Shown: positions 1 through 64,000 of the stretch, one piece after another
How the letters are laid out: every line of letters starts with the position of its first letter
How positions within the stretch are numbered: the first letter of the stretch is position 1
Origin: Obrimoposthia wandeli
Taxonomy: Eukaryota
Assembly: GCA_977020255.1 (NCBI GenBank)
Contig: CDROCS010003532.1
Coordinates: forward strand, 1 to 64,000
DNA length: 64,000 bases
Direction: 5' to 3'
Made by a program: the position numbers and the translations under genes
The notes under the pieces: model-generated
The model's input: only the letters and a program-made list of their open reading frames with translations
Told to the model about the DNA's origin: nothing
Databases searched by the model: none

Positions 1-2639
1 AAAAAAATTATTATGGTATCGTTTATCAATGAATATGGTATGTAGCAACATCAAGCCATTGAAAGTGACAAAGATGGAAGCTACCCAGTGCTTCTTCTCC
101 GGATAAAGGAAAATGAACCTTTGAGGATCACCAATGCAAATAGTAATCCCAGTACCGCCCTGTCGGACTGAAAAGTTGGAAAGACTAATTCTGTTCAAAC
201 ACATGCACTGTTAGATTTCGAAAAATATCTTGAACTTCTGCCATTAAATGGGATCATACAGGGTGCTCTAAACATTGTTCCTGATTGTGGCTAAAATAGT
301 TAAGTTAAATAAGTGATTCAATCATGTCTTAACATAACTTTAACACAGTTTATAGAACTCCAACCTCTTCTGACAATCGCTATTTGGAAGACATTATCTG
401 TTTATTTGAATAATCTCAAATTTAATTTCTTTAAGTCGTAGCAAACTGTTTGTTGAGAAAGGTTGAACTCCCTCGTAGCCTCTCTTTGTGAAGAACACAC
501 AATCTCCAAAACACAGAACTTCAAATTTAACTTTAATCTGATATTGATTTTGCATCATGGTTACTTTCAAACATTCAATGTTGACATACATCTCTCTTTC
601 TGTTTTCTGATTGTTTATTTCTTTATTAAATTATATTTTGTAGTAAATTCATAGTAATACCTTCGATCCTTTGCACAATCTTGGAAATAATTGCATAACC
701 AACAATCGTTGTAATTTTTTCATTACTTAAATCACATTAATTAAGAAACAATTTTGACAAAGATTAAATTATTTATTTATGATTCCAAAGACCAATTTGT
801 TTGTTCCGCTTTTTTACTGTAAAAGTCAACATCACATTAATGAAATCTTTAGCAACATCACAAAATTGTCACAGAAATTGGAAAATTATATATATTCATT
901 GTGGTGGTTGTGTTTAATTAAACAGAAAAGTTTGAAAATATAAATTTTAAATCTTTTTTATTTTATGTTTTGATATTTTTGATATATACAAATATAAAAA
1001 ACTGTTACAACTTCAATTTCTAATAATTTTCAAGATACAGTTTCTAAATATGCTATAAAAATGTTTTAATTTCTTCTTTTTCGATAATTTTGAAGGAATT
1101 TCATTTTATGACATTGATGAACAGCTGAAATGTAGTATTTGTATTGACATTTTGCACTATATTTTCTCTTTACATTCAATACCAATTAAAGATTTTCTGA
1201 TATAACAATGTATAATCAAAGAATTTACAAAAATTATAATTTCATACCAAAATTATAATTTCATACCAAAATTTGATATAATTAAATAGTACGGATTTTG
1301 TTATATGGCTTTTAAATTTGTCATTTTATAAAATTGAAATTGGTAATCAATTTTAAAAAATATTACAGTAAGTCCTGTATGGTACAGTTTTGCCATGAAT
1401 TTTCTAAGATTATGACAAAAAAAGAATGGGTTTCAATAAATACGGCATATTGTTGGAACAGATTAATCGTATTATTTAAGGACTTCTATTAATAACTATT
1501 ATAATTAGCCAAAAAATACTGAATTAGAATTTCTTTAGGTGTTGTGATATCGCTTTTAACTCGTTCGTTACTATAAGGTTCATGATAATATTTCGATTTT
1601 CATTAAGTTGGCATAAATTTTAAACTCACCACCGACTGAAATCAGTTAAATTTTCAAAATAAAACTTTCATTGTGAGTATCGAAGTATTATAAAAATAAT
1701 GTGGAAACTTACTCATTATACATAATTAATCGATGTTAGTTGATTATAATCAATTACTATTGATTCAATTTTCATTAATTGTTACAATAAAATAAAAACC
1801 TTTATACAGAATCCCCTACTTACTATTGTTATCATACTCTACTAGAAGAAAACTAAAATTGTGTTGTGTTCAAAACTAATTTTGGGCCTAAATGATTTGA
1901 ACATAAAAATGTTTGATATAATTTATTAAGAAATGCTTAACAATGTTTAGACATAAATTATATTTAACGTAACTTTGCTAAACACAAATATATTATAAAC
2001 AAAAGTATGTGTTGTTATTTCAGTCATGCTTATCAATAATTTATTATATTAAATTCAAAATATTATGCGTCCCAAACAAATTTCCCTATCTACGATTTTG
2101 AATAAAATATTTCAAGTTTATACTGTAATGACTTGAAATTTAAATATTTTAAAGATAACATGTCTATTGAAAGATATATTTCATTACCTTTATATCAATT
2201 AAAAAGAAATACTAAATTTAAAAAATAAAATTATCTCAAAAGATATCCCTGTATATTATAACACAAAAGTAACAATATTTATTTCATCAATATCGATACA
2301 TTATTTTCAATTAAATTTAATCATCTTTCTAGAAAGCTTTAGTATAGCTATTTTATATCATTTTAAGATAACTTATTCAAATCTATAAAAATTACACGTT
2401 TAAAGAAAATTAGAATTATTCGTGTAAATTATATTTAATAATATTTAATAATAATTTTCGACAATATTGAAGTATGGGGACTTAGACGGCTTAGATATAT
2501 AAGCAATATTAATTTCATCTACACAGATTACAATTTATTTAGCAACCTTAACCTAATTTTATCAGGCTAGAAATGAGAATTATTTAGTATACCTTCATTT
2601 ATAAGATGCTTTGTTAATAAATGAACATATTATCTGTAT

Positions 2640-3200
2640 TTCTATTTCTTTATATCCTGAATTTGATATGGCATCATTACATCATTATTTTACACCTTTC
2701 GTGAAACTACTATTTTCAGAAATGTATGTTCTATATATTTCATCGGGCAATAATAATTATCCATCTGGCCCCTTAGTCATAAACTTTTATTATCAGTAAT
2801 CATTATTTTATCACAGTATTTTCTTTGAGAAATCTAACCTTGGCCGTTTTTGAACTTAATTCAAAGTTGGAGCTTTTAATTTTTACATCGCTTAAGGAAA
2901 GTACTTTTGAAATCGCCATTATTTTTGATATCTGATTAATTATTTAATTTTGTCTCTATTGAATATTTGTTTTGAATCGTTTGTTCTTTATGTTGACACT
3001 ATTTCAGTTATTTTACATAAAGATTTGCCGCATTAAGAAATTTTCTAACTGTTTAAGAGTATCTTTTATTAAACTTCGACATTAGAATTGTGTATTTTCC
3101 ATCTTCTTGCTTTAAACATTTACTTTTTAAATATTCTTCTTCCTATAAACATTTTTTAGTAAACAAACTATATAAATCATGTTACTATAGTAATATAATC
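2640..3200 (-). mobile_element. Highly decayed Tc1-like transposase remnant
   Basis: Minus-strand GATAATAAAAGTTTATGACTAAGGGGCCAGATGGATAATTATTAT resembles the Tc1 'DEKKFNLDGPDG..YYW' motif; many stops and frameshifts; boundaries approximate. Confidence 0.3.
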
Positions 3201-4001
3201 AATATCTACAGAGAAATTTATAAATAATAATACTAGTGATATATTTTGGAATAATTTTAACTAAAATATATTTATTTCAATAATTGATAAATTTAAAGGA
3301 AACGTCAGTGAAAGATTTTTTAAATTATAGTAAAACTTCACCTTCTAATATATTTAAATTTTACTTTACGCACTTTGACGCACTTTAATATATATTACAA
3401 ATTTTTCAAACAAAATGAAAAGACCAATAAAAGCCAATCATATAAAACCTACCATTAGAAAAATAGATTAAACCAAAAAGAGAAAAAAATTAAGTCTTCA
3501 ATATTCTTAAAAAGTATAGGTATTTCTATATTATTAAAAGCAAGCTTGGATACAGTCTGCAAGCAAAGTTATAACTTTGGACCGAAATATCTTTAAAAAT
3601 ATTCAGAAGTCACATATTTCATATTGCATATTTTACTACTTTTATTTTAAAGTAATAAAATGCGGTATAATCTAATTTTAAAAAATATATTTTGTAGAAA
3701 ATATGAAATCAGTTACAAAATACAAAAAAAAGGTAAAAGAGAAACCAAGTTATGTGAAGGATTAATTCATATTGAGGGAAAATTCAAACAAAAAAAGGTA
3801 AAGCATCGACTTAGGGAAGAAAATATTTTGAAGTAAACAGTGTAAAAGTTAAATGACAAATTACATCATTACCATATATTTAACTGAAACTACGGAAGTT
3901 ATTTGAAGCGTTGTATATAGTTAGAGAAAAAGTTTCGAAATGAGTTTTTGATGTTCAGATTTTTTGGCACTACTAATTTTTAGTTGAAATTTATTATTAT
4001 G

Positions 4002-4334
4002 TTAGACACGGAGTCTGTAAGTTGACGATGTTCCGGTTTTGGTTTTGAATAAGTGACTAGTATTATAATCTAAAGTATTTTTGGGATTGGTTTTCTTTAC
4101 ATTATCACAGATTCCTGAAAATGGACCGTTGAAGTACTTACTTTGTGAGTTCAGTTCTATTTATAAAATATATTTAGGAAGCTTACCTTTGACTCCCATC
4201 ATTTTCTGGAGCTTGTACCGATTGGGATTGAGAGCACCGTGTATTTGCTCGAACTTGAGTGTGTAGAAGAGGGACGAAATATCATCTTCGTTCGGAATCA
4301 GCGAGAAACTGTTTCGTTCGAAGTTTAAAGTCAT
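4002..4334 (-). CDS. Candidate two-exon small gene (86 aa, unknown product); exons 4334-4187 and 4114-4002
   Basis: ATG at 4334. GTAAGC donor and TTTTCAG acceptor bound a 72-nt intron that contains an in-frame stop. The spliced frame is open to TAA at 4002 (MTLNFERNSFSLIPNEDD...STYRLRV). No recognisable motif. Confidence 0.35.
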
Positions 4335-5301
4335 TTGAATAGAATTTGTGTGTTCTTTTCATATTAATGAATATATCTTTATCTAGCTTACTGAAAATCC
4401 CTAATTCACAATTTCATGAACATTATTCAGATAAATTGCAACTTTAACAATTGAAATGTCTAAACAACTACGGTTTCAATATTTCTTCGCTAAGAATCAT
4501 TCGCAATATCAGTTTTGAGTACAGAAAATTACACAAAAACTGATGAGGTCTTTCGGAACAAAATTGTGGAATATATAGACAGACATTTTAGGAATTATAG
4601 AATGGATAGAAAGTAATTTGACTCTGTAATTTGATGAATAAATGAACATTTGTGATATTTTAGTATCCTACATCACTGACACATGTTTGAATATGTAGTT
4701 TAGCTTAAATGTGTTTAAAATTTGATAATTGAATACATGAACATTTATATTTTTCAAAACTGCCTTCTTCAGCATGTAAGATTCCCATATTTTTGAGATT
4801 TTAGTAAATTGTTACGGTAATCAAAAAACTGGATGTTTCATATACATCCTATGTTAACTGAAGGAAAAAACGAAATTCATTATTTTGAATCACAAATGCA
4901 GTTTCAAAGTAAATATATCCCAAATATTCAGTCAAAAATCAGAGCTTTGGATATGAATTCTCAAGTCAACACTGTTAAAAGCTGTGACTAACAAACAAGA
5001 GGAATGAATGAGGTGAAAAATATATATTAAAAGAAACAGCTACCATTTTATACTTCCAAAACTCACTATTGTACAATCTTCAAAATGTTATCTAAACTGA
5101 TTACAGGTGAGGATTGGTCTGGTACAATAAGTAAAATAAAGTACGATACAACTTATCTATGATAAATTCCTTGATTTGCGTTTTATTTTTTGGAATAATC
5201 TGTTAATTTGAAGGGTTAGTTGAAAACACAGAAGTTTCATTTTATTTTCATGTTTAAATATCATTTACTTTTTTATGCAATATTCTGAATTTCATATTAA
5301 C

Positions 5302-5860
5302 TACCGTATTTTCCGGTAAAAACCCGCAAGCAATGTAAAACCTGTGCTATTAAAAATTATCTTTTAATTGCATAACCCGCACTCACTAGAAAACCCGCAA
5401 ATCAAAAAATATAAATTTGTAATAAATGGGCATTTATTAGTGTTGTATTAAGAGCGATATTTCTTATTTAGATTAACTTTTGTATAAAATCCTATATTTT
5501 ATTAATATTATTCGTAAATAATATATTTATTGATTTGGTAAGTCATTTATATTTATTATTTTTAAAATTAGTATTAGACTTTGCAGCCAGAAGAGAGCGT
5601 TATCCAGCTGCTTACAAGCTTCAGACCATATGCAGAAGTTAACGGCAATAAAAAACCGCAAAGGAATACCATGTTGATGAAAAGTTAATAAGGGAATGGA
5701 GAAAGATGAAGAATATTTTAATCAAAGTACCCAAAACAGAATGCATTCAGAATGGATCTAAGAAAATCTTATTGATCAATCTTTCGCCCATTTGATCAGA
5801 TTCGCGTTAACAGATGAACATTATGAAAACAGTGACGATTATTACTACCTTATTTTAAAA
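5302..5860 (+). mobile_element. pogo/Tigger-like DNA transposon 5' remnant
   Basis: Starts TACCGTATTTTCCGG (pogo-type terminus). A frameshifted HTH 'RYPAAYKL...KEYHVDEKLIREWRK' lies at ~5595-5710. Right end not found. Confidence 0.5.
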
Positions 5861-6070
5861 AGAAGACAAGAAACAAAAGAACTACACGTCTGAACTTCAT
5901 TGTGGGCCGACAAAAGCTTTGATTTGAATATAAAATACTTTTACTGTTTCAAACATGTTTCCTTTAAAATTTACCTATATTTCTAGAAATTTAAAATATA
6001 AGTTAAATTCATTTTAAAAAAACGACGGAAAGTTTAAAAATTAAAAACGAAAAAAGAAGACCGTACTCTT

Positions 6071-6335
6071 CAGTTTCATACATGCAAGCTTTACAATAGT
6101 CTGCTATTCAGTTTTATGCATACAAGCTTTACAATAGTTTGCTTTACAGTTTCATACATGCAAGCTTTACAATAGTCTGCTATAAAGTTACATATATACA
6201 AGCTTTACAATAGTCTGCTATTCAGTTTTGTGCATACAAGCTTTACAATAGTTTGCTTTTCAGTTTCATACATGCAAGCTTTACAATAGTCTGTCATTCA
6301 GTTTTATACAAAAAAGCTTTACAATAGTTCGCTAT
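6071..6335. repeat. 38-bp tandem repeat, ~7 copies
   Basis: Unit CAGTTTCATACATGCAAGCTTTACAATAGTCTGCTATT with variants. Confidence 0.9.
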
Positions 6336-7851
6336 TAACAGTAAGAAAGTGTAATAATATTAAAGGATTCAGAAGAAACAGATCCGGATATTTGTAATCA
6401 AAATATTAGTATTGGAAAAAATGTTGCCCTCGCCTTTATTAAATTCTTAAGATATCCTAAAAGAAACATTGTAAGTGGTTATTCTAATGCTAATTCTGTC
6501 TAACAACTGCATACAAGTAATTCGTCTGCATGCTTTCAAAACTAAATATTCACAATATATAAGCAAACAAACAAAATATATAGATGAAAATTATGAACAT
6601 TTTTACTCCCTAAAACGTAGTTCGAAATTCTTATTTCAAATTATATTAAAACGAAAGAAGTCTTGGCTAATTCAATTAAACGTTTATCAAAATGAACAAA
6701 GAAGCATTGTTAACCTGTCAGATTCTGTGAAAACTTCCAAATCCTTTACTAAACGGTTCCATTCATTGTGAAAAATTTGTTCTTCTTCGCCACAGTTATT
6801 TACAAAAACAAAAATATAATCCTCAATATTTCCGATTTGAATTTTATTTTTAAGCAGAAATTCTTTAACTAACTGAATAATTTTAAAAATATTTTAAATT
6901 CGAGTAATAACTACTTTACAAATATCATCCACAGTTGTTAATTCTTTAACAGTTACATTAAATACAGTAACACATTTTTGTAGGTTTATAAAAATAGAAA
7001 TTTCAAAGTCACAAAATTTAAAATCACTTATAACTCCGTAAACATTCATATTAGATGTAAATCATAAAAATTAAAATAGATATTTAAAAAATACAGGAAA
7101 ATATAAAAATTCCGAAAATAAATTCAAATCTGTACAAGCGTGTAACCTCCGATATCAGAACAATTAAACAAATAAATGTATTTTGAAAAATAAAAAAAAT
7201 TAATATCAACATTAAAAGGCTATAAATATAATTTAATTCAAAGAAAATTAATTTACATAATTTTTAGTTGATTTTCTATTACAATACTGCAGATATTATG
7301 ATATGCTTATGTAGTCGACTAAAGTTGCTTTGCTCTAAAGTCGAATTATAGAATATTTTAATATTCATTTTAAAATTAGTTAAGTTGCGCAATATAAATA
7401 AACTTTGAGTTAAAATATGTAATGATATATAAAATAAAAATGGCTTATGATGTACAAAATAAAGATCTTTGTCGATAGCTTTCCAAAAAAAATGTTAATG
7501 ACTAATTAACGAAAATCTAAATAACTAATTAACTAAATTTGTTTAACGATATCAAAATCCGATTTTGAACCCTATGAAAGGAAATAAGGTAAATTAAATA
7601 AAAATATTTAAAGTAAATGTTATATTATTTTCTTTACCTAATCATAATATTGTTAGAATATGAAAATTAGTAAAAATGTAGATAAATAAAATATTAATAA
7701 TAATGGAAGTTAAACCTAGAAAAACCAAAGATTACATTAGAAATAATTTAAAATACACTAAAAAATAAAATTTAGAATACCAAATCAGAGTAAAATTGAG
7801 ACCTTGAAGAGGTCATAAAATGTTTATAGAAGGATTAAAAAAGTGCACAAG

Positions 7852-9578
7852 TGTTGGGGTTTCTATATGAAACTTATAGATCCTCTTGAATGTGGAGGGC
7901 CCCAACGTGAGTTCTTATAGAAGCAGGACTTAAAGTTGGTCGTGGCCTACTTAATGTTATGGTTGCCTGTCTCAATGCTTATCTGAAGGTGTTTGTTTTT
8001 GATGTCTCTTAATCTGAAGGGCTCAAAACAATGCTTTCTAATGTAGGAAATCGTTTATTGTTAACACACTAGATTAAACAAAACAATACGTTTACGTACG
8101 TATTTTCTAAAAAGTTGTAGTAAAATTCCTAAGACTTCTGTAAGTCTCTACACAAGTGGGGATGAACCACGTATTGATTTTACGTTAAGGTCGGTTAGTT
8201 TATTTGAGTCTTTAATCTAATTTGTGGATAAGCTCAAGGGCACAGACTCTGAAGAGCTGGTTGCTCTAAAATAGGGAATGAATTTAGAAAGCTTGTCGCT
8301 CTAATATGTGTGATTGGTTGGTCGCTAGAGTCTTTGCTCTAATACGGGGTAAGGCGAAGGTTATGGATTCCTTTAGACAACTTATATTTATTCGCAAACT
8401 ATATCTAATTCTTTTATTGTTTACGCAATTTTATAAAATCAAATTATTCTAGTGTTTTTGAATTAAGAAAATCAATATCTTTAATATTTCGTAGTTGAAT
8501 TCAATATCTTCAATATTTCGTAGTTTAATTCAATATCTTTAATATTTCGTAGTTTAATTCAATATCTTTAATATTTCGTAGTTTAATTCAATATCTTCAA
8601 AATTTCGTAGTTTAATTCAATATCTTCAATATTTCGTAGTTTAATTCAATATCTTTAATATTTCGTAGTTTAATTCAATATCTTCAAAATTTCGTAGTTT
8701 AATTCAATATCTTCAATATTTCGTAGTTTAATTCAATATCTTTAATATTTCGTAGTTTAATTCAATATCTTCAAAATTTCGTAGTTTAATTCAATATCTT
8801 TAATATTTCGTAGTTTAAATTCAATATTCCAATTTGTCTTACAATTTAAACTTCTCGTCTCACCTATTCGATTCAAGTAGATGTTTCCGCGAGGTGGTCC
8901 TGATGCTCCGCCGAGAACTGGTCCTTTCTGAGAACGATCACTGATGTCTCTGCGAGAATTGGCCTGGTTTGAGAATTACTAGAATTGGGCTGAGTCGAGA
9001 ATTGGGTTGAGTCGAGAATTGCGATTTTCTTCTTCTCAAGTTGGAATTTCTCTTTCGGCCGAGATCACTACTTTCCTGTTGATTTCTACTATTAATTAAA
9101 AAACGAATTAGACTTATATAGTCTACCTGTTTGCTGTCAATCACTTATGTTGGCAATGGATTTCTTCTTGGCAGCTGTAATTCCTATGTAGGTTTCTGTC
9201 AATCAGTTGACTTCTATTTCTCCTTGACAGCTGTAATTCCTATGTAGGTTTCAGTCAATCAGTTGACTTAATCAAGATCCTGTTAACGAGTAAGTGATTT
9301 GATCGATAATTGTAACTTACGGTTTCTGGCTTCTTGTACTTTAATTTTCTTTGGGTATTTTGTACTCTGGCCCTTTTTTTTTAGGTCTTTAACTTTTATA
9401 CACATTTAGCGCATTACACACGACCTTCGTGGTCCTCTAATATTTATTTACTATCTAAACATGAACAATTTTAATTCTGATATAAAACTTATTTAATTCT
9501 AACCTTGCTTTCAAGGATTTTTATTTTACTATAAAATCAATTAATTATTTAATTTGTTTCCAAAACCTAAACCTAACA
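7852..9578 (-). mobile_element. Solo LTR (1727 bp) related to the giant element
   Basis: TG...CA ends with a perfect 4-bp TSD CAAG (7848-7851 / 9579-9582). Both ends align with the 5' LTR at 32593-34317. Minus-strand TATAAAAG at 9393-9400 and AATAAA at 8054-8059. Confidence 0.9.
8470..8825. repeat. 29-bp tandem array inside solo LTR, ~12 copies
   Basis: Unit TTCGTAGTTTAATTCAATATCTT(C/T)AATAT. Confidence 0.9.
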
Positions 9579-11155
9579 CAAGAAGTGAACGAAAAAAATA
9601 AGAAAATTGCAAGCCCAGAATTGAAAAAGTACATACTCTATAATTAGTAATAATTCTATAATAATAACATTCATCGAATTGTGCGGAATTCGAAGCACAT
9701 AATAATTTCAAGTTACAGCGAAATTTTGATCCTAAAATCTGTGCCGACAGCATCCAGCCTACTACAAAAAATGAACGTTAAAGAAATACATTTACAGCAA
9801 ATATGTTTACCATAATTCACAGTTGAACGCAAAAGTCGAAAAGAAAATGAAATTCTGTAGTGGAATAGCCTAAGATCGAGCGCGGGAAAATCCAGGAGTA
9901 ATAAATCAGCAAAAAGTGTCAAGCTGAGATATCGGAACAAAGAAGCATGAACTTAATCGCGAGGAGACGTGAACGTGAGGAGACGCAGGAAATTCAATTC
10001 TAGGACGCCGCGTGACTATTTGAATATCGGATTTAGGACGCGAAACGATTAATTTGTGAAGATCCGAATTGAATCATAGTAAGGACAGAAGTTAATTAAA
10101 ATATTGTAATAATTGTGAGAACTTTTAAAAGAAAATAATTAGAAAAATATTGTAATAATTGAAAAAGTATAGAGTGTCACTCTAACCTCCAGAATTAGTA
10201 GTCTTGTTTGATAATTCGCTAAACCTTTTTAGTATCGGACAGTTGTTGTATTGTGAAAATAAATTAGTATTAAATTAAGCTAAGAAATTAGTGTTTTACG
10301 AAAACAAGCCTCGCGAGATCGTCGAGCCCACTAATCTATAGGCTAGCGAGTAAACTACGTAATGGTGCTCCGAGCCCCGGTGTATTCAGCGGATTGCTAA
10401 GCCCTGGTATTATCGGAGGAGCATCGTTAGCGTCGCTTGGCTCTGGCTCTATTTCGTATTACAGTCTAAGTTTTTAACCTGCCCCTCTCTGAATTAAACT
10501 TCAAACAGCCTAACCATCTAACCACCCGAAGCCTATAATACACCTCATTAGTTTTAGGGTTCCCTTTCAGTTATCTTGAACACAACTCTTTGCACACAGC
10601 ACCAAACAAAAAAACATCATCCAAAACCTTCAAATTTGAAACTAGAACTAAGTAAGAATAAGTAGGCCACATCCATTTGTAAACCTTATCTCTACAGAAC
10701 TCACGTTGGAGCCTCCGAACAAGGATCTAGTTTCAATTAGAAACACAAATAATATTTTATATTCGTTTAAAAAATTATCTCTGTTGAAGATATTTTAATT
10801 ACAAATTTACAAAATAGAAGGTGAATCTAAATCTATGTAAGTCTGGTTTAACTAAAATTATTTTCAAAAAGATTTTCCTTATAAAAAAATGCATAACTAA
10901 CAAAATTAATAACGCCGACTTAGCACTGTTTTATTGGTCATTGTAGAACTCAAATAAAAAATGTAATTAATTTATGACTAATCCTAATATTATAAAAATT
11001 AACCAACTTTTCTACTGTTTATCTCGTAAAACATTTAAAATGGAGAAATTTTTATATTGTAATAATTTATTCTAAATTATATAAACTATTGACTACTATC
11101 GATCAAGTATTTACGAGATGTTTCAGTATGAAAATTGCTTAACTATCAAGTAAAT

Positions 11156-11415
11156 ATGGTATTTTTATTAAATATTTTCCATATTGTACATTTGTGTTTA
11201 GAGAGAGATAATTTCATTCTACATCGGACAGGCTGGTGTTCAGTGTGGTATGTCAATATGGGAACTGTTTTGTTGTGAACATCAAATCAGTAAAGATGGG
11301 CATTTGGTAGAACGTACACATGAGTGTGAGAATATCGAAACATTTTTTCAAAAGACTGCTTATAATACTTGGGTTCCTAGAGCTCTTTTTGTGGATTTAG
11401 AACCGACAGTGATAG
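11156..11415 (+). CDS. TUBA: Divergent alpha-tubulin, exon 1 (ATG, 11156-11158) and exon 2 (11202-11415); remaining exons not found in window
   Basis: Spliced translation MREIISFYIGQAGVQCGMSIWELFCCEH...TFF...WVPRALFVDLEPTVI. A 43-nt GT-AG intron follows the ATG and a phase-1 GTTAGT donor follows EPTVI; both are known conserved alpha-tubulin intron positions. Confidence 0.85.
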
Positions 11416-11799
11416 GTTAGTGGGCCTTTACATACATAGTAATTTCTTTAATAATTGAATTCAAATACTATATGCAATTAAAGTATAAGAAAATACTATT
11501 TATGTGTGTAATAAAGAATATTTTACAAATGAATGGAAATAAGTTAGGTTAAGTTAATGTTGAGATTCAAAAAATGTAGACTTATCTTGGCAGAACACAA
11601 TTACAGTAATTTTAATAATTTTTATGTTTCTGCTGCATTATAATTATTATTAAAAGTTTTAATTTATAACTGGAAATAATAATTTACTTAAATAATAACA
11701 ATTAAAAAGCCAGTCTAGATGCTAATTTGAAAGTATTCAAATTAAAAATCGATATTTAATTGTGAAAGTACCCAAGAGTCATCTCAATAACTAAATAAT

Positions 11800-12630
11800 A
11801 TCCAAAGTTGAATAAACTTTTGTAGTTGAGTGTTTGCCACTTTTTTATATCCACTTTTTAACCAAGAAGCTAAAACTCTTTCCCATAATTTAAAAGCACA
11901 CAATAAACGACGATGGAACGAGAGTATAAATTGAAAAATCATTCACTGAGAAACTGTAACTTGTTGACAAGTTCACGGAATTAATCTTGTTAGAACAAAA
12001 TCCTTTGAAAAATATGATATGAAATACAGACAAATAATGGTTGAAGGAGGATTTTTCAAATAAATGTTAGCAGAAATGTGTACTGTACATAAAGTGAAAG
12101 TTAATACACTTTAGTTTTGTTTTTGATCTCGAATACACTATCGGAATGTGAGTTGAATCCAGGAATGTTGAACGAATCATATGACACATTTGTTCAAGTC
12201 GTGTCAAGAAAGAAAATATTTCGAAAGAATGTTTTGAGACATGAATCATAGACAAAAACTGGAAGAAAAAAGCTATCTTTAAATAAAATGCATATAATTT
12301 TTTCATATAATTCATTTTTGAAATAATAGATTGAAACTCTTTCCGGAAAAGAACAATAACCCATGAATTTATCTGTCTTACAATTCAACAAAATATGATA
12401 CTGATTTGATGAACTAAGTGGCAGGAAATTATTCGTGCAAGCGACTCACCAATAGATTGTGTTTTTCTTAAATTTGTTGAATCGGTGATATAGCGGCATA
12501 TGTCATATTGCATAAATTACACCCAAATCGGCAAATAAAGAAAGAGTATTGTCGAATTTTTTTATTCATAAAATTTTGAGGAATTTGTTTAAACAAATAT
12601 CAATTGAAGAGTTGCATAAGAAAGTAATAA
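11800..12630 (+). mobile_element. Possible decayed hAT transposase remnant
   Basis: Fragments 'RRWNES' and 'TPKSANKERVLSNF..HKILRNL' resemble the hAT RW motif and dimerisation domain; heavily disrupted. Confidence 0.3.
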
Positions 12631-13223
12631 ATATATGAGCAAGAGCATTTCCTAGAGAATTCATCAGAAGCAACTGCTCATCAGAGACACAACTGAAGAT
12701 AAGATAAGATAAGAACGTTCATAATGTCATATTCATCCTACTACCAGGAATTTCTTTCAAGGGAATACATGGAATAAAATACTTGCAAAAACCATGTACA
12801 ATTAATATATTATACTTTTATTCCAAAATTATGATATTTGTTACGTATGTTCAACAAATTTCCTTAACTCTTTTCTTGTATATCCACTTGAACTATTCTA
12901 AGTAGCAATAAATACACTATTTGATATTATTACACTTCGGCTGTCGAGGCGACAGTAAAGTGTTTTTGTAACAAATTTCTCAGCAATAATTAATCAGGAT
13001 TAATCAATCTATAAATATAAAAAAATCAATCTATAAATATAAAAAAATCTCACTCAGCCGCTCCAATTTATCTCATAGTTGCCGATCTCACTCAGCTGCT
13101 CCAATTCACCTCGCGGTTGCAAATCAACAAGTGCTCCAATTCACCTTGCAGTTACGGATCGGCAAACTTTTCACTTCGTCCCTGGAATTAGAAATCGGAT
13201 TAGATAGGTGAGAACGTAGCGAG

Positions 13224-13758
13224 GATAAATTGCTTATAAACTAAATTGACTATTTTGAATACGTAACGAAGATAAATTGCTTATAAACTAAATTGACTAT
13301 TTTGAATACGTAACGAAGATAAATTGCTTATAAACTAAATTGACTATTTTGAATACGTAACGAAGATAAATTGCTTATAAACTAAATTGACTATTTTGAA
13401 TACGTAACGAAGATAAATTGCTTATAAACTAAATTGACTATTTTGAATACGTAACGAAGATAAATTGCTTATAAACTAAATTGATTATTTTGAATACGTA
13501 ACGAAGATAAATTGCTTATAAACTAAATTGATTATTTTGAATACGTAACGAAGATAAATTGCTTATAAACTAAATTGACTATTTTGAATACGTAACGAAG
13601 ATAAATTGCTTATAAACTAAATTGACTATTTTGAATACGTAACGAAGATAAATTGCTTATAAACTAAATTGACTATTTTGAATACGTAACAAAGATAAAT
13701 TGCTTATAAACTAAATTGACTATTTTGAATACGTAACGAAGATAAATTGCTTATAAAC
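13224..13758. repeat. 47-bp tandem array (11 full copies + partial) in the element's 3' non-coding region
   Basis: Unit GATAAATTGCTTATAAACTAAATTGACTATTTTGAATACGTAACGAA, nearly identical copies. Confidence 0.95.
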
Positions 13759-13809
13759 TTAGGTGTCATGCAATTGTCAAGGGAGATGAGGTTGAATCAA
13801 TGTTAACTG

Positions 13810-14307
13810 TTAGTTGTTCCTGTCATTTAGGAACAGCGTGACCTGTTCCAGTGGTAGGTCCGGATATGATGGGGTCTGGCCTTCGAACAGGGCCATCTGC
13901 TGGTTGAGACTGAGGTGCGGGTTGGGATGAAATAGGGTTGTGTAGCGCCCGTGGACCCCGCGATTCTGGATCCATGTTTGGCGACCGCGTTGCCATGAGC
14001 GGCAGTCACGGCTTGATCGCCATTTCTCTCGGAGGGAGAGTTTCGCGTCGCGACGACGCGCGATGCATTCGGGGCATTGGCAATGTTCGCCACCAATGCA
14101 GCTGGTGAGCGAACGAGTGTCCTTGTGTCGACCACGACATTGAAGTGTCCACTCCGCGAAGGGAGCACGGCACAACGGACATGTGACGTGGCCTTCGGGT
14201 CGAGTTCGGGCCCATATATAGAGGCACGCCTCGTGAAACTTGTGACGGCAACCGACAGGGGATGCCGATGCCGTCCAAATTTTCTCCAGGCAGACTGAGC
14301 ACTTCAT
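13810..14307 (-). CDS. RING-H2 finger protein 3 (putative E3 ligase), ~165 aa from ATG 14307
   Basis: CSVC-x-CRHKFHEAC-x-W-x-CPLC RING-H2 pattern followed by a second Cys cluster (CQCPEC). Confidence 0.8.
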   Translation of the reverse strand: MKCSVCLEKIWTASASPVGCRHKFHEACLYIWARTRPEGHVTCPLCRAPFAEWTLQCRGRHKDTRSLTSCIGGEHCQCPECIARRRDAKLSLREKWRSSRDCRSWQRGRQTWIQNRGVHGRYTTLFHPNPHLSLNQQMALFEGQTPSYPDLPLEQVTLFLNDRNN

Positions 14308-14660
14308 CTGCACAAGATAATGATTTTTTTTCAACTTGGGGTTCGACTGTTTTCGTCGTTAGTTTATGAAGTTAAAAATTTAGTTTCAAAACGAAACCTT
14401 AGTTTTTTAATCTTACCGAGTTTTGTTCCGATTTTAGGCATGTTTACACATTCATACTAGGCATAAAAAAATTGTCTTTTAGAATTTCAGTATAATAATT
14501 ACAATTTCAATTAAACAACATACATAAAAATGGTAATGGTCATTTTACAGTTTCACAAGATTATACAATTATGATTACAATTATGGTAGCTAATTTATCG
14601 CGGTATGCGATACACAGGGTAGTTCATGATGTCACGTTCAAGTCAGAAAGTTACCTTCGG

Positions 14661-14966
14661 TTATTGCTGGGAGTTGGGCTGGCCTGTGCGTCGCTCCTCC
14701 ACGCAGAACGAGCACCAGCAATCGCAGATAGTTTTCCAACAGTGTACTATGGGTACCACTGCTTGGAGGCTGTCCTGGTTGTACACGTAGTGCACTGATA
14801 AGGTTGCTCTGCACATCGGGCAGGTTGGGTAGTCGAGGGGATTGTTGCTGTTGGCGATGGGAATCCACGTCTCGAGGCATTCGATGTGGAATAGGTGGTC
14901 GCAGTTGTTGGGTTTGGTGTAGAGGTCCACGATGCTCTCGTAGCAGATGGAACATTCTCCAGACAT
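14661..14966 (-). CDS. RING-H2 finger protein 2 (101 aa)
   Basis: CSIC...CDHLFHIECLETW...CPMC plus C-terminal CWKTICDCWCSFC. Confidence 0.85.
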   Translation of the reverse strand: MSGECSICYESIVDLYTKPNNCDHLFHIECLETWIPIANSNNPLDYPTCPMCRATLSVHYVYNQDSLQAVVPIVHCWKTICDCWCSFCVEERRTGQPNSQQ

Positions 14967-15026
14967 TACTGTGAGAGGGTTGATGTTGAATTTGGGCTCG
15001 ATTGAGGACTGGTGATTGTGTGATGT

Positions 15027-15326
15027 TTACACAAAAGTGGTCGGATTTTGTCGTTCTGACAAACAGTAGTAACACCAACACTCTCCGAAATTCTTCCAAC
15101 AGAATACCACCTGTACATATACATCCTCTTGGTTGGGTTCTATCATGATGAACCTTGCGAATTGTCTTCTGCATACAGGGCAACGAGGGTATGTTGGATG
15201 TCCGAACTGTCCATAAGTTCTGATCCATGTTGATAAACATTCCTCGTGGTGTAAATGGTTGCAGGTTTCGGGTCTTGTTCTTCGTTCGGTGAGATCTTCC
15301 AAACATATTGGGCATTCTTCGGACAT
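15027..15326 (-). CDS. RING-H2 finger protein 1 (99 aa)
   Basis: CPIC...CNHLHHEECLSTW...CPVC plus C-terminal CWKNFGECWCYYC; clear paralog of the next ORF. Confidence 0.85.
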   Translation of the reverse strand: MSEECPICLEDLTERRTRPETCNHLHHEECLSTWIRTYGQFGHPTYPRCPVCRRQFARFIMIEPNQEDVYVQVVFCWKNFGECWCYYCLSERQNPTTFV

Positions 15327-15449
15327 TCTAAATACATGATGATGATTAATTTTTACATGAGTTTTATATATTTCTACTATTTGTACAATCGCTTCTAGAT
15401 ATTTCTACATATTTCACACACTAATTTATCTACAACCTCCTCTGACTTA

Positions 15450-16841
15450 TCATATCTTGATGGGAGGCGGAGGTAAGGGTCGCAATTCCACTTCCTCCAT
15501 GGTGGGTGTGTTACAGCATCGCAGTCCTTCGCATTTTCGTCGTATTCTTGGGCATACTTGACTGCCTTTCACGCACACGACTGTCAATAGAACCACTGCT
15601 GTTGACACTACGGCCATTCCAATTAGAGCATTGACCGCTGTTACTCTGCTATCTGATGATTGATAATCATACTTCATTTTGTTGTTTGTCGGTTCGAATG
15701 ACATTTCCATTGATTTTGATCGGTTTCCATGTATTATGTCCGATTTTCTAAAAATTCGCGGATTTGGATGTTTAGTTTCTGGTGGAACAGGTATTATTAT
15801 TTTAGATTGGAAATGATGTTTGGGATCTAGTGGGATCGTTCCCCTCACTCTTGTCCTCTTAATAATTGTACTTTGGTTTCTGGAATTGAGCTCTTTTTCT
15901 TTCGCTTCTGTCTTTGTTCTGATCACTTTTGGCTTTTTGGAATGGCGTTTACTTTCGTTTACCTTTGTCTTCTTTTTGACTAGGATTGGTTTTTTGAGAA
16001 TGATTTTCCTTGGTTTGATACTTATACCGGATCTACGAAATCGACGGTTCTGGTATCTTAGAGTTATGTAGAATATTTCACCTGTTATTACCATGATTAT
16101 GGTCGAGGTCTCTGTAGCATTGCTGGGAATTCGGTTACATAGACATTCTGTATCAAAATGTGGAACTAACATTTGGTTTTGGATTTCGAATCTGATTCCG
16201 CCATCTGGATTGGAACACGACACTGTTACTCTGTCAGTTTCTAGCAATCTGAAAAATATTCTAACGGAATTCCATACGGTTTTACGTCGTCTACCTGTGA
16301 TCATAATCCTGTCGACAATTTTCCAGATGCGCTCATCTCTAGGCAATATTAATGACTTTGTTCGGATACTTTGGATAATCCGCTTCCTCTTTGATATCGT
16401 TATCCGTAGGTATAACACTCTTTCATGATAGAATAATATCAGTTTGTAGTAAGGTGTACTTTGGTCGATCTTTATTCTGACCTGTCGGATGACATACAAT
16501 TTCTGATCGATATTGTCGGTTGCTGACGTCTGTAGATGAATGTCTACTACGTGATTTGTTTTTAATAGAGGGATTTCTATGTATAACGCCCGTATTACAT
16601 CTTGTCTCCATTTACTGATCATGATCTCATAACTAGCCTTGGTAGTGGTAATTTGTATGATCAGCATGATTCTGATGATCGTTCGATTCCTAAACTCAGG
16701 AACTTCAATGAAACAACTCAAATTACTCATGTAGTATGGTCTTTCCTCGATATGTTCATATATCGTTGGCTGGTACTCTGGTGCTGGTTCATCTAGGAAT
16801 GGTGGTCTTGGTATACTTGTGTTGAATTTTTGTAAATTCAT
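15450..16841 (-). CDS. 463-aa putative type I membrane protein of unknown function
   Basis: Long ORF starting 40 nt after the polyprotein stop. Signal-like hydrophobic stretch (IIRIMLIIQITTTKA), C-terminal TM (ALIGMAVVSTAVVLLTVVCV), and a Cys/Pro-rich tail ending PLPPPPIKI. Confidence 0.75.
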   Translation of the reverse strand: MNLQKFNTSIPRPPFLDEPAPEYQPTIYEHIEERPYYMSNLSCFIEVPEFRNRTIIRIMLIIQITTTKASYEIMISKWRQDVIRALYIEIPLLKTNHVVDIHLQTSATDNIDQKLYVIRQVRIKIDQSTPYYKLILFYHERVLYLRITISKRKRIIQSIRTKSLILPRDERIWKIVDRIMITGRRRKTVWNSVRIFFRLLETDRVTVSCSNPDGGIRFEIQNQMLVPHFDTECLCNRIPSNATETSTIIMVITGEIFYITLRYQNRRFRRSGISIKPRKIILKKPILVKKKTKVNESKRHSKKPKVIRTKTEAKEKELNSRNQSTIIKRTRVRGTIPLDPKHHFQSKIIIPVPPETKHPNPRIFRKSDIIHGNRSKSMEMSFEPTNNKMKYDYQSSDSRVTAVNALIGMAVVSTAVVLLTVVCVKGSQVCPRIRRKCEGLRCCNTPTMEEVELRPLPPPPIKI

Positions 16842-16880
16842 TTGACCTGTTTGTCTTGCGAGATCATGACGTTTCTTTTT

Positions 16881-19800
16881 TTATCTCAACTCTATCTTTG
16901 TACAACAAAACAAGACGAGTAATATTAATATTATAAATCCAATGATCAGTGCCAGTATTGGATTAGCCAATTCTAGAATACCATAACGTATTGCTGGTAT
17001 CCCTTTACTCTTGATGGTTAATATTTTAAATTTATGTGCACTTTGGTTGGACATGTCACTGAGAAGTACTATTTTAGTTTGTCCAAATATGTAGTCTTCA
17101 CATGTGACAACACTAATTCCATAATGTCCATTAAGTGTTTTCATTTCGGTCGCTGGAACTATACACATTCGTACTGGACATCCTTTTACACACATGATCA
17201 TTACGGCTTTACTGTGGGACGTCTTGATTATTTCTAGGGTGTTGTCTAGATTTCTCAAATGTAAATTATATTCGGATAGTGTCATCAATTCGGCTTTACT
17301 GGTTGGCATGGCTTGTAGTACCAATCCAATTACTACTCCGTAGATCAATCCTTGTGCAACGGTGCACAGGGCCTTGACTGTCCTTTTGCAAAGGGTTTTA
17401 ATTATCATTCGTTTGAGAGATATCTGTTTCTGGTTGGATCGTTTTGTTGTCTGTTGTTGTTTTGACATTTCTTCGATTCCAGTTTTTCCGATAATCAACT
17501 GTACCTGTTTACCTTGTATCATCAACTTTCCGAATCCATTTTTGGCGGACAAGCATGTTTTATGTCCTTCCATCGTTTCAATTATCACTCTCTTACTTCC
17601 ATACTCACGTGTTTTGATGACATCGCCGTCGAATATATACGTCGGTCCTTTTGTATCAGCATCTTTTTGTATTTCCTTTACAATTCGTTTTCTTCGCTTG
17701 TATCCGGCGAATGTTGTTGATATTCGGTCAAGTGCGCGCTGTCGGTCAGCTTCGTAATCCATTCGGAATTGATTCAGTATTCTGTTTTGTGGGTAAAATA
17801 TCGCTTCATTTACTATGTTGTCCTCGATCCTTTCGTCTAGATACACAAGTACTTTGTTCGTCGGTCCATTTGGTCTTTTCATCTTTACAAACTGAAATCT
17901 TTTACTGTCGGTTCTCATAGATCGGAGACATTTTCGGATGATCCACACATCAATTAATCCTAACAACACTAATAGCATCATCAGTGCCGGTGTATGGTAC
18001 TGTATGATGTAGTTGTGGATTTCTTTGAACCATGAACTATTTCCGTGGTTGGAGCCTATCTCTTGTGCTCCCGTTATCGGCATTAGACAACTTAACAAGC
18101 CTATCGCTAGCAATCTTTGGTATTGAAAGCTGGGCACTGTTGTTGTAGCTTCATTTGTTTCTCGTTGTTGCTTCCTCTTTTCAGCGTACTTCTCTATTTC
18201 TCGAACGAGTAACGGTTTGAATTTCGTATCTGGTCTATTCTGTTTGATGTAGACCATCGCTTCTTCTGGTGTATGACCATGGTACTCTACCAACAAGGAT
18301 ACACCTATGGTAGGCGCTAACATCGTACCTTTTTTCTGATATATCAGAACGCCGTTTCCTTCTGTGACTTCGGCTTGGATGGTTTGGGTCAATTTCATCA
18401 GATGTTGTTGTGCATCATTTATTTCTCGATTGGAAGCATGTATGTATCGAGTGGTGTCGTCTTCAGTATTTTGACACAGACTGATTATCTCGTTTCCGAC
18501 TTCAACAATATTAATTACTCGGTTGATACTGTGGAACTTTAATCCAGCAGTATCTATATCTCCTGGATAACATAAAAATACTTTTGGCATTATCTGCGTG
18601 ATTTTGTCGACTCCGGCTAAGAATAACCCGGTCAATGATAATGCTTGGAGGAAATTCTTTTCCTTTGGATCCTCAGGGATGTCGTCCATCCGTCTTTGTT
18701 CTTGCAACATAAGTTGGTAATTTGACAACTGTCCCAAAAAATTAAGATTTGGGTTAGCAATACTTCTTCTCTCCTGTAGGTATTTCAGTGCTTCTAGTAC
18801 CTGCATTCGTCTAGTCTTTATTAGATATGCTAATACTAGGGTTGCTGATCGAGAGATTCCTTTCTGGCAATGTACCAACACTTTTCCTTGGTTTCGGAGT
18901 TCTCTGTGAAGTATTTCGTTTGTTTCTACGAACCATTCGAGAAGATTAGCGTCCATTGAGTCTTTTACTCTTAATGTCATAGCTCTGATTGTCTGGCATT
19001 GTGATTTGTGATTCATTGTAACATTGATCACGTATGTTATCCCTTGTTCCAACAGTTTCTTTTCATCTGTTGCATCTTCCACATTTCCGAGGTATAACTT
19101 ATCTGGAATGATCTCACTCATTGGTTGCATTAATTCTGACTCTTCAAGTTTTAGTCTTTCTAATCTCTTCTCTATCTGTTCGTCGATGTTAGTTAGTTTT
19201 GCCAGTTTCTTTCCTCTCAGCATTCGTATTGCTGGAGAGATATTCATCTTTGTCTCTGATGTCTGTTCCTTTGTTGAGTCTTCTTCCGACTCGGTTTCTT
19301 CTGCAGATTTAATTCGTCTTTCTTGTATATTCTGTTTCACGAATTCTATGTTTTGTCTTTTTCTGCTCTCTTTAGCGAATTCAACCTCCATGGTTTTTCC
19401 GAATCGCTCTATTATGTTATCTTCGGATTCTGTTGATTCTGTATCGTTACTTTCAGGTTCGCTGTCTTGACTAGACTCGCTCGAAGGGTATTCTGGTATG
19501 TCTGTCTGAACTGAAATTAATGAAGGGGTTATAATAATTGGATTGACTGCCCCTGCGTATTTGTGAATCGGATACGGTATTACACTATCTTTAAGTATCT
19601 CAACTTGGAACTGTGCTCCATAGCACATGACAATTGTTTCCAATTTACCCATGATGGACAATCCATCAAAATAGGTAACATTCAGCTTAGATATCGGTGT
19701 TTTCGCATAATTAATTAAATTTACTCGTATCTCGGTTGATGACGGCCATCGATTTTTTAGTAAAATTATAATTTCGTCGTTTATCGATGTAATTACACTT

Positions 19801-21695
19801 GGCGCGGATGATACTATTTCAGCATGATATTTCGGTTGAATTGAGGTTGTCACTTGTTCTCGGATCATATTGATTCTTTGTGGTTTTTTATTTTTAGCTT
19901 CCCACTTCTGGTATCCGCTGTCAATGCGTAACTCTGCCGTTGCTTTGATGATTTTATTGTTGGTCACTTCCGGTTGGGTTGGCGAATGAAATCCTTCTAT
20001 TACGCTCAACCTTACAGATACTTCCGTTTGATCTGTGTCTAACCGGTGAGATTCCGGTATGCAACATACAATTGTCTTTCCGTCAAAGTATTTGGTGTCC
20101 ATCTGACAAATTATCTTTTCAGTGTCTGCGTCGACTAAATGGACTCTCATTAGGTCTCTTTTCCCATGTGAATTACGTAATACCATTATTACATCGTGGT
20201 ATTCTTGTTTGAGTCTTTTTGGTGTACCATGCAGTATGTGACCACCGGCCGGTTCCTTTTCTTCCTGACTGGCTAGTCCTGCTTCAGTACTGTCATAGTT
20301 CTGCCATGCAACTATGTTTGGTGTCAATGTGATTTCGATTATCACTTTCTCAGTCGTAAACACATTGGAATTTTGATGAAGCGCTGCGACTAGTGTATTT
20401 CCGTCGTAGTATGACACTCTAAGTTCGCACAGAAATTCGTTTGTCAGTGCATCTTTCACAATGACGTCTTTCGCCACATCTGTTGGTTGTGTTTTTTCGA
20501 AAACAACTATTATCTCTTCATCTTCTTCCAATATCTCTTGTGGTGCGATGTGTCGGATTACTTCCTTTTCCTCTTGGTGCTTCATTCTGAGCATACCAAT
20601 TCTCGCTGGTTTTTCCTCGCTACCACTCGTCATCATGTTTATGTAGTTCCGATCACTTACCATTCGTGTAAGTTTAATGGTATTGGTATTCGGCTTCAAT
20701 TTCTGTGATCTTAACTCATATCGTGATGCATTATCTTTATTTGGTACTAATTTACATCGATTTGCATGTACAATCATCGGTTCCTTGTTCCGATTCTCCT
20801 CGTTGATTACTTTCAAATTTGTTGAGGTTGTCTGGATCACCTTGTATGGTCCTTTGTATGGTCTATGAAGTTTAAACGATAGACCTGGTTCGATGACTGG
20901 ATAAAATATCATCACTTGATCTCCGACTCTAAATTCATGTGGTTTTGCCTTCTTGTCATATTGTTCCTTGTAACCTTCTTGATTGAATTTCAACTTCAAT
21001 CCAGCTTTGGTCCAAGCATCCTGCAATCTTTCCTTCATGACGACAATGTATTGTTCAGTTTCTAGATACTGAGATGTTGGCTCGGTCCACTTCAGATCCA
21101 TCGGCATATTGTTCTGTCTGAGATACATCAGATAGAATGGTGTGTGACCCGTCGCCTCTCGAACTGAGTTCCTGTAAGCATATAAACATGAAGGTAAATA
21201 TTTATCCCAATCCTCTTGCTTGTCTGAGCAATAGGATTGTACCATCATACATAAAGTTTTATTAAACCTTTCTACTAGACCATCTGTTTGTGGGTGATAT
21301 GGTGAAGTTTGTAACTTCATGATTCCGAATATCTTCGATACTGCTTTTATGACTTCTCCAGTGAAGTTCTTACCTTGATCCGTTAACAACTTTCTAGGCA
21401 CTCCGTATCGAAATATTATCTCTTCCACTAAGATTTGCGCTATTGTTTCAGCTTTCTGGTTCTGCATGGGATATGCTTCTACCCATCTTGTCATGTAATC
21501 CGTAAATACTATGACGTACTTGTTTCCTTTACTTGATTCTCTCAATGGTCCCAATATATCCATTGCTGTGAATTCCATTGGTGCCAAAGGAACTGGCATC
21601 GGTTTCAGTGGAACTTTAGTACGAGTTCCAGTGTCTTTTCTGGTTAAACATACTACATTGTTTACACCATTGTGTAATGTCGTCTTCCATACCAT
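16881..21695 (-). CDS. pol: Integrase core + GPY/F, 3 IPT/TIG-like repeats, DUSP, pseudo-DUSP and membrane modules (C-terminal part of the polyprotein; joined to pol across a frameshift at ~21654)
   Basis: MDILGP / TDQG / ERFNKTL integrase catalytic motifs; KGPY; HCQKGISRS at 18846-18872; several hydrophobic segments near the C-terminus. Confidence 0.9.
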   Translation of the reverse strand: MVWKTTLHNGVNNVVCLTRKDTGTRTKVPLKPMPVPLAPMEFTAMDILGPLRESSKGNKYVIVFTDYMTRWVEAYPMQNQKAETIAQILVEEIIFRYGVPRKLLTDQGKNFTGEVIKAVSKIFGIMKLQTSPYHPQTDGLVERFNKTLCMMVQSYCSDKQEDWDKYLPSCLYAYRNSVREATGHTPFYLMYLRQNNMPMDLKWTEPTSQYLETEQYIVVMKERLQDAWTKAGLKLKFNQEGYKEQYDKKAKPHEFRVGDQVMIFYPVIEPGLSFKLHRPYKGPYKVIQTTSTNLKVINEENRNKEPMIVHANRCKLVPNKDNASRYELRSQKLKPNTNTIKLTRMVSDRNYINMMTSGSEEKPARIGMLRMKHQEEKEVIRHIAPQEILEEDEEIIVVFEKTQPTDVAKDVIVKDALTNEFLCELRVSYYDGNTLVAALHQNSNVFTTEKVIIEITLTPNIVAWQNYDSTEAGLASQEEKEPAGGHILHGTPKRLKQEYHDVIMVLRNSHGKRDLMRVHLVDADTEKIICQMDTKYFDGKTIVCCIPESHRLDTDQTEVSVRLSVIEGFHSPTQPEVTNNKIIKATAELRIDSGYQKWEAKNKKPQRINMIREQVTTSIQPKYHAEIVSSAPSVITSINDEIIILLKNRWPSSTEIRVNLINYAKTPISKLNVTYFDGLSIMGKLETIVMCYGAQFQVEILKDSVIPYPIHKYAGAVNPIIITPSLISVQTDIPEYPSSESSQDSEPESNDTESTESEDNIIERFGKTMEVEFAKESRKRQNIEFVKQNIQERRIKSAEETESEEDSTKEQTSETKMNISPAIRMLRGKKLAKLTNIDEQIEKRLERLKLEESELMQPMSEIIPDKLYLGNVEDATDEKKLLEQGITYVINVTMNHKSQCQTIRAMTLRVKDSMDANLLEWFVETNEILHRELRNQGKVLVHCQKGISRSATLVLAYLIKTRRMQVLEALKYLQERRSIANPNLNFLGQLSNYQLMLQEQRRMDDIPEDPKEKNFLQALSLTGLFLAGVDKITQIMPKVFLCYPGDIDTAGLKFHSINRVINIVEVGNEIISLCQNTEDDTTRYIHASNREINDAQQHLMKLTQTIQAEVTEGNGVLIYQKKGTMLAPTIGVSLLVEYHGHTPEEAMVYIKQNRPDTKFKPLLVREIEKYAEKRKQQRETNEATTTVPSFQYQRLLAIGLLSCLMPITGAQEIGSNHGNSSWFKEIHNYIIQYHTPALMMLLVLLGLIDVWIIRKCLRSMRTDSKRFQFVKMKRPNGPTNKVLVYLDERIEDNIVNEAIFYPQNRILNQFRMDYEADRQRALDRISTTFAGYKRRKRIVKEIQKDADTKGPTYIFDGDVIKTREYGSKRVIIETMEGHKTCLSAKNGFGKLMIQGKQVQLIIGKTGIEEMSKQQQTTKRSNQKQISLKRMIIKTLCKRTVKALCTVAQGLIYGVVIGLVLQAMPTSKAELMTLSEYNLHLRNLDNTLEIIKTSHSKAVMIMCVKGCPVRMCIVPATEMKTLNGHYGISVVTCEDYIFGQTKIVLLSDMSNQSAHKFKILTIKSKGIPAIRYGILELANPILALIIGFIILILLVLFCCTKIELR

Positions 21696-23778
21696 CCCAA
21701 TGGTATTTCTCTTTGATTCTGGCTATTGTCTTTCGCCCTGACAGATGTCCTCCTAGTGTTCCATCGTGATACTGGATCATCACTGCTGTTTTCAATGACT
21801 TCGGAATTACTACGACTATCTTTCCGACATTGTTGACAATATACAAGATTCCTTCTTTTATCGAGTATTTTTTCGTCATTTCATCGTTTAGATCTCCTTT
21901 CACCAACAATTCTTTGATTAGACTCAGTTCTTCATCTTCTTTCTGTTCTTTGATGATCTCTTTGTCTATTTTACCCGTTTTCAGCAAAATCGTTAGTAGA
22001 TTTGCTTCTCCTATTTGGTCATTGGTTTCATCTTCTTCTGGAATTATGTTTCCTTTCTCGTCTACATTTGTCAATCTCGACAAACAATCTGCGTTGCCGT
22101 TCGACTTTCCGGTTCTATAACGGATTTCTAGATCGAATTCGGCCAATTTTAGAAACCATCTGTTTAATCTACTCATCTCATCTCTATGTTTATATAAGAA
22201 CTGTAGTGGTTTGTGATCTGTATATAGGAATACTTTTTGTCCTAGCAAGTAGTGTCTGTACTGTCTACATGAATACACTATGGCTAGACATTCCTTTTCG
22301 ATAACAGAGTATCCTCTTTCGGCTCTGTTTAATCCTCTACTCGCATACGCGATGACGTGTTCCCTTCCTTCGTCATCCTCTTGTCCCAATACTGCTCCTA
22401 CAGCATAGTTACTTGCATCTGTCATGAGTATGAATTGTCGGTTTATATCTGGAAACGCTAATATTGGTGCTTTTATCAGTCTTTCTTTTAAATGCTCGAA
22501 CGCTTGTTGTGCTTCTTTTCCCCATATGAACTTCTCATCTTTCCTCGTCAACTTTCTCAATGGTGTTGCTATATCTGAAAAATGTTCAACAAATCGTCTA
22601 TAATAATTCACAAGACCTAAAAAACTCTGTATTTCTTTAACAGTCTTTGGCGCTAAATGCGCTTTTACTTTCTCGATCTTTGCTGGATCAGGTCGGATGC
22701 CTTCTTTCGATACTATATGTCCTAAAAATGTTACTCGCTCTTTAGCCCATTCGCATTTTGTAGGTTTAACTTTTAATTTAGCGTTTTCCAGTCTTTTAAA
22801 TACGACTTCAAGATTTTTTAAATGTTCTTCGAACGTTTTCGAAAATATTATTATGTCATCGATATAAACCATCGTGTTTGCACACGATGCGAGTACAAAA
22901 TTCATGCAACGCTGAAATGTTGCTGGAGCTCCTGTTAGTCCGAATGGCATTTTTTCGCATTCGTATAGTCCATCTCCGCAGGAAAAGGCTGTTTTGTGTT
23001 TATCCTCTTCCTCTATCTCGATTTGCCAGTATCCACTCTGCAAATCCAATGTCGTAAAATAATCTGAATTACCCAATTTATCGAGCATCTCTTCGATTCT
23101 AGGTAATGGATACACATCTTTTCTTGTGATCTTGTTCAGTTCTCTGAAATCTATACAGAATCTCATTTTCCCATCCTTCTTTTTTACCAACACCACAGGT
23201 GCTGAGAATGGTGAAAAACTCGGTCTAATTACTCCTGTTTTAGACATATCTTCAATCTGACTTTTTACTTCATCTTGTAGCTGTAATGGTACTCGATATG
23301 GTCTTCTTCTGACTACTTTGTCTTCTGTCAGTGGTATTGTGTGTTTTATGACAGGTGTTTCTCCTATGTCATATGGATTTTTTGCAATTACTTTCGGAAA
23401 TTTATGTATTAGATCAAGTAATTGTTTCTTTTCTCTAGTTGTCAGTCTTTCTGATTGGATTACTATTTCTTCGTAATCATTCGTGTCTTTATCGAGTTTC
23501 ATAGCACACACAGTGGGATTCTCCATTTGTGCTATCTTTCCCAACCTCATTCCTCTGTATAATAGGATGTCATTGTTGGTTGTATTCATCAGTCTGACTG
23601 GTATTTTGTGGTTTTCAATCAGACATACTGTACTCACAACTGGTAATTCGTATTTCTCTATGAAATCTCGTGATGGTTCGAACACAACTGGTCCTTTATC
23701 TTCTGATAACGTGTGACCTTGAATGAGAAATTGTGATCTTTTACCGATTTTTATAGGATTCTCTATAAATACATCAAT
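21616..23778 (-). CDS. pol: Reverse transcriptase, RNase H and integrase Zn finger (frame open from 23778)
   Basis: RFCIDFRELN, LDLQSGYWQI, MPFGL, YIDD (22855-22866), TDASNYAVGAVL, HKPL, and HDGTLGGH...WCKQC. Confidence 0.95.
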   Translation of the reverse strand: MDVFIENPIKIGKRSQFLIQGHTLSEDKGPVVFEPSRDFIEKYELPVVSTVCLIENHKIPVRLMNTTNNDILLYRGMRLGKIAQMENPTVCAMKLDKDTNDYEEIVIQSERLTTREKKQLLDLIHKFPKVIAKNPYDIGETPVIKHTIPLTEDKVVRRRPYRVPLQLQDEVKSQIEDMSKTGVIRPSFSPFSAPVVLVKKKDGKMRFCIDFRELNKITRKDVYPLPRIEEMLDKLGNSDYFTTLDLQSGYWQIEIEEEDKHKTAFSCGDGLYECEKMPFGLTGAPATFQRCMNFVLASCANTMVYIDDIIIFSKTFEEHLKNLEVVFKRLENAKLKVKPTKCEWAKERVTFLGHIVSKEGIRPDPAKIEKVKAHLAPKTVKEIQSFLGLVNYYRRFVEHFSDIATPLRKLTRKDEKFIWGKEAQQAFEHLKERLIKAPILAFPDINRQFILMTDASNYAVGAVLGQEDDEGREHVIAYASRGLNRAERGYSVIEKECLAIVYSCRQYRHYLLGQKVFLYTDHKPLQFLYKHRDEMSRLNRWFLKLAEFDLEIRYRTGKSNGNADCLSRLTNVDEKGNIIPEEDETNDQIGEANLLTILLKTGKIDKEIIKEQKEDEELSLIKELLVKGDLNDEMTKKYSIKEGILYIVNNVGKIVVVIPKSLKTAVMIQYHDGTLGGHLSGRKTIARIKEKYHWDGMEDDITQWCKQCSMFNQKRHWNSY

Positions 23779-24129
23779 TTAGTTTATTTGTCTGTTTGAT
23801 GTGCTATCCTTCAATCTTGGATCTTGTAAATCAATACTTATCCCTTTAAGTTGTGATAGTACATCCATTCCTAAAATTGTAGGTTCAGGACATTCTTTCA
23901 TGATTCTAACTGGTATAGTGATCGTATTACGTCCAATTATAAATGTACACGGTAATATTCCCGTCACTTTTACAGGGTCTCCATTGACCGATACCAAGAA
24001 TTCATCTGGTTCTGCCATTGTTCGTTTCTGTTCCTCTGTCAGACAATCTTCACTTACTATCGAAGCTACAGCACCTGTATCAATTAAGGCTTCTACTCTT
24101 AAATTATTTACTCTAATGATAGCTGCTGG
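23779..24129 (-). CDS. Second aspartic protease, in frame with but bounded by TGA (24130-24132) and TAA (23779-23781)
   Basis: Translating past the ORF1 TGA gives PAAIIRVNNLRVEALIDTGAVASIVS...ILGMDVL (DTG at 24073-24081). Confidence 0.85.
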   Translation of the reverse strand, partial: PAAIIRVNNLRVEALIDTGAVASIVSEDCLTEEQKRTMAEPDEFLVSVNGDPVKVTGILPCTFIIGRNTITIPVRIMKECPEPTILGMDVLSQLKGISIDLQDPRLKDSTSNRQIN

Positions 24130-27100
24130 TCACTGTGCTCCATTTATATTTCCCATATGGTATATTGTATTTATCGAATTATTACACTCTGTCGGTCCAC
24201 TTCCTTTGTTTGGATAGTGAAATCTAATATTTCTCACTTGTCGATCTATTATTCGTCGACAAATCGGACATGATACCATTTCCTTCGCACATCTCCGACA
24301 TGTTCTTACATGTCCGCATGGTAAAAAGGCAACTTCTATTTTGTTGACCATGCAAACTGCGCATTCCGGATCTTCTAGTACGTATTCTAGTTCATTTATG
24401 TACTCTTTCTCTTTTGTTTCAATTGTACTGTCATCTTTATCTTTCAGTAATTCAAAAATTGATCCGTATCCATTTCGCGTAGTTTTTATTTTTAATTCTA
24501 CCAAATCTCTGATTCTTTCTGCTTCTTTTGGATATAACCTTCTCACGAATGACACTACCGGTGTGTCTTGTTGAGCCAAAATCTCTTTCCGTGTGATTTG
24601 GTATTCGATTATACATTCGGTTTTCTGTTCTTTTTGCTTTATTTTGTTTTTTAACATACAAAACTCGCAAAATTCATGATGTAAAATTTTCTTAGGTAAC
24701 TCAAGAGTATATCTGTCGATAATTCGTTCTTTTTTACACTTGTGGCATTTAATTACGTCTTTACCATCCTTTTTTATAGCAAAAAGTCCCTTTTTTGCCA
24801 ATTTTTTAAGTCTTGGATCTTCGAAAGTTATTTCTCGATATTGTTCGTCACATTCGTTCACTTCTCGCATGACTTCGAATATATCTTCAATTCGGCTATT
24901 TGTTATTACTCTACCTACTATTAGAGCTGATTTTCCTTTTGGAATCTCGTCACTGTTATCGAAATCGGGTGCTTTTCCCATTTGGATTTCTGGTACGTTT
25001 GAAGTTTTCAGTTTCAAAAGAAATGGACAATTTGGTGCATCTCTTTTATGACGTTTCATTGGGTTTTCATTGTTTTCCCACTCTCTAAACTCTACTCTAC
25101 ACCATACGCATCGTACTTCTTCCTCAGAACCATAACTATTTGTCGCGTTTAACATTTGTAAACCTGTTCTTGCCATTTTACGTGCCATTTCTTTTGAATA
25201 GTACAGTTCTAATATATTTCGTCTTTTTTTCTCGAATCTCATGGGATCCTTTTCTGACAGATTCACATATGTTATTTTCCTCCTCGTCATCTCTTGTGGT
25301 CCGAGGTTTACGTTTTTGTAGTGAAGTATCGACTTTACTAGCGCTTCCTGTTTTTTGTCTTGGTACGAATTTCCCATACGGAACGTAGTGTATTTTTCCT
25401 TTTCGACTATAGGTCCTCTCAACATTTTTATCTCTCTCACTGAACTGTCATTCTTATAACTCTTGTTGTTTGGTAATATAATTATTCCTTCAAACATTCT
25501 TATTACGTCCATCCCAATCATGACTGGACTACCGCAATCTGTTAATATTCTAGCATTTAACTGCAATGCTCTCCCATCGATATTCAACGAACATTTCAGT
25601 GTTCCTTCCGACACTACATCTGTACCATTCACGTTAACAAATGTCTGTTTTCTAGGACATACTTCTCTTAATTCTTTTGATGACAAGATTTCTTTACTCA
25701 GTACTGATACTGCGGATCCAGTATCAACTTCGGCAAGATATTCTCTTCCGTTCAATGTTACTGCTACTTGTGGTGGAGCATTTGGATTCTCATTTGGATT
25801 CTCATTTGATATCCTAGACTTCAGAATTCTTCTGGAATTATCTTTTTTGTCTTTTTCCTCTGCTTGTGGAATCTCACTGTAGCTCACTTTAGGCCATCTT
25901 ATCATTAAGATGCCTCTCTTGAACTTTTCCTTCTCTTCCTTTAGTTCCTTCATTGGATATAGGTTTAACGCCACTTCTTCCTTGTCTGGTAACGGAATCT
26001 TTGGTTTTCCTGGTATCTTTGCATATACTCCTGGGCTATCATTATCGTCGTCGTTGTCGTCTCGATAATTTCTTGGGTCTCGCATCATGGTTCTCGTTTG
26101 ATGTTGTTCCTTCTTGAGGGCTCGCAACTCGTTCTCGTGATGATGGTGCATTAGATATTTTGCTAAAAATGGAAAACATCCAATTATAAGTTGCCAGGTG
26201 ATTCCGGTTATCCTGTATAAACTATACGTAGACAACACCTGGGCTATAATTACCTGCACAAATTTAATTATAACATAAATACCTATGATACCCGAAAATA
26301 GTTGTCCTAAAACAAGGAATTTCCCCCACATCTTTCTAAGTGTCTGATGTGCTGCTTCCTTGAAATGACTTGGCGATAATAACATATCAAAATTCGCATA
26401 TCTAGCTCCTGGCGGTAATGCTCGATGTACCATCTCCGTAAGTACTCTGGCTCTTTTTACTGGAAACATTATTTCGTTCCATGCCGCTTTTAAGTCTTTT
26501 TCATTGTACAATCCTGCGTTCTCCATATTTTCCACCGCTTCGGATTTCATTTTACCTTTGAGATTCGTCATTTTTATCATCGCTGGGGTTTTCGTTGGCT
26601 TTCGATCAGGTAACATTATCCATAGATCATTCGTCATCTGATATTCAGATGCCATTATATTAGAGCAGCTGATTTCTTTAGTTGGAGTGTCTTTTGGAAG
26701 TATTATTCTCGTGATTGGTTCAACAAAGAGTTCTTGTAAATTATACGTTACTGCCAATTCACTCGTACATCGGTCTGTTTTTCTCAACTGTACTTCTACT
26801 TTATTACACTTGTAAGTATACAATACTTCTCCCATGGTTTTAGCAAATACTCCTTCATCCAAGGGTAATAATGGTGCTACCATGTCTGGATTCGTAATAG
26901 CTAATGCTAACTTTGTTCTTACGATCTCTTTGTTTAGCTGGCAATCTCTTTCGATCATCATCCGATATAACTGTTCCATTTGCATCAATCCTTTATGATA
27001 ATAAAAATCAATTTTATTATTAAAATACGTGTGTAGCTGCATATCTCTAGGTTTTAGCTTGGTTTCTGCCAATGCTATTGTTTCTTTGGACAAAACTATT

Positions 27101-30100
27101 CCAGGATAGTTTGTAGTACTAACAGTCATTCCGCATCGCGCTTTGTTTCTCTTTTTAATAAATATCAATCCTTCTTCTATTGATGTTGCCATTAACAGTG
27201 TAGGTGTCTTTGTCATTGGAATTGGTCTTGTTTCATTGAGCAATCCTTTTCCAACTTTATTATACAGGAACCCTTCTCCATCTTTATTATACAGGAATCC
27301 TTTTATTTTATTAAAGCTAATCTCTTTCAAAAATACTAAAGAGCATTGCTTCGGATTCACGTGATACACAATTGTGGATTCACCTGTAAAACAAGATGCA
27401 TCTGTCATTTTACATTCTGGATACTTCATCATTCGTTGTGTCTTTTTATCAAAATTGGCAGTCCATGATTTTAATTCAATTTTGTAAGTTACGTCCATTA
27501 CTAACTCTGTTACTTTGGTTCCACGCACGTTTTTTGTTCCTCCGTCACAAGATCCATCAGCCCATCGTTGTCCAACTCTCGTGACTGTTTCGTATCGTCT
27601 CACTCCAATTTTTACAACAGGTTTGTAATTCTTGTCTATTTCTATTGTTCCTGTACGAAATGCGTCTTCGCAATCTCTCGGAAAAACCTTATGTGCTTTG
27701 TACGGTGTGGTAGGTGTGATTTCCGACATAAAACTTCTATGGCCACAATAGAATTCGTGATAACTTGAATGAACTGAACATTCTTTCACTTCTACTTGTA
27801 CTTTATCAACATCCTGATACACAAAGTAGTTTTCAACACCTTTAACTTCTAATTTTGACTGTTGTGATTCTGGACAGTCTTCGCTGTCAAGCAGTGAATA
27901 CTTTTGTCCCATCTTTGGTATGCTACAGTCGTATGCTATCAATCCTGATGCCTGTTGCATTCCCATGAACATTACTAACATCATCATCATCATTGTTGTG
28001 GACATATTTGGTTGATTGTTTCTTTCTTTTGGACGGTATTGTTTATTTTCTCTTTGACGATTCTCATGACATTGTTCGTCATCGTCTTCGTTCATTTCCA
28101 CAATGGTTTTAGCGTAGTCACTTAATTTTGCCCAACCTCCGTTTTCGTCAATTCGTCTTTGTAACACATTCTCGATCAAATACATCGCTTCATTTATTCC
28201 TTGTTTGACTTCGTGAGGTTGGCTCGTTCGTTCCGTCAATTGGAAACATAGATATGTGATTGCTGTAATTAACTTTTTATTTGTAGTCTGGCTTCCACAT
28301 AATCTCGCTAAAACTTCACCGTCATAAAATCTATCTATCGATGCATGGTATACATGATTCGCGGTCATTCTCTTTACTGCAGACATCTGTGATCTAACTG
28401 CTTTAGTCAAATTGTCTGTTATATCGGTTGTTTCATCTCTGTACATTTTGAACAACTTCGGCTTCACTTGCCTGAGAATTCCCGTAAGTATATCTTTACT
28501 ACTTGGAGCTTCTGAATTCATATCACCTCTGATATCTTCATTCCTCTCTGCACTATACTGCTCTAATGACGCTGCTAACTGTCCAATGCTTAGATGTCTC
28601 TCTTCATCAGTTTGTGGTGCAGTTAGAACATTTCGTAATATACTTCCGTCTTTTCTAGGTCTTCCAGGTCCTCTTCGAAAATACTGATACTCAGTTTGAT
28701 TCTCTCCTGGATCATACGGTTCACCATTATACTGTATCTCTTGACTTGGTCCTTCTTCATGGCCAATCTCTTCATTTTGTCGCATCATCTGCTCTGCTTG
28801 TCTATCTTTGTATGCAGCATGCCAAATTGGTGAATCTAAATCTACAATTTCGGAGATTTCGTCTTCTCCTACTAGTTGGGTTACGTTTTCGTTTTGTCTC
28901 ACTTGGTTAGCTGTATTCGCGACTTCATCTTGTCTGATTTGAATTATATCTGGTTCTGGTGGTACCTCGACCACTGGAGTTGTCAACTCATTTTCTAAAT
29001 TCATGTCTTGTAATTCTGCTACGTACGGTTCTGGTGTGGATGTCTTGTTCCAAGCTTCAGCTACATCGTTATCTCCGCTTTCGCTTGAACTGTCTAAAAT
29101 TTCTATAGGCGATTTTATCATTTCTAATGCAGTGTTTAATATCTCCGTTAATCCTTCATTATCTACTAACTCTTGACGTCCTACAGTGATGATATCAATT
29201 TTTTCTTCTAATTCGTTTCCTATCGGATATCCACACTCGACTGGTACGTCCTCATCATCTAGTGATCTCCCTTTATAATGGAACAACATATTCATTCCAT
29301 AAATTTCAAGTTTCTCGGCCAACTTTTTTCGAATAGTTTTCATTGTCTGATACACGTTAAGTTTTTCATGTATTATCTGTCCGGAAATTAATCGAAGCGA
29401 AATTTTCATCGTTCCCTTTTGGTTTGATCTCTGTACGTAACGACCATATCCTTTCAATAATCCTCGTGGTATTTCTTTGTAACCCAAGTTATCATGACTA
29501 AGTTTAACCAATTCTGCTCGCACTTCTTCCAATCTGTGCACTTTAATTGTTTGCAATTTGGCCAAAACTTCTGGAGCTTCACTCGTTTCATCTAACGGTT
29601 GATTCAACGTCTCCTTAGCTTCACTAATTATCTTTTTTACATTTTCCATACTCGTAGCATTTCTTGCTGCTTCTACATGATCAGTCATAGGTTGTGCGTT
29701 ACACGTTTTCTCTATTGGTGTCTCATACGCTTCTAGTATTTGATTCATTAAATCATTCATCTCTTCTCTCGAGTGTAGACTTTTTTCTTGTTTCGACAAC
29801 GTAGATGAATTCGCCATCTTTGTATGTGGTGAATCTTTAATTATTCCCAACATTCGTTCAAATTTACTATCACTATCTTCAAAATCTATTTCGCGTCGAA
29901 GTTCGGTCTCGCGATTCCTATCGCTGTCATCGTTTACATAACTAAAATTTCCTTTCGGTTTCGGCGAACTCTCACGACTATTCGTCTTGTCAACATTATT
30001 ATTATTATATCTACCGGAATTATTATATCTCTCAGCTCCTTGCTGTCCTACGTAATTATTGTATCTCTCAGCTCCTTGCTGTCTGTCTGCATAATTATTG

Positions 30101-31662
30101 TATCTACCTGGTGACTGTTGTCTATCTGTATACTGATTATTCGGTCTCCATGGCTGTGGAGTATATCCACCACCTCTATTCCATGGCGGAGGTGAATTAT
30201 ATCCTCTATAATTATTTCCAAAATTATTATTACCGAAATTATTATTTCCAAATCTGTTAGTTCCGAACTCCTTACTTCTCGTACAATCTCTCGAATAGTG
30301 ACCCATTTGTTTACACGTGTAACACATTATTCTCCCTCGAATATCTATCTTATTTTGTTCATCTTCGAACTGCACTCGACGACTATTCTGTCTATTATCA
30401 TAGCGTCCTCTAAAATCATTTCTTCGGAAATTCGATTCAAAACCGCTTCCTCGATTATTGAATCTTCCGTCACTACTTCCTGTATTATTCCCAAATCGAG
30501 AGTCACTTCGCTCTCCTCTGTTTGCGCTATAATTCCTATCGTCTCCTCTCCAAGGTTGGCGATTTCCTGAATTATCTCTATTAAATCTATTCCTGGAATC
30601 ATCTCTATTTCTATTCCACGAATCATTACTATTTCTACCTCTTGAATCATCTCGATTCCTGTTCCAAGACTCACTATTATTTCTACCTCTCGAATCATCT
30701 CGATTCCTACTTCGGAAATTATCTCTGTTTCCGTTACTGGATTCATCTACTTTTTCAAACTTATTTTGTCCGTAATTTCGATTCTGAAAATTACTCGGTT
30801 CTGTTTTATTCACAAATACCTTTGTCTTATCGTCGTCACCTGCAGTCATTGCGTAAATTGCCAATGCTGCGTTATTTTTTATATTTTTCTCAATCTCTCT
30901 CGCCTTTCGCAAGGCGTTATCAAAATCATTTGTATCCGATACTGCTAATAACACTTTAATATCCTTTTTCAATCCTCCTCTAAATATATCTAACAAAACT
31001 TCTGCCATTTCATTTTGGTTCCACTCATTTTCCGCTACTTGTGCTTCTTGAGCCACAAGACTACCGTCCTGATTTCTCATTATTCTTCTTGGGTACGCTC
31101 TTGCGGCCAAGGTTCTCAACACATACGCGTATTCATTCACGCCTTCGTCATGTTTCTGTTTCCGTTCTCTCATGATTCGCTTATTTACTTTTGCTAAGTC
31201 TCCCAATACTAATTTTCCAATAAAAGCATTTTCCAACGTTGGCCAGTCTAAACGTTCTGCTTCTGTCAAGTGTTTATACACTTCAAGTGCTAATCCGGTT
31301 AAGTGTGCCTGCACTCGGACACATTTTTCTTTATCGTTCCATCCTTGAACATCTGCACAACTTGAATATTCTGCGAGGAAGTCACAAATACTTTCCTCAT
31401 CTCCTTTAAACTTTGTAATCTGCAATGATCCTGAAAAGTTGGGTCTCAACGTCGCATTTAAGGCTTGTTCCAACTGTTCGGCATTCATGTCACCTACATT
31501 ATTTCCTGCATTATTATCTACTTGAGCTCCTGGGTGAGCCATATTTTCAGCTATATCCTCTTCAACTATTTCTTCAATATTATTCAATTGAAAGTCCTCA
31601 ATCACTACTGGATTGGCAATTTCAAATTCTTCTGGGTTTATGTCACCAAATAATTCAGTCAA
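24130..31662 (-). CDS. gag: 2510-aa polyprotein: Gag-CCHC, ubiquitin-like domain, AT-hook, Bcl-2-like domain, chuvirus/gB-type glycoprotein, protease 1, BIR, degenerate BIR, RING
   Basis: CYTCKQMGHYSRDC (30283-30324); Ubl-like 29175-29409; RRGPGRPRK 28651-28677; IDENGGW ~28122-28150; signal + LIAYDC 27925-28005; TM ~26230-26325; DTG 25717-25725; BIR 25015-25240; C3HC4 RING 24255-24363. The listed start is TTG; the first ATG is at 31542. Confidence 0.92.
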   Translation of the reverse strand: MTELFGDINPEEFEIANPVVIEDFQLNNIEEIVEEDIAENMAHPGAQVDNNAGNNVGDMNAEQLEQALNATLRPNFSGSLQITKFKGDEESICDFLAEYSSCADVQGWNDKEKCVRVQAHLTGLALEVYKHLTEAERLDWPTLENAFIGKLVLGDLAKVNKRIMRERKQKHDEGVNEYAYVLRTLAARAYPRRIMRNQDGSLVAQEAQVAENEWNQNEMAEVLLDIFRGGLKKDIKVLLAVSDTNDFDNALRKAREIEKNIKNNAALAIYAMTAGDDDKTKVFVNKTEPSNFQNRNYGQNKFEKVDESSNGNRDNFRSRNRDDSRGRNNSESWNRNRDDSRGRNSNDSWNRNRDDSRNRFNRDNSGNRQPWRGDDRNYSANRGERSDSRFGNNTGSSDGRFNNRGSGFESNFRRNDFRGRYDNRQNSRRVQFEDEQNKIDIRGRIMCYTCKQMGHYSRDCTRSKEFGTNRFGNNNFGNNNFGNNYRGYNSPPPWNRGGGYTPQPWRPNNQYTDRQQSPGRYNNYADRQQGAERYNNYVGQQGAERYNNSGRYNNNNVDKTNSRESSPKPKGNFSYVNDDSDRNRETELRREIDFEDSDSKFERMLGIIKDSPHTKMANSSTLSKQEKSLHSREEMNDLMNQILEAYETPIEKTCNAQPMTDHVEAARNATSMENVKKIISEAKETLNQPLDETSEAPEVLAKLQTIKVHRLEEVRAELVKLSHDNLGYKEIPRGLLKGYGRYVQRSNQKGTMKISLRLISGQIIHEKLNVYQTMKTIRKKLAEKLEIYGMNMLFHYKGRSLDDEDVPVECGYPIGNELEEKIDIITVGRQELVDNEGLTEILNTALEMIKSPIEILDSSSESGDNDVAEAWNKTSTPEPYVAELQDMNLENELTTPVVEVPPEPDIIQIRQDEVANTANQVRQNENVTQLVGEDEISEIVDLDSPIWHAAYKDRQAEQMMRQNEEIGHEEGPSQEIQYNGEPYDPGENQTEYQYFRRGPGRPRKDGSILRNVLTAPQTDEERHLSIGQLAASLEQYSAERNEDIRGDMNSEAPSSKDILTGILRQVKPKLFKMYRDETTDITDNLTKAVRSQMSAVKRMTANHVYHASIDRFYDGEVLARLCGSQTTNKKLITAITYLCFQLTERTSQPHEVKQGINEAMYLIENVLQRRIDENGGWAKLSDYAKTIVEMNEDDDEQCHENRQRENKQYRPKERNNQPNMSTTMMMMMLVMFMGMQQASGLIAYDCSIPKMGQKYSLLDSEDCPESQQSKLEVKGVENYFVYQDVDKVQVEVKECSVHSSYHEFYCGHRSFMSEITPTTPYKAHKVFPRDCEDAFRTGTIEIDKNYKPVVKIGVRRYETVTRVGQRWADGSCDGGTKNVRGTKVTELVMDVTYKIELKSWTANFDKKTQRMMKYPECKMTDASCFTGESTIVYHVNPKQCSLVFLKEISFNKIKGFLYNKDGEGFLYNKVGKGLLNETRPIPMTKTPTLLMATSIEEGLIFIKKRNKARCGMTVSTTNYPGIVLSKETIALAETKLKPRDMQLHTYFNNKIDFYYHKGLMQMEQLYRMMIERDCQLNKEIVRTKLALAITNPDMVAPLLPLDEGVFAKTMGEVLYTYKCNKVEVQLRKTDRCTSELAVTYNLQELFVEPITRIILPKDTPTKEISCSNIMASEYQMTNDLWIMLPDRKPTKTPAMIKMTNLKGKMKSEAVENMENAGLYNEKDLKAAWNEIMFPVKRARVLTEMVHRALPPGARYANFDMLLSPSHFKEAAHQTLRKMWGKFLVLGQLFSGIIGIYVIIKFVQVIIAQVLSTYSLYRITGITWQLIIGCFPFLAKYLMHHHHENELRALKKEQHQTRTMMRDPRNYRDDNDDDNDSPGVYAKIPGKPKIPLPDKEEVALNLYPMKELKEEKEKFKRGILMIRWPKVSYSEIPQAEEKDKKDNSRRILKSRISNENPNENPNAPPQVAVTLNGREYLAEVDTGSAVSVLSKEILSSKELREVCPRKQTFVNVNGTDVVSEGTLKCSLNIDGRALQLNARILTDCGSPVMIGMDVIRMFEGIIILPNNKSYKNDSSVREIKMLRGPIVEKEKYTTFRMGNSYQDKKQEALVKSILHYKNVNLGPQEMTRRKITYVNLSEKDPMRFEKKRRNILELYYSKEMARKMARTGLQMLNATNSYGSEEEVRCVWCRVEFREWENNENPMKRHKRDAPNCPFLLKLKTSNVPEIQMGKAPDFDNSDEIPKGKSALIVGRVITNSRIEDIFEVMREVNECDEQYREITFEDPRLKKLAKKGLFAIKKDGKDVIKCHKCKKERIIDRYTLELPKKILHHEFCEFCMLKNKIKQKEQKTECIIEYQITRKEILAQQDTPVVSFVRRLYPKEAERIRDLVELKIKTTRNGYGSIFELLKDKDDSTIETKEKEYINELEYVLEDPECAVCMVNKIEVAFLPCGHVRTCRRCAKEMVSCPICRRIIDRQVRNIRFHYPNKGSGPTECNNSINTIYHMGNINGAQ

Positions 31663-32026
31663 ATAAAAGCTGTCGGTTGAAACCGCTGATTGATTAACGT
31701 CTCTTTCTGATACGTTTTCTTCGACTCTAGTCTTTTCTGTTACTTTGTTATCTGTTTGGGAACCTGTTCAATTCGGTTAACTTTATTATTATTTATCTCT
31801 TCCTGGGGAATCTGACTTTGTCTTCTAGTATTATACGCGGGTCCTTTTCTATTATCCGTCGTCTTATCAATTATGTATTCGTTTACGATATCAATTTACT
31901 TATTATTTTATCTTATTTCACAATTCTTATTTTACGATTTCTTATCTCTTTAATTAGTTCGAGGACACGTCTCCCGACTTAACCTATTCAATTAATTACT
32001 TCGAGTATCAATCCACTCGATTCTCA

Positions 32027-32545
32027 ACTTTATCAAATTCTTAACTTCGAGGAACAAATCTACCCGATTTCTCAAAACTTATCAAATTCTTAACTTCGAG
32101 GAACAAATCTACCCGATTTCTCAAAACTTATCAAATTCTTAACTTCGAGGAACAAATCTACTCGATTTCTCAAAACTTATCAAATTCTCAACTTCGAGGA
32201 ACAAATCTACTCGATTTCTCAAAACTTATCTCAATTTACTTATATCTTCTTCTGAAACTTATTCTAAATTTGCTTATATCTTCTTCTGAAACTTATTCTC
32301 AATTGTCTATATTCTTCTGCTGAAACTTATTCTCAATTTGTCTGAAACTTATTCTCAATTTACTTATATTCTTCTGCTGAAACTTATTCTCAATTTATCT
32401 GAAACTTATTCTCAATTTATCTGAAACTTATTCTCAATTTATCTGAACTTATTCTATTTATCTGAAACTTATTCTCAATTTATCTGAAACTTATTCTATT
32501 TATCTGAAACTTATTCTCAATTTATCTGCAACTTATTCTATGTGA
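32027..32545. repeat. Tandem arrays in the element's 5' leader: 49-bp x4, then ~20-22-bp CTGAAACTTATTCTCAATTTAT x~12
   Basis: Directly visible repeats between the PBS and gag. Confidence 0.85.
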
Positions 32546-32566
32546 ATTCGCTGTGTCCGACGAGCT

Positions 32567-32584
32567 ATCCTCACTCGGGCACCA
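32567..32584 (-). promoter_or_regulatory. Primer-binding site TGGTGCCCGAGTGAGGAT
   Basis: An 18-nt sequence complementary to a canonical tRNA 3' end (...CCTCA CTCGGGC A CCA), 8 nt inside the LTR. It resembles elongator tRNA-Met; identity unconfirmed. Confidence 0.75.
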
Positions 32585-32592
32585 CTTTAATA

Positions 32593-34317
32593 TGTTGGGG
32601 TTTCTATACGAGACTTGTATAGATCCTCTTGTGTGCGGAGGGCCCCAACGTGAGTTCGAATAGAAGCAGGTCTTAAAGTTGGTCGTGGCCTACTTAGTGT
32701 TATGGTTGCCTATCTCTATTGCTTATCTGAAGGTGTTTGCTTTTCGATGTCTCTTAGTCTGAAGGGTTTAGAACAGTACTTTTAATGTAGGAAATCGTTT
32801 ATTGTTAACACACTAGGCTAATGAACAATACGTTTACGTACGTATTTTCTAAAAAGTTGTAGTAAAATTCCTAAGACTTTCGTAAGTCTCTGCACAAGTG
32901 AGGATGAACCACGTATCGATTTTACGGTTATGTTTGTTTTAGTCGCTAGAGTCTTTACTCTAAAAATAGGGATTGATTTTAGAGAGCCGTTGCTCTAAAA
33001 TTTAAGTAGCCTAAAAAGTCTGAAGGGTTTGTTTCCAAAATGTCTTCACGACAACAGATTACCTTATTTCAAATTTTCTTATGATTACAAAATTCCAATT
33101 TGTCTTCGCGACAACAAATTACTATTACAAAACTTCAATTTGTCTTCACGACAACAATTATTATTACAAAACTTCAATTTGTCTTCACGACAACAAATTA
33201 CTTCATTACGACAACAATTACTATTACAATTAAATGTCTTCACGACAACAAATTATTATTACAAAACTTAAATTTGTCTTCACGACAACAAATTATTATT
33301 ACAAACTTCAATTCGTCTTCACGACAACAATTACTATTACAAAACTTCAATTTGTCTTCACGACAACAATTACTATTACAAAACTTAAATTTGTCTTCAC
33401 GACACAGCTTACTATATTTCAGATTTTCTTACGATTACAAAATTCCTTTATTTCAAATTCTTTTACGATTACAAAGATTACTTTATTTCAAATTTTCTTA
33501 CGATTACAATTCTTCTGGCTCACCTTCCAAATCTGTAGATAATTTCCATCTCGTTCGGATCCTAGTTCCGGCGCTCCTTGTCTCTTCGGAACAGTGACTT
33601 CCTGTCCGCCGATTCGTGGTTTACGCCCTTGACAGTTGGCGTGTCTCGTTTCTGTTCTGTATGTTTGTGTTAATGATTTTCTTTTCTAACTGTTTTCTTA
33701 CCTCTGCTTGGCGTTCGGTCTCGATCAGGAATGATATTGTTTCTGCCGAGAATTCTCTTGTTAATGGCTTGATTTGGGCTCGTTTCCGTGGATCGGAATA
33801 AGATTGTTTCTGCCGAGAATTCTCTTTTTAATGGCTTGATTTGGGTTCGTTTGATAGGCTGATTTCCGTAGACTTATATAGTCTATTTCTCTGCTGATTT
33901 CCCCGGTGACGTGGTCTGTCAATCAATCTTCTGGTTCGCTGCGGAAAGTATTTATTTTAGCTAAATTAATTAATTTTCTCACTTCAGGAACAGCTGTCGG
34001 GACGTGGCTGCTGACGTCGACTGGATTTCGGTTTGTACTTCTTCTTTTAAATTTCCTTTTCCTAATTAATCTTCTTTCTTGTAATGACTTATCTTCAGAG
34101 CTATATCTTTTTTGGGCCCTTTTCTTAAGTCTAACTTCAATATAAACATACACATTTCACACGACCTTCGTGGTCCTCTAATATTCAATTTTCCTTTTAC
34201 TTTAATATTTTACTTCTAATTTTCAATTTTATTTAATTTTAACCTTGTTTTCAAGGATTTTCATTTTAGTATAAATTCGACTTAATTATTTAATTTTAAC
34301 AAAACCCAATCCTAACA
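32593..34317 (-). mobile_element. 5' LTR of the giant element (1725 bp)
   Basis: TGTT...AACA ends, adjacent PBS, both ends homologous to the solo LTRs; AATAAA at 32798-32803. Confidence 0.9.
33040..33400. repeat. ~39-bp tandem array inside 5' LTR, ~9 copies
   Basis: Unit CTTCACGACAACAATTACTATTACAAAACTTCAATTTGT. Confidence 0.85.
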
Positions 34318-34321
34318 CATT

Positions 34322-35298
34322 TACCAAAACGAATCGGTTGGAAATTATACTACTTAAAAATAAGAATACAGTTAAACCTCACTTTAACGAACCAATTCGT
34401 TCCGAGTGCTTGTTTACGTTTTCAACATTGACGTAATTTTGAAACAGGAACGAACCATATTATCTCAGAGTATCGGAAATTGTGGAATTGGACTCAAAAC
34501 ATCTGACGAACCATCTTATCTCAGAGAATCGAAAATTGGAATTGGTGAGGATAGTAAAAACGTAAAGTAAAAGCATAAAGTAAAAACTTAAAGTAAATTA
34601 GTAATACCTTATATTTTTGAATTGAAGTTAAGAATATAGTTTGGTTTACAAAAGTAAGCACGTAAAGTAAATTAGTAATACTTTATATTTTTGATTTTAA
34701 TCTATCGATGGAATTTAGTTTATACCAGGGACAATTTATAAAGGGTAAACGAGTGTCATCTCCATTTTCGGGGAGTTGTAAGTGATCTAGTTAGTTAGAA
34801 CTTCTGTAAAGTAGTGAAACCATGTTAGTTGTTTTTCATAAAATAAAGTGTTTCCTAAAGTACCGACTAGCTGATTTACGAATCACCACCCACATAGATG
34901 CAGGCACCTCTAACCTATAGGTGGGTTGAGGGACAACCACGTGATGGTGTTTCAAGCACTGGGATATTATACAATTAATTGTTTCCCAATATTACCGGAG
35001 GAACATCGTTATCGTCGTTTGGCTCCGGCTCTATGTTTCTCACCAAACGTTCTCCGAACTAAACTTCAATCTATTCCAGACCTACACCACACAACACTAG
35101 TTTTAGGACCCTCCCAATTATATAGCACACAACTCTCTACAGATCACACCAAACACAAAACAGCGTAAAAGAAAACCTTCAGATTTGAGACTCGAAGTAA
35201 GTAAAATAGGTAGGCCCCAACATCTGTAAGCCCTATCGCTACAGAACTCATGTTGGGAGCCTCCATACGAGGATCTAAGAGTTTCAATTAGAAACCAA
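34322..35298 (+). mobile_element. 3' portion of a sister-family ('B') LTR, plus sense, abutting the giant element
   Basis: 34910-35298 aligns with 10330-10747 and ends ...gtttcaattagaaacca. Confidence 0.6.
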
Positions 35299-35329
35299 AA
35301 TTAAACTATAATATTGGCATAAAAATGAT

Positions 35330-36436
35330 TTAATACATCATATAAATAACAGTAAAGCAAAAATAATAATCATAGATATAAAATATCTTTAACAAAATAT
35401 TTACCAAGCATAATTAGAATACAAATTATATGCGGCTCATTGCAGTTTCACTTTCGTCAATCGACTTCTTTCTCGTTTGTATTTTGTTCCTTTGGCATCG
35501 ATGGAGTAGATATCGCATCTTTTTTCTTTATGAAAAATGCGTCAAGAGTTTTTTTTTGCTTAAAATGCTTTTTTTTCATCTTATTATAAATTTCACGATA
35601 GCAAACAATTGATTTGTTTAAATCTGCTGCAACGTTTCTACTTCGTTCAAAATTAGAATCTTGGGACTCAAAAATGTCGCATGCATTTTTCCTGCTTGAA
35701 AACGCTTCCTTAAGCTTTTTCAGATTGAATAAATAAACGGGTGTTTTCACTGGACACCTTCTTGTTAGGTTCTTGTTGATCTTCCATTTCAACGAGGTCC
35801 TCATTTGTGAGCTCTTAGTCATGCTCCTGTAAAATATCAATTATATCGTCAGTTAAAACATCGAATTGCAATTTATTAGCAATTTAAACGATCTTTTCTG
35901 TTTCATTTCTAACAATGTTTTCTGGTTCTGCAAAGCTCTCAACATTTTCTTTTAATTGAGGGTAAAGTTTCTTCCAAACGCTTTTCATATTTTTCTCAGA
36001 AATGTTTTCCCATGCACCCTTTATTATTTTTACTGCATCAAGAACATTGAAAGATTTCCAAAATTATTTTAGTGTTGATTCTTCTTCTGTATCAATAGTA
36101 TTTATTAACTTTTCAAATGTTGTACGAAGATAATAGGCTTTAAATGTAGCTAAGACACCTTGATCAATTGGTTGCAAAAGGGATGTTGTATTTGGCGGAA
36201 GCAATATGAATCTAACATTAGGAAGGTAATGTTGTAATGCTGCTTTTCGGGGACGTTTGGTTCCACCTGATTCATCCATTTTCTTCTTTGTAAAATTTGA
36301 TCTTTACTATTTTGATTTTTTAAACATCTTTGAAATTCAATTTTATTTGAATTAATTTTGCGCATTTTTCTATTTTTGTTTTGTTCGTTAATGTGGGAGT
36401 TCGTTAAGCGGGGGTTCGTTAAGTGAGATATTACTG
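35330..36436 (-). mobile_element. Tigger/pogo (CENP-B-like DDE_1) transposon remnant
   Basis: LPPNTTSLLQPIDQGVLATFKAYY motif; terminus TA-CAGTAATATCTCACTTAACG at 36436; internally deleted. Confidence 0.8.
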
Positions 36437-39400
36437 TATTCCATTTGCTCCAAGGATATGAACCACATCAAATGCTTTCTTTTGACAAAATGGTGTTGAG
36501 AGATTTAGCCAAATTTTGATAAAGGAGAATTGTAAAACACCATATTTCAATAGTAGTGTAGTAGTTTTATATAGTGTCATTTTCAATCCACAGTCATGCT
36601 TTTCAATAGATTTTAACAACAACAAAAATGCATTGAAACGCATTGTTAAGTACACAAATGAAGAAGCATATCGTTTTGTGGGAAACTAAAATAATAGTAA
36701 TGAAAATGAAATGTATTAATGAATTTAATGCCTTTTTAATTTTGTCTAACTCGGATTTTAGGTTTATTATAACTTGCAGAAGTTTACAGATCAAGCTTTG
36801 AACATGTAATTAGTTTATGGAATACAGTGTTTGGGAAGATTTATATTCATTCAAGTTATGAACTGTTTGATTCTAAACAAGACCAATTAAAAAAGAGGAA
36901 AGAGATAAACTGGCCCCTATCCCAGTTATTTGCAAAATGATATTCTCAAAGTTTGGAAATAGTTATACAAGTTCGATAAATATGTGTCGATGAAACGTTA
37001 GTTTATATATTTTTCTTGTTTACATGTCAAGTAATCCCTGTAAATATGGCATCAAAGTTTGGTTACTGATATATAGAAATTAGCTTTTGATTAACTTCGA
37101 TGTTTTTAGTTTAAACGTTTGTAGAAGCCATTAAAATGATCTAAAAAGTCGGGTGGTGATAGAAATAACAGAGCATCAAAAAAGCTGGAAAAAACGTCAC
37201 CGTTAACAGTTTCATTACCATTTTATTTTTTAATTCCTTGGGAACATATCTTTGTATTTTCCAACAGTTATCAACTTGAATAGCTCACTTCCATCAGTCC
37301 CAATATATCTTTTTCCATTTCCCATATATTATTTGTTCTACCAATTCTGAATTCATAGAATAAGTTCTATCAGTTTGAATTCAAGAACACTTTCAAACTT
37401 TATTTAAATATCCATAACCATTTATTAATACGTGCGAATAAGTTTACATTTCTTGTATATGTAGAGCATGAAAAACAAGAAAGAAGGCCAAAATGTTACC
37501 ATTTGGAAGTAGAACAACTTTCCAACTTTGATTCGATGAGATGGTCAAAACAATATTTATTTGATTCCAGTATGTTTGCAAGAGTGATTGAATTGCTCAA
37601 TAACTGAATGATCATATGATATTCTCAGCGAAGGCCAAGAACTAAAGAAAAAACAATAACTATCTGTTGTGTATTTGTTTGTTTGGATGTAAATTGGTAA
37701 TATGTATTTATTGACTCGATACGAAACTAACAGCTATCGTGGGCCAAATACGGCGATATTTATGTTTATTTTTTCTTCTGTTTTCTGATTGCAAGAAAAA
37801 ATTACAACCAGTAAATATGAAATTTTACAGTGCATGGTCAGAAAATTATTTTGTTATTGAGCGCTTTTAATTGTTTACTTTGACATCTCTGTTTGGTTTA
37901 ACATATATTGTGTGAACAATTTTTTACAATAATGAATCTAAACAAGCTACGATAATACATAACAAACAAATATTTGGAAACTATTTTAAGGTTAAGATTT
38001 GTCTCGAATATCTCCAAAAATGTATAAGAAAATGTGATGCCATTTAATAAATTAAAATCGGTTTTATTTGTTTTTTTTTCTATTTCAATCTTACATTGTT
38101 TTTCTTGTGAAATGATATTGTTGCATATTAACGTTAATATTCAATTAACCTTATTACGAACAATCTAAATCTAAATAATTTAATCCAACTAATGTTATAT
38201 CACTTTTAAATAAATTTAAGTTAAATTTGAGCTATTTTAAGCTATGTTAAGTATTAAAAGGATTATGCAATAAATTTAATGACAAAATGAATTTCAATTT
38301 CAAAAATTATATATTTTTAAATAAAGTAAACGCCTGTAGATATTAACTATTTCGTAAAACTGGGATAATCAATTGAGAAAATTGCCCTCTTGTTAGACCA
38401 ACATGACAGACGAATTATCAGTTTTGCGATGAGTCTGCACGTCTGACCGGTACCAGAAGCAGTAGTTGAGCTAGCAATTCCCAAATCGCCAGCAATGTCA
38501 AAGCCAAGAGCCAGTACCACAACAACGTCACCTCTGTACGCACCATTGAACTAACCGGACTCAGGCACTCGTATTCCCTTCTGAAAGGAATAGTTTGTGT
38601 TTTATAAGATAAGATAAATATGTATTTAAAGCAAAAAGCTGATAAGTATGAACAATTGTTACTCGAGTAGACCATCTTCCTCATTTATCTATCGATTATC
38701 CTCTTTTCAGATGATGACATTGATTCAATACATATAATTTAACTTGACTCTTGAAACTTTACATTTGTTCTATTTTGATTATTTGTTCTATTTTTTAAGT
38801 ATTCTAACAAAAATGGTATAATTAAATTAAAACCATTTTGCTTAAACAAACCATATAAAAGTAAACTTAAATGTACTTGATAACATAATAAAACAGAAAA
38901 TAAATTACAAAACTAATAACTAAAGAAATTAAATCAAAATATTAAAATTTGGATGCATGTAACATTAAAATATAAAAAAACAATAAAAAAAATAATTATT
39001 ATTTGATTATATAAACTTATAATTTCTAATTTGAAATTATCACACTGCTTTTATTTCATTTTTAATATTTAGATTTTTTTTAAATTAATTTATAAATTAT
39101 TTTAATTTTATAAGAACTTCTGTATAATTTTATTGGCCCATCTGAATTAAGTTAAAAGTAATTATTGTACAAATTTAAACATAGGTTTTAGTAAATTATT
39201 TTATTTTTAACATAAACTTTGAAAACACTTCTTTAAATATATTTTTTATTTCAAATTAATTATAAATCTGTATTTTAAATTATTTATTTAAAAATGCATA
39301 TGATTAATATTGTTTTTTTAAATTGTATTTACTTGAAAAAACATAAATAAATTTTTATTAAACCATATTTGCTTTTTAGAAGTTTCAGACAAATTATTAA

Positions 39401-40439
39401 AAATTACATTTAAATTTTGTTCTTATTATTGTTTAACTTAATATACAAATGGAGCGAAAAAATTTAAGGAAGTCATTAAAAAATAAAATATTTATATTGC
39501 AGAATTTAAAATATATTTATCGTTTCGTATCAGAAACTTTCTCATGCAAGCAATAAAGACGTTAGTGATGTGAAAATTAGCGGAAATAACGGATGTTAGT
39601 TTAAAAATAAGTATCGAAAATTAACTGATCCAAAGGAAGTATTCGACGAGGATGTAAATTTACTTTAGATAATAATCAATAACACTCGTTTGGGTAGACT
39701 ATGTGACATGTGACAAATTAATGGCTATTAAACTTAATTTGTTAAATTGAATGAACCATTATATTGTAAATCAGTTCTTATAAAATCACTTAAAAATGAC
39801 AACTGGACAACTGAAAGGCAAAATGTTTAAATGACAAAAGAAAACATTTAAAATGCAGTATTTTGTCGGAATGTCTGATGAGCTGCTAATGCACCATCAA
39901 CATTTTCTCCTAAACATGCAAAGTTTTTATATTCTTACTTTCTACATTAATATAAATTCAAATAACTTTTAAATTCATATCTTGCAAATTTCTTTTCTCA
40001 CCAATGCTACGGTCATCACTTCGCTTCCAATTCAAAAACTGGGATACAAATCTGATTTTGTTTAACAATCTGTACGTCAAAAATTCCCTGTCTGGCTCAA
40101 AATAGTCAAAAATTCTTCAAAATAAAAAGTAGGGCAGTACAAGCAATTAAAGTATAATGATTTTCTAACCTCAGTTTTCAGTTAATTTATATGATGTTGA
40201 AAAATTTAACATAAGTCAAGTCATTCTATGTTTTTTTTATAAATTACTCAAATATTTGCTTTTAATAGTTCGTTGTTTTACAGAATTAGAATTGAAAACC
40301 TTGCCCCCCAATTTTTATTTAATTTGATAATAAATATGTTAAGCAGTTACTTCCTTTTTTAACTAATATCCATTTCAATTACTTTTCTTAGATAATATAA
40401 CAATACAATATACAATAATATATTTAATTTAGCCTACGA

Positions 40440-40960
40440 TTTATTATTCAAATGTGCTTCCTATTTTCATTATTTTTCGTTTTATTTCTGAATAGTAAAG
40501 TCTTCAATTGTTTCTTGAATTTTTCAATATTATTACATTTGCTTATATTCATTGGTAGTTTGTTAAAAAGATTTGGAGCTTCAATTTCAAATATTTCATC
40601 ACTCTATTTGTTATTTGACTCTTTTTATACCAATATGCTGTTATAATAGTTGTTGTTAAGATGCTTATACACGTTCACTGCACCAAGCTCTAGAATATTA
40701 TATAAACATTTGGGCTTTTATGACATAATACATTTTTGATAATAAGCAGGATTTTGAATTCAATTCTGACATTGATCAATAGCCATTGGAGCTAGCTAAT
40801 TCGCTTTTCTTTAGTTTGAATATAATTCTGATGGCTTTGTTTAAACTTTTCTGTAAGCAATTGAATTGATAAGTTCGCATATTGAACAATAAATTATTAT
40901 AAAAATCAAGTTTTAATGTAATAATTGTATGCAGTAGTATCGTAGTTATCTCAGTAGTAA
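40440..40960 (-). mobile_element. L2/CR1-type LINE 3' remnant
   Basis: 'LLHTIITLKLDFYNNLL...LQKSLNKAIRII' and 'APNLFNKLP...FKKQLKTLLF' match the typical RT C-terminal region. Confidence 0.6.
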
Positions 40961-41460
40961 AATTTAAAAAATCTTTTGACGATAAATACTTGGAAATATG
41001 TAAATCAATTTGAGCCTGGTCCAGTAAGTATGAAATATGTAAAATGATTTCATATTTCAAGTTCCTGAATTTATCATACGTTCGAATCGAAACATGTGGT
41101 CTGACATTATCGTAGAGTAAAAGGGGTGCTTTGCAATTATTTGGTTGTTTTAATGATAATTTGGATGATAGGCATCAATTTCGTTCCAATATAAATCTAA
41201 ATTAATTATTTTAGTTACATTCAAATATATATAGTGTATAATACCTGCCAAAAGGTTATCATAATCTGGTTTGGTGAAATGCTGGCCTGAGTATAGTGCT
41301 TCATTCGTTTCACATCACTGATATGAATGTCTCGCATTGTACTTATTCTACTTTTCATCACAAGTTATCAAACGTTCCAAAAATGACATTCATTTTGTCT
41401 AAATATAAGTGACTAACAAATTGAAAATATTATATTTTTTGAATTTCACCATATTCATTG
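40960..41460 (-). mobile_element. mariner transposase remnant
   Basis: 'FLERLITCDEK', 'LLYDNVRPH' and 'HISYLLDQAQIDLH' are degenerate DD34D motifs. Confidence 0.65.
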
Positions 41461-42999
41461 CATACTCAAAACAAACAGACAATTTTTGAGGGAAATAAGT
41501 AATTTGTGAAACAGACACCTCTCACCGGATTTTGCCTTCACTCCTGCTGTGGCACCAGAATCTATACGGAAGAAAGGGAAAGCAGTCCCCGACAGTGGAA
41601 TAGCGAGTCCAGGCCTGTATGAACAGGCCGGTCCCAAACAGAGAACATCTCGAGGGCTCTGAAGAGGGCAGGCCTGCAAACATGCTCAGAAATGCAGCTG
41701 CACCTAACACTGCACCCAGATGCATTAATGCACCAACTGATCTACACAACTGCACTCGCATTGACCCCTGCTGGATTCTGAAAGATAGGCTCGAGATTAG
41801 GAGCATTATCATGTTCCCAATTCTCGGGTAAATTTTATTTTATTGTAGCAGCCGCTCTAAATCACATTAGAGCAGAATAATTACAATTCTCAAACCTATG
41901 TATTCTTAATCTCTCTGAAAACATGAAAATCCAATAATTATTTATTTAGATAAACTAAATTTATTCAACTAAACACTGTTCTCGAATTTCGCTAGTCAAA
42001 TGTCCTTATTGAAAATGATTTTTTATTCTCTTCCAATCACTATTTTACAGATTTTATAAAATCATGATGTATTACATTTTATAAGTAATCATTTGTAATT
42101 TAAAGTCATTAATCACTATAATCATTTTTAGTATTAAAACCTAATTTGATGTCTAAAAAATTAGATTCTAAAATATAAATATTGACGTAGGGAATTTATC
42201 GTACTTGCTTTCCCGTTTCTTTTCAGAATACCGTCGCATATTATGATTATATCAGATAACAAACCGAAAAATGCATTAATAAAGTTTAACCAATTTCTCC
42301 CTTTCCAACATACAGGGTGATCGTAAAGTATTTGTGGGGGTTTTAATTTCAATATCCAAAGAAACAATGGACTTAGGCAAATGATTTTAAATATACAAAC
42401 AAATAAAATAAATGTGAAAAATGTATGAACAAGATTTTCATCTAAAAGTATACCATTCTGAAAACATTATTGAAAGGAAAAAGTAGCACTAATTTATATT
42501 TATGTTGTTCTTTACTTTGAAGGAAATTGTCTATTTTATTTCTTGAATACTTTTGGTTTCTGTTGGTAAACCATTGTTCACTTCTTCCTAACCATCGTCC
42601 ATAAAAGGCCATGTTTAAAAAACGAAATGGACAGGTGTATTATCTTCTTGGGAAACAGTACAGTCGATGATATGAGCATTCAATGTGATAAAAAAAACAT
42701 GTCAGATAGTTGGATTTTGAAATTTTCTTCAAAAAAGAAAGCTCCATAAACTGTTGAGCTCGACGATAACATTTGGACTTGAATGGCACTTCTTGTTTGT
42801 CTAATTTATTTTTTTCAAAATGTAGCTTCATCGAAATAAATTATGTTTTGTAAAACATTTCCAACATCATTAATTGTTTCTGAGAAAATATCGCTTTTGT
42901 GAGCTCGATGTGCATAATCTTCAGGAAACTCTTTATTTACAATTCAAAGATATATTAACCAGCACATATGCTACAGCAATCCCCATTTTCTCCATTTGA

Positions 43000-45364
43000 C
43001 TATATTGTTTATATTATCATCTAAGTTTCCTTATTGAAAAATATAATGCCAGAGCTGCTGTTGATGCAATACAAAAATCTATAATGAATATTTGGATATA
43101 ATTTTATTTATTTGCGTTCGATTTCTATATTTTCTAATAACTTGTGATCTAACCAATATCTCAATATTATCTCTCGTAGTATCATTACTTTTCATTCTGA
43201 TAAAAATTTGTTTACTATTAATTTCCCAGAACAAAGTTGTCAACACAACAATCCCCTTCATTGTCAGTGTTTATTATTATTATTATTATTATTATTCATT
43301 TGAAAAAATTGATTTAAACAAGTTTGTTTATAGTTTATAGAAAAATATAACAAAATGTATATTTTCTAAAATCAATTTTACAGTATATTGATCATTTAAA
43401 TTTCTCAATACCAATATCATAATTTTACCACTGGAAAATACATTTATACATAGTGGTGTAAACCTAAAACATCTTAGTGCCGAAAAAATTTCAGGTTCAA
43501 ACATGTATTATTCTTTCATTTTCTTTGCAATTTTATAAAGAATTTTTTGTTTTTTGAGATATTGTTTGAGACTGTGATTGATTGTATGGTTTCCGATTTT
43601 AATTCCAAAGGGTAAATTTATCTCATTCAATGGTGTATGGCATCTCATAACACGACAACTTCCTAGAAACTTTTAAAATTAAAATAAAATAAAAAGCAAC
43701 CTGATGGAAAATAACAACTGTGAAATCATCCAAATTTTTCACATAATGTCTTGGCTTCCACTCATTGAATGGTAAGTGCAAAATATAATTTTCTATTCTT
43801 CCGTTATAATTTATATTTTCGAGTTTCATTAGACTAAAATTGATTTCTGTAAATTTTTCTTTTTATATGTCTGAACTTGCTATTTTATTTCTTGTCTTAA
43901 TTCTTATTTCTTTATTCTCATTTCTTGTAAATATCTTGCAAACCTATTAAAATTGGATAATTGAAATATAAAATATTTCTTCCAATCAAATTCAATGTTA
44001 ACAATGGATTCAGACCAATCAAATTCAATGGTTTAGTTATATTAACCAATTAGAATATGACTTTGCTACAAATTAGTATAAATGTATTTTCCATTCGAGA
44101 ACAAATCATTATAAATACATTCATCAAAGACAATTATGATTGATGGAAGATAGCCCACAAATACTGAGCGACGATGAAGATTTAGAAATGTTTGAAGACT
44201 CGGAAAATAATATGTATGAAGAAGTGAAACAATATTTCAAATACAAAGTAAGGTTCTTGAAGAAGGATCAACTAATTTCTTTAGTAAATCCTGTAATAAT
44301 TGAAAGAAGAAAGTTTAGTTATTAACTATCAAATATTCAAAAACCATATTTTCAATATCTTAAACAGAAAGTTGATAAAGAAGTTCCAAGATTTACTTTC
44401 AATAAGAACGAATTTTATATCCATGGAGCTTATGCAGTATTTTAAGTGATTATGGAAGAGAAATATATGTTGATGCACATCCGAAAAATATGCAATGGAT
44501 TGTAACAATTTAGCTTTTACAAGGATGAAATTAGAACAAAGCTGCCTATATGGAAAATTAAACGTGCTCATATCCTTATGTTTTGACTATTTCTTTCCTT
44601 TTTGTTATTTTATTTTTACCATGTTTCTTTTATTTGTATATTCCTGCATGTAATAAATTGTAATCAGTTTTAATTTTTTATTTCATAATATTTGTAAAGT
44701 GTTTAAATATATATATATTTTATAAACATTGTCTTTTAATTAGTTTCTTAATTTTTAGAATGAATCCTCTTCTGAGCTATGTACAAATTTTTTATTCTCC
44801 GGAAATTAACAACATCTGATCAATTTAAAAATATTTTGGAATTTTAAATACCTGGTTATGCATATGAAGGAAATCTTTTTCAGATTGAAAGTTATCCCAG
44901 TCTGGTTTTTAGAGATGACCTTGGTTATTTGATTGCTCCACTTTTAGATGAAGAAATATGGAATATTTCACTACGACTTAATGAATATTATTCTGATATC
45001 GATGAAAAAAATACAATCTCTTTGAAATTTGAGTGAAGCTAAAATGGTGTTTTACATGAGATAATTTTAATAAATGTATTTAAATTAAATTTTGTCTTAT
45101 TTTGTTTTTTTTTATCATAAAAATATATAAGTCTAACCAACATATTTTTGTCATCCTAACATGCATTAAATGTAGCCATTTATTCATACAAAATTATCAT
45201 CTAAAATTTCGTCTACAACAGGTTGATCCTGCTGTCTGAATTTATGTGGTCTCTTATAATAACTTTTTGAAGTCAATACTTGTAGGAAATTTCACTTCTC
45301 ACATACACAGTTTTAAAGAACAGACTCCTAAGGGAGTGGATTAGACCAGACACATCCACCTACT
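43000..45364 (-). mobile_element. Polinton/Maverick terminal segment A (decayed; inverted homolog of 58898-62700)
   Basis: Terminus reads AGTAGGTGGATGTGTC on minus from 45364. It carries disrupted homologs of the 158-aa, 153-aa, TBP-like and 93-aa ORFs of segment B. Confidence 0.75.
43340..43829 (-). pseudogene. TBP-like gene of Polinton A (frameshifted, 38-nt intron 43700-43663)
   Basis: MKLENINYNGR...FTVVIF|GSCRVM...FEPEIFSAL...NVFSSGKIMIL. Confidence 0.7.
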
Positions 45365-45699
45365 GTTAGCATATGGACGACTGAATTGAGAGAAAATAAA
45401 CGATTTATCAATATCTTCTGCAGATCAGAACAATATGATCTCTTGTATATGAATTGGATATATTTTTCAGTATAATGAAAAAGCCTAATGTCAGAAATGT
45501 TTTCTACAATCTTTCTTGTTTATTTTTGGTTCCAAATTATAAAAGACCAACTGATTTTTACTGATAACAATTGTAGCTCTAAGCCCAGGGAATTAAAGTA
45601 AAGTGTGCTGCCTACATTTAAGCACACCTTCGAAAAAGACAGATTTACTTCATTTCAACCTATTTTGAATGCTACCTATTTAAAGCAGTCATCTAAATA

Positions 45700-46260
45700 C
45701 TTCCACTTTAAATTGTGCACAAAAGAAATTCTGAATCTTTTTATAAAGATGCATACAAATAAACACCGAATGAATCGATTTGTAATCTGGAGATCAGACA
45801 TGTTGTAAGCTCTACGTTTGTTTAATAACACGATGTAAGAAAATATATACTAGAATTAAACAATCCTGTTGAAGCTATTAAAAAGCGAAAGCGTATCTTT
45901 ACAGTATATAAGCTTTTAGAAAATGCACAGAAACAGCAAGCATTTCTTTAACAAATCAGTTCATTGAACATAACATTGATCATTAACTTTCAATATAAGG
46001 TGATAAGCCATTGGAGTTCCCGAGCAACTTCGAACGACTTAAATACTGGAAAGAGAAAAAGTGTGTATTGTCATGTCTTTATAATGTTCTGAAGAAGATA
46101 TTCCCTGTTCGCCTACTACTGTGGCGGCAGAATCAAGATTTTTTTCAGTTGGACATTTTACATTTTAAAATGCGAGAAAAGGCTAGGTTAGAACAGGAAC
46201 TTGTTGAGAAACTAATTTTCTTTATTCAATTATGTTTTATGTTAATTTTCTTGTTGGATG
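45700..46260 (+). mobile_element. hAT transposase C-terminal remnant
   Basis: 'LKYWKE...PTTVAAESRFFSVG...ARLEQELVEKLIF' resembles the hAT dimerisation domain; frameshifted. Confidence 0.55.
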
Positions 46261-49200
46261 TTAATCTTTTTCATATTGTTTAAACGCGTTTAACACAGAA
46301 AATTTGGCTTAACAGAGACCGTTTAAACGTTAAGCAGTTTTAGTAAACGTCCCAATGCTTATGATAAAGTGATGTTTAGTCATACCAAAAAGTTTGAACA
46401 AATGTTAATGATGGATTTAGTCATTAGTCCGAGATGAACAAATTTAGTTAAGCTGTGAAAAAAAGAAGTCCATAAGTCCATAAGGAAAAGGTCGCTTTAT
46501 CAAAATTCACAACAGTGATGATAACTACGTGTGGATTTCCAATCAGGTTAGAGCCAAGATGCATAAAATGAATCAATGAGTAACCATGTTCCATTATATA
46601 TAAATATATCGATTGCAATACATACATTATTAAAACTATTATTATTATCCAGCATACAACACTACGTTTTTGGCCAGATCATACTCTCTGTCATTATGCA
46701 AATCTCACTCTACAGAAGCTTAAAGAGCTTGAAGATGCAGCGACAACTTCGAAAAACTAGCCTTTAGAGTCAACTAGGTGTGTACGAGATGTACTTACCG
46801 CTTTGTACAATTGAAGAGAAGTCTATGAAGCCAGTGCGGAAGCTGCAGTAGTCCAGCAAGAAGAAGCATAACCGGAGCTGAGTACTGCATCATGTTGGGT
46901 ACCACAAACCGGTTAACACCCGAGTAGTCATCAGGTCCCACAATTACCTCTTTGGACAGGCCACACATCATGCTCATGTAAGTCAAGGTCATCTTTGACA
47001 GATAATCTTGACCTTGCTGTGGTTTACAAATGATCTTGGATGGACCTACATTAGATGATACTATTTTTTAAAAAATAGTGAATATTCTGTGTTATTTTTA
47101 GTTGAATAATATGCTTTAAAGCATAAATATTATTTGTTTACTTCCTACTGGAAGTACTTTTTTGTTTTACTGTATCAATTACAGGTTTTAATTGACTGAT
47201 GACTAATTCAGAATATAGTTGACGCCATTATACTAATAATAAAACTGTAAAAATGCGAGATATTGATTCATTGAAATATTTATTTTAAAGTTTACTTTCA
47301 TTTGTTTTAAAATAAATATTATCATCATGTCCAAACTCGAATTTTGCATTGCATTTAGACTTTGTCACCTCTCCTAACTGTAGTAAAATGAAAATGTAAA
47401 CCTTAGTGAATAAAATAAAACAGTTTTTACATAATTTAGTAACGTTTCAGATTGAAAGTTAAATATTAATTTGCATATTAAAAATGACCTATTTATTGAA
47501 ATTTCAAAAGGAAATGTATTTTATTTATTTTAACATTTTATTAAATATTATACTTGACATAATATAAATTGGAAATTAATAAAAATATATTTAATTTCAT
47601 TTAAAATATTTTGAAATAAATTACAATATCAAAAATATGTAAATTTTCATATTTACGTAGAAAAATAGGAGTTTTAAAATGGGTAACCACAAATTTGGTA
47701 ATTACTGTATTCACAGTATTCACAGCTTCATATTCCTCAATATGAAAATATTCACTGAAAGTATTATACACACATACATAATGTTAATAAAACTCTAAAT
47801 TTAGTTAGTAATTTTCCTATTCTAAATTTTGTATCATTTAGTATTCACTGGATTAGGAAGAAGACTACTTTAGGTATCTATTATATGAGCTATACCACTC
47901 CTTTGGTGCTACTGTTTCAACCTCTGATGCTGCAGCTTCAACCGCTACCTCTGAGGCTAAAATCTCTATTGATTATGTTGATGCTAATGTTGAGTCTGCT
48001 ACTAATCTGGCTACTGCTGTTCTTTCTCATACTGGTGGTATGAACCCTTTTATTATGTATTTAGGGACGGTGTCTATTTATAGGGGTAGACTCGTTGATG
48101 GATTCATTACTATAAAACAGCCTCTTATGAATTAGTTATGGTGGTTGCTCCTATGAGTAGACCCGTCTACGACTTCAAATAATCGTAATATGTCCACAAT
48201 TGAAGAAAACTGGAAGAATTAAAAGTATGATATGTGAAGAAAATTTTGAATGGGGTGCATTGGTCCCCATCATTGGGTGATGAAAATTTTGTAGATATTT
48301 TAGTAGATGTAGATTAGTTTGAAAATTTTCAATACAATTGTGAATAGGATATATAAATATATTTCAAAACGTATATGATACTATTAATATGAAACTTAAA
48401 ATCATTAATATACCCTTTGTTAATATGTTCATTTATGGAATCAATATTTACATCGGAATATGATTATTTTACTTTTTAGGTGTCAATTATGAATATTAAA
48501 ATATAGGATATGATCTATCTGCTTAGAAAATGATGTTAAAAGTTTGAATAGTTTTTATTATGAACTGTATATAATAAGATCGTTTATTTTTCACCCTAAA
48601 AAGTTAATATATTCATTGAAAACTGCAAAATCGACTTGAAATAAATCTAACTTCTAAATTTATAATACTTTTATTGGGAAAATAAAATAAAGTTTTTAAC
48701 ACGTTCACAACTGAATGTAATTGGGTTTTACGAACTACCGCGGATGGTTCTGTCATACTCTTTTGATAAATAATTATACAAGATTTTAATGAAACTAAAG
48801 TTAAACATAGATAAAGTAACATGTATCAATTTTTACTAAAATTTATTCTCAAAATAAATGTTAACCATAACAGTAAAAATTTGATAGAAGTAATTTTTAA
48901 ATTATTTAAAAAAGTATAGAGCTATTATTTTTTAAAAATATTGGGGTAGTTAAATTATTGTACCTTTATATTGTTTTAATTAGAAGAAAATAATTATTAC
49001 TGCATAATATAGTTTTATGATTTAATGTAATTTTGATAAATCTTGTACTAAACATTGTTAAAATTGATTCTTTGATTTCAAACATTTTCTATAAAGTATT
49101 AATAAGAAAAAAATTAATAATTTACCATTAATTTTAAAATGTTACTCGATAATAAATTGATTTTGTATATCATTAAGAAAATCTAAAATGCAGCACAGTG

Positions 49201-49815
49201 AAGAATATGTGGGTGTTCAGTAACGTATAAAGCTCGACTAGACACAATTCGATACAACGCTATTTCAAAAACAGATAATATTATGTTCACTTTTAGATCA
49301 AGTTGAATGATACAGATTATGGTTTAATTTTGACAAATATTACGATGTATACAATTGTTAGAAATGAAACATTCTATAAATTATCGTTAGCTAAACATTT
49401 TAGATATCATTTTATTAGCAAACAAATATTTTGTAATGAACTGAAAACTCTCAATTTTTAACATATATATAAACTACAAATTTAGCATACACATCGTTAA
49501 AATTAGCTAATGATTTATATCTCCCTAAAAAATTATTTTTAATGCTTTTGATACATCAAATTTTAACAACAATAAATAAGAGAAACCTATTATTTCTGTC
49601 GGATTTTTGCCACGAATTACTATATAAATATGTACAAGTACAAATATCGTCATTTTGAATTATAGTTGATAATATAAATAATTTTTTTACTTTCACTTAT
49701 AATTACACAAATATTTTATACTAAAATATTTTTGGTGCTCCTTAAAGTAACAGTTAACCAAAATATTGTTGTAAAATCTTTTTTTAATATTATAATAGAA
49801 AGTTCTCTGTATATA

Positions 49816-51361
49816 TAGTCCGCGAATTATTGAAGGTGCATTCCGTTTAAACTAAAATTTTGTTACGAAAGATTAATAATATAAAAAAGTTTAAATTGAA
49901 ATAAATGAAAATAGAAGTTAGGCTATAAAATAAAAGTATATAATTTTAAATATATATTTATATTGATTTTATATATATAACATCATCATTTTTGGAATTA
50001 AGAAATGAATTTTTGAAGGTGCAATATTTAATTTAAATTTGTGAGTTTTTTATTAGTAAATATTAATTCATGTAGATTTCTGATTAATTATGAATATTCA
50101 GTGATATATTTCAGCCGAAAAAAAATCAAATATTCAAAATGCTATCGATAAAAAGTTAGCAACAATGAAAATTATGAAAATATTTAAAGTATCTAGAAAT
50201 ACAGTTTCTCGGATCAAAAATGGATATCATTGTGTCAGAAATGGCAAATCATGTATCTATGATTCAAAATTATTAACAAAACAAGTCAAAAAAGCAATCA
50301 CAAAAATTGAAAAATATGAAATTAAGGGTAACTGCTAGAGACATTCTTAAAAATATTCATGAAGAACGATCTTTACAAATATTACTCAAGTCATCGGATA
50401 TGTTTATGTTAAGAAATATTCCAAAAAATTGTCTTGTCCGACTTTCAGAAAGCTGTACGTGTTACAGCCATTAAGTCTTGGTTTGGTAGTAATATAGATT
50501 TCAAAAAAGTTATTTATTCAGGTGAATGTCGATTTATCTTAGATGGACCCGACTATTTTCTAAGTTGGCAATTACACAATGGTGAAAATTCAACATTTAG
50601 ATATTGACGTGCATTTGGAGGAGGTTCTCTTATGTTATTTGGCTATATTACTTATGATGGATTAATATCTATAAAATTTATCAATGGAACTATTAATTCC
50701 GTTACATATCTATCAATCTTAAATAATGAAATTATCCCTGTCATTTGACATAAACTAAGAGATAATTTTTTTTGGCAGCAGGATAATGCCAGGCACACAC
50801 AGCAAAAAGGATAATAAATTATTTCATATATAATAACATTAAAGTTCTCCCGTGGCCTCCATATAGTACAGATCTTTCTATCATAGAAAATGTATGAAAG
50901 ATACTTAAAGACATGGTTTACAATGGACCTGATATTCAAAATAAAGATGAGTTAAAAGCACAAATAAATGAAAGTGTGGAAAAAATTAATTCTAATACTG
51001 AACGTATTATATCTCTGTATAATGGAATTGTTGATAGAAATTTGAATGTATTAAAGAGAGATGGTTCTAATAAAAAGTAACAATACTTTTAAATATCTAT
51101 TGTTTTATTGTATTGTTGTAATAAATAGATTTTTACTGTTGCACCTTGAATAATTTGTTTTTGATTTTTAAAAAACTGCTACTTTTGTGTTAATATAAAT
51201 TAATAAACTAATTCAAAATATATATTTATATAAAGTGTTTGTATAATTTAAATAGTATAATGTTTAGTCTATTTATGATATGAAAACTAATTATTTATAC
51301 ACATTTTTTCTGGGCTAAGATTGTATTTAAACTATTTGTACCTTTATTAATTCGCGGACTA
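49816..51361 (+). mobile_element. Full-length decayed Tc1-like transposon (1546 bp)
   Basis: TA-flanked TIRs TAGTCCGCGAATTA; inner GAAGGTGCA repeats; motifs IYSGECRFILDGPD, QQDNARH and WPPYSTDLSIIEN. Confidence 0.85.
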
Positions 51362-53825
51362 TATTTAAACCTATATCCGAATTAAATCAGTTAATGTTTA
51401 TCCAAAAACGATAATTTTACTGCAAATTTATTTCACAAAAACAAGGATTTTTTGAAATTTTCATTGGAATTGAAATTAAAATATTTGAAATAAAATAAAA
51501 TGTTATTGTATATATGTGATCATAATTTGGTGAATTTGTCCATCACTTACCGTAATATACGAGAAACACATTGACTAATCCAAGAAAGGCGAATATGCGG
51601 TTATTGAAGAAGGACAGTCGGTGGAAGCAGCTGTTCTCTCTTCCAAATGCGCTTTGTCTCTCCCCAAACCACTGACTGGATCTGGTGGACTTTGACATCA
51701 CATTGTTGTGGCTATACATTCGTTCTAGAGTTACTAACATAATTTGGCCCATTTATGTTCATTCTAAATTGGCTTCCACATTTCCAAAGTCCATGGTGTT
51801 TTCTGTGTATCAATGTCAAATTACGATAACGACAGAATTGTTACTGTCCATTACATGAAGAATAGCAATGAAAATCTTTCATTATTTGTTTGTAGAACTG
51901 TTCTAAACCCTTGATCATATGCCAATATCCTTTTTATGAAATCTACATATTGATGATTTTAAAATATTAATTTATTTCCCAATAACTTTGAAGACCATAT
52001 GTTGTTGGATGTTTGTTTTAATATTAGACAATCCGTAAAACGGCAGAATTTGAATATATCGTTCTCCACACCATCTTGGATTTAACTACACCATATACCA
52101 GAATTTTCCAACACATCATTCTTGATAATCATTTTAAATTAGGGTAGTACTAATTATTCAAAGTTATAATACTGTGTATCCTCTTTGTATCCTAAATTAT
52201 TTTCCATTATCCTTTACTACTTCTTTTTTTAATTCCTTCACATTTATACATCGATACGATCTCATTGTAATTCCTTACACAGAAGTGCATCAAAACATTA
52301 ATCTAAAATAACACTGAGACTGAAACTTTATAGCACCGAAATTATTGTAAATTGATAGATAAAATATACGCAGCAGCCATCACTGCCTTCTTGTCATTAT
52401 CCGTTACTGCCGAGCTTGATGGATAATCGAAATGCTGCTGTATTTAGAAAACATTTAATCATTCAACATATCGTTTATTAAATATATAATTATTTTATGT
52501 ATATATATAGATATATTTATTTTATATTTTAATTGCACTTCATGAAAATAATTGTTCACCCTGCTAACTATTTGGATATACTGGATGCCAACCGAAAATT
52601 TAACTGCAATTTTAATAAAACTGTAAAAAGTTCTTTTCATAAATTACAGACCATTATAAATGACCTAACGACGTTTTTTACAATTTTAATTGACTTTCAC
52701 ATATAACATATTTGGTTAGCTTCGAACTATAAATATAATTATATTTATCCAAATAGTTATTGACAACAGAAACGAATTTTGACGAAGACGAAGCTTCTAT
52801 TTCAGTCGTTGAGTTGGAAACTTTTGTTTACTTTGTCACCTTTCTTATTTAAAGATTCAAATATCAATGTTAAGTCTAAACAAACACCTTTCTAAATTGT
52901 CCTTTCATTTATGTTGGCGATTATTGACATATTGACCATATATGTAACACAAAACACCAGGCTTGTTTCTGCAACTTCTTTTCAGTGAAGCCATAAAACT
53001 ATAAATACAAAATGCAGGTCAAATTAGTTTGCCCATTGATGTAAAGTAGGTAGATGTGTCGATTCCGGCACAGTATCCCCCTACCCAGAAGAGTCATCAA
53101 TACAAAGGGCAATATGTAAACAATGTAATTGTTACGCAATGTAGTGTGTTAGCAGTGGGATGATACAAAGGACAATACGTTAACAATGTAATTGCTACGC
53201 AATGTAATGTATTAGCAGTATTAAGTGTTTATTATACATGTTTTATAGTTTAGTAATGTATTTTTTATTCTGTCTCTTAGAGTTCGGTTAAATCTTTCAA
53301 CTAGAGCAGCCTTGTATTGAGAAAAAACATTCTAATGATTTACATTATTTGATTTAAATAAAGATTTAACATATGAGTTGTACATTTTTTACCTTCATCA
53401 GTCTGTACATTTTCAGATACAACATCATTAAACATGTTTTTGACTGCTCTACTAAGTTCAACAGTTGTTTTATTTTTTTAAAGCTTGGGCTCTAGCTAGT
53501 CTATTAAACATATCTATGCAGGTTAAAATATACTTACATTCATTATTGATTGATGAATATGGTGGAATCATATCCATAAAATCCATTTGACATAATGCAT
53601 TAGGACCACTAGACTTGTATGATCTCATTGGAAATCTCTTTTTTATCGTTTTGTTGAGACTATAGGTCATCTGATTTCTCAGCCATTTCTGAGCTAACTT
53701 TTCTGTTGAGTTTGTCTTTTTTGCAAACTTTGAGACTCAATTGAATCAAACTGAATTATTTCTATCGAACCATATCGACATCGTCTTTTCCATTACAGCA
53801 TGAAGATTTCAAATTAAAATTGAAA

Positions 53826-54653
53826 TTAAGCAACTGTGATGATCTGAGATCCATTAAAAAATGAACTCCCTGGTAGTGATGCTAGTATTGGTACTAAAAC
53901 CGGAAGAATACCACCTGATTGTTTAAGAAATATTTTACGTTTACTTAAATTACTCTTTGTTTTTAAAAGACATGAAAGTGGTTGTTTATACTGCTTTAAT
54001 GCATTAGCCTTTACACCAACTTTTATTTTCTCGCTAATGATTTTAATTAATACTTTAATTATATCATATATTACAAATGTTGGAAAATACTTTAAAATTC
54101 TCATTCTACGAGCATTAGGTGTCTTCAATGGTACATTAATATATGAATATGATTTTCTTTGAAATAAAACATTGGAAATCAGTTTTATAACTTTTCTTTT
54201 CTCACGTGGTATCACAACTTTTTTAAAATACATTTTGATTAAGTTGTTAATTATTGTTTGTTTATATACAATATAGCCATCAGTATTAAATAAATCAATG
54301 GATACTCGAAAATCATCAAGACAATTTTGTGTAAAATCAATGAATAAATACCAATATGTCTTCTTTGTTGCATTATGAAACGTATCATTAAGAAAGCGTT
54401 TATTATGTGAATAAGACTGTCTAGCAATAAAATCCAAAATAGTTTGATCACGAGGATTTTTAAATAATATTAAATAATGTACATTAATATTGCGTGTTCT
54501 ATGTGCTCTTTCTTGATGAAACAGGTTTTGTGTTATAAAGAATACAGTAGCTTCCCTATGACGAGCAATTTTAGTAAACAGATTATTAAATAAAATTTCT
54601 GCACCCCATAATTTTATATTTACCTGTCTTGAATATAACAAAAGTATAGTCAA
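53826..54653 (-). pseudogene. Polinton packaging ATPase C-half fused to the small 'QxGG' protein
   Basis: NLFTKIARH...FITQNLF...LFKNPRD...IDF, then LKQSGGILPVLVP; homologous to 62738-63892; Walker A missing. Confidence 0.75.
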
Positions 54654-54989
54654 TAATTTTAATTATATGCTGTTTCGGTTTTCATGCTAACTCTAAATGA
54701 GTAAATTCTTGTAGTACATACCTTTGTAATTTATGTTTTCTAACATTGTGAACCTAAACTGAATTTGACAATCTCTATATATACAGGTGACACCCCAACA
54801 ACACTCCACATCGTCTGCAATGACACAGCAAAGTCCTTCCTCATCGGTATCATTCATATCAGCTGCCATGAAGCTGCAAAATCCATCCACATCGGCGGAG
54901 AGAGTGAAGCTGCCAAATTCTACCACATCAGGTGTATCAGAGCTGAAACTATATTCAAAAATGATTAGTAACATTTTTATATCCATATT

Positions 54990-57900
54990 ATTGTTTAGGG
55001 TTGATTCATAATAATTGTCATGCTATTATGAAACCTTACTACAAACCGAAATATAATGGTTATTGTTACTATGTATGTCCTAGTTGTAGTATATGCTCTA
55101 TTGATATGTCTGATATTTTTTATGAAAAGCACCAAGAACACTTATCTGATTTTAAAGTGAAGAAGTTAACATTTGCCCCGACTAAGAAGCCTACGCTTAA
55201 ACTTAAAATTCAAACAAACTCCCCTATACCCGCTAAGCGTATAAATCAGTTAGGTTTAGGTGTGAGGAGCGATTTAAATGATAGTCACATTGTCATAACA
55301 CAAGGTTGTTTGTTCCTGATAGGGTCAAAATACAAATTAAGAGTACTGTTGATGTAATGATAAACGCTAAAATCCAATATGGTGCCCTTGTTTTGTTTAC
55401 GAAAGATGATGGTGAAATTGTTGGGATTTCTATATGAAACTACTGTGAATTCAGATAGATCCTCTGATGGAGGCCCTAACGTGAGTTCTATAGAAGTAGG
55501 GCTTGCAGTTATTTGTGGCCTACTTAGCTTGTACTTATGTCTCACTTGTCTAATCTGAAGGTTTGTTTTTGTTTGTTGTGGTGGAGATGTGTGAATAGCT
55601 GTGTAACCGGCACTGGAAAATTCCCTTAATGTGGTGTAATGTATGGAGTACCTGGTATCTGTCTGTGCTCAAATGTTTGTTCAAGAACGTCGTTTAATTT
55701 GTAGGAAACTTTATTATTGAAACACACAATTTACGTCTCTAAAAATAACAACGACTTATCCTAACTCTACTTTACCAAACCTTACACAAATGGGGATGTC
55801 TTACGTATTGATTTTAATAAGATTTTTAAATCAAAACTCTTTTATCTCAATATGATGAAATCAAATTGTTTAAAATGGACAAACTTATTTTACTTAAACG
55901 GACACAGAATATAACTTTGAAGAAAATTAATTTATAATGTAAAGCAATTTATATGACAAAATTATAGCAACTTTAATTCAACTTACGCTCACAATATATA
56001 TGACAAAATTATAGCAACTTTAATTCAACTTCCTCTCACAATACGTATTACAAAATTATAGCAACTTTAATTCAACTTTTTCTCACAATATATATGACAA
56101 AATTATAGAAACTTTAATTCAACTTCCTCTCACAATATGTATTACAAAATTATAGCAACTTTAATTCCACTTCCCCTCATCTCTGTCCGATAGCTTGTGT
56201 GTTCCTGTAGTCCTTGCACATCCCTGGTCGACTTCTCTTGGAGTCGAGCGTTGGCAACTTCAGGAAAGTGAATAATTACATTTCCTATTGGAGCTTGTTT
56301 ACCTCAAATTCTTCTCTTGGAGTCGATCGTTGTTTTTTCAATTTAGGTTTAGGATTTCGCTTCTTTTGGCCTCTGTAGCGCTCGGATTCTATCAACGAGG
56401 CTCAATATGTTGGCTATTTCGTTTCTATTCTCTTTTATTCTCGTTCGATTACTTCTTTCTCTTGAATAGTTCCCTTTTGCGAATAACTTGCACAATCCGA
56501 TTCGTATTAATAAATAAGCAAGTGGTGGCCCAACTTCTGGAATGCAACTCTTCTTTTATAATTAAAATCTATCTTTTGTGTTGAACAACTCTTCTTTTAT
56601 AGTCCTAAATAAAACAATTAATTTGCACTTAGTTTCTAAGTGCACTCACCTTGCAGTCTGGCTACCGGCTGTTGGTTCACTATCCGTTCTTCGCTGCGAA
56701 TTTTAAACAAGCTCGTAGCGGAGCTTAAGTGGTGCTAATGGATTTTCTGTAGTCACTTTTGATTTTCGTCTTCTCTCTCTGTTGCTTCTCCAAGATTCTC
56801 TTAATTGACTGTCTGGTAATTTCTGGGCTGTTGAAATCTTCCGGCTTCTAATTAACTTCTCGTTTTTTCTTTGATTAACTCCTTATTTCCTGGGCCCTTT
56901 TAATAGATTTAATATCTATTATATACTTACACATTACACACCTGATCTCATCAAGGTCCTAAAATACTTTTAATAAAATGATATTTAATTTTAATTTATA
57001 TTCAATTTTATTTTATTTTATTTTTAACTTTGCTTTCAAGGATTCATTTTACTATTTAATCAATTAATTATTTTTTAAAGTTTATTAAATCCTAACCCTA
57101 ACAATATGAAGCAATGGCACCTTTCAAATAAATTTGTGTTGTATGATGATGATGAGTGTTTGAATGAGATATCGCAGTAATTGGATGAAAAAATTGCCAA
57201 CTACAGTGAATTGAGTAGTGAATGGCGAATTTTACGCTTATTGCAGATAAATGTTACTTTAACTAAATAAAGTAATGTAATGTATATGAGTGGTAGTAGC
57301 TATATTTCAACACCCCAAGAATTATACCAATCAAAAGCTGTCGTTAATGTACAAAACTATAACTCGCTGGGATTTTTATATAATATTCTCTCCATACAAA
57401 AACGGAATTAAATAGTTGTAAATAGACAAAGAGTTTCACAATATACTTAATATTTAGGTAATTTCAAATATAAAGCTTCTCAAATGGTGTTTTACCCTCT
57501 CTGGCGGATTTAAATACTTGTATGTTTGATGAATTGAACTTTATGTGATTATATGCTAGATTATTTAAAGTTGGATGTATACTTATTAGCTGATAATTTT
57601 GAAACATTTAGGATAAAGGAATTGTCTGATGATAGTTTACTTTTTTCAACTCCTGTTTATCTTGGGCTAGCGCCTTAAAAACATAGGATTATAAAGTATA
57701 ATTACTTAAGGATCCTGAATAGTATATATTTTTTGAAAGTGGTATACGTTTGACCTTTGTAAATAAAGATGCTGAATTATTATATATAGATGTTAATCTG
57801 TATGGATGGGCTCTTTCACAACCTTTACCACATTCCAACTTTAAATTGATTGATGATTAAGATGCCCTACTTTGTTTTTTGTGGAATTTTGATGAACAGG

Positions 57901-58410
57901 AAGAAGTGGATGACGGATATGGCTATGTATTAGAAGTTTATGTAGATATACCAGCAAATATCCATGATAAATTAGATGATCTACCTGTAGCTTCCATCAA
58001 ACAACATCCCCTAATAGTAAGCCTCACAGATGAATCTAAAATAAATTATATTATTCATTTACGATTCATCAAGTTTTAAGTTTCTCTAGGAGTACAAGAT
58101 GTTAATATTCATCGCGCAATTAGATTTAAACAAGATAGAGTTTTAAAAAAATATATTGATTTTATTACGAGGTCAGAAACAAAATGCAAATTTGAGAAAA
58201 ACCTTTATAAACTTAAAAATTGTAGCTTGTTTGGAAAAACAATAGAGAATTTAAGGAAGCTACTTAATGTGAGAATTTATAGTACGTTCAAAAAATTAAC
58301 TAGTCTAAGTTCCAAGCCAGCATTCAGGAGATCTCGTGTTGTTGCTGATGATTTAGTTGTAGTTTTGATAAATAAAGAAGTTGTTTCGCTTGAAAGATCA
58401 ATATACATTA
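54990..58410 (+). pseudogene. polB: Protein-primed B-family DNA polymerase (Polinton), split by a solo LTR
   Basis: SGSSYISTP, YIDVNLYGWALSQPLP, YVLEV and SLFGKTIENLRK motifs with many stops; coding-like sequence continues across the LTR insertion. Confidence 0.8.
55419..57103 (-). mobile_element. Solo LTR (1685 bp) of a related subfamily
   Basis: TG...CA ends; flanks AAAT/ATAT (3/4 TSD match); conserved end motifs shared with the other LTRs; internal 47-bp array at ~55950-56170. Confidence 0.8.
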
Positions 58411-58830
58411 ACTCTGCCAGTCAACTGGCGAATGGGAATTCTTCTTTCATCTCTAATAATGCGAATAATAATATCTCGTTTGTCATCACCAATTTCAATT
58501 GGTTTTCCACCACAATTGTCCATTACAGAAATACGTGCACCCATAAATATCTTTATCCAATAGTAAGCAGTGGTTTTTTGGGGGGCTTTCTTCTCCATAA
58601 ACCAGTTGCAATTTATTAACTATGTATTTCCCAATTACGTTTTTATTCAATAAATATTTGATAATTGCACGATATTCTACGATATCTGTACTAATTTTTA
58701 AAATTGCCTCCTAAAACATGTAAACAATATTAATGCATTAAAACAAACTTTGATTGTCACTACACTTCCAGTACTTTGTTTATGCAAAATATAAGATGAG
58801 TTGAATAAGTGTGAGTGCGCGAGTCCAGGA
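58405..58830 (-). mobile_element. mariner transposase N-terminal remnant
   Basis: 'EYRAIIKYL...VYGEE..P.TTAYYWIKIFMG..S..D..GKP...DERRIPIRQL' HTH region. Confidence 0.65.
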
Positions 58831-59173
58831 GGTCATTGATTGCATCACGTATATCGAGCAAGCAATTCTAGATTTATCAAAGTTGCGCATGTATCAGAGT
58901 AGGTGGATGTGTCCGGTCTAATCCACACCCCCCTCCACCCTTGTCCTTTAAAACCGTGCATGTGTGTCGAGTGAAATTTCGTGTAGGTGTGTGGAGTGAA
59001 ATTTCACTCCATACACATGCACGGTTTTAAAGGACAAGGGGGAGGGGTACCCCCCTAACAATTTTTCGCGCCTTTTGGCGCGAAGGGCTCGGGACCGACA
59101 TTGGTCACAGACTAGTAGTGCGATGTACGGATATCTCGCTCTCATATAGGTCACAGACTAGCTTGGCGATGTA

Positions 59174-59472
59174 NNNNNNNNNNNNNNNNNNNNNNNNNNN
59201 NNNNNNNNNNNNNNNNNNNNNNNNNNNNNNNNNNNNNNNNNNNNNNNNNNNNNNNNNNNNNNNNNNNNNNNNNNNNNNNNNNNNNNNNNNNNNNNNNNNN
59301 NNNNNNNNNNNNNNNNNNNNNNNNNNNNNNNNNNNNNNNNNNNNNNNNNNNNNNNNNNNNNNNNNNNNNNNNNNNNNNNNNNNNNNNNNNNNNNNNNNNN
59401 NNNNNNNNNNNNNNNNNNNNNNNNNNNNNNNNNNNNNNNNNNNNNNNNNNNNNNNNNNNNNNNNNNNNNNNN
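59174..59472. other. Assembly gap (299 N)
   Basis: Run of N. Confidence 1.
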
Positions 59473-60633
59473 CCACACCACACCACTCTTCGCCCACATA
59501 ATTTAGAGGAGCAAAAAAACAAAATACGAGACAAAATTATTTTTCAAAATATTTATTAAACATAAAACAACATATTGGCTTCACTCAAAGTCCAGAGAGG
59601 CTGCATTTTCTCGTCATCAGCAAAATATCCATTCAGACGTATTGAGATATTCCATAGTTCTTCATCTAGAATTGGAGCAATCAAATATCCTAGATCATCT
59701 TTAAAATCCAGACTGGGATCAGTTTCAAGCTCGAAACAATTTCCTTCATATACATAATCAGGAATGTAAAATCCCAAAATATTTTTCAGTTGATCAAAAT
59801 CAGTTGTTGCTAAAATTTCGATGACTCCACTTTTGATATTTTCACAGGATTCATAACTCGTATAATTTGATGCCTCTTTAATATATTACGAAATTCTTTC
59901 TGGATAATAAAAATTTGCTACACATCTTTTATCCATTCTAAAATAAGGAAACTGATTAAAAACAATGTTTATAAAAAATACACATAAGATACAAATAAGA
60001 TACAAATAAAACTGTTTATTAAATGAAAGAAACATAGTAAAACCGATTACAATTTATTACACACAAAAGTTAAAACATAGAAATATTAGGCACGTTCAAT
60101 TTTCCACATAGGCAACTTTGTTCCCATTTCATCTTTCTTGTAACCATAAAGTCGAATTGTTACAGTCCATTGCTTCTTTTTCGGAAACGCATCAATATCA
60201 ACATATCTTCCATAGTCATCTAGAAATGCTTCGGATATAAAATTCGTTCTTATTGAAAGTAAAATTTGGAACTGCCTTTTCTATTTTCTGTTTAAGATAT
60301 TGAAAATCAGTTTCCTGATAGCCGATCTAATCCACCCCCTTCCCTACTGTCCTTTAAAACCGTGCATGTGTGTGGAGTGAAATTTCAATTTACACCATAT
60401 TTGTTAAACTTTTACCATGAATCTCAAAAGTGGTTAGAGAAGACCACGAGAATCCATATTGACCCCGACGGAGACGAGATTTCAAATATTACTACTATTT
60501 TTAAGAAAGATTTTAGATTAATAAATTACACATGTTAAATATCTATGTCAGTTTTAGAATTTATCGGTCAGATTTATATAATTTAGAGAAGCAAAAACAA
60601 AATACGAGACAAAATTATTTTTCAAAATATTTA

Positions 60634-61038
60634 TTAAACATAAAACAACATATTGGCTTCACTCAAAGTCCAGAGAGGCTGCATTTTCCCGTCATCAGCA
60701 AAATATCCATTCAGACGTATTGAGATATTCCATAGTTCTTCATCTAGAATTGGAGCAATCAAATATCCTAGATCATCTTTAAAATCCAGACTGGGATCAG
60801 TTTCAAGCTCGAAACAATTTCCTTCATATACATAATCAGGAATGTAAAATCCCAAAATATTTTTCAGTTGATCAAAATCAGTTGTTGTTAAAATTTCGAT
60901 GAGATATTTTTTCTCCACTTTTGATATTTTCACAGGATTCATAACTCGTATAATTTGATGCCTCTTTAATATATTACATAGTTTTCCTTTTGAAATTCTT
61001 TCTGGATAATAAAAATTTGCTACACATCTCTTATCCAT
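60634..61038 (-). CDS. Polinton orphan ORF (~134 aa from MDKRC)
   Basis: Intact ORF; disrupted homologs at ~59556-59937 and ~44760-45060. Confidence 0.6.
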   Translation of the reverse strand: MDKRCVANFYYPERISKGKLCNILKRHQIIRVMNPVKISKVEKKYLIEILTTTDFDQLKNILGFYIPDYVYEGNCFELETDPSLDFKDDLGYLIAPILDEELWNISIRLNGYFADDGKMQPLWTLSEANMLFYV

Positions 61039-61170
61039 TCTAAAATAAGGAAACTGATTAAAAACAATGTTTATAAAAATACACATAAGATACAAATAAG
61101 ATACAAATAAAACTGTTTATTAAATGAAAGAAACATAGTAAAACCGATTACAATTTATTACACACAAAAG

Positions 61171-61647
61171 TTAAAACATAGAAATATGAGCACGTTCAAT
61201 TTTCCACATAGGCAACTTTGTTCCCATTTCATCTTTCTTGTAACCATAAAGTCGAATTGTTACAATCCATTGCTTCTTTTTCGGAAACGCATCAATATCA
61301 ACATATCTTCCATAGTCATCTAGAAATGCTTCATCGGCTCCTCGGATATAAAATTCGTTCTTATTGAAAGTAAAATTTGGAACTGCCTTTTCTATTTTCT
61401 GTTTAAGATATTGAAAATCAGGTTTTTGAATACCTGATAGATAGTAGCTGAACTTTCTTCTTTCAATTGTCACAGGATTTACTAAAGCAATCAGTTGAGC
61501 CTTCTTCAAGAATCTGACTTTGTATTTGAAATATTGTTTCACTTCTTCATACATATCCTTATCCGATTCTTCAAACATTTCTTCGTCATCGCTTAATACC
61601 CGTTGGCTATCATCCATTGTTGATAATTGTCTTTGATATGAATGCAT
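61171..61647 (-). CDS. Polinton orphan ORF (158 aa, acidic N-terminus)
   Basis: Intact ORF; homolog at 44140-44585 and partial copy at ~60080-60310. Confidence 0.65.
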   Translation of the reverse strand: MHSYQRQLSTMDDSQRVLSDDEEMFEESDKDMYEEVKQYFKYKVRFLKKAQLIALVNPVTIERRKFSYYLSGIQKPDFQYLKQKIEKAVPNFTFNKNEFYIRGADEAFLDDYGRYVDIDAFPKKKQWIVTIRLYGYKKDEMGTKLPMWKIERAHISMF

Positions 61648-61896
61648 TTACTGTGATTTGTCCTCCAATGGCGCATTCTTTTATACTAATTTCTAACAAA
61701 GACATGAATCTCATTGGTTAATATAACTAAAGCATTGAATTTGATTGGACTAAATCTATATTAAAAATCAAAATTGATTGGAAGAAATATATCATCCAAT
61801 TATAATAGGTTTGCAAGATAATTACAAGAAACGTGTAATAAAAAAGCAGGTTCAGACATATATAAAGAAGATTTTACAGAATACAATTTCAGTCTA

Positions 61897-62435
61897 ATGA
61901 AACTCGTAAATATAAATTATAAAGGTAGAACATAAGATGATGTTTCGTACTTACCATTCAATGAATGGAAGCCGAGACAATATGTAGAAAAGTTTGACAA
62001 TTTCACAGTTGTTATTTTTCCTACAGGTTAGTTTTTTATTTTATTTTCATATTGAATTCTTTAGGAAATTGTCGTGTTATGGGATGCAAAATACCAATGC
62101 TTGGGTTCAATTTACCATTTGGAATTCAAATCACTGCAATACAATCAATCACGATTTCGGCTAATCTCGGGAAACAGATAAATCTTTTTAAAACTGCAGA
62201 GAAAATGAAAGAAGAATGCATGTTTGAACCAGAAAATTTTCCTGCTCTCAGTTATTTGAAGTTTAAACCGCTATGTGTAAATATATTTTCCAATGGTAAA
62301 GTTATGATATTGGGATTGAAAAATTTTGATTATCCAGACATAGTTGATTTGATTTTAGAAAATATATCTTATTACATCTTGTTATCTTTTTTCTATAAAC
62401 AAACCCCGTTTAAACTTATTGTTTCAAATGAATAA
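61897..62435 (+). pseudogene. TBP-like gene (two-repeat core, ~166 aa when spliced; intron 62027-62064; nonsense TAA at 61933)
   Basis: FTVVIFPT|GNCRVMG and FEPENFPALSYLKFKPLCVNIFSNGKVMILG match the two TBP repeats. The TAA aligns with GAA in copy A. Confidence 0.75.
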
Positions 62436-62700
62436 TACTATAAATAGAGACAATGAAGTGGATCGGCTTGCCGATGAAATATTTTCTGGAAAAATTAGGA
62501 GTAAAGAAATTTTATCAGAATTAAAAAATAATGATATAACAAGAGATAACATTGAAATATTGGTTAGATCACACGTTATTCGAGAATTTAGAAATCGTAC
62601 ACAAATAAATAAAATTATAGCCAAATATTCATTAATTAATTTTTGTATTTCATCTACAATAGCTCTAACATTGTACATTTCAATAAGGAAACTTCTATGA
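62419..62700 (+). CDS. Polinton orphan ORF (~90 aa)
   Basis: Homolog at 43020-43261 on minus. Confidence 0.55.
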   Translation: MFQMNNTINRDNEVDRLADEIFSGKIRSKEILSELKNNDITRDNIEILVRSHVIREFRNRTQINKIIAKYSLINFCISSTIALTLYISIRKLL

Positions 62701-62737
62701 TAATATAAACAATATTAAAAATGAACGAGTATATGCA

Positions 62738-63385
62738 ATGGAGCTAAATAATAATGCTGTATTTCAAATAGTTGGCCCAAGTGGAAGTGGAAAGACACAT
62801 TTCGTCTGTAAATTGTTGCAAAATGAATCTCTTTACAAATCTAGTTTCAAAAATATTTATTAGCATCATGGTGGAGGAGGGGAAAGCGGGTTAACCAAAA
62901 CAGAAGTTTGCAAGTTGAAGGGTATAAAATTTATTGAAGGATTTGATGCAAATTGGTGTGAAAGATTGAAAAAAGAAGATGTAATAATAATTGATGATTT
63001 GTATGATGAGGCTAACAAAGAATCGGACTTTAATAATCTATTTACAAAGATTGCAAGACATCGTGAAGTTACAGTTATATTTATCACTCAAAATCTGTTT
63101 CACCAAGGAGGTCACCATAGAACAAGAAATCTTAATGTACATTACTTAGTTTTATTTAAAAATCCTAGAGATCAAACAGTTGTTGATTTTGTGGCCAGAC
63201 AGGCATTTCCTCAAAATAAGAACTTTCTAGTTGATTCATTCCACGATGCTGCTAAACAAGCACATGGGTATATATTTATTGACTTTACACAAGCTTGCCC
63301 AGATGATTTACGTGTTTTAACAGACATATTTAATTCTAAGGGAGTAACTGTTTATAAACAAATAGAGAACAATTATAAAAAATAA
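62738..63385 (+). pseudogene. Polinton A32/FtsK-like DNA packaging ATPase with one nonsense codon (TAG 62861)
   Basis: Walker A GPSGSGKT, Walker B VIIIDD, plus ARH, ITQNLF and FKNPRD motifs. Confidence 0.9.
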
Positions 63386-63562
63386 ATTCGCAATGCCTTT
63401 TACAAAGTTGATAGTAAAACGTAAAGTAAAATCTAAGAAATCAAAAAAAAGAATCATTAAGAAAAAAGAAGTGAAAAAATTAATCAAATCTGTAGTTAAA
63501 AATAAAAAAACTTAAATGGCTTCGAATATAAACAATATTTAAATTGAACCTTTTTTATTAAA

Positions 63563-63892
63563 ATGAAGAAAATACAAAGAAGCATACCCTATTTTAAAGC
63601 TTTAGTCAAAGCCTCTTCTAATAAGAGAATGATTATTCTTAAAGCATTTCCATCCTTTGTTGTAGATGATCTATTGGAAGTTTTATATAATATAGTTTTG
63701 GGTCGAGTAAAAGTTGGAAATCGGAAAAATATATTAAAGAAATATAGAAAAACTCTTCTAGATATTGCTAATGTAAAAAGTAAAAAAAGGAAACGAAATA
63801 TTATTCTTAAACAGAATGGTGGTTTCATAGGGGCTGTTATTCCAGTTGTTGCTTCAATTATCAGTAGTATTATAGCTGCGACACGTTCATAA
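63563..63892 (+). CDS. Small basic Polinton protein with C-terminal QNGGFIGAVIP motif (109 aa)
   Basis: Intact ORF downstream of the ATPase; homolog in segment C. Confidence 0.7.
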   Translation: MKKIQRSIPYFKALVKASSNKRMIILKAFPSFVVDDLLEVLYNIVLGRVKVGNRKNILKKYRKTLLDIANVKSKKRKRNIILKQNGGFIGAVIPVVASIISSIIAATRS

Positions 63893-64000
63893 ACAATTAT
63901 TTCTAAAATCAGCTAAAGATATGGGTGCTAGCCCTTCTTTACCTAAACTTAAATTTTCTTTCTATTCAAATTGTTGTAATGGAGAAGATATGGTTCAATC

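Follow-up and report, generated by a model that had tools for sequence, protein, structure and literature searches.

A Burro-like Ty3/gypsy family of Obrimoposthia wandeli with a conserved accessory cargo behind its integrase

The window analysed here, a stretch of 64,000 nucleotides from Obrimoposthia wandeli (GenBank assembly GCA_977020255.1, contig CDROCS010003532.1, positions 1 to 64,000), contains a real element that belongs to a young, high-copy Ty3/gypsy family. It is probably a disabled member of a Burro-like Gag-Env-Pol family that was active until recently, whose long polyprotein would be processed and whose three RING-H2 proteins would come from spliced mRNAs. The cargo of this family is under purifying selection, with pairwise dN/dS values of 0.07-0.64 among related, hence not independent, copies, whereas the controls, shifted frames and non-coding sequence, gave 0.75-6.8. 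The features of the window are collected in Table 1.

Table 1. Features of the element and its surroundings in the window
Feature	Position	Strand	Remarks
Solo LTR, sister subfamily B	7852..9578	-	own 4-bp target duplication
Tandem arrays, 47-bp and 38-bp	13047..13759	.	outside the element; in siblings the place of ~250 bp and of the 3' LTR
RING-H2 ORF c, behind YAG	13810..14307	-	zf-RING_2; dN/dS 0.15-0.26
RING-H2 ORF b, behind YAG	14661..14966	-	zf-RING_2; dN/dS 0.16-0.25
RING-H2 ORF a, behind YAG	15027..15326	-	zf-RING_2; dN/dS 0.47-0.64
C-terminal region: three modules of signal-like segment, ectodomain and transmembrane segment	15453..18125	-	dN/dS 0.11-0.50; copy-specific stop 16881-16883; family stop 15450-15452
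Pseudo-phosphatase lacking the catalytic Cys and Arg	18168..18620	-	alone E 2.4e-6; dN/dS 0.07-0.16
Dual-specificity phosphatase, HCxxGxSR loop intact	18693..19130	-	motif in 33/34 copies; dN/dS 0.09-0.23
Three ~95-aa repeats, predicted IPT/TIG-like Ig fold	19533..20570	-	model; dN/dS 0.10-0.21
Spacer, RT (YIDD), RNase H, integrase	20733..23778	-	copy-specific frameshift near 21650-21700
Aspartic protease 2 (DTG)	23782..24129	-	profile match; DTG in 25/27 copies; two copy-specific stops bound the domain in the window
IAP module: BIR, degenerate BIR, RING	24223..25212	-	BIR E 4e-11; RING E 2e-11; second BIR E 0.008
Aspartic protease 1 (DTG)	25468..25782	-	profile match; DTG in 52/53 copies
Env: internal signal-peptide-like segment, gB/Monjiviricetes-type fusion glycoprotein, transmembrane helix	26068..28005	-	Pfam and hydropathy
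Bcl-2-like domain, degenerate BH1, directly before the Env signal-like segment	28078..28515	-	dN/dS 0.14-0.16
AT-hook motif	28651..28677	-	seen in sequence; unchanged in 51/58 copies
Ubiquitin-like domain (UBL)	29173..29427	-	Pfam ubiquitin E 0.0045; dN/dS 0.11-0.18
Gag	30280..31542	-	first Met 31542; capsid-like domain; one CCHC knuckle
Primer-binding site	32567..32584	-	complementary to host tRNA-Met(CAT)
5' LTR, TG...CA	32593..34317	-	TATA-like site 33880; donor-like AG|GTGAG 33525; internal tandem-repeat array

Identity and state of the element

The copy occupies positions 13760-34317 of the minus strand and is decayed and 3'-truncated: compared with siblings, it lacks the terminal ~250 bp as well as the 3' LTR. 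The original prediction of a minus-strand LTR element at 13050..34317 is upheld except for its end, which lies at 13760, the interval 13050-13759 being unrelated tandem-repeat DNA. The LTR at 7852-9578 was considered as the 3' LTR of the element and rejected on account of its own target duplication and an identity of 78-87%.

The hallmarks of LTR retrotransposons are present, namely TG...CA LTRs, a tRNA primer site and a target duplication, with the 3' LTR taken from siblings only. Seven sibling pairs directly display near-identical LTRs (ends 97.5-100% identical), and exact 4-bp target duplications flank four of the six pairs for which both flanks were read. The order Gag-CCHC, protease, RT, RNase H and integrase is that of Ty3/gypsy. 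In Ty3/gypsy elements, the primer site for the plus strand, which precedes the 3' LTR, is usually a polypurine tract, a typical and not a defining trait. None of the 14 junctions holds a canonical tract, the longest purine run in the last 60 nt being 4-7 nt, and a conserved non-purine motif occupies its usual place.

In a genome search, each of three DNA probes returned at least 40 copies. The phosphatase is present in at least 150 copies in this one genome; all 150 of the scored DSPc matches are full-length and all 20 of those fetched lie inside the element. The cargo recurs in three other subfamilies, its order unchanged at ~75-90% and at ~45-75% protein identity.

Three internal stops and one frameshift interrupt the window copy, all of them private to it. 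At these four breaks the siblings are open in 13/13, 12/12, 11/12 and 7/7 of the covering stretches; the coding sequence of the family thus amounts to a single polyprotein of ~5,400 aa together with three RING-H2 ORFs, and programmed read-through or frameshifting at the breaks was rejected. Open frames of 4,335 and 4,645 aa are listed for the family, and all 13 sibling copies examined carry breaks of their own. That the pieces form a single polyprotein had been missed by the original prediction.

Replication proteins and envelope

Gag, protease, RT, RNase H and integrase, all proposed earlier from the letters, were each matched by profile search, Gag through Retrotrans_gag (E 0.0056) and zf-CCHC (5e-5). 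The second protease domain is one that the first reading had overlooked. A conserved spacer of ~100 aa (dN/dS 0.07-0.13, no Pfam match) stands at the place of the dUTPase-like domain of Burro.

The fusion glycoprotein is confirmed as a full-length Pfam Monjiviricetes_fusion domain (PF24664, E 9e-94) with a dN/dS of about 0.2. PDB sequence searches with this env gave nothing relevant, and no protein of 4,455-5,000 aa containing the env region came up when such proteins were sought, an outcome of little weight. Its signal-like segment is one of four internal signal-peptide-like segments, predicted from hydropathy and motif conservation, whose small-x-small ends are kept across subfamilies. Together with the YAG before the RING start described below, these four conserved segments are new.

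Apoptosis- and ubiquitin-related domains

The predicted IAP of BIR-BIR-RING type is borne out by strong BIR and RING matches and by a weaker but supported second BIR. It combines a zinc-binding BIR, whose ligands are intact in most copies, with a C3HC4 RING. The ubiquitin-like domain has weaker support that nevertheless holds, and the AT-hook is present as a sequence motif.

The Bcl-2-like domain is a more modest case. Its likeness to the Bcl-2 family (Pfam E 0.072; E 0.001 when its profile was compared with seven Bcl-2-family frames of the host, BH1 and BH2 lining up) and a BH2-like GGW are present, and the canonical BH1 NWGR is replaced in all alignment rows covering BH1. The domain is therefore filed only as Bcl-2-like, since membership of the anti-apoptotic Bcl-2 family would call for BH1 NWGR as well as BH2. 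PDB sequence searches with it gave no Bcl-2 match, and ESM Atlas was uninformative. Without the NWGR motif, the earlier suggestion of two routes against apoptosis is unproven.

Cargo behind the integrase

The dual-specificity phosphatase (DUSP) and the pseudo-DUSP were both recovered as predicted, DSPc matching over two stretches at E 4e-40. By its HCxxGxxR loop, the first would be an active-type enzyme. Its best solved-structure sequence matches are the cellular MAP-kinase phosphatases (MKPs) DUSP10/MKP5, DUSP4, DUSP16 and DUSP1 (E about 1e-22 to 1e-20), from which it differs in having no detected rhodanese docking domain and in being paired with a dead copy within a polyprotein. Since these matches are cellular and not viral VH1, the proposed likeness to the toolkit of large DNA viruses is one of analogy. 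When relatives of the cargo behind the integrase were sought among proteins, cellular DUSPs alone came up.

For the three IPT/TIG-like repeats, profile searches found no sequence match and PDB sequence searches nothing relevant, so that what survives of this claim is a fold likeness for repeat 2 at middling Z. The AlphaFold model, of repeat 2 only (pLDDT 71), matched IPT/TIG or Rel-dimerisation chains in 16 of the top 24 hits, with Z of 5.5-6.5 (below 8) and rmsd of about 3; single-sequence AlphaFold of all three repeats reached a pLDDT of 33. The several membrane proteins of the original prediction correspond to three further predicted ones besides Env, by hydropathy and motif conservation. 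For the last ectodomain, a weak match to Neurexophilin (E 0.007-0.015) was rejected, being absent in two sibling sequences. This ectodomain, BIR1 and RING a are loosely constrained (dN/dS about 0.2-0.6).

All three RING-H2 mini-genes proposed earlier matched zf-RING_2 (E 5e-10 to 5e-8). In 64 of 65 copies, among them rows with 36-48% identity, an acceptor-like YAG precedes the RING start at a distance of 0-2 nt, although the copies are related and do not represent independent events; before internal ATGs it occurs in 13 of 127 control cases. This placement suggests spliced accessory mRNAs in the manner of complex retroviruses. The donor-like motif is found in 34 of 37 LTRs but also in 141 of 500 shuffles, and is weak alone. 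Complex retroviruses such as foamy viruses and lentiviruses have spliced accessory genes. The family resembles them in its small ORFs before the 3' LTR, behind acceptor-like sites, and in the donor-like site of its LTR; it differs in being Ty3/gypsy and in that splicing is predicted.

Relation to known elements

Schmidtea mediterranea harbours Burro1/GYPSM1 and Burro2-4, and Dugesia tigrina a Burro-like element; these are giant gypsy LTR elements with tandem repeats, in which one frame of 4,873-5,140 aa encodes Gag-CCHC, Ubi/SUMO-like, BCL2-like, protease, BIR and RT-RH-IN, a mononegavirus-like Env lies in frame between gag and pol, and accessory ORFs are added (PMC6431247). The window family has the same single-frame front half (Gag-UBL-Bcl-2-like-Env-protease-IAP-Pol) and the traits of the group, namely a frame of ~5,000 aa, Env between gag and pol, and UBL, BCL2-like (with modest support) and BIR domains inside. 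It differs in its total length (about 20-25 kb, against >30 kb for Burro), in two proteases flanking the IAP and in the IPT-fold repeats, DUSP pair, three membrane modules and three RING-H2 ORFs after the integrase, none of which is named in section 7 of PMC6431247. Lacking a Pfam match to MATH_TRAF_C, ankyrin repeats or Smc, and having one CCHC instead of three, the element is not filed as Burro1/GYPSM1. No named Burro protein occurs among 91 Pol matches, the nearest being the Env-PR-RT protein P0159 (58% over RT-RH). A planarian host, as in the Burro group, would be in keeping with the AT-rich animal genome of 1.35 Gb, with the layout and with the env likeness.

The novelty once claimed for the architecture falls for the front half and for the apoptosis and ubiquitin idea, as the single-frame layout, a provirus hypothesis and the notion of "tinkering with apoptosis and ubiquitination" have all been published for Burro (PMC6431247); it may hold for the post-integrase cargo and the second protease. 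The latter, the IPT/TIG-fold repeats, the DUSP pair, the three membrane proteins and the RING-H2 genes were not found in the Burro literature searched, though the supplements of Grohme 2018 and Lee 2026 may describe them. Likewise, the literature searched held no retrotransposon-borne DUSP, though Grohme 2018, Lee 2026, Repbase entries or supplements may describe one.

Burro1 B-IAP, an element-borne BIR and RING protein (Lee et al. 2026, Dev Cell), is reported in the available part of PMC13465017 to protect stem cells from apoptosis and to aid regeneration, a role that fits the window IAP. The latter differs by its second, degenerate BIR, and the full article may describe more cargo. The GAG-ENV-POL HSV/gB-type errantiviruses of Platyhelminthes have the same gene order, and the window env resembles, by eye, the six env rows from S. 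mediterranea in its cysteine spacing and in short motifs (available part of PMC13524379). The main text of that source, as far as available, does not contain 'Burro', 'phosphatase', 'apoptosis', 'splice' or 'accessory'.

Proposed mechanism and alternatives

Cleavage by the element's two proteases and by the signal peptidase of the host would release replication proteins, an envelope fusogen and accessory proteins directed at the host from the polyprotein. The chain may pass through the ER membrane several times: every one of the four signal-like segments would begin a type I membrane protein, Env being one and three others the rest, so that the Bcl-2-like domain and the two phosphatase domains stay tethered to the membrane on the cytosolic side. 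The IAP, freed from between the two proteases, would restrain caspases as reported for Burro1 B-IAP, while the MKP-like phosphatase would damp MAP-kinase stress signalling with its dead copy as regulator or substrate trap. Cytosolic IPT-fold repeats could serve as interaction or dimerisation modules, and splicing of the LTR donor to three acceptors would yield three small E3 ligases. On balance, the expressing cell is likely kept alive and unalarmed during replication of the element, and perhaps during its passage from cell to cell.

A true infectious, enveloped invertebrate retrovirus, whose cargo, like that of large DNA viruses, would serve infection from one cell or host to the next and escape from immune defences, is possible, if the less probable case. 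The conserved fusogen with its signal-like segment and transmembrane helix and the three other predicted surface proteins favour it, as do the provirus hypothesis for Burro (PMC6431247) and the related gB-type env of S. mediterranea elements (available part of PMC13524379). Conservation of env nevertheless demonstrates use and not extracellular infectivity, and a single Gag-Env-Pol frame implies equal amounts of the three products. Typical retroviruses do not make Gag, Env and Pol in equal amounts. In its fullest form, an infectious enveloped flatworm Ty3/gypsy virus would thread its polyprotein four times through the ER to yield the fusogen and three surface proteins, and would combine a membrane-tethered MAPK phosphatase and pseudo-enzyme, NF-kB/NFAT-like IPT decoys and alternative splicing from the LTR to three E3 ligases; we regard this version as unlikely.

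It is also rather doubtful that the cargo is kept mainly for the benefit of the host, in a stem-cell mutualism of the kind reported for Burro1 in the available part of PMC13465017, instead of for the spread of the element. Selection is seen among many dispersed, recent insertions, as element-level selection predicts, whereas a domesticated gene would be one or a few fixed loci; the two benefits are not exclusive. Finally, neutral passengers or a one-off chimera, which the broken state of the window copy and of all examined siblings might recall, are most improbable: the siblings carry the cargo in the same order in four subfamilies, the catalytic motif is kept almost throughout, and the DUSP, pseudo-DUSP, UBL and repeats have dN/dS values near those of RT and IN and far under the controls.

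Significance

As part of a probably recently active family, the window element indicates that selection can also maintain, in Burro-like elements, a phosphatase of MAP-kinase type together with a pseudo-phosphatase, IPT-fold modules, extra membrane proteins and E3 ligases encoded separately. If the infectious-virus reading were true, a retroelement would possess an accessory-gene kit on the scale of large DNA viruses. The conserved phosphatase, immunoglobulin-fold, membrane-protein and ubiquitin-ligase genes are likely to adjust the signalling of host cells. If expressed, this cargo could act on the ERK/JNK/p38 signalling that controls regeneration and the response to wounds.

Layout and boundaries of the element

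The original prediction of a minus-strand gypsy element with env, IAP and RING-H2 genes was borne out by Pfam, which matched CCHC, two aspartic proteases, BIR, RING, RT, RNase H, integrase, DSPc in two stretches, three RING-H2 domains and a Monjiviricetes-type fusion glycoprotein (E 9e-94); short segments searched alone gave further matches (see table). Downstream of the 5' LTR, a primer-binding site is followed by five consecutive long frames and three short RING frames. This site fits the host tRNA-Met(CAT): a pattern derived from it had 53 genome matches against 0 for a control, and ARAGORN called 7 tRNA-Met(CAT) genes at a single locus. tRNA-Met-like genes stand in tandem arrays, spaced by about 284 bp, on host contigs G000:C2252 and C2837.

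The element had been placed at 13050..34317, over more than 21 kb. Its nature as a minus-strand LTR element stands but its extent does not: similarity to siblings, the other copies in this genome, ends at 13760-13773, beyond which they have about 250 bp and then a 3' LTR, replaced in the window by a 47-bp array. The window copy is thus truncated, at 20.6 kb. An LTR considered as its 3' LTR was rejected: it is flanked by a 4-bp duplication of its own and is a solo LTR that belongs to a sister subfamily. Elsewhere, an LTR-like piece shares 72-80% identity with the LTR of the element and has subfamily C behind one of its best matches, and another repeat is present in two copies 70% identical, a piece of it being related to 55456-55604. 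Judged by eye from their motifs, three frames resemble remnants of Polinton/Maverick packaging ATPase and polymerase; inverted blocks are present as well.

Features of the window, Pfam E-values of short segments searched alone, and dN/dS from pairwise Nei-Gojobori counts on natural copies (14 A, 7 B and 6 C pieces); dN/dS values are descriptive because pairs are not independent
Feature	Position	Strand	Basis	Pfam E	dN/dS
5' LTR	34317-32593	minus	sequence		
Long frames (five)	31767-15450	minus			
Solo LTR	7852-9578				
LTR-like piece	55416-57103				
Other repeat	10408-10773; 34990-35325				
Polinton/Maverick-like frames (presumed)	53826-54662	minus			
	62864-63385	plus			
	58080-58619	plus			
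Inverted blocks	43002-45146 / 59513-62715				
Retrotrans_gag			Pfam	0.0056	
Ubiquitin (UBL)			Pfam	0.0045	0.11-0.18
Bcl-2-like			Pfam	0.072	0.14-0.16
Env					0.19-0.24
Both proteases					0.05-0.26
BIR1					0.44-0.51
BIR2 (second BIR)			Pfam	0.008	0.19-0.38
IAP RING					0.08-0.18
RT					0.08-0.11
IN					0.07-0.11
Repeats					0.10-0.21
DUSP					0.09-0.23
Pseudo-DUSP			Pfam	2.4e-6	0.07-0.16
C-terminal modules					0.11-0.50
RING a					0.47-0.64
RING b and c					0.15-0.26
Controls (shifted frame, non-coding)					0.75-6.8, one cell undefined

A family of recent copies

DNA probes from env, the DUSP region and the RING region each found at least 40 genome copies at 91-99% identity. In a DSPc profile search, 150/150 scored matches were full-length among the matches listed, and all 20 fetched lay inside the element. 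Subfamily B, with 7 copies, shows the same domain order at about 85-98% protein identity (RING c at about 60%), as do C (about 75-90%) and the decayed D (about 45-75%). With the cargo present in siblings and its order common to the subfamilies, the possibility that this copy is a one-off chimera fails.

Read stretch by stretch, 13 sibling copies stay in open frame across the window's four breaks in 13/13, 12/12, 11/12 and 7/7 of covering stretches, so the family encodes a single polyprotein, about 5,360 codons long. In six sibling stretches this frame stops at 15453, just where it stops in the window, and each of the 13 carries private breaks. Complete siblings, from their coordinates, span about 20-25 kb. 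The identity of LTR ends (97.5-100%, 7 pairs) and exact 4-bp target duplications (4 of the 6 pairs with both flanks) show recent retrotransposition. Four loci (L002, L016, L149, L188) are non-autonomous derivatives with large internal deletions, retaining both ends or the 3' cargo. LTRs of the window copy and its siblings range in length between about 1.6 and 4.2 kb; internal tandem arrays differ by subfamily while the ends remain alike. Plus-strand priming may be atypical, since no polypurine tract lies upstream of the 3' LTR at 14/14 junctions (L002, L007, L010, L018, L023, L024, L029, L032, L033, L068, L070, L073, L074, L078), its place being taken by a conserved motif that contains runs of G, of T and of C.

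The cargo and its predicted expression

Selection behind the cargo genes is real. The DUSP loop HCQKGISR is kept in 33/34 copies, and MAP-kinase phosphatases are the best matches of this domain among solved structures; the pseudo-DUSP lacks Cys and Arg in 27/27 rows. Sequence matches liken the IAP module to cIAP, XIAP and DIAP1. The Bcl-2-like label is upheld in part: a profile matched seven host Bcl-2-family frames (E 0.001) and aligned both BH1 and BH2 in register, but the NWGR motif itself is not preserved, and PDB sequence searches and Atlas gave nothing informative for this domain.

The three repeats after integrase have a common YFDG core at about 19% identity, and folded alone gave no usable model. 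For repeat 2, a model from a 23-row alignment (pLDDT 71) retrieved IPT/TIG or Rel-dimerisation chains as 16 of its top 24 matches (Z 5.5-6.5), including Met, plexins, RON, NF-kB, NFAT/TonEBP, EBF and BCAP DBB. This model fits an IPT/TIG-type fold, consistent with the label first given to the repeats; it speaks of fold, not function.

Hydropathy and alignments revealed four internal hydrophobic segments with small-x-small ends. Behind each come an ectodomain and a transmembrane helix, corresponding to Env and three unnamed modules. Signal peptidase would cut the polyprotein at these segments. The proteases, IAP, Pol and IPT repeats would then be cytosolic, and the Bcl-2-like domain and phosphatase pair would be tethered on the cytosolic face. 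A predicted cytosolic loop (16730-16800) contains PEY (19/20) and YEHI-like tyrosine motifs common to subfamilies, possibly sorting or signalling motifs. The IAP sits between the two proteases, in which DTG is retained in 52/53 and 25/27 copies. P0159, an unnamed or mislabelled metagenome protein of a related element (Env-PR-RT), has a single protease and no IAP at that place. P0174, of similar status, is RT-IN with a different C-terminal extension.

At the 3' end, YAG stands 0-2 bases upstream of the RING start in 64/65 copies against 13/127 internal ATGs, even in rows at 36-48% identity. Most LTRs have a donor-like site downstream of a TATA-like site, a motif by itself common by chance (34/37 LTRs against 141/500 shuffles). 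The RING genes are probably expressed from spliced accessory mRNAs that would use this donor and the YAG acceptors.

Relation to Burro elements

Burro/GYPSM1, giant planarian gypsy elements, have one frame of 4,873 or 5,140 aa (PMC6431247 section 7) with Gag, Ubi/SUMO-like, BCL2, in-frame mononegavirus-like Env, protease, BIR and dUTPase-like domains, and ideas of a provirus and of host tinkering were already stated for them (PMC6431247). In PMC13465017, which cites Lee et al. 2026, Burro1's BIR+RING is reported as protective of stem cells; PMC8532177 places BURRO1 expression under PIWI control. GAG-ENV-POL gB-type elements are listed for flatworms in PMC13524379, with an env that by eye resembles the element's. 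The passages available of PMC11410931 and bioRxiv 2025.12.11.693146 added nothing on domains. No retrotransposon-borne DUSP appeared in the literature searched; Grohme 2018, Lee 2026 and Repbase may hold more.

In its workings the element resembles Burro and it likely belongs to the Burro group, but it is not Burro1. A giant, enveloped design with anti-apoptotic genes is already known. As a new variant, this family adds the phosphatase pair, IPT-fold repeats, a second protease, extra membrane modules and RING genes that are likely spliced.

Follow-up and report, generated by a model that had tools for sequence, protein, structure and literature searches.

Two retropepsin domains, PR1 and PR2, lie on the minus strand in one reading frame on either side of an anti-apoptotic IAP cassette, within the 64,000-nucleotide stretch of Obrimoposthia wandeli DNA analysed here (contig CDROCS010003532.1; hereafter the window). 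Both domains retain intact motifs and have been kept under constraint, and between the IAP and PR2, behind which Pol follows, stands an in-frame UGA with C as the next base. Retroelements normally use one protease, activated on particle assembly, and retropepsins work as dimers. Judged by its domain content, the carrier of both proteases is a Burro-like GAG-ENV-POL giant LTR retroelement, and its layout suggests that one protease may serve the release of the IAP and the other the maturation of Pol.

Anatomy of the carrier element

The element runs on the minus strand from an LTR at 34317-32593 down to ~13,000, and is distinguished from its AT-rich flanks by higher GC and a strong strand skew. 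The architecture and the low GC of the flanks point to a probable triclad flatworm host. Despite a truncated 3′ end, ~19.5 kb of internal region is retained in addition to the 1.7 kb LTR, a size that places it with the giant elements of the Burro kind. Its features outside the protease-IAP region are as follows.

32593..34317, minus strand: 5′ LTR of 1,725 bp with TG...CA termini, resembling solo LTRs at 7852-9578 and 55419-57103
32567..32584, minus strand: primer-binding-site-like sequence, read from the sequence, starting TGG 8 nt inside the LTR end
24130..31542, minus strand: ORF1, 2,470 aa from the first ATG, with Gag, CCHC, BCL2-like segment, Env, PR1 and IAP, ending in TGA
30280..31308, minus strand: Gag capsid-like region (Retrotrans_gag E 0.004, below cut-off) and one CCHC zinc knuckle (zf-CCHC E 5e-5)
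28132..28317, minus strand: weak BCL2-like segment (Pfam Bcl-2 E 0.12), positioned as in Burro (PMC6431247)
26158..27942, minus strand: Env, a chuvirus/gB-type fusion glycoprotein (Monjiviricetes_fusion E 9e-94)
23329..23778, minus strand: spacer of ~150 aa between PR2 and RT, at the place of a dUTPase-like domain in Burro
21291..23187, minus strand: RT, RNase H and integrase, with a frameshift in the integrase zinc-binding region (overlap 21616-21722)
18228..19097, minus strand: two dual-specificity phosphatase (DSP) domains after the integrase (DSPc E 4e-40; the second degenerate, E 6e-6)
13810..15404, minus strand: three short accessory ORFs of RING-H2 type, close to the truncated 3′ end

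ORF1 is open for 2,545 codons, of which 2,470 remain when counting starts at the first ATG (31542). ORFs of 116 and then 720 codons come next in this frame, with one stop before each, and downstream of the latter the integrase frameshift leads into an ORF of 1,613 codons. From the first ATG to the stop at 16881 the span is 4,887 codons. Pfam domains occur in the order CCHC, Monjiviricetes fusion glycoprotein, protease, BIR and RING in ORF1, then protease, then RT, RNase H, integrase and DSP phosphatase. The Pol order PR-RT-RH-IN is that of a Ty3/gypsy LTR retrotransposon (Metaviridae), and the fusion-glycoprotein Env lies in frame between Gag and Pol, as in Burro. Hydropathy revealed one strong transmembrane segment in Env (ORF1 aa 1815-1850), which precedes PR1 and is followed by a second, weaker hydrophobic stretch. 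A structure search returned no BCL2 structure for the BCL2-like segment, and the spacer between PR2 and RT had no Pfam match and no significant PDB match. Other domains of the element are multiplied as well (2 BIR, 2 DSP, 3 RING-H2). Rfam gave no matches and ARAGORN no tRNAs.

The copy is decayed, with two TAA stops, the integrase frameshift and no 3′ LTR, and this one damaged copy underlies the whole analysis. The LTR at 7852-9578 was considered as the 3′ LTR of the element and rejected, since a 4-bp target duplication of its own surrounds it and its identity is only 78-87%, indicating that it is a solo LTR and that the true 3′ LTR is missing.

The two proteases

25477..25773, minus strand: PR1, retropepsin (ORF1 aa 1999-2097; catalytic Asp codon 25725-25723)
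23833..24129, minus strand: PR2, retropepsin (catalytic Asp codon 24081-24079; the DTG is not preceded by a Met)

A preliminary description of this DNA had placed two proteases with intact DTG motifs here, and both were recovered by Pfam: PR1 was matched by gag-asp_proteas (E 9e-6) and by Asp_protease_2 at 24.4 bits (cut-off 24.3), and PR2 by gag-asp_proteas (E 3.7e-9) and RVP (E 1.4e-6), the score being lower for PR1 than for PR2 (26.6 vs 37.5 bits). The DTG, the flap Gly (VNG) and the C-terminal GMDV motif are intact in both, so that each copy carries the features of an A2-like retropepsin of clan AA (D-T/S-G, flap Gly and hydrophobic-hydrophobic-G-x-D), and the nearest Atlas matches of both are retropepsin clusters with a feature score of 0.95-0.96. 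Two positions ahead of its catalytic Asp, PR1 carries an acidic residue in place of the hydrophobic one of the compared retropepsins, which may reflect a different specificity or decay. A six-frame scan of the whole window revealed no third protease.

Aligned with each other, PR1 and PR2 share 30/99 identities (30%) without gaps (E 2e-17), and their Smith-Waterman score of 150 compares with a maximum of 59 among 2,000 shuffles. DNA identity is only 47%, the values by codon position being 0.43/0.59/0.40 against an expected 0.30/0.27/0.34, and there are no indels in the 99 codons; since second positions are conserved and third ones lie close to chance, these data indicate that the split is old and that both copies have been kept under constraint. 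A recent DNA duplication was rejected as the origin of the pair, there being no meaningful blastn match. The 150 residues on either side of PR1 and PR2 do not align (scores of 28 and 29, shuffle means of 28 and 29), and the doubling thus appears to be confined to the protease domain. A profile built from PR1 and PR2 matched one of 3,930 candidates, a prawn tandem retropepsin (P0151), itself a two-protease protein and the only outgroup retrieved. PR1 and PR2 score 57-70 against its two domains and 150 against each other, which shows a common lineage without thereby proving duplication. Described earlier as clear paralogs, the two are hence securely homologous, while a duplication at their origin is unproven and a 30% identity equally matches the divergence between planarian sublineages.

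The IAP between the proteases

25006..25251, minus strand: BIR1, canonical CX2CX16HX6C (Pfam E 3.8e-11; the model matches BIR structures, Z 8-11)
24658..24855, minus strand: BIR2, divergent CX2CX18HX3C, below Pfam detection, with profile evidence
24418..24603, minus strand: UBA-like helical domain (XIAP UBA, Z 5.3, a weak score, rmsd 2.1, 53 aligned residues; weak alignment to cIAP1)
24241..24372, minus strand: IAP-type C3HC4 RING (Pfam E 1.9e-11)

The BIR-BIR-RING module of the preliminary description is present between the proteases, with a UBA-like domain in addition. BIR1 and the RING exceed the Pfam cut-offs, and the combination of a predicted zinc-binding BIR with an IAP-type RING is that of a RING-bearing IAP. 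BIR2, for which a direct comparison with BIR1 was not significant (244/2,000 shuffles were as good), was revealed only by a profile test: against 250 canonical BIRs, HHalign gave 95% and E 2.9e-8, with a score of 39.2 compared with 14.8 for the best of 30 column shuffles. Its ligand pattern, CX2CX18-19HX3C, is kept in all six aligned sequences, and BIR2 is on this profile evidence a real, though divergent, domain. A single-sequence fold of the IAP was unusable (pLDDT 32), and of a model built from six sequences (pLDDT 52) only the confident parts were used.

An exhaustive search, from which the best 150 of 4,814 matches were considered, yielded five proteins that match the IAP across its interdomain regions at 28-32% identity. 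In a RING tree of 60 columns, with 60/125 RINGs used and a bootstrap that had not fully settled, the IAP of the window and four RING-bearing relatives form a group (100/99) with a long branch of its own, distinct from 55 canonical IAPs. A protease was attached to an IAP relative in none of the best 150 of the 4,814 matches. One relative, P0001, has 81 unrelated residues upstream of the IAP match; the idea of a protease remnant at this N-terminus was rejected, the scores of 24-25 being near shuffle level. Neither the 4,619 nor the 8,000 candidates of two word-index protein searches contained a match to the PR1-IAP region, which, like the near-empty outcome of the PR1 and PR2 profile, is a weak negative, and none of 36 pattern matches in bacterial and archaeal genomes was a relative of the RT.

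The preliminary description had also raised the possibility that the IAP was taken up during a recombination by which the protease became duplicated. The IAP is indeed exactly bracketed by PR1 and PR2 and has a cIAP/XIAP-like domain order. The IAP lineage is, however, old and diversified, and its members among the best 150 matches carry no protease, a pattern that speaks against uptake at the duplication; in the long-branched clade none of the four relatives is joined to a protease, and P0001 has its unrelated upstream residues. The third-position A frequency of the IAP (0.48) equals that of PR1 (0.47), PR2 (0.48) and RT-RH (0.46), from a comparison of 10 of 12 segments in which the BCL2-like segment and the Env tail were left out, so that the IAP appears fully element-like in composition, and no flanking sequence was duplicated with the protease. 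Capture at the duplication is accordingly improbable, and a later move of the IAP cassette is, from these comparisons, the more plausible course.

Stop codons on either side of PR2

24130..24132, minus strand: UGA-C, in frame, immediately ahead of the first Pro codon of PR2; a candidate programmed readthrough site, or decay
23779..23781, minus strand: in-frame TAA between PR2 and Pol

Both stops fall within the interval treated in the preliminary description, which mentions neither. The UGA ends ORF1 and separates the IAP from PR2, and the Pro that follows it aligns with the start of PR1. The chance that two or three random stops in 5,364 codons would hit a 5-codon window is 0.2-0.3%, and a 30-codon linker 1.1-1.7%, these windows having been chosen post hoc. 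Its context is UGA-C, in frame with Pol, compared with TAA-A for the other two in-frame stops in long frames (23781 and 16883); TGA is the outcome of 30% of the single-step changes to a stop, and C is the first base of 16% of codons. UGA followed by C is readthrough-prone, and in-frame stops before PR-RT-IN are described for Ty3/gypsy elements (PMC10085805). The TAA between PR2 and Pol is most likely a break in this copy. It too lies close to a PR2 boundary, indicating that boundary placements by chance do happen.

There is no Met upstream of the PR2 DTG and no upstream pyrimidine tract, which makes independent initiation or splicing unlikely, and a splice acceptor or own start codon for PR2 was rejected on these grounds. 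No stable RNA fold was found 3′ of the UGA in any of three windows (z +0.12 to +1.17, for local, pseudoknot-free folds). A hairpin directly after the TAA (z -1.9, 7/200 shuffles, best of five folds) was too weak, and double readthrough based on it was rejected. In the case of Tca2, the sequence flanking the gag UGA gave no readthrough in S. cerevisiae (PMC2194720).

In 4/4 related IAPs that possess a RING, the chain ends 13-29 residues beyond the CPxC motif of this domain, although these are predicted proteins whose C-termini could be contig ends and which may be host genes; the IAP of the window has 42 residues there and then the stop. For comparison, 108 of 135 proteins with the RING CPxC motif end at 13 residues, and 132 within 29. 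A programmed stop is thus favoured by the placement of the UGA, its UGA-C context, the related IAPs that end near the RING, and a PR2 without a start or splice tract of its own; it is disfavoured by the other breaks, the TAA near the PR2 boundary, the 4,887-codon span, the lack of RNA structure and the Tca2 result.

A possible division of labour between PR1 and PR2

The reading that we prefer, at a little short of an even chance, is that PR1, present in every Gag-Env-IAP chain, would free the IAP from the Env tail, and that PR2-Pol would be a minor readthrough product. ORF1 (Gag-BCL2-like-Env-PR1-IAP) would be translated in bulk and terminate at the UGA, so that the RING, like that of cellular IAPs, would lie close to a free C-terminus. 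Given the one strong transmembrane segment of Env, PR1 is predicted to be cytosolic, behind this segment and immediately before the IAP, such that PR1, IAP and Pol would hang from the cytosolic Env tail and not from Gag. PR1 would dimerise there, plausibly via clustered Env tails, and the IAP would be cut loose; PR1 may process Gag too. A small share of ribosomes would pass the UGA and make PR2-RT-RH-IN, in which PR2, in the usual Pol position, would mature the enzymes. As to selective logic, the IAP would need release, and a stop after the RING would both give a C-terminal RING and lower the Pol level; since the abundant product, cut off from Pol by this stop, would otherwise contain no protease, a second one could feasibly have been retained. 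The reported shielding of stem cells from caspase-mediated death by a Burro IAP (PMC13465017) counts for this reading, and the acidic residue of PR1 near the catalytic Asp, together with the lack of a relative combining protease and IAP among the best 150 matches, counts against it.

That the two proteases divide the work had been suggested in the preliminary description. The anatomy fits such a putative division, and the stop codon makes it more specific, PR1 lying with Gag, Env and IAP and PR2 lying behind the stop with Pol. Taken further, and with greater reservation, the window may represent a Burro-like subfamily with two functional retropepsins by design, in which an abundant, Env-tail-anchored PR1 would release an anti-apoptotic IAP (a ubiquitin ligase by domain content), PR2 would be made by readthrough only and serve Pol, and a leaky UGA would set the ratio of effector to replication enzymes; the readthrough chain could form a PR1-PR2 heterodimer.

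Alternative explanations

How the two proteases came together is a separate question, compatible with either readthrough or a single polyprotein. Instead of duplication, two Burro-like sublineages may have been joined by template switching, with Gag-Env-PR1 from one and IAP-PR2-Pol or PR2-Pol from the other, and we regard such a chimera as a serious possibility, if not quite an even one. Env proteins of S. mediterranea GAG-ENV-POL elements show 31-38% identity in 11 of the 12 pairs shown (PMC13524379), much like the 30% between PR1 and PR2, and a chimera would likewise suit the unalignable protease flanks and the somewhat different third-position A frequency of Gag (0.38 vs 0.46-0.49 elsewhere). 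However, the proteases align without gaps over 99 residues and share features that are unusual (VNG, two Cys, GMDV), one composition is common to PR1, IAP, PR2 and RT, and other domains of the element are doubled also. The score of 150 against 57-70 for the outgroup domains weighs in the same direction to the extent that a common lineage, though not a duplication, is shown.

As regards mechanism, the UGA could be decay, in which case the working element would make one ~4,900-aa polyprotein with both proteases in every chain, cutting the IAP from both sides and perhaps pairing in cis as a tethered PR1-PR2 heterodimer that would be active without particle assembly. That retropepsins act as dimers, and that a tandem two-protease protein exists in prawn (P0151), is consistent with such pairing, as the further breaks in the copy and the absence of a readthrough RNA structure after the UGA are with decay. 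The span of 4,887 codons to the stop at 16881 also resembles the 4,873 aa of Burro1 and the 5,140 aa of a D. tigrina element (PMC6431247). Set against this are the exact placement of the UGA, its UGA-C context and the end of related IAPs shortly after the RING (4/4), and a single polyprotein seems possible but on the whole unlikely.

It is more doubtful still that one of the proteases, PR1 being the likelier, is an inactive or decaying relic that persists solely to bridge the frame as a spacer. The lower Pfam score of PR1 (26.6 vs 37.5 bits) and its atypical acidic residue near the active site would be expected of a relic, whereas intact DTG, flap and C-terminal motifs, an alignment free of indels, second codon positions conserved well above third, and an Atlas feature score of 0.95 to retropepsin clusters would not; we consider this quite improbable. 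An assembly artefact is scarcely credible, for although giant elements of this kind are known assembly problems (PMC11410931), the DNA identity of 47% between PR1 and PR2 shows that they are not a doubled repeat, and PR1 and the IAP lie within one 2,545-codon frame.

Comparison with known systems

Burro1/GYPSM1 and Burro-2 to -4 are giant gypsy-like LTR retrotransposons of planarians with long LTRs and an internal region of up to 25 kb, Burro1 having a single ORF of 4,873 aa (PMC6431247). The element of the window resembles them in its CCHC Gag, its fusion-glycoprotein Env encoded in frame between Gag and Pol, BIR, PR-RT spacer, accessory ORFs and span of ~4,900 codons; its weak BCL2-like match may be a further likeness. 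In contrast to the one PR and one continuous ORF of the Burro text (PMC6431247), its two proteases enclose the IAP and a stop; it also differs in having one CCHC, no MATH or ankyrin match, and two DSP domains after the integrase. Where Burro has its single continuous ORF, the copy in the window keeps the same frame, interrupted by two stops and one frameshift. The B-IAP of Burro1 is likewise an element-encoded BIR and RING protein (PMC13465017), whereas the IAP described here consists of BIR, divergent BIR, UBA-like domain and RING, placed between two proteases. With cellular cIAP1, XIAP and DIAP it shares the order of BIR, UBA and C-terminal RING and the BIR1 fold, and departs from them in being embedded in a polyprotein, in the altered zinc-ligand spacing of BIR2, in the long separate branch of its RING and in a longer tail.

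The in-frame UGA directly upstream of PR-RT-IN has counterparts in Tj1, Tosmo1-3 and Tcry1 (PMC10085805) and in Tca2 (PMC2194720). In the gag-stop-pol Ty3/gypsy elements, as described in PMC10085805, there is one protease, behind the stop, with no Env or IAP in ORF1, and the conserved context is UGA-CT as opposed to the UGA-CC found here.

Burro itself, its internal Env and a Burro IAP are already published. We found no account in the literature of twin proteases in such elements, and the relevant passages of PMC8532177 and PMC13238120 add nothing on proteases, although the Burro papers may themselves already depict such an arrangement. If a second protease serves the accessory IAP, the release of this host-manipulating protein would be uncoupled from particle maturation, and a stop between IAP and Pol would allow much IAP at low transposition cost. 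If true, this would provide a testable mechanism by which the stem cells of flatworms could tolerate such elements, a benefit of the Burro1 IAP having been reported there (PMC13465017); should the stop be decay, or the layout already be in the Burro papers, it would amount to an architectural footnote.

Among platyhelminths, S. mediterranea GAG-ENV-POL errantiviruses with an HSV/gB-type Env are listed in PMC13524379, in the main text of which the word protease appears once and BIR and Burro do not appear. They have the GAG-ENV-POL order and gB-type Env of the window element, the likeness of its Env to the six S. mediterranea entries being judged by eye only. Entries 5 and 6, at CM039680.1:211892823-211909760 and CM039681.1:91387725-91405689, are 16.9 and 18.0 kb in length, compared with 14.5-14.9 kb for entries 1-4 (PMC13524379), and as a lead their greater length hints at an extra insert.

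Accessory domains and features of the coding region

Two dual-specificity phosphatase domains were identified 3' of the integrase in the Burro-like element (19097-18228, minus strand), with the HCxxGxSRS motif being intact in one domain and the other domain degenerate. The published domain list for planarian Burro elements (PMC6431247, section 7) does not include a dual-specificity phosphatase, whereas the present element has two. Near the 3' end (15404-13810, minus strand) are three short ORFs of the RING-H2 type, all of which have a Met of their own; together with the RING of the element-encoded IAP protein, they bring the total number of RING domains to four.

The intervening region of around 900 codons (18200-15450, minus strand) contains several hydrophobic stretches that are signal- or transmembrane-like in character. 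Comparison of this region with Pfam revealed nothing convincing, the match to neurexophilin being weak (E 0.015). The reading frame is broken by a TAA codon at 16883-16881, and a double stop is present at its end.

Stops are present at both ends of PR2, the second of the element's two retropepsins. A hairpin lies directly 3' of the TAA that follows PR2 (23778-23740, minus strand; z -1.9), although the signal is too weak for this to be called a real RNA feature. Doubling of the retropepsin is evident also in P0151, the protease outgroup from Macrobrachium nipponense, a 283 aa protein with two tandem retropepsin domains and a DTG in each, which is a case independent of PR1 and PR2.

LTRs and other repeats

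An unusually long 8-nt gap separates the 5' LTR from the PBS-like sequence (32592-32567, minus strand), and tandem repeats occupy 31981-32546 in the 5' leader. An array of 47-bp repeats is located at 13214-13759, close to the point at which the element breaks off. The window also contains two LTRs that belong to the family of the 5' LTR and are solo copies:

7852-9578, solo LTR, flanks CAAG/CAAG
55419-57103, solo LTR, flanks AAAT/ATAT

The former was considered as the missing 3' LTR but is a look-alike only, being a separate insertion with a target duplication of its own. Another short repeat (10540-10749 and 35089-35299; copies 78% identical) shows a weak likeness to one LTR end.

A different repeat is present as two inverted copies (43002-45138 and 59498-62715) that are 79% identical. 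Close by, the ORF at 62864-63385 weakly matches the Pox_A32 ATPase (E 0.004), possibly marking a Maverick-like remnant.

Follow-up and report, generated by a model that had tools for sequence, protein, structure and literature searches.

The class III fusion glycoprotein (G) encoded on the minus strand of a 64,000-nt stretch of Obrimoposthia wandeli DNA (contig CDROCS010003532.1, GCA_977020255.1, positions 1 to 64,000 of the forward strand; hereafter the window) is probably the envelope of a giant Ty3/Gypsy retrotransposon of the Burro type, lying in frame within a polyprotein of about 5,360 residues that likely threads the ER membrane. A single, decayed copy of the element is present in the window, and its family numbers at least 2,414 copies; all features described below lie on the minus strand.

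The G ectodomain (26320..27942) comprises 541 aa with 14 cysteines and one N-glycosylation sequon, and matches the Pfam family Monjiviricetes_fusion (PF24664) with an E value of 9e-94 and 315 bits against a cut-off of 27. The motifs reported in the initial annotation start where it had placed them (MSTTMMMM at 28005, LIAYDC at 27942, GSCDGG at 27555, NKIDFYY at 27018, GEVLYTYKC at 26832, and FVEPITRI at 26727), and the Pfam match is above chance. In alignment A1, each of the 14 cysteines is kept in 93-100% of the homologues. Comparison with the Atlas gave values of 0.96 to Monjiviricetes clusters and 0.92-0.94 to gB and rhabdovirus G, with a recognition value under the threshold of the tool. 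The predicted model of G (pLDDT 89) contains a long central helix (324-371), and a structural search, proposed initially as a check against class III fusogens, places the predicted fold closest to gB: herpesvirus gB took the top five matches, and the thogotovirus, rabies, and Chandipura glycoproteins ranked lower. The predicted fold is gB-like over the whole five-domain architecture. Pfam, Atlas, and predicted-structure comparisons thus agree on the chuvirus/gB-type identity first suggested for G and show, at the level of the sequence family, that it is a class III member.

G is under purifying selection as strong as that on Gag (pN/pS 0.05-0.06 for variants common to several copies). In the putative fusion loops, assigned by inference from the model, 2 positions that are usually hydrophobic or aromatic are polar; other hydrophobic residues are present in both loops. 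The atypical residues of the first putative loop would suit a G kept for a non-fusion job (ER assembly anchor, budding, or receptor block against related viruses) in an element that spreads only inside cells, and a role in receptor interference has been suggested for mosquito glycoproteins of chuvirus origin (PMC7642597). We nevertheless consider this quite unlikely, because none of the 14 cysteines falls below 93% conservation among homologues, the five-domain fold is predicted, selection on G equals that on Gag, and both loops have hydrophobic residues.

The family is a Ty3/Gypsy LTR retrotransposon, with LTRs, a tRNA primer site, target duplication, gag, and the PR-RT-RH-IN order. Sibling copies carry both LTRs, and 4-bp target duplications were found in 2 of them. 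The 5' LTR of the window copy (32593..34317, TGTT...AACA with internal tandem arrays) has the same terminal motifs that bound both sibling LTRs. It is followed by a primer-binding site (32568..32584) that would pair with the 3' end of a host tRNA-Met(CAT) and is one base shorter than in the siblings. Because sibling similarity ends at approximately 13760, the window copy is without a 3' LTR of its own.

In the window copy, a single frame of 2,545 codons (31767-24133) runs from Gag to a RING domain and contains all G motifs, so that, as initially described, no stop codon lies on either side of G. Gag (30280..31542) starts at 31542 with the first ATG in the polyprotein and consists of a capsid-like region (Retrotrans_gag, E 0.004) and one CCHC knuckle (aa 482 of the frame; zf-CCHC, E 5e-5). 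Two weakly matching domains come next, one ubiquitin-like (29230..29400; PF00240, E 0.012) and the other Bcl-2-like, approximately 40 residues upstream of the signal of G (28130..28340; PF00452, E 0.17). The latter aligns with the same region of the relative P0007 (pairwise E 6e-8), which itself matches PF00452 with an E value of 0.0015. Approximately 770 residues containing these 2 domains separate the zinc knuckle from the signal. Hence, G does lie in frame between Gag and protease but is not directly adjacent to Gag. Downstream of G, the frame encodes a first aspartic protease with a DTG motif (25498..25767, aa 2001-2090; PF13975, E 9e-6) and an IAP module (24241..25194) composed of a BIR (25194-25018; PF00653, E 4e-11) and a RING (24372-24241; PF13920, E 2e-11).

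The frame of the window copy stops after this RING (24132-24130), and Pol is further broken by a stop at 23781, a frameshift near 21654, and a stop at 16883. A second DTG aspartic protease (23851..24117; PF13975, E 4e-9) is thereby isolated between the stops at 24132 and 23781, and the frameshift, which is private to this copy, falls within the RT, RNase H, and integrase region, which has the Ty3/Gypsy order (21291..23187). The stop at 24132 was common to 1 of 19 siblings, and those at 23781 and 16883 were present in 0 of 18 and 0 of 11, respectively; the family stop codon of the polyprotein (15452-15450) was found in 10 of 10. Open frames of 4,244, 4,335, and 5,301 codons are listed among the sibling copies. 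As the stops and frameshifts are private to single copies, the family encodes one polyprotein of approximately 5,360 codons. The PR-IAP-Pol arrangement proposed downstream of G is therefore continuous to Pol in the siblings, not in the window copy. Beyond integrase, the polyprotein includes 2 dual-specificity phosphatase domains (18210..19097; PF00782, E 4e-40, two stretches) and a membrane region described below, and ORF and domain searches detected 3 separate RING-finger ORFs beyond it (13810..15404). The in-frame placement of G, whose conservation the initial annotation had wished to see checked, is retained in siblings and distant relatives, and the same domain order is kept in distant relatives and in a second family of the same genome. 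The Burro-type traits of the family are one exceptionally long ORF, in which env sits in frame between the Bcl-2-like domain and PR, and a cargo in which BIR is strong and the ubiquitin-like and Bcl-2-like domains are weak.

G is preceded by an internal Met-rich, signal-peptide-like segment (27943..28005) ending in A-S-G before LIAYDC, where cleavage is predicted, and followed by a membrane-proximal helix and the main TM segment (26233..26319), the latter containing the strongest hydrophobic segment (start 26289, Kyte-Doolittle 19-mer 2.32). The signal is identical in 18 of 20 siblings, and all 17 embedded relatives examined have a hydrophobic segment at this position, many of them stronger than that of the window. 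The internal signal and the one strong TM initially proposed to flank G thus correspond to segments conserved in relatives. From this we infer that they fit release of G by signal peptidase with PR-IAP-Pol in the cytosol.

The Met content of the signal also bears on how G is expressed. The segment begins with a Met and has 5 consecutive Met further in, unchanged in 18 of 20 copies, which would allow G to be produced also or mainly from a spliced or internally initiated RNA with its start at this segment, with a Gag:Env ratio other than 1:1 and a frame kept only for Pol read-through. Retroviral env is usually spliced (PMC10309623), and the 3 RING ORFs beyond the polyprotein stop require another transcript or re-initiation. 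On the other hand, 6 of the 17 embedded relatives lack a Met between 40 and 15 residues upstream of the cleavage site, and a G-Pol chain translated from Gag would still encounter both signal and TM, leaving the topology problem in place; we regard this possibility as unlikely, though it is the strongest of the alternatives. The 1:1 Gag:Env ratio put forward initially would hold only if unspliced RNA were the sole template and all chains were translocated.

A further way to depart from 1:1 would be a leaky signal giving dual topology, in which some chains stay in the cytosol, where the element's proteases process them into ordinary particles, while others yield G, thereby tuning Gag:Env. The signal is only modestly hydrophobic, is located 1,180 residues from the start of the chain, and has a Met run of variable length (8 of the first 100 listed copies differ by whole codons). 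However, the hydrophobic segment is kept in 17 of 17 relatives and is often stronger there, and a cytosolic G with 14 cysteines would be expected to misfold, which makes this option rather improbable.

A second, weaker hydrophobic segment containing Pro and Lys (26149..26205), missed by the initial annotation, lies after the TM. Were it to span the membrane, PR and Pol would be lumenal and the topology first proposed would be wrong. The segment is conserved and reaches a Kyte-Doolittle value of 1.7 in some relatives, but it is far weaker than the main TM, contains Pro and Lys or Arg, and occurs also in free-standing G proteins that have nothing downstream. In addition, lumenal RT and IN would not allow replication, yet there are thousands of young copies, and the signal after integrase would require a cytosolic N-side. 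A membrane-spanning segment is thus highly improbable, and a cytosolic amphipathic helix is likely. That later signal belongs to the post-integrase membrane region (15450..18113), where signal-like and TM segments alternate (18113, 17993, 17372, 16958, about 16690, and 15626). A second signal-ectodomain-TM module after integrase was present in 6 of 6 chains reaching that far and would bracket Pol in the cytosol.

The favored reading is that the polyprotein is processed at the ER. Gag and the ubiquitin-like and Bcl-2-like domains would be synthesized first, in the cytosol. The internal signal would then halt at the translocon and feed G into the lumen, with cleavage at A-S-G|L, and the cleaved signal would remain as C-terminal anchor of the Gag/Bcl-2-like precursor, as at the hepacivirus core-E1 junction. 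The TM would act as stop-transfer, so that the enzymes (PR-IAP-PR-RT-RH-IN) would fold on the cytosolic tail of G. The signal after integrase would re-insert in the membrane, leaving Pol in a loop tethered to the membrane on either flank. The N-terminus of G is thus likely freed in the lumen by signal peptidase, with Gag on one cytosolic side and the enzymes on the other. The element's own proteases, one directly after the G tail, could free Gag and Pol at a G-rich membrane, and particles would bud carrying G trimers and then fuse with other host cells. We suggest only tentatively the broader view of these elements as enveloped host viruses with a flavivirus logic, having up to 8 ER crossings, a gB-type fusogen and a conserved post-integrase type I membrane protein as its receptor-binding partner, both freed by signal peptidase, a G signal that doubles as Bcl-2-like tail anchor, and particles that pass from cell to cell.

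If the proposed processing at the ER is correct, an envelope would be expressed without a separate env ORF, and the enzymes would reach the budding membrane on the tail of a fusogen. A literature search on the topology and processing of such a polyprotein yielded unrelated papers; its processing appears to be undescribed. The family, whose young copies number at least 2,414, offers a testable system, with a G under purifying selection and a natural fragment for topology. Since the IAP of Burro1 reportedly protects stem cells in planarians (as cited in PMC13465017), cell-to-cell movement of such elements would bear on regeneration biology.

The novelty implied initially for the in-frame G is unsupported, because an in-frame env between gag and pol was published for Burro in 2019 (PMC6431247) and gB-type GAG-ENV-POL flatworm elements have also been described (PMC13524379). 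Burro and GYPSM1 are giant Gypsy elements of dugesiid planarians with single ORFs of 4,873 and 5,140 aa, and share with our family a Gag CCHC, ubiquitin/SUMO-like, BCL-2-like, and BIR domains, and PR-RT-RH-IN (PMC6431247). Burro env, which matches mononegavirus fusion glycoproteins, lies between BCL-2 and PR, the same position as G, and both Burro and our family have thousands of copies, long LTRs, and a single huge ORF (approximately 5,360 codons here) (PMC6431247). They differ in length (approximately 22 kb here versus more than 30 kb) and in CCHC knuckles (one found here, 2 or 3 in Burro), and the section on Burro does not mention the 2 DSP phosphatases and 2 proteases present here, nor the membrane modules after integrase and the 3 RING ORFs (PMC6431247). 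A dUTPase-like domain, MATH/TRAF, and ankyrin are reported in Burro, where optional domains vary among elements; the Burro paper used HHpred, and Pfam gave no match for MATH or ankyrin in the window ORFs nor for a dUTPase-like domain between PR and RT (23778-23250) (PMC6431247). The relative P0007 does have ankyrin. Burro env was likened to gypsy Env (PMC6431247), whereas G is gB-type.

The gB-type GAG-ENV-POL order was reported in 2026 for flatworms (nine elements listed, six from Schmidtea mediterranea), Nematoda, and Bryozoa, with the same envelope class as here and an ectodomain between a signal/TM and a TM; a published flatworm ectodomain fragment resembles G by eye (PMC13524379). That account of HSV/gB-type errantiviruses gives the ORF order and, in the sections considered, does not contain the word polyprotein, a model of cleavage or Pol location, or a planarian tRNA primer (PMC13524379). 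The BEL/Pao element Anakin likewise captured a chuvirus-derived glycoprotein of the same family, but belongs to a different superfamily and carries it after the pol domains (PMC7642597). One relative, P0029, looks Anakin-type, with DUF5641 ahead of G. In flaviviruses and hepaciviruses, the signal of the following envelope protein forms the end of the capsid protein, signal peptidase parts the two, and the enzymes are cytosolic. The processing proposed here would work like that of their polyprotein (PMC5402940), although the proteins are unrelated and the fusogen is class II, whereas here a class III fusogen is found in a reverse-transcribing element. The gene order of the window family is therefore already known, and the family is probably a further Burro-type/gB-type member.

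A single frame of 2,545 codons on the minus strand of the window (31767-24133) encodes, in order, a capsid-like region, a CCHC knuckle, ubiquitin-like and Bcl-2-like domains (both weak matches), a signal segment, the ectodomain of a class III fusion glycoprotein (G), a transmembrane (TM) segment, an aspartic protease (PR), a BIR and a RING, after which this copy has a stop. Sequence reading places the start of the signal segment (MSTTMMMMMLVMFMGMQQASG) at 28005 and the LIAYDC start of G at 27942; the ectodomain (27942-26320, minus strand; 541 residues, 14 cysteines) matches the Pfam profile PF24664 (Monjiviricetes_fusion) with 315 bits (E 9e-94), and hydrophobicity places the following TM segment at 26289. 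The motifs, ectodomain, TM segment and protease that the initial annotation described are thus all found in one frame, and the gB-type envelope gene of the window is genuine and under selection, encoded in frame within a giant Gypsy polyprotein. The Bcl-2-like domain (28340-28130) ends about 40 residues ahead of the signal. Cellular Bcl-2 proteins carry a C-terminal membrane anchor and, by analogy, the signal of G, once cleaved, would serve as such an anchor for this domain. Beyond the RING, four further pieces reaching to 15450 encode a second protease, reverse transcriptase (RT), RNase H (RH), integrase (IN), a pair of phosphatase domains and a tail rich in membrane segments. The 2 aspartic protease domains lie at 25767-25498 and 24117-23851 (minus strand); at least 2 per polyprotein are common in the lineage (the window and the related database proteins P0007, P0008, P0010, P0012-P0014 and P0018), and in P0012 one lies past the integrase, immediately before a second signal. 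Three separate RING-finger ORFs (15404-13810, minus strand), kept in siblings, follow the polyprotein stop.

We compared the window with its siblings, the other copies in the O. wandeli genome (the 20 best-scoring of 116 scored, 93-98% identical to the window copy). The window stop at 24132 was found in 1/19 siblings and those at 23781 and 16883 in none (0/18 and 0/11), the frameshift near 21654 occurs only in the window copy, and the terminal stop at 15452 is present in 10/10. Siblings each carry scattered breaks of their own, and no break was common to the whole family among those compared. Stop-free joins were found from knuckle to Bcl-2-like domain in 7/19 siblings, from there to the signal in 17/19, signal to TM in 13/19, TM to first protease in 12/19, protease to BIR in 15/19, BIR to RING in 10/18, RING to second protease in 12/18, this protease to RT in 11/18, RT to IN in 7/16, IN to phosphatase in 4/13, and phosphatase to last TM in 3/9. 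Every neighbouring domain pair is joined without a stop in some copies; the ATG at 31542 therefore opens a single reading frame for the family, about 5,360 codons long. Variants shared by at least 3 copies (window plus 18 siblings, 2 error-rich copies excluded) gave a pN/pS of 0.05 in the first, query-biased part of G (3 N, 16 S) and 0.06 in its remainder (2 N, 8 S), with 0.11 in Gag, 0.03-0.09 in the spacer and 0-0.01 in Pol; singletons gave 0.12-0.43, and none of the shared variants was a stop. Selection maintains G in the replicating lineage.

The element is very abundant. The signal/G junction pattern matches the 1.35-Gb assembly at 2,414 sites, which is a minimum and possibly counts some haplotypes twice. 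The spacing is exact in 2,132 of these, and the frame is kept in 98 of the first 100 matches listed. The 5' LTR (TGTT...AACA; 34317-32593, minus strand) is followed by a primer site matching the 3' end of tRNA-Met(CAT) from the same genome, and a tandem array of these genes with approximately 284-nt spacing (locus L092, G000:C2252) is the likely primer source. Among copies with both LTR ends found (two further copies yielded no pair), the last 330 bases were 99.1-100% identical in 8/10 pairs, and 96.0 and 68.8% in the others; 4-bp target duplications were visible in 2 copies. Tandem arrays inside the LTRs (window and sibling loci L071-L090) vary widely and only the ends are common, and copies with divergent arrays have coding regions 97% identical. 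The window copy stops resembling siblings at about 13760, where a 47-nt tandem array sits (13853-13115), and its 3' LTR is lost. A second, unpaired LTR of a related subfamily (9580-7852, minus strand) is 78-87% identical to the 5' LTR; the upstream flanks of both are 70% alike (35325-34990 and 10773-10408). The window also contains a tubulin-like coding fragment (11202-11420, plus strand; PF00091, E 7e-12) and 2 inverted copies of another repeat (43002-45146 and 59498-62715, approximately 76% identical), one of which carries an internal duplication (about 1.1 kb).

The arrangement extends to relatives. In separate sets of database proteins 29-42% identical to G, G is followed by protease on one chain in 3/7, in P0010 and in 9/13; P0007, P0014 and P0018 combine all three: a Gag marker, G and protease. 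The same genome contains a second, compact family (5 copies at loci L106-L115, e.g. G000 contigs C2132 and C1876) whose order is Gag-G-PR-RT-IN; its G is 42% identical, and it gave no ubiquitin-like, IAP or phosphatase matches. No Gag-to-G break is common to its 5 copies; in 2 of them a single base is inserted or deleted at almost the same position close to the signal. An unrooted FastTree of 51 G sequences groups all 16 embedded G in a single clade (support 0.995), separate from 35 free-standing ones (the first 35 passing the length filter). This fits a single capture in this lineage and points to no particular donor.

All 17 embedded sequences have a hydrophobic segment ahead of the AYDC-type start, and 6 of them have no methionine within 40 to 15 residues before that start, so this segment probably behaves as an internal signal; it is unchanged in 18/20 siblings. 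The ectodomain is followed by one strong TM segment (Kyte-Doolittle 1.8-2.5) and a weaker one (1.0-1.7) with proline and basic residues, also present in free-standing G proteins, which we read as a putative cytosolic amphipathic helix. Past the integrase, a signal-like segment, a domain of 220-340 residues and a TM segment occur in 6/6 chains reaching that far (window, second-family copy C2132, P0010, P0012, P0015 and P0022), with about three such modules in the window's family (18113-15570, minus strand). These ectodomains had no Pfam or Atlas match; 4/7 contain an L-x-P/T-x-T-x-Y/H motif known from fibronectin type III domains. Together with the TM segment that follows G, the second signal would hold PR-IAP-PR-RT-RH-IN in the cytosol, as replication requires, on a loop tethered to the membrane at each end. 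By analogy with known polyprotein processing, signal peptidase would free G and the element's own proteases would perform release, which may be followed by budding and cell-to-cell spread. The 1:1 Gag:Env ratio initially proposed would hold only if splicing, internal initiation and leaky translocation did not occur. We consider it rather doubtful that the element is an enveloped virus of multi-pass, flavivirus-like design that bears another surface protein besides G.

Our literature searches, covering part of the primary papers, did not find the topology model or the post-integrase membrane module in print. What this analysis adds is evidence that G is under selection, and a membrane topology, open to testing, in which Pol lies between 2 anchors. 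We read the family as a probable Burro-type element; for planarian Burro elements, env in frame between gag and pol has been described (PMC6431247). A 2026 study of Burro1 IAP in stem cells is cited in PMC13465017, and gB-type GAG-ENV-POL elements are known from Platyhelminthes, Nematoda and Bryozoa (PMC13524379). This kind of element is thus already published, and the window's family adds a very abundant new case.

Follow-up and report, generated by a model that had tools for sequence, protein, structure and literature searches.

An inhibitor-of-apoptosis module under purifying selection within the polyprotein of a Burro-like giant Ty3/gypsy retrotransposon

All the motifs of an inhibitor of apoptosis (IAP) occur near the end of a single 2545-residue frame (31767–24130, minus strand) in DNA of Obrimoposthia wandeli, a position that raises the question of whether the IAP is genuine, what maintains it there, what it does and where it came from. 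The DNA analysed, hereafter the window, comprises 64 000 nucleotides (positions 1–64 000, forward strand, of contig CDROCS010003532.1, GenBank assembly GCA_977020255.1). A sequence-only reading had placed a BIR, a second, degenerate BIR and an IAP-type RING inside a polyprotein at 24255–25240, and had proposed that they protect cells from death and could benefit the host.

The three assigned domains were borne out. HMMER, the check that had been proposed, matched Pfam BIR over residues 2192–2250 (E 3.8e-11; score 43.8 bits, the cut-off being 22.9), with C2220, C2223, H2240 and C2247 as zinc ligands, and zf-C3HC4_3 over residues 2466–2509 (E 1.9e-11). A PDB sequence search with the module gave 40 matches at E ≤ 0.001, with cIAP1, cIAP2, NAIP and XIAP at the top; the best matches of the RING were cIAP1, cIAP2 and XIAP. 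The second BIR-like unit, BIR2, fell under the Pfam cut-off (E 0.0055), scored 13.6 bits against an HMM made from 198 cellular BIRs, a score that none of 500 shuffles reached, and had an hhalign probability of 89%; it is a genuine but degenerate BIR. The location given earlier was correct, with homology extending slightly wider, from about 25332 to 24220 (Table 1), and the list of units had missed one: a UBA-like helical unit sits between BIR2 and the RING (hhalign 78%; in a predicted model of the module, VIA Z 5.7 and rmsd 4.0 over 60 residues to the XIAP UBA, a weak match). The domain order is therefore BIR, degenerate BIR, UBA-like, RING, as in the C-terminal part of cellular IAPs.

A structure model that used 80 sequences, with cellular IAPs in the majority (mean pLDDT 79.7, pTM 0.37; an earlier prediction from six sequences only had given pLDDT 39), predicted a BIR1 fold with VIA Z 12.7 to BIRC6 and 11.6 to DIAP1 BIR1, and a RING fold with Z about 9 to known RINGs. 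The fold search with the same model returned no row centred on BIR2. An Atlas search with the module led to IAP clusters, and word-index homologue searches found cellular-type IAPs only (four and three matches). Pfam, PDB, HMM and fold matches thus agree on an IAP architecture, and with a BIR that has both its Cys/His ligands and its fold, and a C3HC4 RING of IAP type, the module belongs to the IAP family.

Table 1. Features of the retroelement and its IAP module in the window.
Feature	Coordinates	Strand	Basis or remark
Solo LTR, related subtype	7852–9578	−	4-bp target-site duplication
RT, RNase H, integrase core	21291–23187	−	Two frames in the window's copy
Aspartic protease 2	23782–24129	−	Pfam; downstream of IAP module
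Whole IAP module (B-IAP type)	24220–25332	−	Homology span to stand-alone Maverick IAPs and ENA proteins P0199 and P0207
IAP-type C3HC4 RING	24220–24372	−	Pfam, PDB matches, ligand conservation
UBA-like helical unit	24430–24579	−	Weak match; within the module's least variable region
Degenerate BIR2	24658–24855	−	Cys/His ligands retained, groove residues gone
BIR1	25018–25242	−	C-x2-C-x16-H-x6-C ligands; Pfam, ligand count, structure match
Aspartic protease 1 (DTG motif)	25498–25767	−	Pfam; upstream of IAP module
Monjiviricetes-type fusion glycoprotein (Env), best stretch	26056–27210	−	PF24664, E 9.3e-94
Possible Bcl-2-like domain	28132–28320	−	E 0.07, under cut-off
Ubiquitin-like domain	29158–29415	−	Weak, E 0.0039, under cut-off
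Gag (retrotrans_gag region and one CCHC knuckle)	30280–31530	−	Pfam
5′ LTR (TGTT...AACA)	32593–34317	−	Followed by a PBS-like site beginning TGG

By Pfam domain order, the polyprotein is that of a giant Ty3/gypsy element, and an aspartic protease stands on each side of the module. The element runs Gag, ubiquitin-like (weak), Bcl-2-like (very weak), Env, PR1, IAP, PR2, RT, RNase H, integrase, phosphatases and RING-H2 ORFs, the Env being of mononegavirus type and in frame between Gag and PR. The two flanking proteases are ∼28% identical to each other. Further searches with the Bcl-2-like region, the Atlas included, gave it no support and returned nothing meaningful. No Pfam match to a dUTPase-like domain was found between PR and RT, none to MATH or ankyrin at E ≤ 0.05 in the eight frames scanned, and no tRNA gene by ARAGORN. 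Past the integrase, two dual-specificity phosphatase (DSP) stretches occupy 18100–19100 (minus strand), the first with HCxxGxxRS and the second without, and two or three repeated, beta-rich-looking units at 19623–20615 (minus strand) have no Pfam match. Three short tandem ORFs (13810–15404, minus strand), each with one RING finger (E 5e-8 to 5e-10), close the internal region on its 3′ side, and a 47-nt tandem array follows them at about 13115–13853.

The LTR is about 1.7 kb long. Similarity to other copies extends to about 13808, which makes the internal region very long, and the cognate 3′ LTR was not found within the window. Repeats 24.7 kb apart were considered as the element's LTR pair and rejected, since the one at 7852–9578 is a solo LTR flanked by a target duplication of its own; it is 78–87% like the 5′ LTR, and in patches only. 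In two of the three other copies compared, long LTR pairs match at 96–98%. Elsewhere in the window (43000–45050 and 59500–63400) there are dispersed inverted or duplicated repeats of other transposable elements, unrelated to the IAP module.

The genome holds 3751 candidate matches to the retroelement, and the best 40 scored, window included, were 97–100% identical. In the window's copy, protease 2 has a stop on each side; that at 24130–24132 occurs in one of 65 copies and that at 23779–23781 in one of 64 aligned, in both cases the window's own. Because these stops are private, and other listed copies lie in stop-free frames of more than 5000 aa, the family encodes one polyprotein and the window's copy is defective. 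The IAP module is fused in frame across the family, so that 'inside the polyprotein', as the sequence-only reading had it, is true of the family, even though the window's copy has a stop right after the RING. The module is broken in 12 of the 64 fully covered copies.

Selection on the module was followed in 65 copies with 93.6–98.2% identity to the window: 12 from the copy search (window included), 13 of the 15 loci from another own-genome search (the other two, a stand-alone Maverick-type gene, were left out), and 40 more fetched from the latter's list. We used simple site counting, with multi-change codons excluded and most copies chosen by likeness to cellular IAP. Singletons in the module comprised 167 nonsynonymous and 73 synonymous changes, against 33 and 48 among variants present in at least four copies (Fisher p 5.5e-6). 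The corresponding omega was 0.57 for singletons and 0.17 for shared variants, the neutral baseline being rough because singleton omega is 0.57 instead of 1. When BIR1 and the RING were taken alone, the depletion among shared variants persisted (p 0.011).

This constraint is unevenly spread. Shared omega was 0.07 in the RING and 0.04 in the UBA-like region, compared with 0.23 in BIR1, 0.29 in the BIR2-like unit, 0.25–0.31 in the linkers and 0.01 in PR plus RT; the two BIRs are thus constrained no more tightly than the linkers, and far more loosely than PR and RT. In the two proteases, the shared variants were all synonymous, 19 in one and 14 in the other. The zinc ligands of BIR1 were retained in 65 of 65 copies, and the eight of the RING in 64–65 of 65. 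We conclude that purifying selection acts on the IAP module in the lineage that transposes, and most strongly on the RING and UBA-like unit. The lack of a BIR fold and the neutral evolution that the sequence-only reading had named as grounds for abandoning its claim are thus the opposite of what was found, namely a predicted BIR fold and purifying selection.

What the module might do was approached through its peptide-binding groove. In BIR1, W2230 and E2234 are retained, position 2239 is R (R2239) as against E in 64 of 74 cellular rows, and position 2243 is D; BIR2 is without the groove W, D and PW. In the RING, R2504 is retained in 64 of 65 copies. The functional roles of W2230, E2234, R2239 and R2504 are presumed ones. 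Since the groove of BIR2 is lost and that of BIR1 appears half lost, RING-dependent ubiquitylation is the likelier mechanism. According to passages of PMC3972657, it is through the type II groove, held essential to anti-apoptotic properties, that caspases are bound, and E3 activity belongs to the RING; they describe IAP RINGs as E3 ligases that ubiquitylate caspases, and type I BIRs as binding signalling adaptors. Judged from sequence comparison, it is rather likely that the module is a captured IAP, lying in frame between proteases and kept by selection, that would act as a RING ubiquitin ligase dampening caspase-driven death of the expressing cell.

Such a mechanism would involve several steps. 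The chain continues beyond the RING, whereas the RINGs of cellular IAPs stop within a few residues of the end, and release by cleavage would therefore be needed. The element's own proteases may release an IAP of ∼400 residues at linkers on both sides; candidate protease-site-like motifs occur at residues 2113 and 2532, in a count of such motifs that is near chance (three observed versus 1.7 expected in P0001). BIR1 would then bring in caspases or regulators that promote death, probably by some route other than an intact IBM groove, for ubiquitylation by the RING. E3 activity against caspases or their regulators would favour survival of the cells that express the element. The degenerate BIR2 is probably structural.

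A groove altered in the window module and in all five mobile relatives aligned would also suit an active ubiquitin ligase with other targets than caspases, one that would remove restriction factors, adaptors of innate signalling or proteins of the element itself, BIR1 serving as a type-I-like protein adaptor. A constraint centred on the RING and UBA-like unit is in keeping with this, as are the other ubiquitin and signalling cargo of the element (the ubiquitin-like domain, the three RING-H2 ORFs and the phosphatases) and the adaptor binding of type I BIRs described in the same passages (PMC3972657). We nevertheless think it unlikely, because the groove residues W2230 and E2234 are retained in 64 and 63 of the 65 copies respectively, the possible, weak Bcl-2-like domain points towards apoptosis, and the B-IAP of Burro1 is reported, in a passage of PMC13465017, to act against caspase-mediated apoptosis.

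A caspase-directed RING ligase leaves the question of whom it serves. What selection among transposing copies shows is a gain for the element, which need not be one for the host; it is the element that benefits directly. Retention mainly for the host's good, with the module protecting stem cells as a mutualist or after domestication, rather than for transposition, would have a precedent in the mutualism reported for Burro1 (in the part of PMC13465017 concerned), and thousands of copies could provide a stress-inducible transcript. We find it improbable, more so than a ligase with non-caspase targets, because the selection signal resides in variants common to transposed copies while inserted copies gather private stops and frameshifts; besides, host benefit is compatible with the RING-ligase explanation. 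By analogy with the report on Burro1, some benefit to O. wandeli is possible. Least probable by far, and largely refuted, is a neutral passenger retained only through its in-frame position upstream of Pol, for although that position by itself selects against stops and frameshifts, and the omega of BIR1 and BIR2 is close to that of the linkers, shared variants are purified (0.17 versus 0.57) with amino-acid changes too depleted among them for neutrality (p 5.5e-6; 0.011 for BIR1 and RING), the zinc ligands are near-invariant, and the folds of four domains are recognisable despite ∼65% divergence from Maverick relatives.

Those relatives bear on the origin of the module, for which a phylogeny against host and viral IAPs had been suggested as a way to identify the donor. 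A BIR search of the genome gave 12 110 candidates, and the 150 scored were mostly repeated frames, many of them of 341 or 301 aa. Twenty BIR loci were fetched, of which two are host-gene-like; of the other 18, 14 match the module significantly and four match in the BIR only. Two IAP loci viewed in 30-kb context lie inside 15–16 kb TIR-bounded elements with a protein-primed PolB, an integrase and a packaging ATPase, and these elements are Mavericks. Their IAP genes are intron-free and stand-alone (301 or 341 aa), end just past the RING, and align across the whole module at 35–38% identity. At least two Maverick families have an IAP (L021/L039 and L022/L042), one retaining a degenerate BIR2 (341 aa) and the other without it (301 aa). 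Beside another Maverick-type IAP, a phosphatase-like stretch (L015:2855–3187) matches the retroelement's DSP region (E 1e-7), which hints at a second shared cargo. Identical BIR-bearing frames recur at 7148-base spacing (L027–L029, G000:C3084), where a Maverick-like fragment is repeated in tandem.

Two ENA proteins, P0199 and P0207, are related to the module over their full length as well; a metagenome scan for their context returned nothing. Five rows (the module, the Maverick IAPs, P0199 and P0207) formed one clade against 101 cellular-type and five viral IAPs (FastTree 0.987), and did so again in a quick IQ-TREE analysis against 31 cellular-type and five viral IAPs (SH-aLRT 99), the clade having a long stem (with the tool's long-branch warning), an unsettled internal order and no host IAP to root it. 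The nearest kin are thus Maverick IAPs of the same genome, and neither baculovirus IAPs nor the sampled cellular ones. Among the 69–150 candidates scored out of 12 000–18 000 in each own-genome search, no host BIR–RING IAP was found; the scored candidates yielded only a BIR and an exon, which by resemblance we take to be survivin-like and BIRC6-like respectively, and element copies. Because only part of the candidates were scored, and introns split genes, a host BIR–RING IAP may exist.

That the closest relatives are Maverick IAPs from the same genome, in one clade with the module, points to a possible exchange between mobile elements. Tentatively, and with somewhat less than even confidence, we suggest that a stand-alone IAP of a mobile-element lineage moved between Mavericks and the retroelement, rather than coming straight from the host, and was fused between duplicated proteases. 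Two separate captures of a fast-evolving host gene are no less plausible than a transfer between elements, and such a transfer may have run in either direction. Adintoviruses with IAP and Bcl2 homologues are mentioned in a portion of PMC8502044. In a literature search by title and start of abstract we found no description of a Burro–Maverick IAP link; Lee et al. 2026 and its supplements may have one. If transfer did occur, a gene would have passed, within one animal genome, between a retroelement and a transposon resembling a DNA virus; the account of B-IAP origin would need revision, and the anti-death gene of the Burro–host mutualism would trace back to a viral, Maverick-linked source.

The host is probably a triclad. 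In the multi-copy COI of the assembly, the use of AAA, ATA and AGR agrees with genetic code table 9, and four of its top five matches are named triclads (73–75%). Large contigs contain some eight flatworm-type copies of COI that are nearly identical to one another. The assembly is contaminated, with many bacterial COI-family genes and the mitochondrial COI of a second animal (L038), and it is these foreign COI genes that keep the assignment to triclads at probable.

An IAP module in Burro elements is already published, which the sequence-only reading did not recognise. The relevant part of PMC6431247 gives Burro elements a BIR, BCL2-like and ubiquitin-like domains and an in-frame mononegaviral Env in an ORF of 4873–5140 aa, and a passage of PMC13465017, citing Lee et al. 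2026, states that the Burro1 B-IAP (RING and BIR) protects the stem cells of planarians against apoptosis mediated by caspases; parts of PMC8532177 and PMC11410931 touch on the expression of Burro and its genome context. The core finding is therefore already in print for Burro1. What is added here is an independent lineage with population-level evidence of IAP selection in transposing copies, together with the tighter constraint on the RING and UBA-like unit than on the BIRs, which guides the search for a mechanism.

Compared with Burro1 by description only, the element fits a Burro-type giant Ty3/gypsy: it is a long LTR element with PR–RT–RH–IN order, a polyprotein of Burro size (∼4900–5100 aa), an in-frame Env, and a BIR and RING. 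As far as the described parts of Burro/GYPSM1 allow, the likeness extends to thousands of copies, a single polyprotein of ∼5000 aa, Gag, possible (weakly matched) ubiquitin-like and BCL2-like domains, a mononegavirus-type Env in frame ahead of PR, the BIR and RING module, and a (probable) planarian host. The element differs in having one CCHC knuckle, as against two or three in Burro, no MATH or ankyrin match in the ORFs scanned, and an LTR of about 1.7 kb. The MATH and ankyrin domains and three CCHC knuckles that strictly define Burro1/GYPSM1 were thus not found in the frames scanned, and we have filed the element as Burro-type and not as Burro1. An IAP flanked by two proteases, and phosphatase and RING-H2 cargo past the integrase, are not mentioned in the Burro description in section 7 of PMC6431247. 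With cellular and baculoviral IAPs (cIAP1/2, XIAP, DIAP1, IAP3), the module shares the BIR–BIR–(UBA)–RING order, the zinc ligands and the folds, but its last BIR is degenerate, its groove is altered, the tail of its RING is extended inside a polyprotein, and it falls in a separate, long-stemmed clade. To the IAP genes of Maverick/Polinton (adintovirus) elements it is alike over the full module length at the identity given above; there, however, the IAP stands alone, whereas here it is a segment of a retroelement polyprotein.

Follow-up and report, generated by a model that had tools for sequence, protein, structure and literature searches.

A predicted Bcl-2-like domain ahead of the in-frame envelope glycoprotein of a giant Burro-like Ty3/Gypsy element in Obrimoposthia wandeli

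The window analysed here, a stretch of 64,000 nucleotides from Obrimoposthia wandeli (GenBank assembly GCA_977020255.1, contig CDROCS010003532.1, positions 1 to 64,000), contains a Ty3/Gypsy element roughly 24 kb long and present in many copies, recognised by a domain scan and from its siblings. Its polyprotein includes a helical domain of approximately 140 residues which, according to low-confidence structure models, probably adopts a Bcl-2 fold. The domain is under purifying selection and has been kept in a second element family that is about 45% identical. We lean towards the view that it is a likely Bcl-2-fold, probably host-captured, pro-survival decoy in a Burro-like giant Ty3/Gypsy polyprotein, located on the cytosolic side and encoded beside an IAP.

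Results

The element and its layout

Judged by its domains and repeats, the element is a recently amplified giant Ty3/Gypsy with an in-frame Env. The order along the polyprotein is Gag, ubiquitin-like domain, Bcl-2-like domain, signal peptide, mononegavirus-type Env, protease, BIR-BIR-RING, protease, RT, RNase H and integrase. The features of the window copy, all on the minus strand, are the following:

32560..34320, minus: 5' LTR-like segment with a CA end, then a TGG-starting primer-binding-site-like sequence; 77-85% match to both ends of a sibling LTR
24130-31767, minus: ORF1, an open frame of 2545 aa, from the ORF list
30280..31542, minus: Gag region, in which a single CCHC knuckle lies at aa 482-496 (PF00098); 44-56% identity to family B
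29173..29409, minus: ubiquitin-like domain (aa 787-865), preceding the Bcl-2-like domain; sub-threshold Pfam ubiquitin match (E 0.0057); pN/pS 0.21
28087..28509, minus: Bcl-2-like helical domain (ORF1 aa ~1087-1227, ~140 aa); sub-threshold Pfam Bcl-2 match, AF2 helices, VIA, pN/pS 0.16
28237..28317, minus: helix 4 to helix 5, with [TS]NKK[LV] at the BH1 position versus NWGR; ORF translation, profile alignment, copy survey
28123..28155, minus: BH2-like motif I-x-x-NGGW; ORF translation, shuffles, copy survey
28006..28086, minus: charged linker from the Bcl-2-like domain to the signal peptide; pN/pS 0.10 within family A, 31% identical to family B
27943..28005, minus: internal signal-peptide-like segment with a Met-rich h-region and an A-x-A/G end; hydropathy, same pattern in families A and B
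26233..27942, minus: Env, a Monjiviricetes-type fusion glycoprotein (PF24664, E 9e-94) with a C-terminal TM at aa 1827-1845
25498..25767, minus: aspartyl protease 1 (PF13975, E 9e-6)
24241..25194, minus: IAP cassette with BIR (E 4e-11), weak second BIR (E 0.013) and RING (E 2e-11)
23779..24129, minus: aspartyl protease 2 (PF13975, E 4e-9), cut off from ORF1 by a stop in the window copy
21616..23778, minus: RT, RNase H and integrase zinc finger by Pfam; RT-RH 35-51% identical to assorted Ty3/Gypsy proteins
16881..21722, minus: integrase core, then dual-specificity phosphatase and TM segments, by Pfam; frame differs from that of RT in the window copy
7852..9580, minus: second LTR-like segment, candidate partner of the 5' LTR; 78-87% identical in the alignable ends only

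The capsid part of Gag gave no Pfam match. The window copy is interrupted by a stop at 24130-24132, and its frame is also broken near 23779 and at 21616-21722. A single frame holds BH2, the two proteases and RT in a sibling stretch, and another comparison shows a sibling extending over about 23.7 kb between LTRs of 2.06 kb (TG...CA), which share 98% identity. In the 1.35-Gb genome, all 150 scored candidates for the domain (of 11,774) matched at 99-100% and were stop-free. Neither Bcl-2, BIR nor the Env family of this element was present in the best 120 of 1781 RT matches, and no named Burro sequence was among them. A search with the Env family for further element families returned family A, to which the window copy belongs, at each of the 30 loci examined.

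Motifs of the Bcl-2-like domain

The first-pass annotation had proposed a Bcl-2-like domain at 28120-28500, ending in a segment close to the BH2 motif and lacking the canonical NWGR of BH1. Both segments that it quoted are found in the open frame at 24130-31767 (minus strand): EVLARLCGSQTTNKKLITAITYLCFQL, at the BH1 position, corresponds to aa 1151-1177 (28317-28237), and RIDENGGWAKL to aa 1205-1215 (28155-28123), of which RIDENGGW is aa 1205-1212. The location was thus right and the extent slightly wider than proposed, at about 28087-28509. The region was predicted to be all-helical by AF2, both from the single sequence and from an alignment.

NGGW occurs once across the six frames of the window. 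When the residues of ORF1 were shuffled 5000 times, NGGW appeared in 26 shuffles and I-x-x-[NQEA]-GGW in 6, both patterns having been picked post hoc, after the motif was seen. The domain has the BH2 pattern W-I-x-x-x-G-G-W, with the first Trp kept in family B and Arg, Gln or His at that place in family A. The BH1 position carries a [TS]NKK[LV]-type sequence in place of NWGR with its Gly and Arg, and the absence of the canonical motif proved general: no G or W was present there in any of 102 copies, and R was present in 2. The BH1 Gly corresponds to Lys in either alignment register, and in the hhalign register a Lys possibly stands in place of the BH1 Arg. The BH3 motif L-x-x-x-G-D is absent from helix 2 in families A and B, where alignment by eye found no G-D/E. 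Since the BH1 motif is replaced and the Pfam score stays under its cut-off, we class the domain as Bcl-2-like and not as a canonical multi-BH member.

Sequence evidence for homology

The Pfam Bcl-2 family (PF00452) matched the window domain with E values of 0.056-0.099 and 14.4 bits, against a gathering score of 31.4. In an alignment of 48 natural, stop-free pieces, Bcl-2 was the Pfam family matched by most rows (16/48), with a best E of 6.4e-4 in a sibling. When the genome was searched with PF00452, 51 candidates yielded 30 matches, half of them (15) host-like and half (15) element copies, the latter with E values of 0.6-9.2 and 16.8-20.6 bits. One of these matches revealed family B, which is older, decayed and about 45% identical to family A, and which makes up around 60 of the 150 matches listed. 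A Bak-like BH3 peptide was also found in the host genome.

A profile built from families A and B aligned with 10 host Bcl-2 pieces over 74 columns (hhalign; probability 84%, E 7e-6). Its score of 34.0 exceeded all of 100 column shuffles (best 19.1) and all of 100 shuffles of seven-column blocks (best 31.4). Removal of the NGGW columns lowered the score from 34.0 to 17.7, and the sequence signal therefore comes mainly from BH2.

The profile search of PDB sequences placed Bax only fourth (E 1.3), and the single-sequence search of the PDB returned just two weak, irrelevant matches. No outside homologue was found among longer proteins (0 of 241 candidates), nor in 1.84 billion representatives at E<=0.001. 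With the domain and Env as a joint query, 1 of 3970 was retained, an unnamed glycoprotein that aligns with about 80% of the query, which is the Env part. No donor gene for the domain emerged from the 10 host Bcl-2 pieces, the best of which (L036) reached just 12.4 bits.

Predicted structure

Host Bcl-2 rows were excluded from the folding alignment to avoid circularity. AF2 on this alignment gave eight helices, compared with the 7-8 that surround a central hydrophobic helix 5 in Bcl-2 bundles, at a low confidence of pLDDT 48 and pTM 0.35; on the single sequence, pLDDT was 41 and the Foldseek list was Bcl-2-rich, with a best E of 0.39. When the model was compared by VIA with 48,161 PDB representatives, the top 8 rows were Bcl-2 family members (Z 6.5-7.1, rmsd 3.8-4.6, 117-134 of 143 residues aligned). 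All 17 of the 50 rows that aligned at least 109 residues belonged to the Bcl-2 family, and the other 33 aligned 46-79 residues, with a best Z of 6.4. No Z of 8 or above was obtained and, given that values under 8 are common for helical proteins, the argument rests on full-length coverage. In Foldseek the top 11 rows were Bcl-2 family, led by KsBcl-2 (E 0.19, probability 0.90, TM 0.44). VIA re-scoring of the Foldseek picks gave 50/50 Bcl-2 rows (Z 6.2-7.5), a result that is not independent because it was applied only to what Foldseek had picked.

The viral structure library gave nothing significant; adenovirus E1B ranked second and KSHV ORF16 seventh (E 0.8-1.3). In the ESM Atlas feature search a fungal DUF6532 came first, with low recognition, and was treated as noise; no Bcl-2 cluster was among the matches listed.

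The first-pass annotation had called for a check by AlphaFold and Foldseek, and this check favoured a Bcl-2 fold without reaching significance: the Bcl-2 family tops the lists, with a model of pLDDT 48 and a best E of 0.19. Taken together, Pfam, profile, Foldseek and VIA agree on a Bcl-2-like helical domain, although none of them reaches a family threshold.

Selection and conservation

In 30 copies chosen by Env, pN/pS was 0.16 (95% CI 0.10-0.23) for the domain and 0.12 for helices 5-8; the same copies gave 0.32 (0.25-0.41) in the spacer upstream of it and 0.15-0.23 in Env, the pairwise values sharing ancestry. Values from copies chosen by similarity to the domain (L001-L030 and L046-L060) were set aside in favour of the Env-chosen set because pN/pS is biased low in them; in that set-aside analysis, L048 and L059 had been dropped from the older family-A set. 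As the spacer is also constrained, constraint alone is no proof of a host-directed role.

Between families A and B, where synonymous sites are saturated, identity is 44% in helices 5-8, 32% in helices 1-4, 29% in the spacer and 46-53% in Env. Loss of NGGW from siblings would have spoken against the proposal; the motif is kept in 58 of 59 young copies, a set of which 29 had been selected through the domain and 30 through Env, in 14 of 14 older family-A copies, a biased set since it was picked by PF00452, and is intact in 11 of 29 decayed family-B copies.

Discussion

The presence of a BCL2-like motif in giant planarian retroelements is already known, and the element described here adds another Burro-like case. 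Burro1-4, or GYPSM1, are giant gypsy elements of Schmidtea mediterranea, and a Burro-like element occurs in Dugesia tigrina; excerpts of PMC6431247 (Arkhipova and Yushenova 2019), which cites Grohme 2018 and Jurka 2007, describe Gag with CCHC knuckles, a ubiquitin/SUMO-like motif before BCL-2, the BCL2-like motif itself, Env homology between BCL2 and protease, and a BIR. The same Ubl-BCL2-Env-PR order was therefore published before, and the layout in O. wandeli is not new (PMC6431247, in excerpt). Like Burro as portrayed in those excerpts, the present element is a many-copy giant LTR element of more than 20 kb with PR-RT-RH-IN, and has Gag-CCHC, Ubl, BCL2-like domain, mononegavirus-type Env and PR in one frame together with BIR. 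We found one CCHC knuckle, compared with the two or three described for Burro (PMC6431247, in excerpt). Unlike Burro, the scanned window ORFs gave no match to MATH, ankyrin or dUTPase, and the two proteases flanking the IAP and the phosphatases after integrase go unmentioned for Burro in the excerpts of PMC6431247. Judged by position and architecture, the domain very probably corresponds to the Burro BCL2-like motif.

Several viral proteins offer a second comparison. KsBcl-2, BHRF1, A179L, M11L, F1L and ORFV125 share with the window domain a divergent, likely Bcl-2 fold, eroded BH motifs and a selfish carrier, going by portions of PMC3847314 and PMC7719400; none of the six gave a significant match. 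Unlike these viral Bcl-2s, the window domain lies inside a retroelement polyprotein and has no dedicated TM tail, only the signal of Env. ORFV125 retains the BH1 Gly and Arg, the first of which is lost here (PMC7719400, in part). Vaccinia A52, B14, K7 and N1L resemble the window domain in having no canonical BH1 and no true TM tail (PMC3847314, in part); the window domain differs in keeping a clear BH2, and those four proteins were absent among the Foldseek and VIA matches listed.

How the domain is placed relative to the membrane can be considered from ORF1 itself. An internal signal peptide is inserted co-translationally at the ER and not at mitochondria, and mitochondrial tail anchors differ from cleavable ER signals. 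ORF1 contains a single strong TM, which closes Env, besides a weak hydrophobic stretch that forms the signal. On this basis the domain, ahead of the internal signal peptide, would lie in the cytosol, Env in the lumen, and protease, IAP and Pol in the cytosol again. The Met-rich signal-like stretch runs from aa 1255 (28005) up to the start of Env at aa 1276 (27942), and cleavage is predicted by eye before aa 1276 at an A-x-A/G site of signal-peptidase type. The order of domain and glycoprotein signal had been given correctly, but the two do not adjoin: a charged stretch of 46 residues (10 acidic, 8 basic) separates the BH2 Trp from the h-region. The h-region has about 12 residues, its 19-residue hydropathy is 1.45 versus 2.32 for the Env TM, and no basic flank follows the predicted cut. 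On these features the segment looks like a cleavable ER signal and not like a mitochondrial tail.

A signal-peptidase cut would leave the signal on the Gag side, and one would therefore expect tethering to the ER, at least transiently. That it lasts as a canonical tail anchor is less probable, an idea topologically possible but weak, and the usual tail-anchored topology invoked by the first-pass annotation appears doubtful in view of the short h-region, the A-x-A/G site and the missing basic flank. That the cleaved signal nevertheless stays as a lasting C-terminal anchor, so that a Bcl-2 protein (or Gag-Ubl-Bcl-2) is held in the membrane of the ER and not of mitochondria, seems to us a doubtful proposition. 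It draws support from the frame that stays open between BH2 and the beginning of Env in 52 of the 57 young copies with an identifiable Env start, from the constraint on the signal-like segment (pN/pS 0.21) and on the linker (0.10), and from the capsids of flaviviruses and HCV, which are anchored by an internal signal. The weak h-region and its distance from BH2 speak against it, as does the usual fate of signal-peptide remnants, which signal peptide peptidase or a viral protease tends to remove; moreover, the in-frame Met at aa 1255 makes a separate Env start possible, which could be used from a subgenomic RNA. The order of domain, signal and Env is common to families A and B, and BCL2 also precedes Env in Burro (PMC6431247, in excerpt), which favours the anchor. 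Still less probable is an extended version in which one peptide would be used twice, as the ER signal of Env and as the lasting anchor of a Gly-Arg-less Bcl-2 decoy restraining Bak/Bax or ER-resident BH3 proteins at the assembly site. If true, Bcl-2 and IAP would block death at two separate levels, in amounts tied to that of Env; such a dual-use, Env-coupled Bcl-2 arrangement was not found in the literature searched.

The function of the fold can also be read differently. It is possible, though we consider it unlikely, that a Bcl-2 fold serves another use, either as a blocker of innate immunity or autophagy of the A52/B14/K7 type or as a structural link from Gag to the Env membrane in assembly. 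Loss of the BH1 Gly and Trp from all 102 copies would fit such a role, as would the lower A-B identity of helices 1-4, which form much of the groove, compared with helices 5-8, the poxviral precedents (PMC3847314, in part), and the ubiquitin-like, RING and phosphatase modules that the element also encodes; yet an IAP encoded in the same frame speaks for apoptosis, and the IAP of Burro1 is reported, at second hand in part of PMC13465017, to protect stem cells. It is improbable that the domain is no homologue at all but a generic helical bundle with a chance GGW. The sub-threshold scores, the collapse of the signal without BH2, the first place of DUF6532 in the ESM Atlas and the silence of the viral structure library would be compatible with a bundle of this kind, but full-length alignment was obtained by VIA only with Bcl-2 proteins, helix count and spacing fit Bcl-2, and a BCL2-like motif was independently annotated at the same position in Burro (PMC6431247, in excerpt). 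Bax and Bak are among the top structural rows, which could suggest a pro-apoptotic or membrane-perforating domain aiding particle release; pro-survival proteins score equally well, however, L-x-x-x-G-D is missing from helix 2 in both families, and the domain is co-encoded with an IAP, so that we regard this as very improbable.

The favoured reading, a pro-survival decoy, would operate as follows. The Bcl-2 domain was probably captured from a host Bcl-2 gene. Env would enter the ER lumen by way of the internal signal, and its single TM would bring protease, IAP and Pol back to the cytosol. The domain would be made on the cytosolic face of the ER, remain tethered at least until the signal is processed, and be released by the proteases of the element or through signal processing itself. 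Its groove, though non-canonical, may then accept BH3 helices from host proteins, either Bak/Bax-like or BH3-only. The Bcl-2 domain would thus block death upstream of caspases and the IAP would block the caspases. The first-pass annotation had spoken of a second anti-apoptotic arm, and its partner, the IAP cassette with BIR and RING, is indeed present in the same frame by Pfam.

By analogy with viral proteins, the chances of this BH3 capture, with death blocked upstream and the IAP acting on caspases, appear evenly balanced. M11L binds the Bak BH3 although it lacks the Arg-Asp salt bridge, and the Bcl-2 fold does not depend on BH motifs (PMC3847314, in part); on the M11L precedent, the loss of NWGR does not exclude BH3 binding. 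We put the case no higher because ORFV125 keeps Gly and Arg (PMC7719400, in part), and because vaccinia A52, B14 and K7, with a Bcl-2 fold, have other targets and do not act on apoptosis (PMC3847314, in part).

Work on Burro gives this proposal a biological setting. According to part of PMC13465017, which cites Lee et al. 2026, the B-IAP of Burro1 protects stem cells from caspase-mediated apoptosis; it has a BIR and RING cassette like that of the window element, and the function reported concerns the IAP. Burro1 expression is mentioned in passages of PMC8532177, where 'bcl' does not occur. No published functional test of the domain or of a signal-peptide anchor was found in the literature searched, and Grohme 2018 and Lee 2026 may treat the domain. 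Our results add a selected, likely folded domain in two families whose synonymous sites are saturated, a non-canonical BH1 and a topology that can be tested. If the Bcl-2-like domain works as well, this retrotransposon would obstruct apoptosis before as well as after mitochondria, in the manner of large DNA viruses. Such a double block, if true, would bear on the mutualism between transposon and host in regeneration.

Other features of the element and the window

The giant Burro-like Ty3/Gypsy element carries several further features on the minus strand of the window:

14638-16880, minus strand: two extra frames past the long ORFs, of 476 aa (with a TM segment and a proline run) and 229 aa
16881-21722, minus strand: a dual-specificity phosphatase and four TM-like segments, after the integrase (Pfam and TM scan)
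23779-25767, minus strand: two aspartyl protease domains, one on each side of BIR-BIR-RING

A Pfam scan of the 476-aa and 229-aa frames returned no convincing match. In two sibling stretches, too, both aspartyl proteases are present, and there they share a single frame.

The LTR-like segments of the window (7852-9580 and 32590-34320) resemble each other only at their ends, with 78-87% identity, whereas in three LTR pairs of sibling copies the identity is 92-99.7% across long stretches. Recombination, nesting or LTR variants may explain the end-only match. A second, different repeat occupies 43002-45146 and 59498-64000; its part at 60563-64000 matches another contig in three pieces at 98-99% identity, and has a relative at 43-45 kb, in inverted orientation, at 70-79%.

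Host-like Bcl-2 matches and a decayed Bcl-2-like copy

Fifteen host-like Bcl-2 matches (L031-L045) were found in the genome, ten of them above the Pfam cut-off, and they include exons that we take, from their motifs, to be Bak-like and Bok-like. Two upstream exons, L142:3358-3666 and L144:710-946, are BH3-like. In one copy of the older, decayed family B (L087:1471-2112), the helix 5-6 segment of the Bcl-2-like domain is tandemly repeated.

Signal peptide and charged linker

Between the Bcl-2-like domain and Env, the internal signal-like segment contains a methionine run:

27943-28005, minus strand: ATG triplet repeat encoding the Met run of the signal peptide, present also in sibling loci

The longest run is five residues in 51 of the 59 recent family-A copies, and runs reach 16 to 264 in some loci; poly-Met occupies the signal-peptide site in L050 and L055. 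The charged linker that separates the signal from the Bcl-2-like domain (28006-28086, minus strand) has a pN/pS of 0.10 within family A, the family of the window element, which indicates constraint on a par with that of the Bcl-2-like domain. Despite this constraint, the linkers of families A and B share only 31% identity. The linker may contain a cleavage site or the n-region of the signal.

Follow-up and report, generated by a model that had tools for sequence, protein, structure and literature searches.

Among the systems described so far, the closest to the gene reported here is the viral TATA-binding protein (TBP) of beta- and gammaherpesviruses, i.e. ORF24 of KSHV and BcRF1 of EBV, which goes together with a TATT late box (PMC12529657). 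ORF24 is large, belongs to a viral complex of six proteins in which it makes the direct contact to Pol II, and is predicted not to fit TFIIB (PMC12529657). A second counterpart is found in the MELD viruses with an adintovirus-like PolB (Starrett et al. 2021, PMC8502044), where a TBP-like gene resides in a Polinton-related element, as it does here. In that work TBP is an abbreviation in the legend of Figure 5 only, in the section on non-animal data sets, and the text available to us gives no family, structure, promoter or intron, so the two can be compared by label alone. This label is also the only mention of a TBP in Polintons or Mavericks in the openly accessible literature covered (the text of PMC8502044 and of the preprint 10.1101/697771), and no passage on TATA or TBP is present in PMC10748475 and 10.64898/2026.10.13.758929. 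An earlier sequence-only reading of the locus had stated that no TBP is among the Polinton core genes; this has to be qualified, as the label of Starrett et al. precedes it. Finally, giant DNA viruses encode proteins with a TBP fold as well (BFVD), and these are larger and 10-20% identical to the protein discussed below.

In the window, i.e. the whole stretch of 64,000 nucleotides of Obrimoposthia wandeli DNA that was analysed (contig CDROCS010003532.1), a Polinton carries what we read as a conserved gene for a trimmed TBP (mini-TBP), with a lineage-specific and likely spliceosomal intron and with a product that is likely the element's own late-promoter factor. Taken as a whole, we consider this reading reasonably probable. 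The general features that it would share with the herpesvirus system are a nuclear DNA virus, the use of host Pol II, ordinary early promoters, a minimal variant of the TATA box for late genes and a virus-encoded protein of the TBP fold whose DNA face is more polar. There are also clear differences. Firstly, the Polinton protein has about 150 residues and is too short for extra domains, as opposed to the large ORF24. Secondly, it has kept the TFIIB stirrup and has lost one of the four intercalating phenylalanines. BcRF1 and the mini-TBP share a distant fold similarity only (E 9e-4).

The gene and its element

The Polinton is 14.7 kb long and extends from 58898 to base 73641 of the contig, between terminal inverted repeats that are 97% alike and identical 6-bp flanks, i.e. 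a target duplication around the element; the location of the gene in a Polinton, as first proposed, is correct. The other genes of the element are recognised with varying clarity (Table 1). PolB matches DNA_pol_B_2 (E 4e-29), the integrase is in pieces (rve_3, E 0.003, under the cut-off, and a chromodomain, E 8e-7), and the adenovirus-type protease has a Peptidase_C5 match under the cut-off (E 0.027). The Pox_A32 match of the packaging ATPase exceeds the cut-off in a sister family (E 7e-6). A conserved gene of about 410 residues before the protease is the probable capsid gene, by size and gene order alone, and it has no match in Pfam, PHROG or PDB sequences. Giant DNA viruses that carry a TBP mostly bring their own RNA polymerase. 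The 14.7-kb element has no RNA polymerase of its own.

The immediate surroundings of the mini-TBP gene differ in two points from what had been claimed. The gene is not directly upstream of the ATPase block, as a 90-codon ORF sits in between, and of the two neighbouring ORFs called orphans, one (61171..61647) belongs to a family of 116-158 residues with relatives in 15-16 of 60 metagenome loci (e.g. L035:2017-2367), near the TBP gene in 15 of the 60. This ORF has no Pfam match and weak PHROG matches only.

Table 1. Features of the mini-TBP gene, its element and related copies (window positions, unless a locus is named)
Feature	Position	Strand	Remarks
Decayed gene copy of a related family	43355..43823	-	76% DNA identity over 1.8 kb
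Third, deleted Polinton fragment	53263-54714 (-) and 57109-58418 (+)		mini-TBP exon-1 piece abuts second half of ATPase; decayed PolB near
Left part of Polinton	58898..64000		terminal inverted repeat at 58898; remainder beyond window: integrase with chromodomain, probable capsid genes, protease, protein-primed PolB
Left-arm ORF	60634-61116 frame	-	preceded by TATAAACA box
TATAAACA box	61068..61075	-	before left-arm ORF
158-codon ORF, conserved mini-TBP neighbour	61171..61647	-	in this element has a TATA box of the ordinary type
Ordinary TATA box (TATAWAWR type)	61859..61867	+	38 nt before mini-TBP ATG; predicted host-read promoter
Mini-TBP exon 1	61897..62026	+	130 nt, ATG at 61897; strands of first repeat
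Predicted spliceosomal intron	62027..62064	+	38 nt GT-AG, phase 1, inside Gly codon of I-F-x-x-G
Mini-TBP exon 2	62065..62435	+	last strand of repeat 1 and complete second repeat with E-P-E stirrup; stop 62433-62435
TATAAACA box	62394..62401	+	34 nt before 90-codon ORF, within mini-TBP gene end; kept in diverged copy (43332, minus strand)
90-codon ORF	62428..62700	+	between mini-TBP and ATPase; matches no known family
TATAAACA box	62704..62711	+	34 nt before ATPase start (62738), with an out-of-frame ATG at +17; kept in diverged copy (43013, minus strand)
A32-like packaging ATPase	62738..63385	+	Pox_A32 E 0.0036; frameshifted in window copy
TATAAACA box	63527..63534	+	36 nt before basic 109-codon ORF
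Basic 109-codon ORF		+	weak adenovirus core-protein-like match, under cut-off
PolB inserts of one sister family	L162:7277-7579, L164:6594-6887, L170:8951-9148, L172:7298-7499		GT start and AG end in 3/4 copies

Exon 2 matches the Pfam TBP family (PF00352) with an E-value of 8e-12 and 45.3 bits (cut-off 22.9; an intron-free family member reaches 50.4 bits), its best match among the solved TBPs of the PDB has an E-value of 7e-14, and exon 1 is matched at 44% by the contiguous homologue P0002 (tblastn). It had been suggested that removal of the intron restores the frame. This is not the case in the window copy, where exon 1 is still closed by an in-frame stop at codon 13 (61933-61935), and because of this premature stop we regard this copy of the gene as dead. 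The family is not confined to it: exon 2 occurs in at least 150 copies in the genome at 98-100% identity (a lower bound), and among metagenome loci with the gene 35 out of 60 contain another Polinton gene (23 out of 25 if loci of at least 2.5 kb are taken), in support of a family-wide presence of the gene. In the 30 top copies, picked by exon-2 score, exon 1 can be aligned in 29; the codon-13 stop is found in the window copy only, and any stop in exon 1 is found in 3 of the 29. The same intron donor is present in all 29 and the AG end in 27, with insert lengths of 37 to 43 nt.

A few further observations were made in the region and in the host genome. The left-arm ORFs lie in a direct duplication of about 0.8 kb (59498-60313 and 60578-61424, 95%), with a short piece resembling the terminal repeat between the copies, and a 50-bp hairpin whose arms are 90% complementary is located just inside the left terminal repeat (58931-59047). 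Elsewhere in the window (14641-31767, minus strand) there is a giant Burro-like gypsy element that contains a gag knuckle, a mononegavirus-type fusion glycoprotein, a protease, BIR and RING domains, RT/RNase H and an integrase fused to dual-specificity phosphatase domains; in its BIR, RING and fusion-protein domains it resembles the described Burro elements (PMC6431247), which points to a planarian as the probable host. A back-to-back pair of canonical TBP genes within 2 kb is present in the host genome, together with two divergent TBP paralogues that have no intron and one further split paralogue (L143/L144 = G000 C238, L145, L146, L147/L148).

Fold and DNA face of the predicted protein

A profile search collects 287 mini-TBP clusters at E <=0.001, and the best 120 of the 287 have 39-56% identity. 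The family alignment used below comprises 108 of these 120 clusters and one natural intron-free ORF (n=109, median length 151). The predicted model of a natural intron-free member has a pLDDT of 94 and replaced a first model made from 4 sequences (pLDDT 61). It aligns to human TBP (residues 164-336) with a Z-score of 13.8 and an rmsd of 2.5 over 147/147 residues, the next unrelated fold being at Z 6.7, in agreement with the TBP fold suggested at the outset. The claim that both TBP repeats are recognisable needs to be divided. The strands of both are there and the second repeat is complete, but the first repeat of the modelled family member is without its H1 and H2 helices: there is no helix of at least 4 residues before residue 82 in the model, and a 13-residue gap is positioned at H2 in the profile alignment. 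The full ten-stranded saddle is nevertheless predicted to be kept.

It is useful to compare the protein with cellular TBP and TRF (PF00352). The saddle fold, the complete second repeat, the E-P-E-L-F-P stirrup and three of the four phenylalanines are shared. On the other hand, the core of the mini-TBP is about 26 residues shorter, H1 and H2 of the first repeat are missing, the DNA face is rewired, there are no common intron sites, and the two groups are on separate branches. On cellular TBP, the helix surfaces of the first repeat are used by TFIIA, TAF1, Brf1 and Mot1. The H2 helix is noted as a contact surface in PMC3287176.

The stirrup is among the best kept parts (E96 in 104/109, P97 in 109/109, E98 in 108/109 and F100 in 109/109 sequences, corresponding to E186, P187, E188 and F190 of yeast), and it is acidic in 77 out of 77 genomic copies scored. 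At the equivalent position of human TBP, E286 is a TFIIB contact (PMC3287176), and judged from the alignment the TFIIB-contact stirrup appears to be conserved. Of the intercalating phenylalanines, the equivalents of F116, F190 and F207 are found in 108-109 of the 109 sequences, and F99 aligns to an invariant proline, in a loop where the alignment is weak.

The DNA face shows a set of fixed replacements. In yeast numbering, V71 is replaced by Asn, V122 by Arg, T124 by Met, N159 by Ser, V161 by Thr and T215 mostly by Leu. In addition, I194, V203 and L205 have become near-invariant Arg, Cys and Asn, respectively, so that all three TBPm3 positions are changed. TBPm3 is an altered-specificity mutant, changed at I194, V203 and L205, that accepts G at base 2 of the box; the N-terminal repeat of TBP contacts the 3' half (PMC1636458). 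Arg is found at its TBPm3 position in 108 out of 109 family members; the family of the window has Ser instead in 30 out of 30 copies, and its boxes are still kept, which tempers the parallel with TBPm3.

Two promoter classes and a candidate late factor

The sense strand of 6.6 kb of this element contains seven sites of an eight-base box, TATAAACA, where 0.38 are expected (the maximum in 60 shuffles is 3). No excess of the box was seen in the neighbouring retroelement or in host DNA, and three other TATA variants showed no enrichment in the elements. In a larger set of 16 stretches from 13 elements (68.9 kb, with borders drawn by us around the ATPase-to-protease block) the box occurs 80 times on the sense strand and once on the antisense strand. 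A start codon is located 30-44 nt downstream of 38 of the 80 boxes, versus 359 of 4800 random positions. There is no ORF start within 130 nt of 18 of the 80, and about 14 boxes, at 70-115 nt upstream, are part of a coding sequence, so that they could be preserved by constraint on the protein.

The distribution of the box over the genes was studied after near-identical upstream regions had been dropped (ATPase from 18 to 14, core-like from 11 to 10, mini-TBP from 55 to 45; probable capsid 7). Within 100 nt upstream, TATAAACA is present in 11/14 ATPase, 9/10 core-like and 6/7 probable capsid genes, i.e. in 26 out of 31, and in none of the 45 mini-TBP genes; an ordinary TATA box is present in 25 out of 45 mini-TBP genes versus 5 out of the 31 others, all these regions being from related elements and not independent, so that p-values make the split look stronger than it is. 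There are two promoter classes, TATAAACA for the packaging and virion genes and, often, an ordinary TATA box for mini-TBP. This split lends indirect support to the earlier suggestion of a factor that may drive late or virion genes. As for a control Polinton that lacks the mini-TBP gene, no relative was found in viral_contigs with TBP, ATPase and probable capsid queries, and a divergent ATPase query in the genome returned only gene-carrying families (one copy is without the gene, and its family has it).

Based on these data we propose the following course of events. Early on, the mini-TBP gene would be transcribed from its ordinary TATA box by the host machinery (TBP and Pol II), and its intron would be spliced out by the spliceosome of the host. 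The mini-TBP would then, according to the model, be a ten-stranded saddle without the first-repeat helices, i.e. with the surfaces for TFIIA, TAF1, Brf1 and Mot1 gone. With its rewired DNA face it would dock on the TATAAACA boxes, which lie some 34 nt ahead of the packaging, core-like and probable capsid genes, and with its acidic stirrup it would bring in TFIIB and Pol II of the host, which would make the change from early to late expression free of TFIID control. By analogy, a two-step switch of the herpesvirus type is likely. We also note that TATAAACA might be read in the reversed orientation, since its other strand begins with TGT.

Alternatively, TATAAACA could be read by host TBP/TFIID or by a TBP paralogue, and the mini-TBP could do other work, for example that of a decoy by which TFIIB is sequestered, or transcription of the host or of early genes is dampened. 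The stirrup would be needed equally for a decoy, canonical TBPs and divergent paralogues are at hand in the genome, and host TBP might read the box because there is a crystal structure of wild-type TBP with a TATA box that has C at this position (entry 1qn3). However, it is TATAAACA and not the ordinary TATA variants that is enriched in the element, the invariant and mostly polar changes of the DNA face argue for a new sequence read-out, and C in the downstream half is disfavoured in TBPm3 selections (PMC1636458). For these reasons we find it unlikely that the host factors are the readers of the box.

It is also conceivable, even though we think it quite improbable, that the mini-TBP is a DNA-bending protein or an origin or packaging factor of the replicating linear genome, and that some unrelated factor of the host, for instance a forkhead protein, binds the box. 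Much of the outer surface of TBP is missing, and in one family the mini-TBP gene stands back to back with PolB, which would suit such a role. The TAAACA core of the box presumably resembles a forkhead site, but GTAAACA is rare in the elements (14 sites as compared to 80 of TATAAACA). The box is one-stranded (80:1) and is found at a TATA-like distance from start codons, and the residues for the TFIIB contact are among the best kept; all this speaks against replication or packaging.

The probable intron and the age of the gene

Within the preferred reading, that of an element-encoded late-promoter factor, the gene would depend on splicing in some lineages only. The 38-nt GT-AG stretch is present at the place first given for it, and a stretch of equal length is found at the same codon of the decayed minus-strand copy (43700-43663), as had been noticed from the letters. 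GT..AG inserts of unrelated sequence interrupt the same codon in the same phase in the family of the window and in three other families of the genome, and one sister family reads straight through the site, which answers the earlier suggestion to look for an uninterrupted gene. Among 88 scored loci, which include some copies counted twice, the insert is present in 49; another 32 read through, and the remaining 7 are ambiguous. Forty-eight of the 49 inserts are 35-45 nt long and one is 15 nt; the lengths fall in all three frames, and the GT..AG ends are fixed. With its GT..AG ends, a conserved coding position and uninterrupted homologues, the stretch is likely a spliceosomal intron of the U2 type, and the 38 nt would be removed from the RNA.

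The intron had been called conserved, and this is correct for the position across several families but not in general. Of the 56 metagenome loci that can be assessed, 55 read through and the remaining one carries a GT..AG insert of 40 nt at the site; this count is biased towards intron-free genes by the search patterns and the gene callers. In the metagenome element with the shared intron, another short GT..AG intron seems to be present close behind the start of the following gene (L129:822-875). No intron interrupts this codon in the TBP genes of the host, whose introns (one of 47 nt) are placed elsewhere, and cestode TBP introns, 29-45 nt long, are at other sites (PMC13134418, Table 1); a gain inside the Polinton lineage is therefore the most likely origin. 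Trees built on the ATPase (17 rows and an outgroup) and on exon 2 (24 rows) give no resolution, and they do not reject a common clade for all intron-bearers (p-AU 0.34 and 0.26, respectively); the larger exon-2 tree is a quick tree only. A single gain is thus compatible with the trees.

Introns have been described before in elements of this kind. In vertebrate Mavericks the core genes are intronless (PMC8097293), nematode Mavericks have intron-bearing cargo genes derived from the host (10.1101/2022.07.12.499685), and dinoflagellate proviruses carry introners (PMC11957031). The likeness is limited to the presence of introns inside such elements. Here, by contrast, the intron is in a conserved gene of the element itself, where it occupies a single site in families with saturated synonymous positions, and it is missing from sister lineages.

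Another insert was found in the PolB gene of one sister family (Table 1). It is 200-300 nt long, of variable length, is located in the middle of the polymerase domain and splits a Gly codon in phase 1, and the PolB of the window's family reads through the site. This is a probable intron in a core gene.

Between ten families and elements, pN of the mini-TBP gene is 0.24-0.46 and pS at least 0.63, mostly saturated, in both exons, i.e. the gene is under purifying selection. Within the window's family the two values are near-equal (pN 0.0059 vs pS 0.0077), as expected for decaying copies. It is very unlikely that the 38-nt stretch stays unspliced, as an old disabling insertion, and that the intron-bearing families rely in trans on the intron-free family, even though the latter is present alongside them in this genome. 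Among 15 of 156 contig joints, from four runs of one sample of unrecorded kind, the junction 62026/62065 does not occur, which has no bearing on splicing either way. In the insert-bearing families, both exons are under purifying selection against each other, the inserts vary in sequence and frame within a narrow range of lengths and between fixed ends, a metagenome element has its insert at this very site, and the introns of host and flatworm TBP genes are equally short (PMC13134418, Table 1).

In the tree of 51 proteins all 26 mini-TBPs are on one side of a branch with 100/100 support, apart from the host TBP, its paralogue and other cellular-type TBPs, which is the outcome of the comparison called for in the sequence-only reading; the group labels were assigned by us, and long branches meet at the base. 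Together with the spread of the family and the selection between families, this indicates an old Polinton gene and not fresh host cargo. Although intron-bearing host cargo is found in nematode Mavericks (10.1101/2022.07.12.499685), we give next to no credence to a recent capture of a host TBP or TRF gene with its intron, since this is largely excluded by the 100/100 branch and by the intron sites, which differ in both host and cestode TBPs (PMC13134418).

A virus-encoded TBP for late promoters is a known kind of protein; what is new is the presence and absence of an intron across sister families, the 0/45 versus 26/31 split of the promoters and the fixed changes that match the TBPm3 pocket. 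In a broader form of the late-factor reading, which we put forward tentatively and with somewhat less than even confidence, a large group of animal-type Polintons would run its early/late programme with one TBP of 150 residues, in which the TFIIB contact is the only one left and the DNA pocket has been re-cut at the TBPm3 residues to read TATAAACA. The protein and its box would form an orthogonal TBP-promoter pair, a master switch for the particle genes, to which the intron would add a host-splicing checkpoint in flatworm-type lineages. The finding bears on the expression of capsid and packaging genes by integrated Polintons, both on whether it takes place and on its timing. In a planarian, Polintons are reported to be de-repressed upon knock-down of PIWI (PMC8532177). 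One element-encoded promoter factor and an eight-base box provide concrete handles, i.e. predicted start sites, a target for knock-down and a binding assay, and if the late-factor reading is true, the family protein should prefer TATAAACA over TATAAAAG. The mini-TBP family also offers a test, made by nature, of what parts of TBP are enough for initiation and of how TATA specificity can be altered. Lastly, the shared intron suggests a long history of nuclear transcription of these elements by Pol II and an ability to gain host-type introns in their own genes, contrary to their usual description as intronless.
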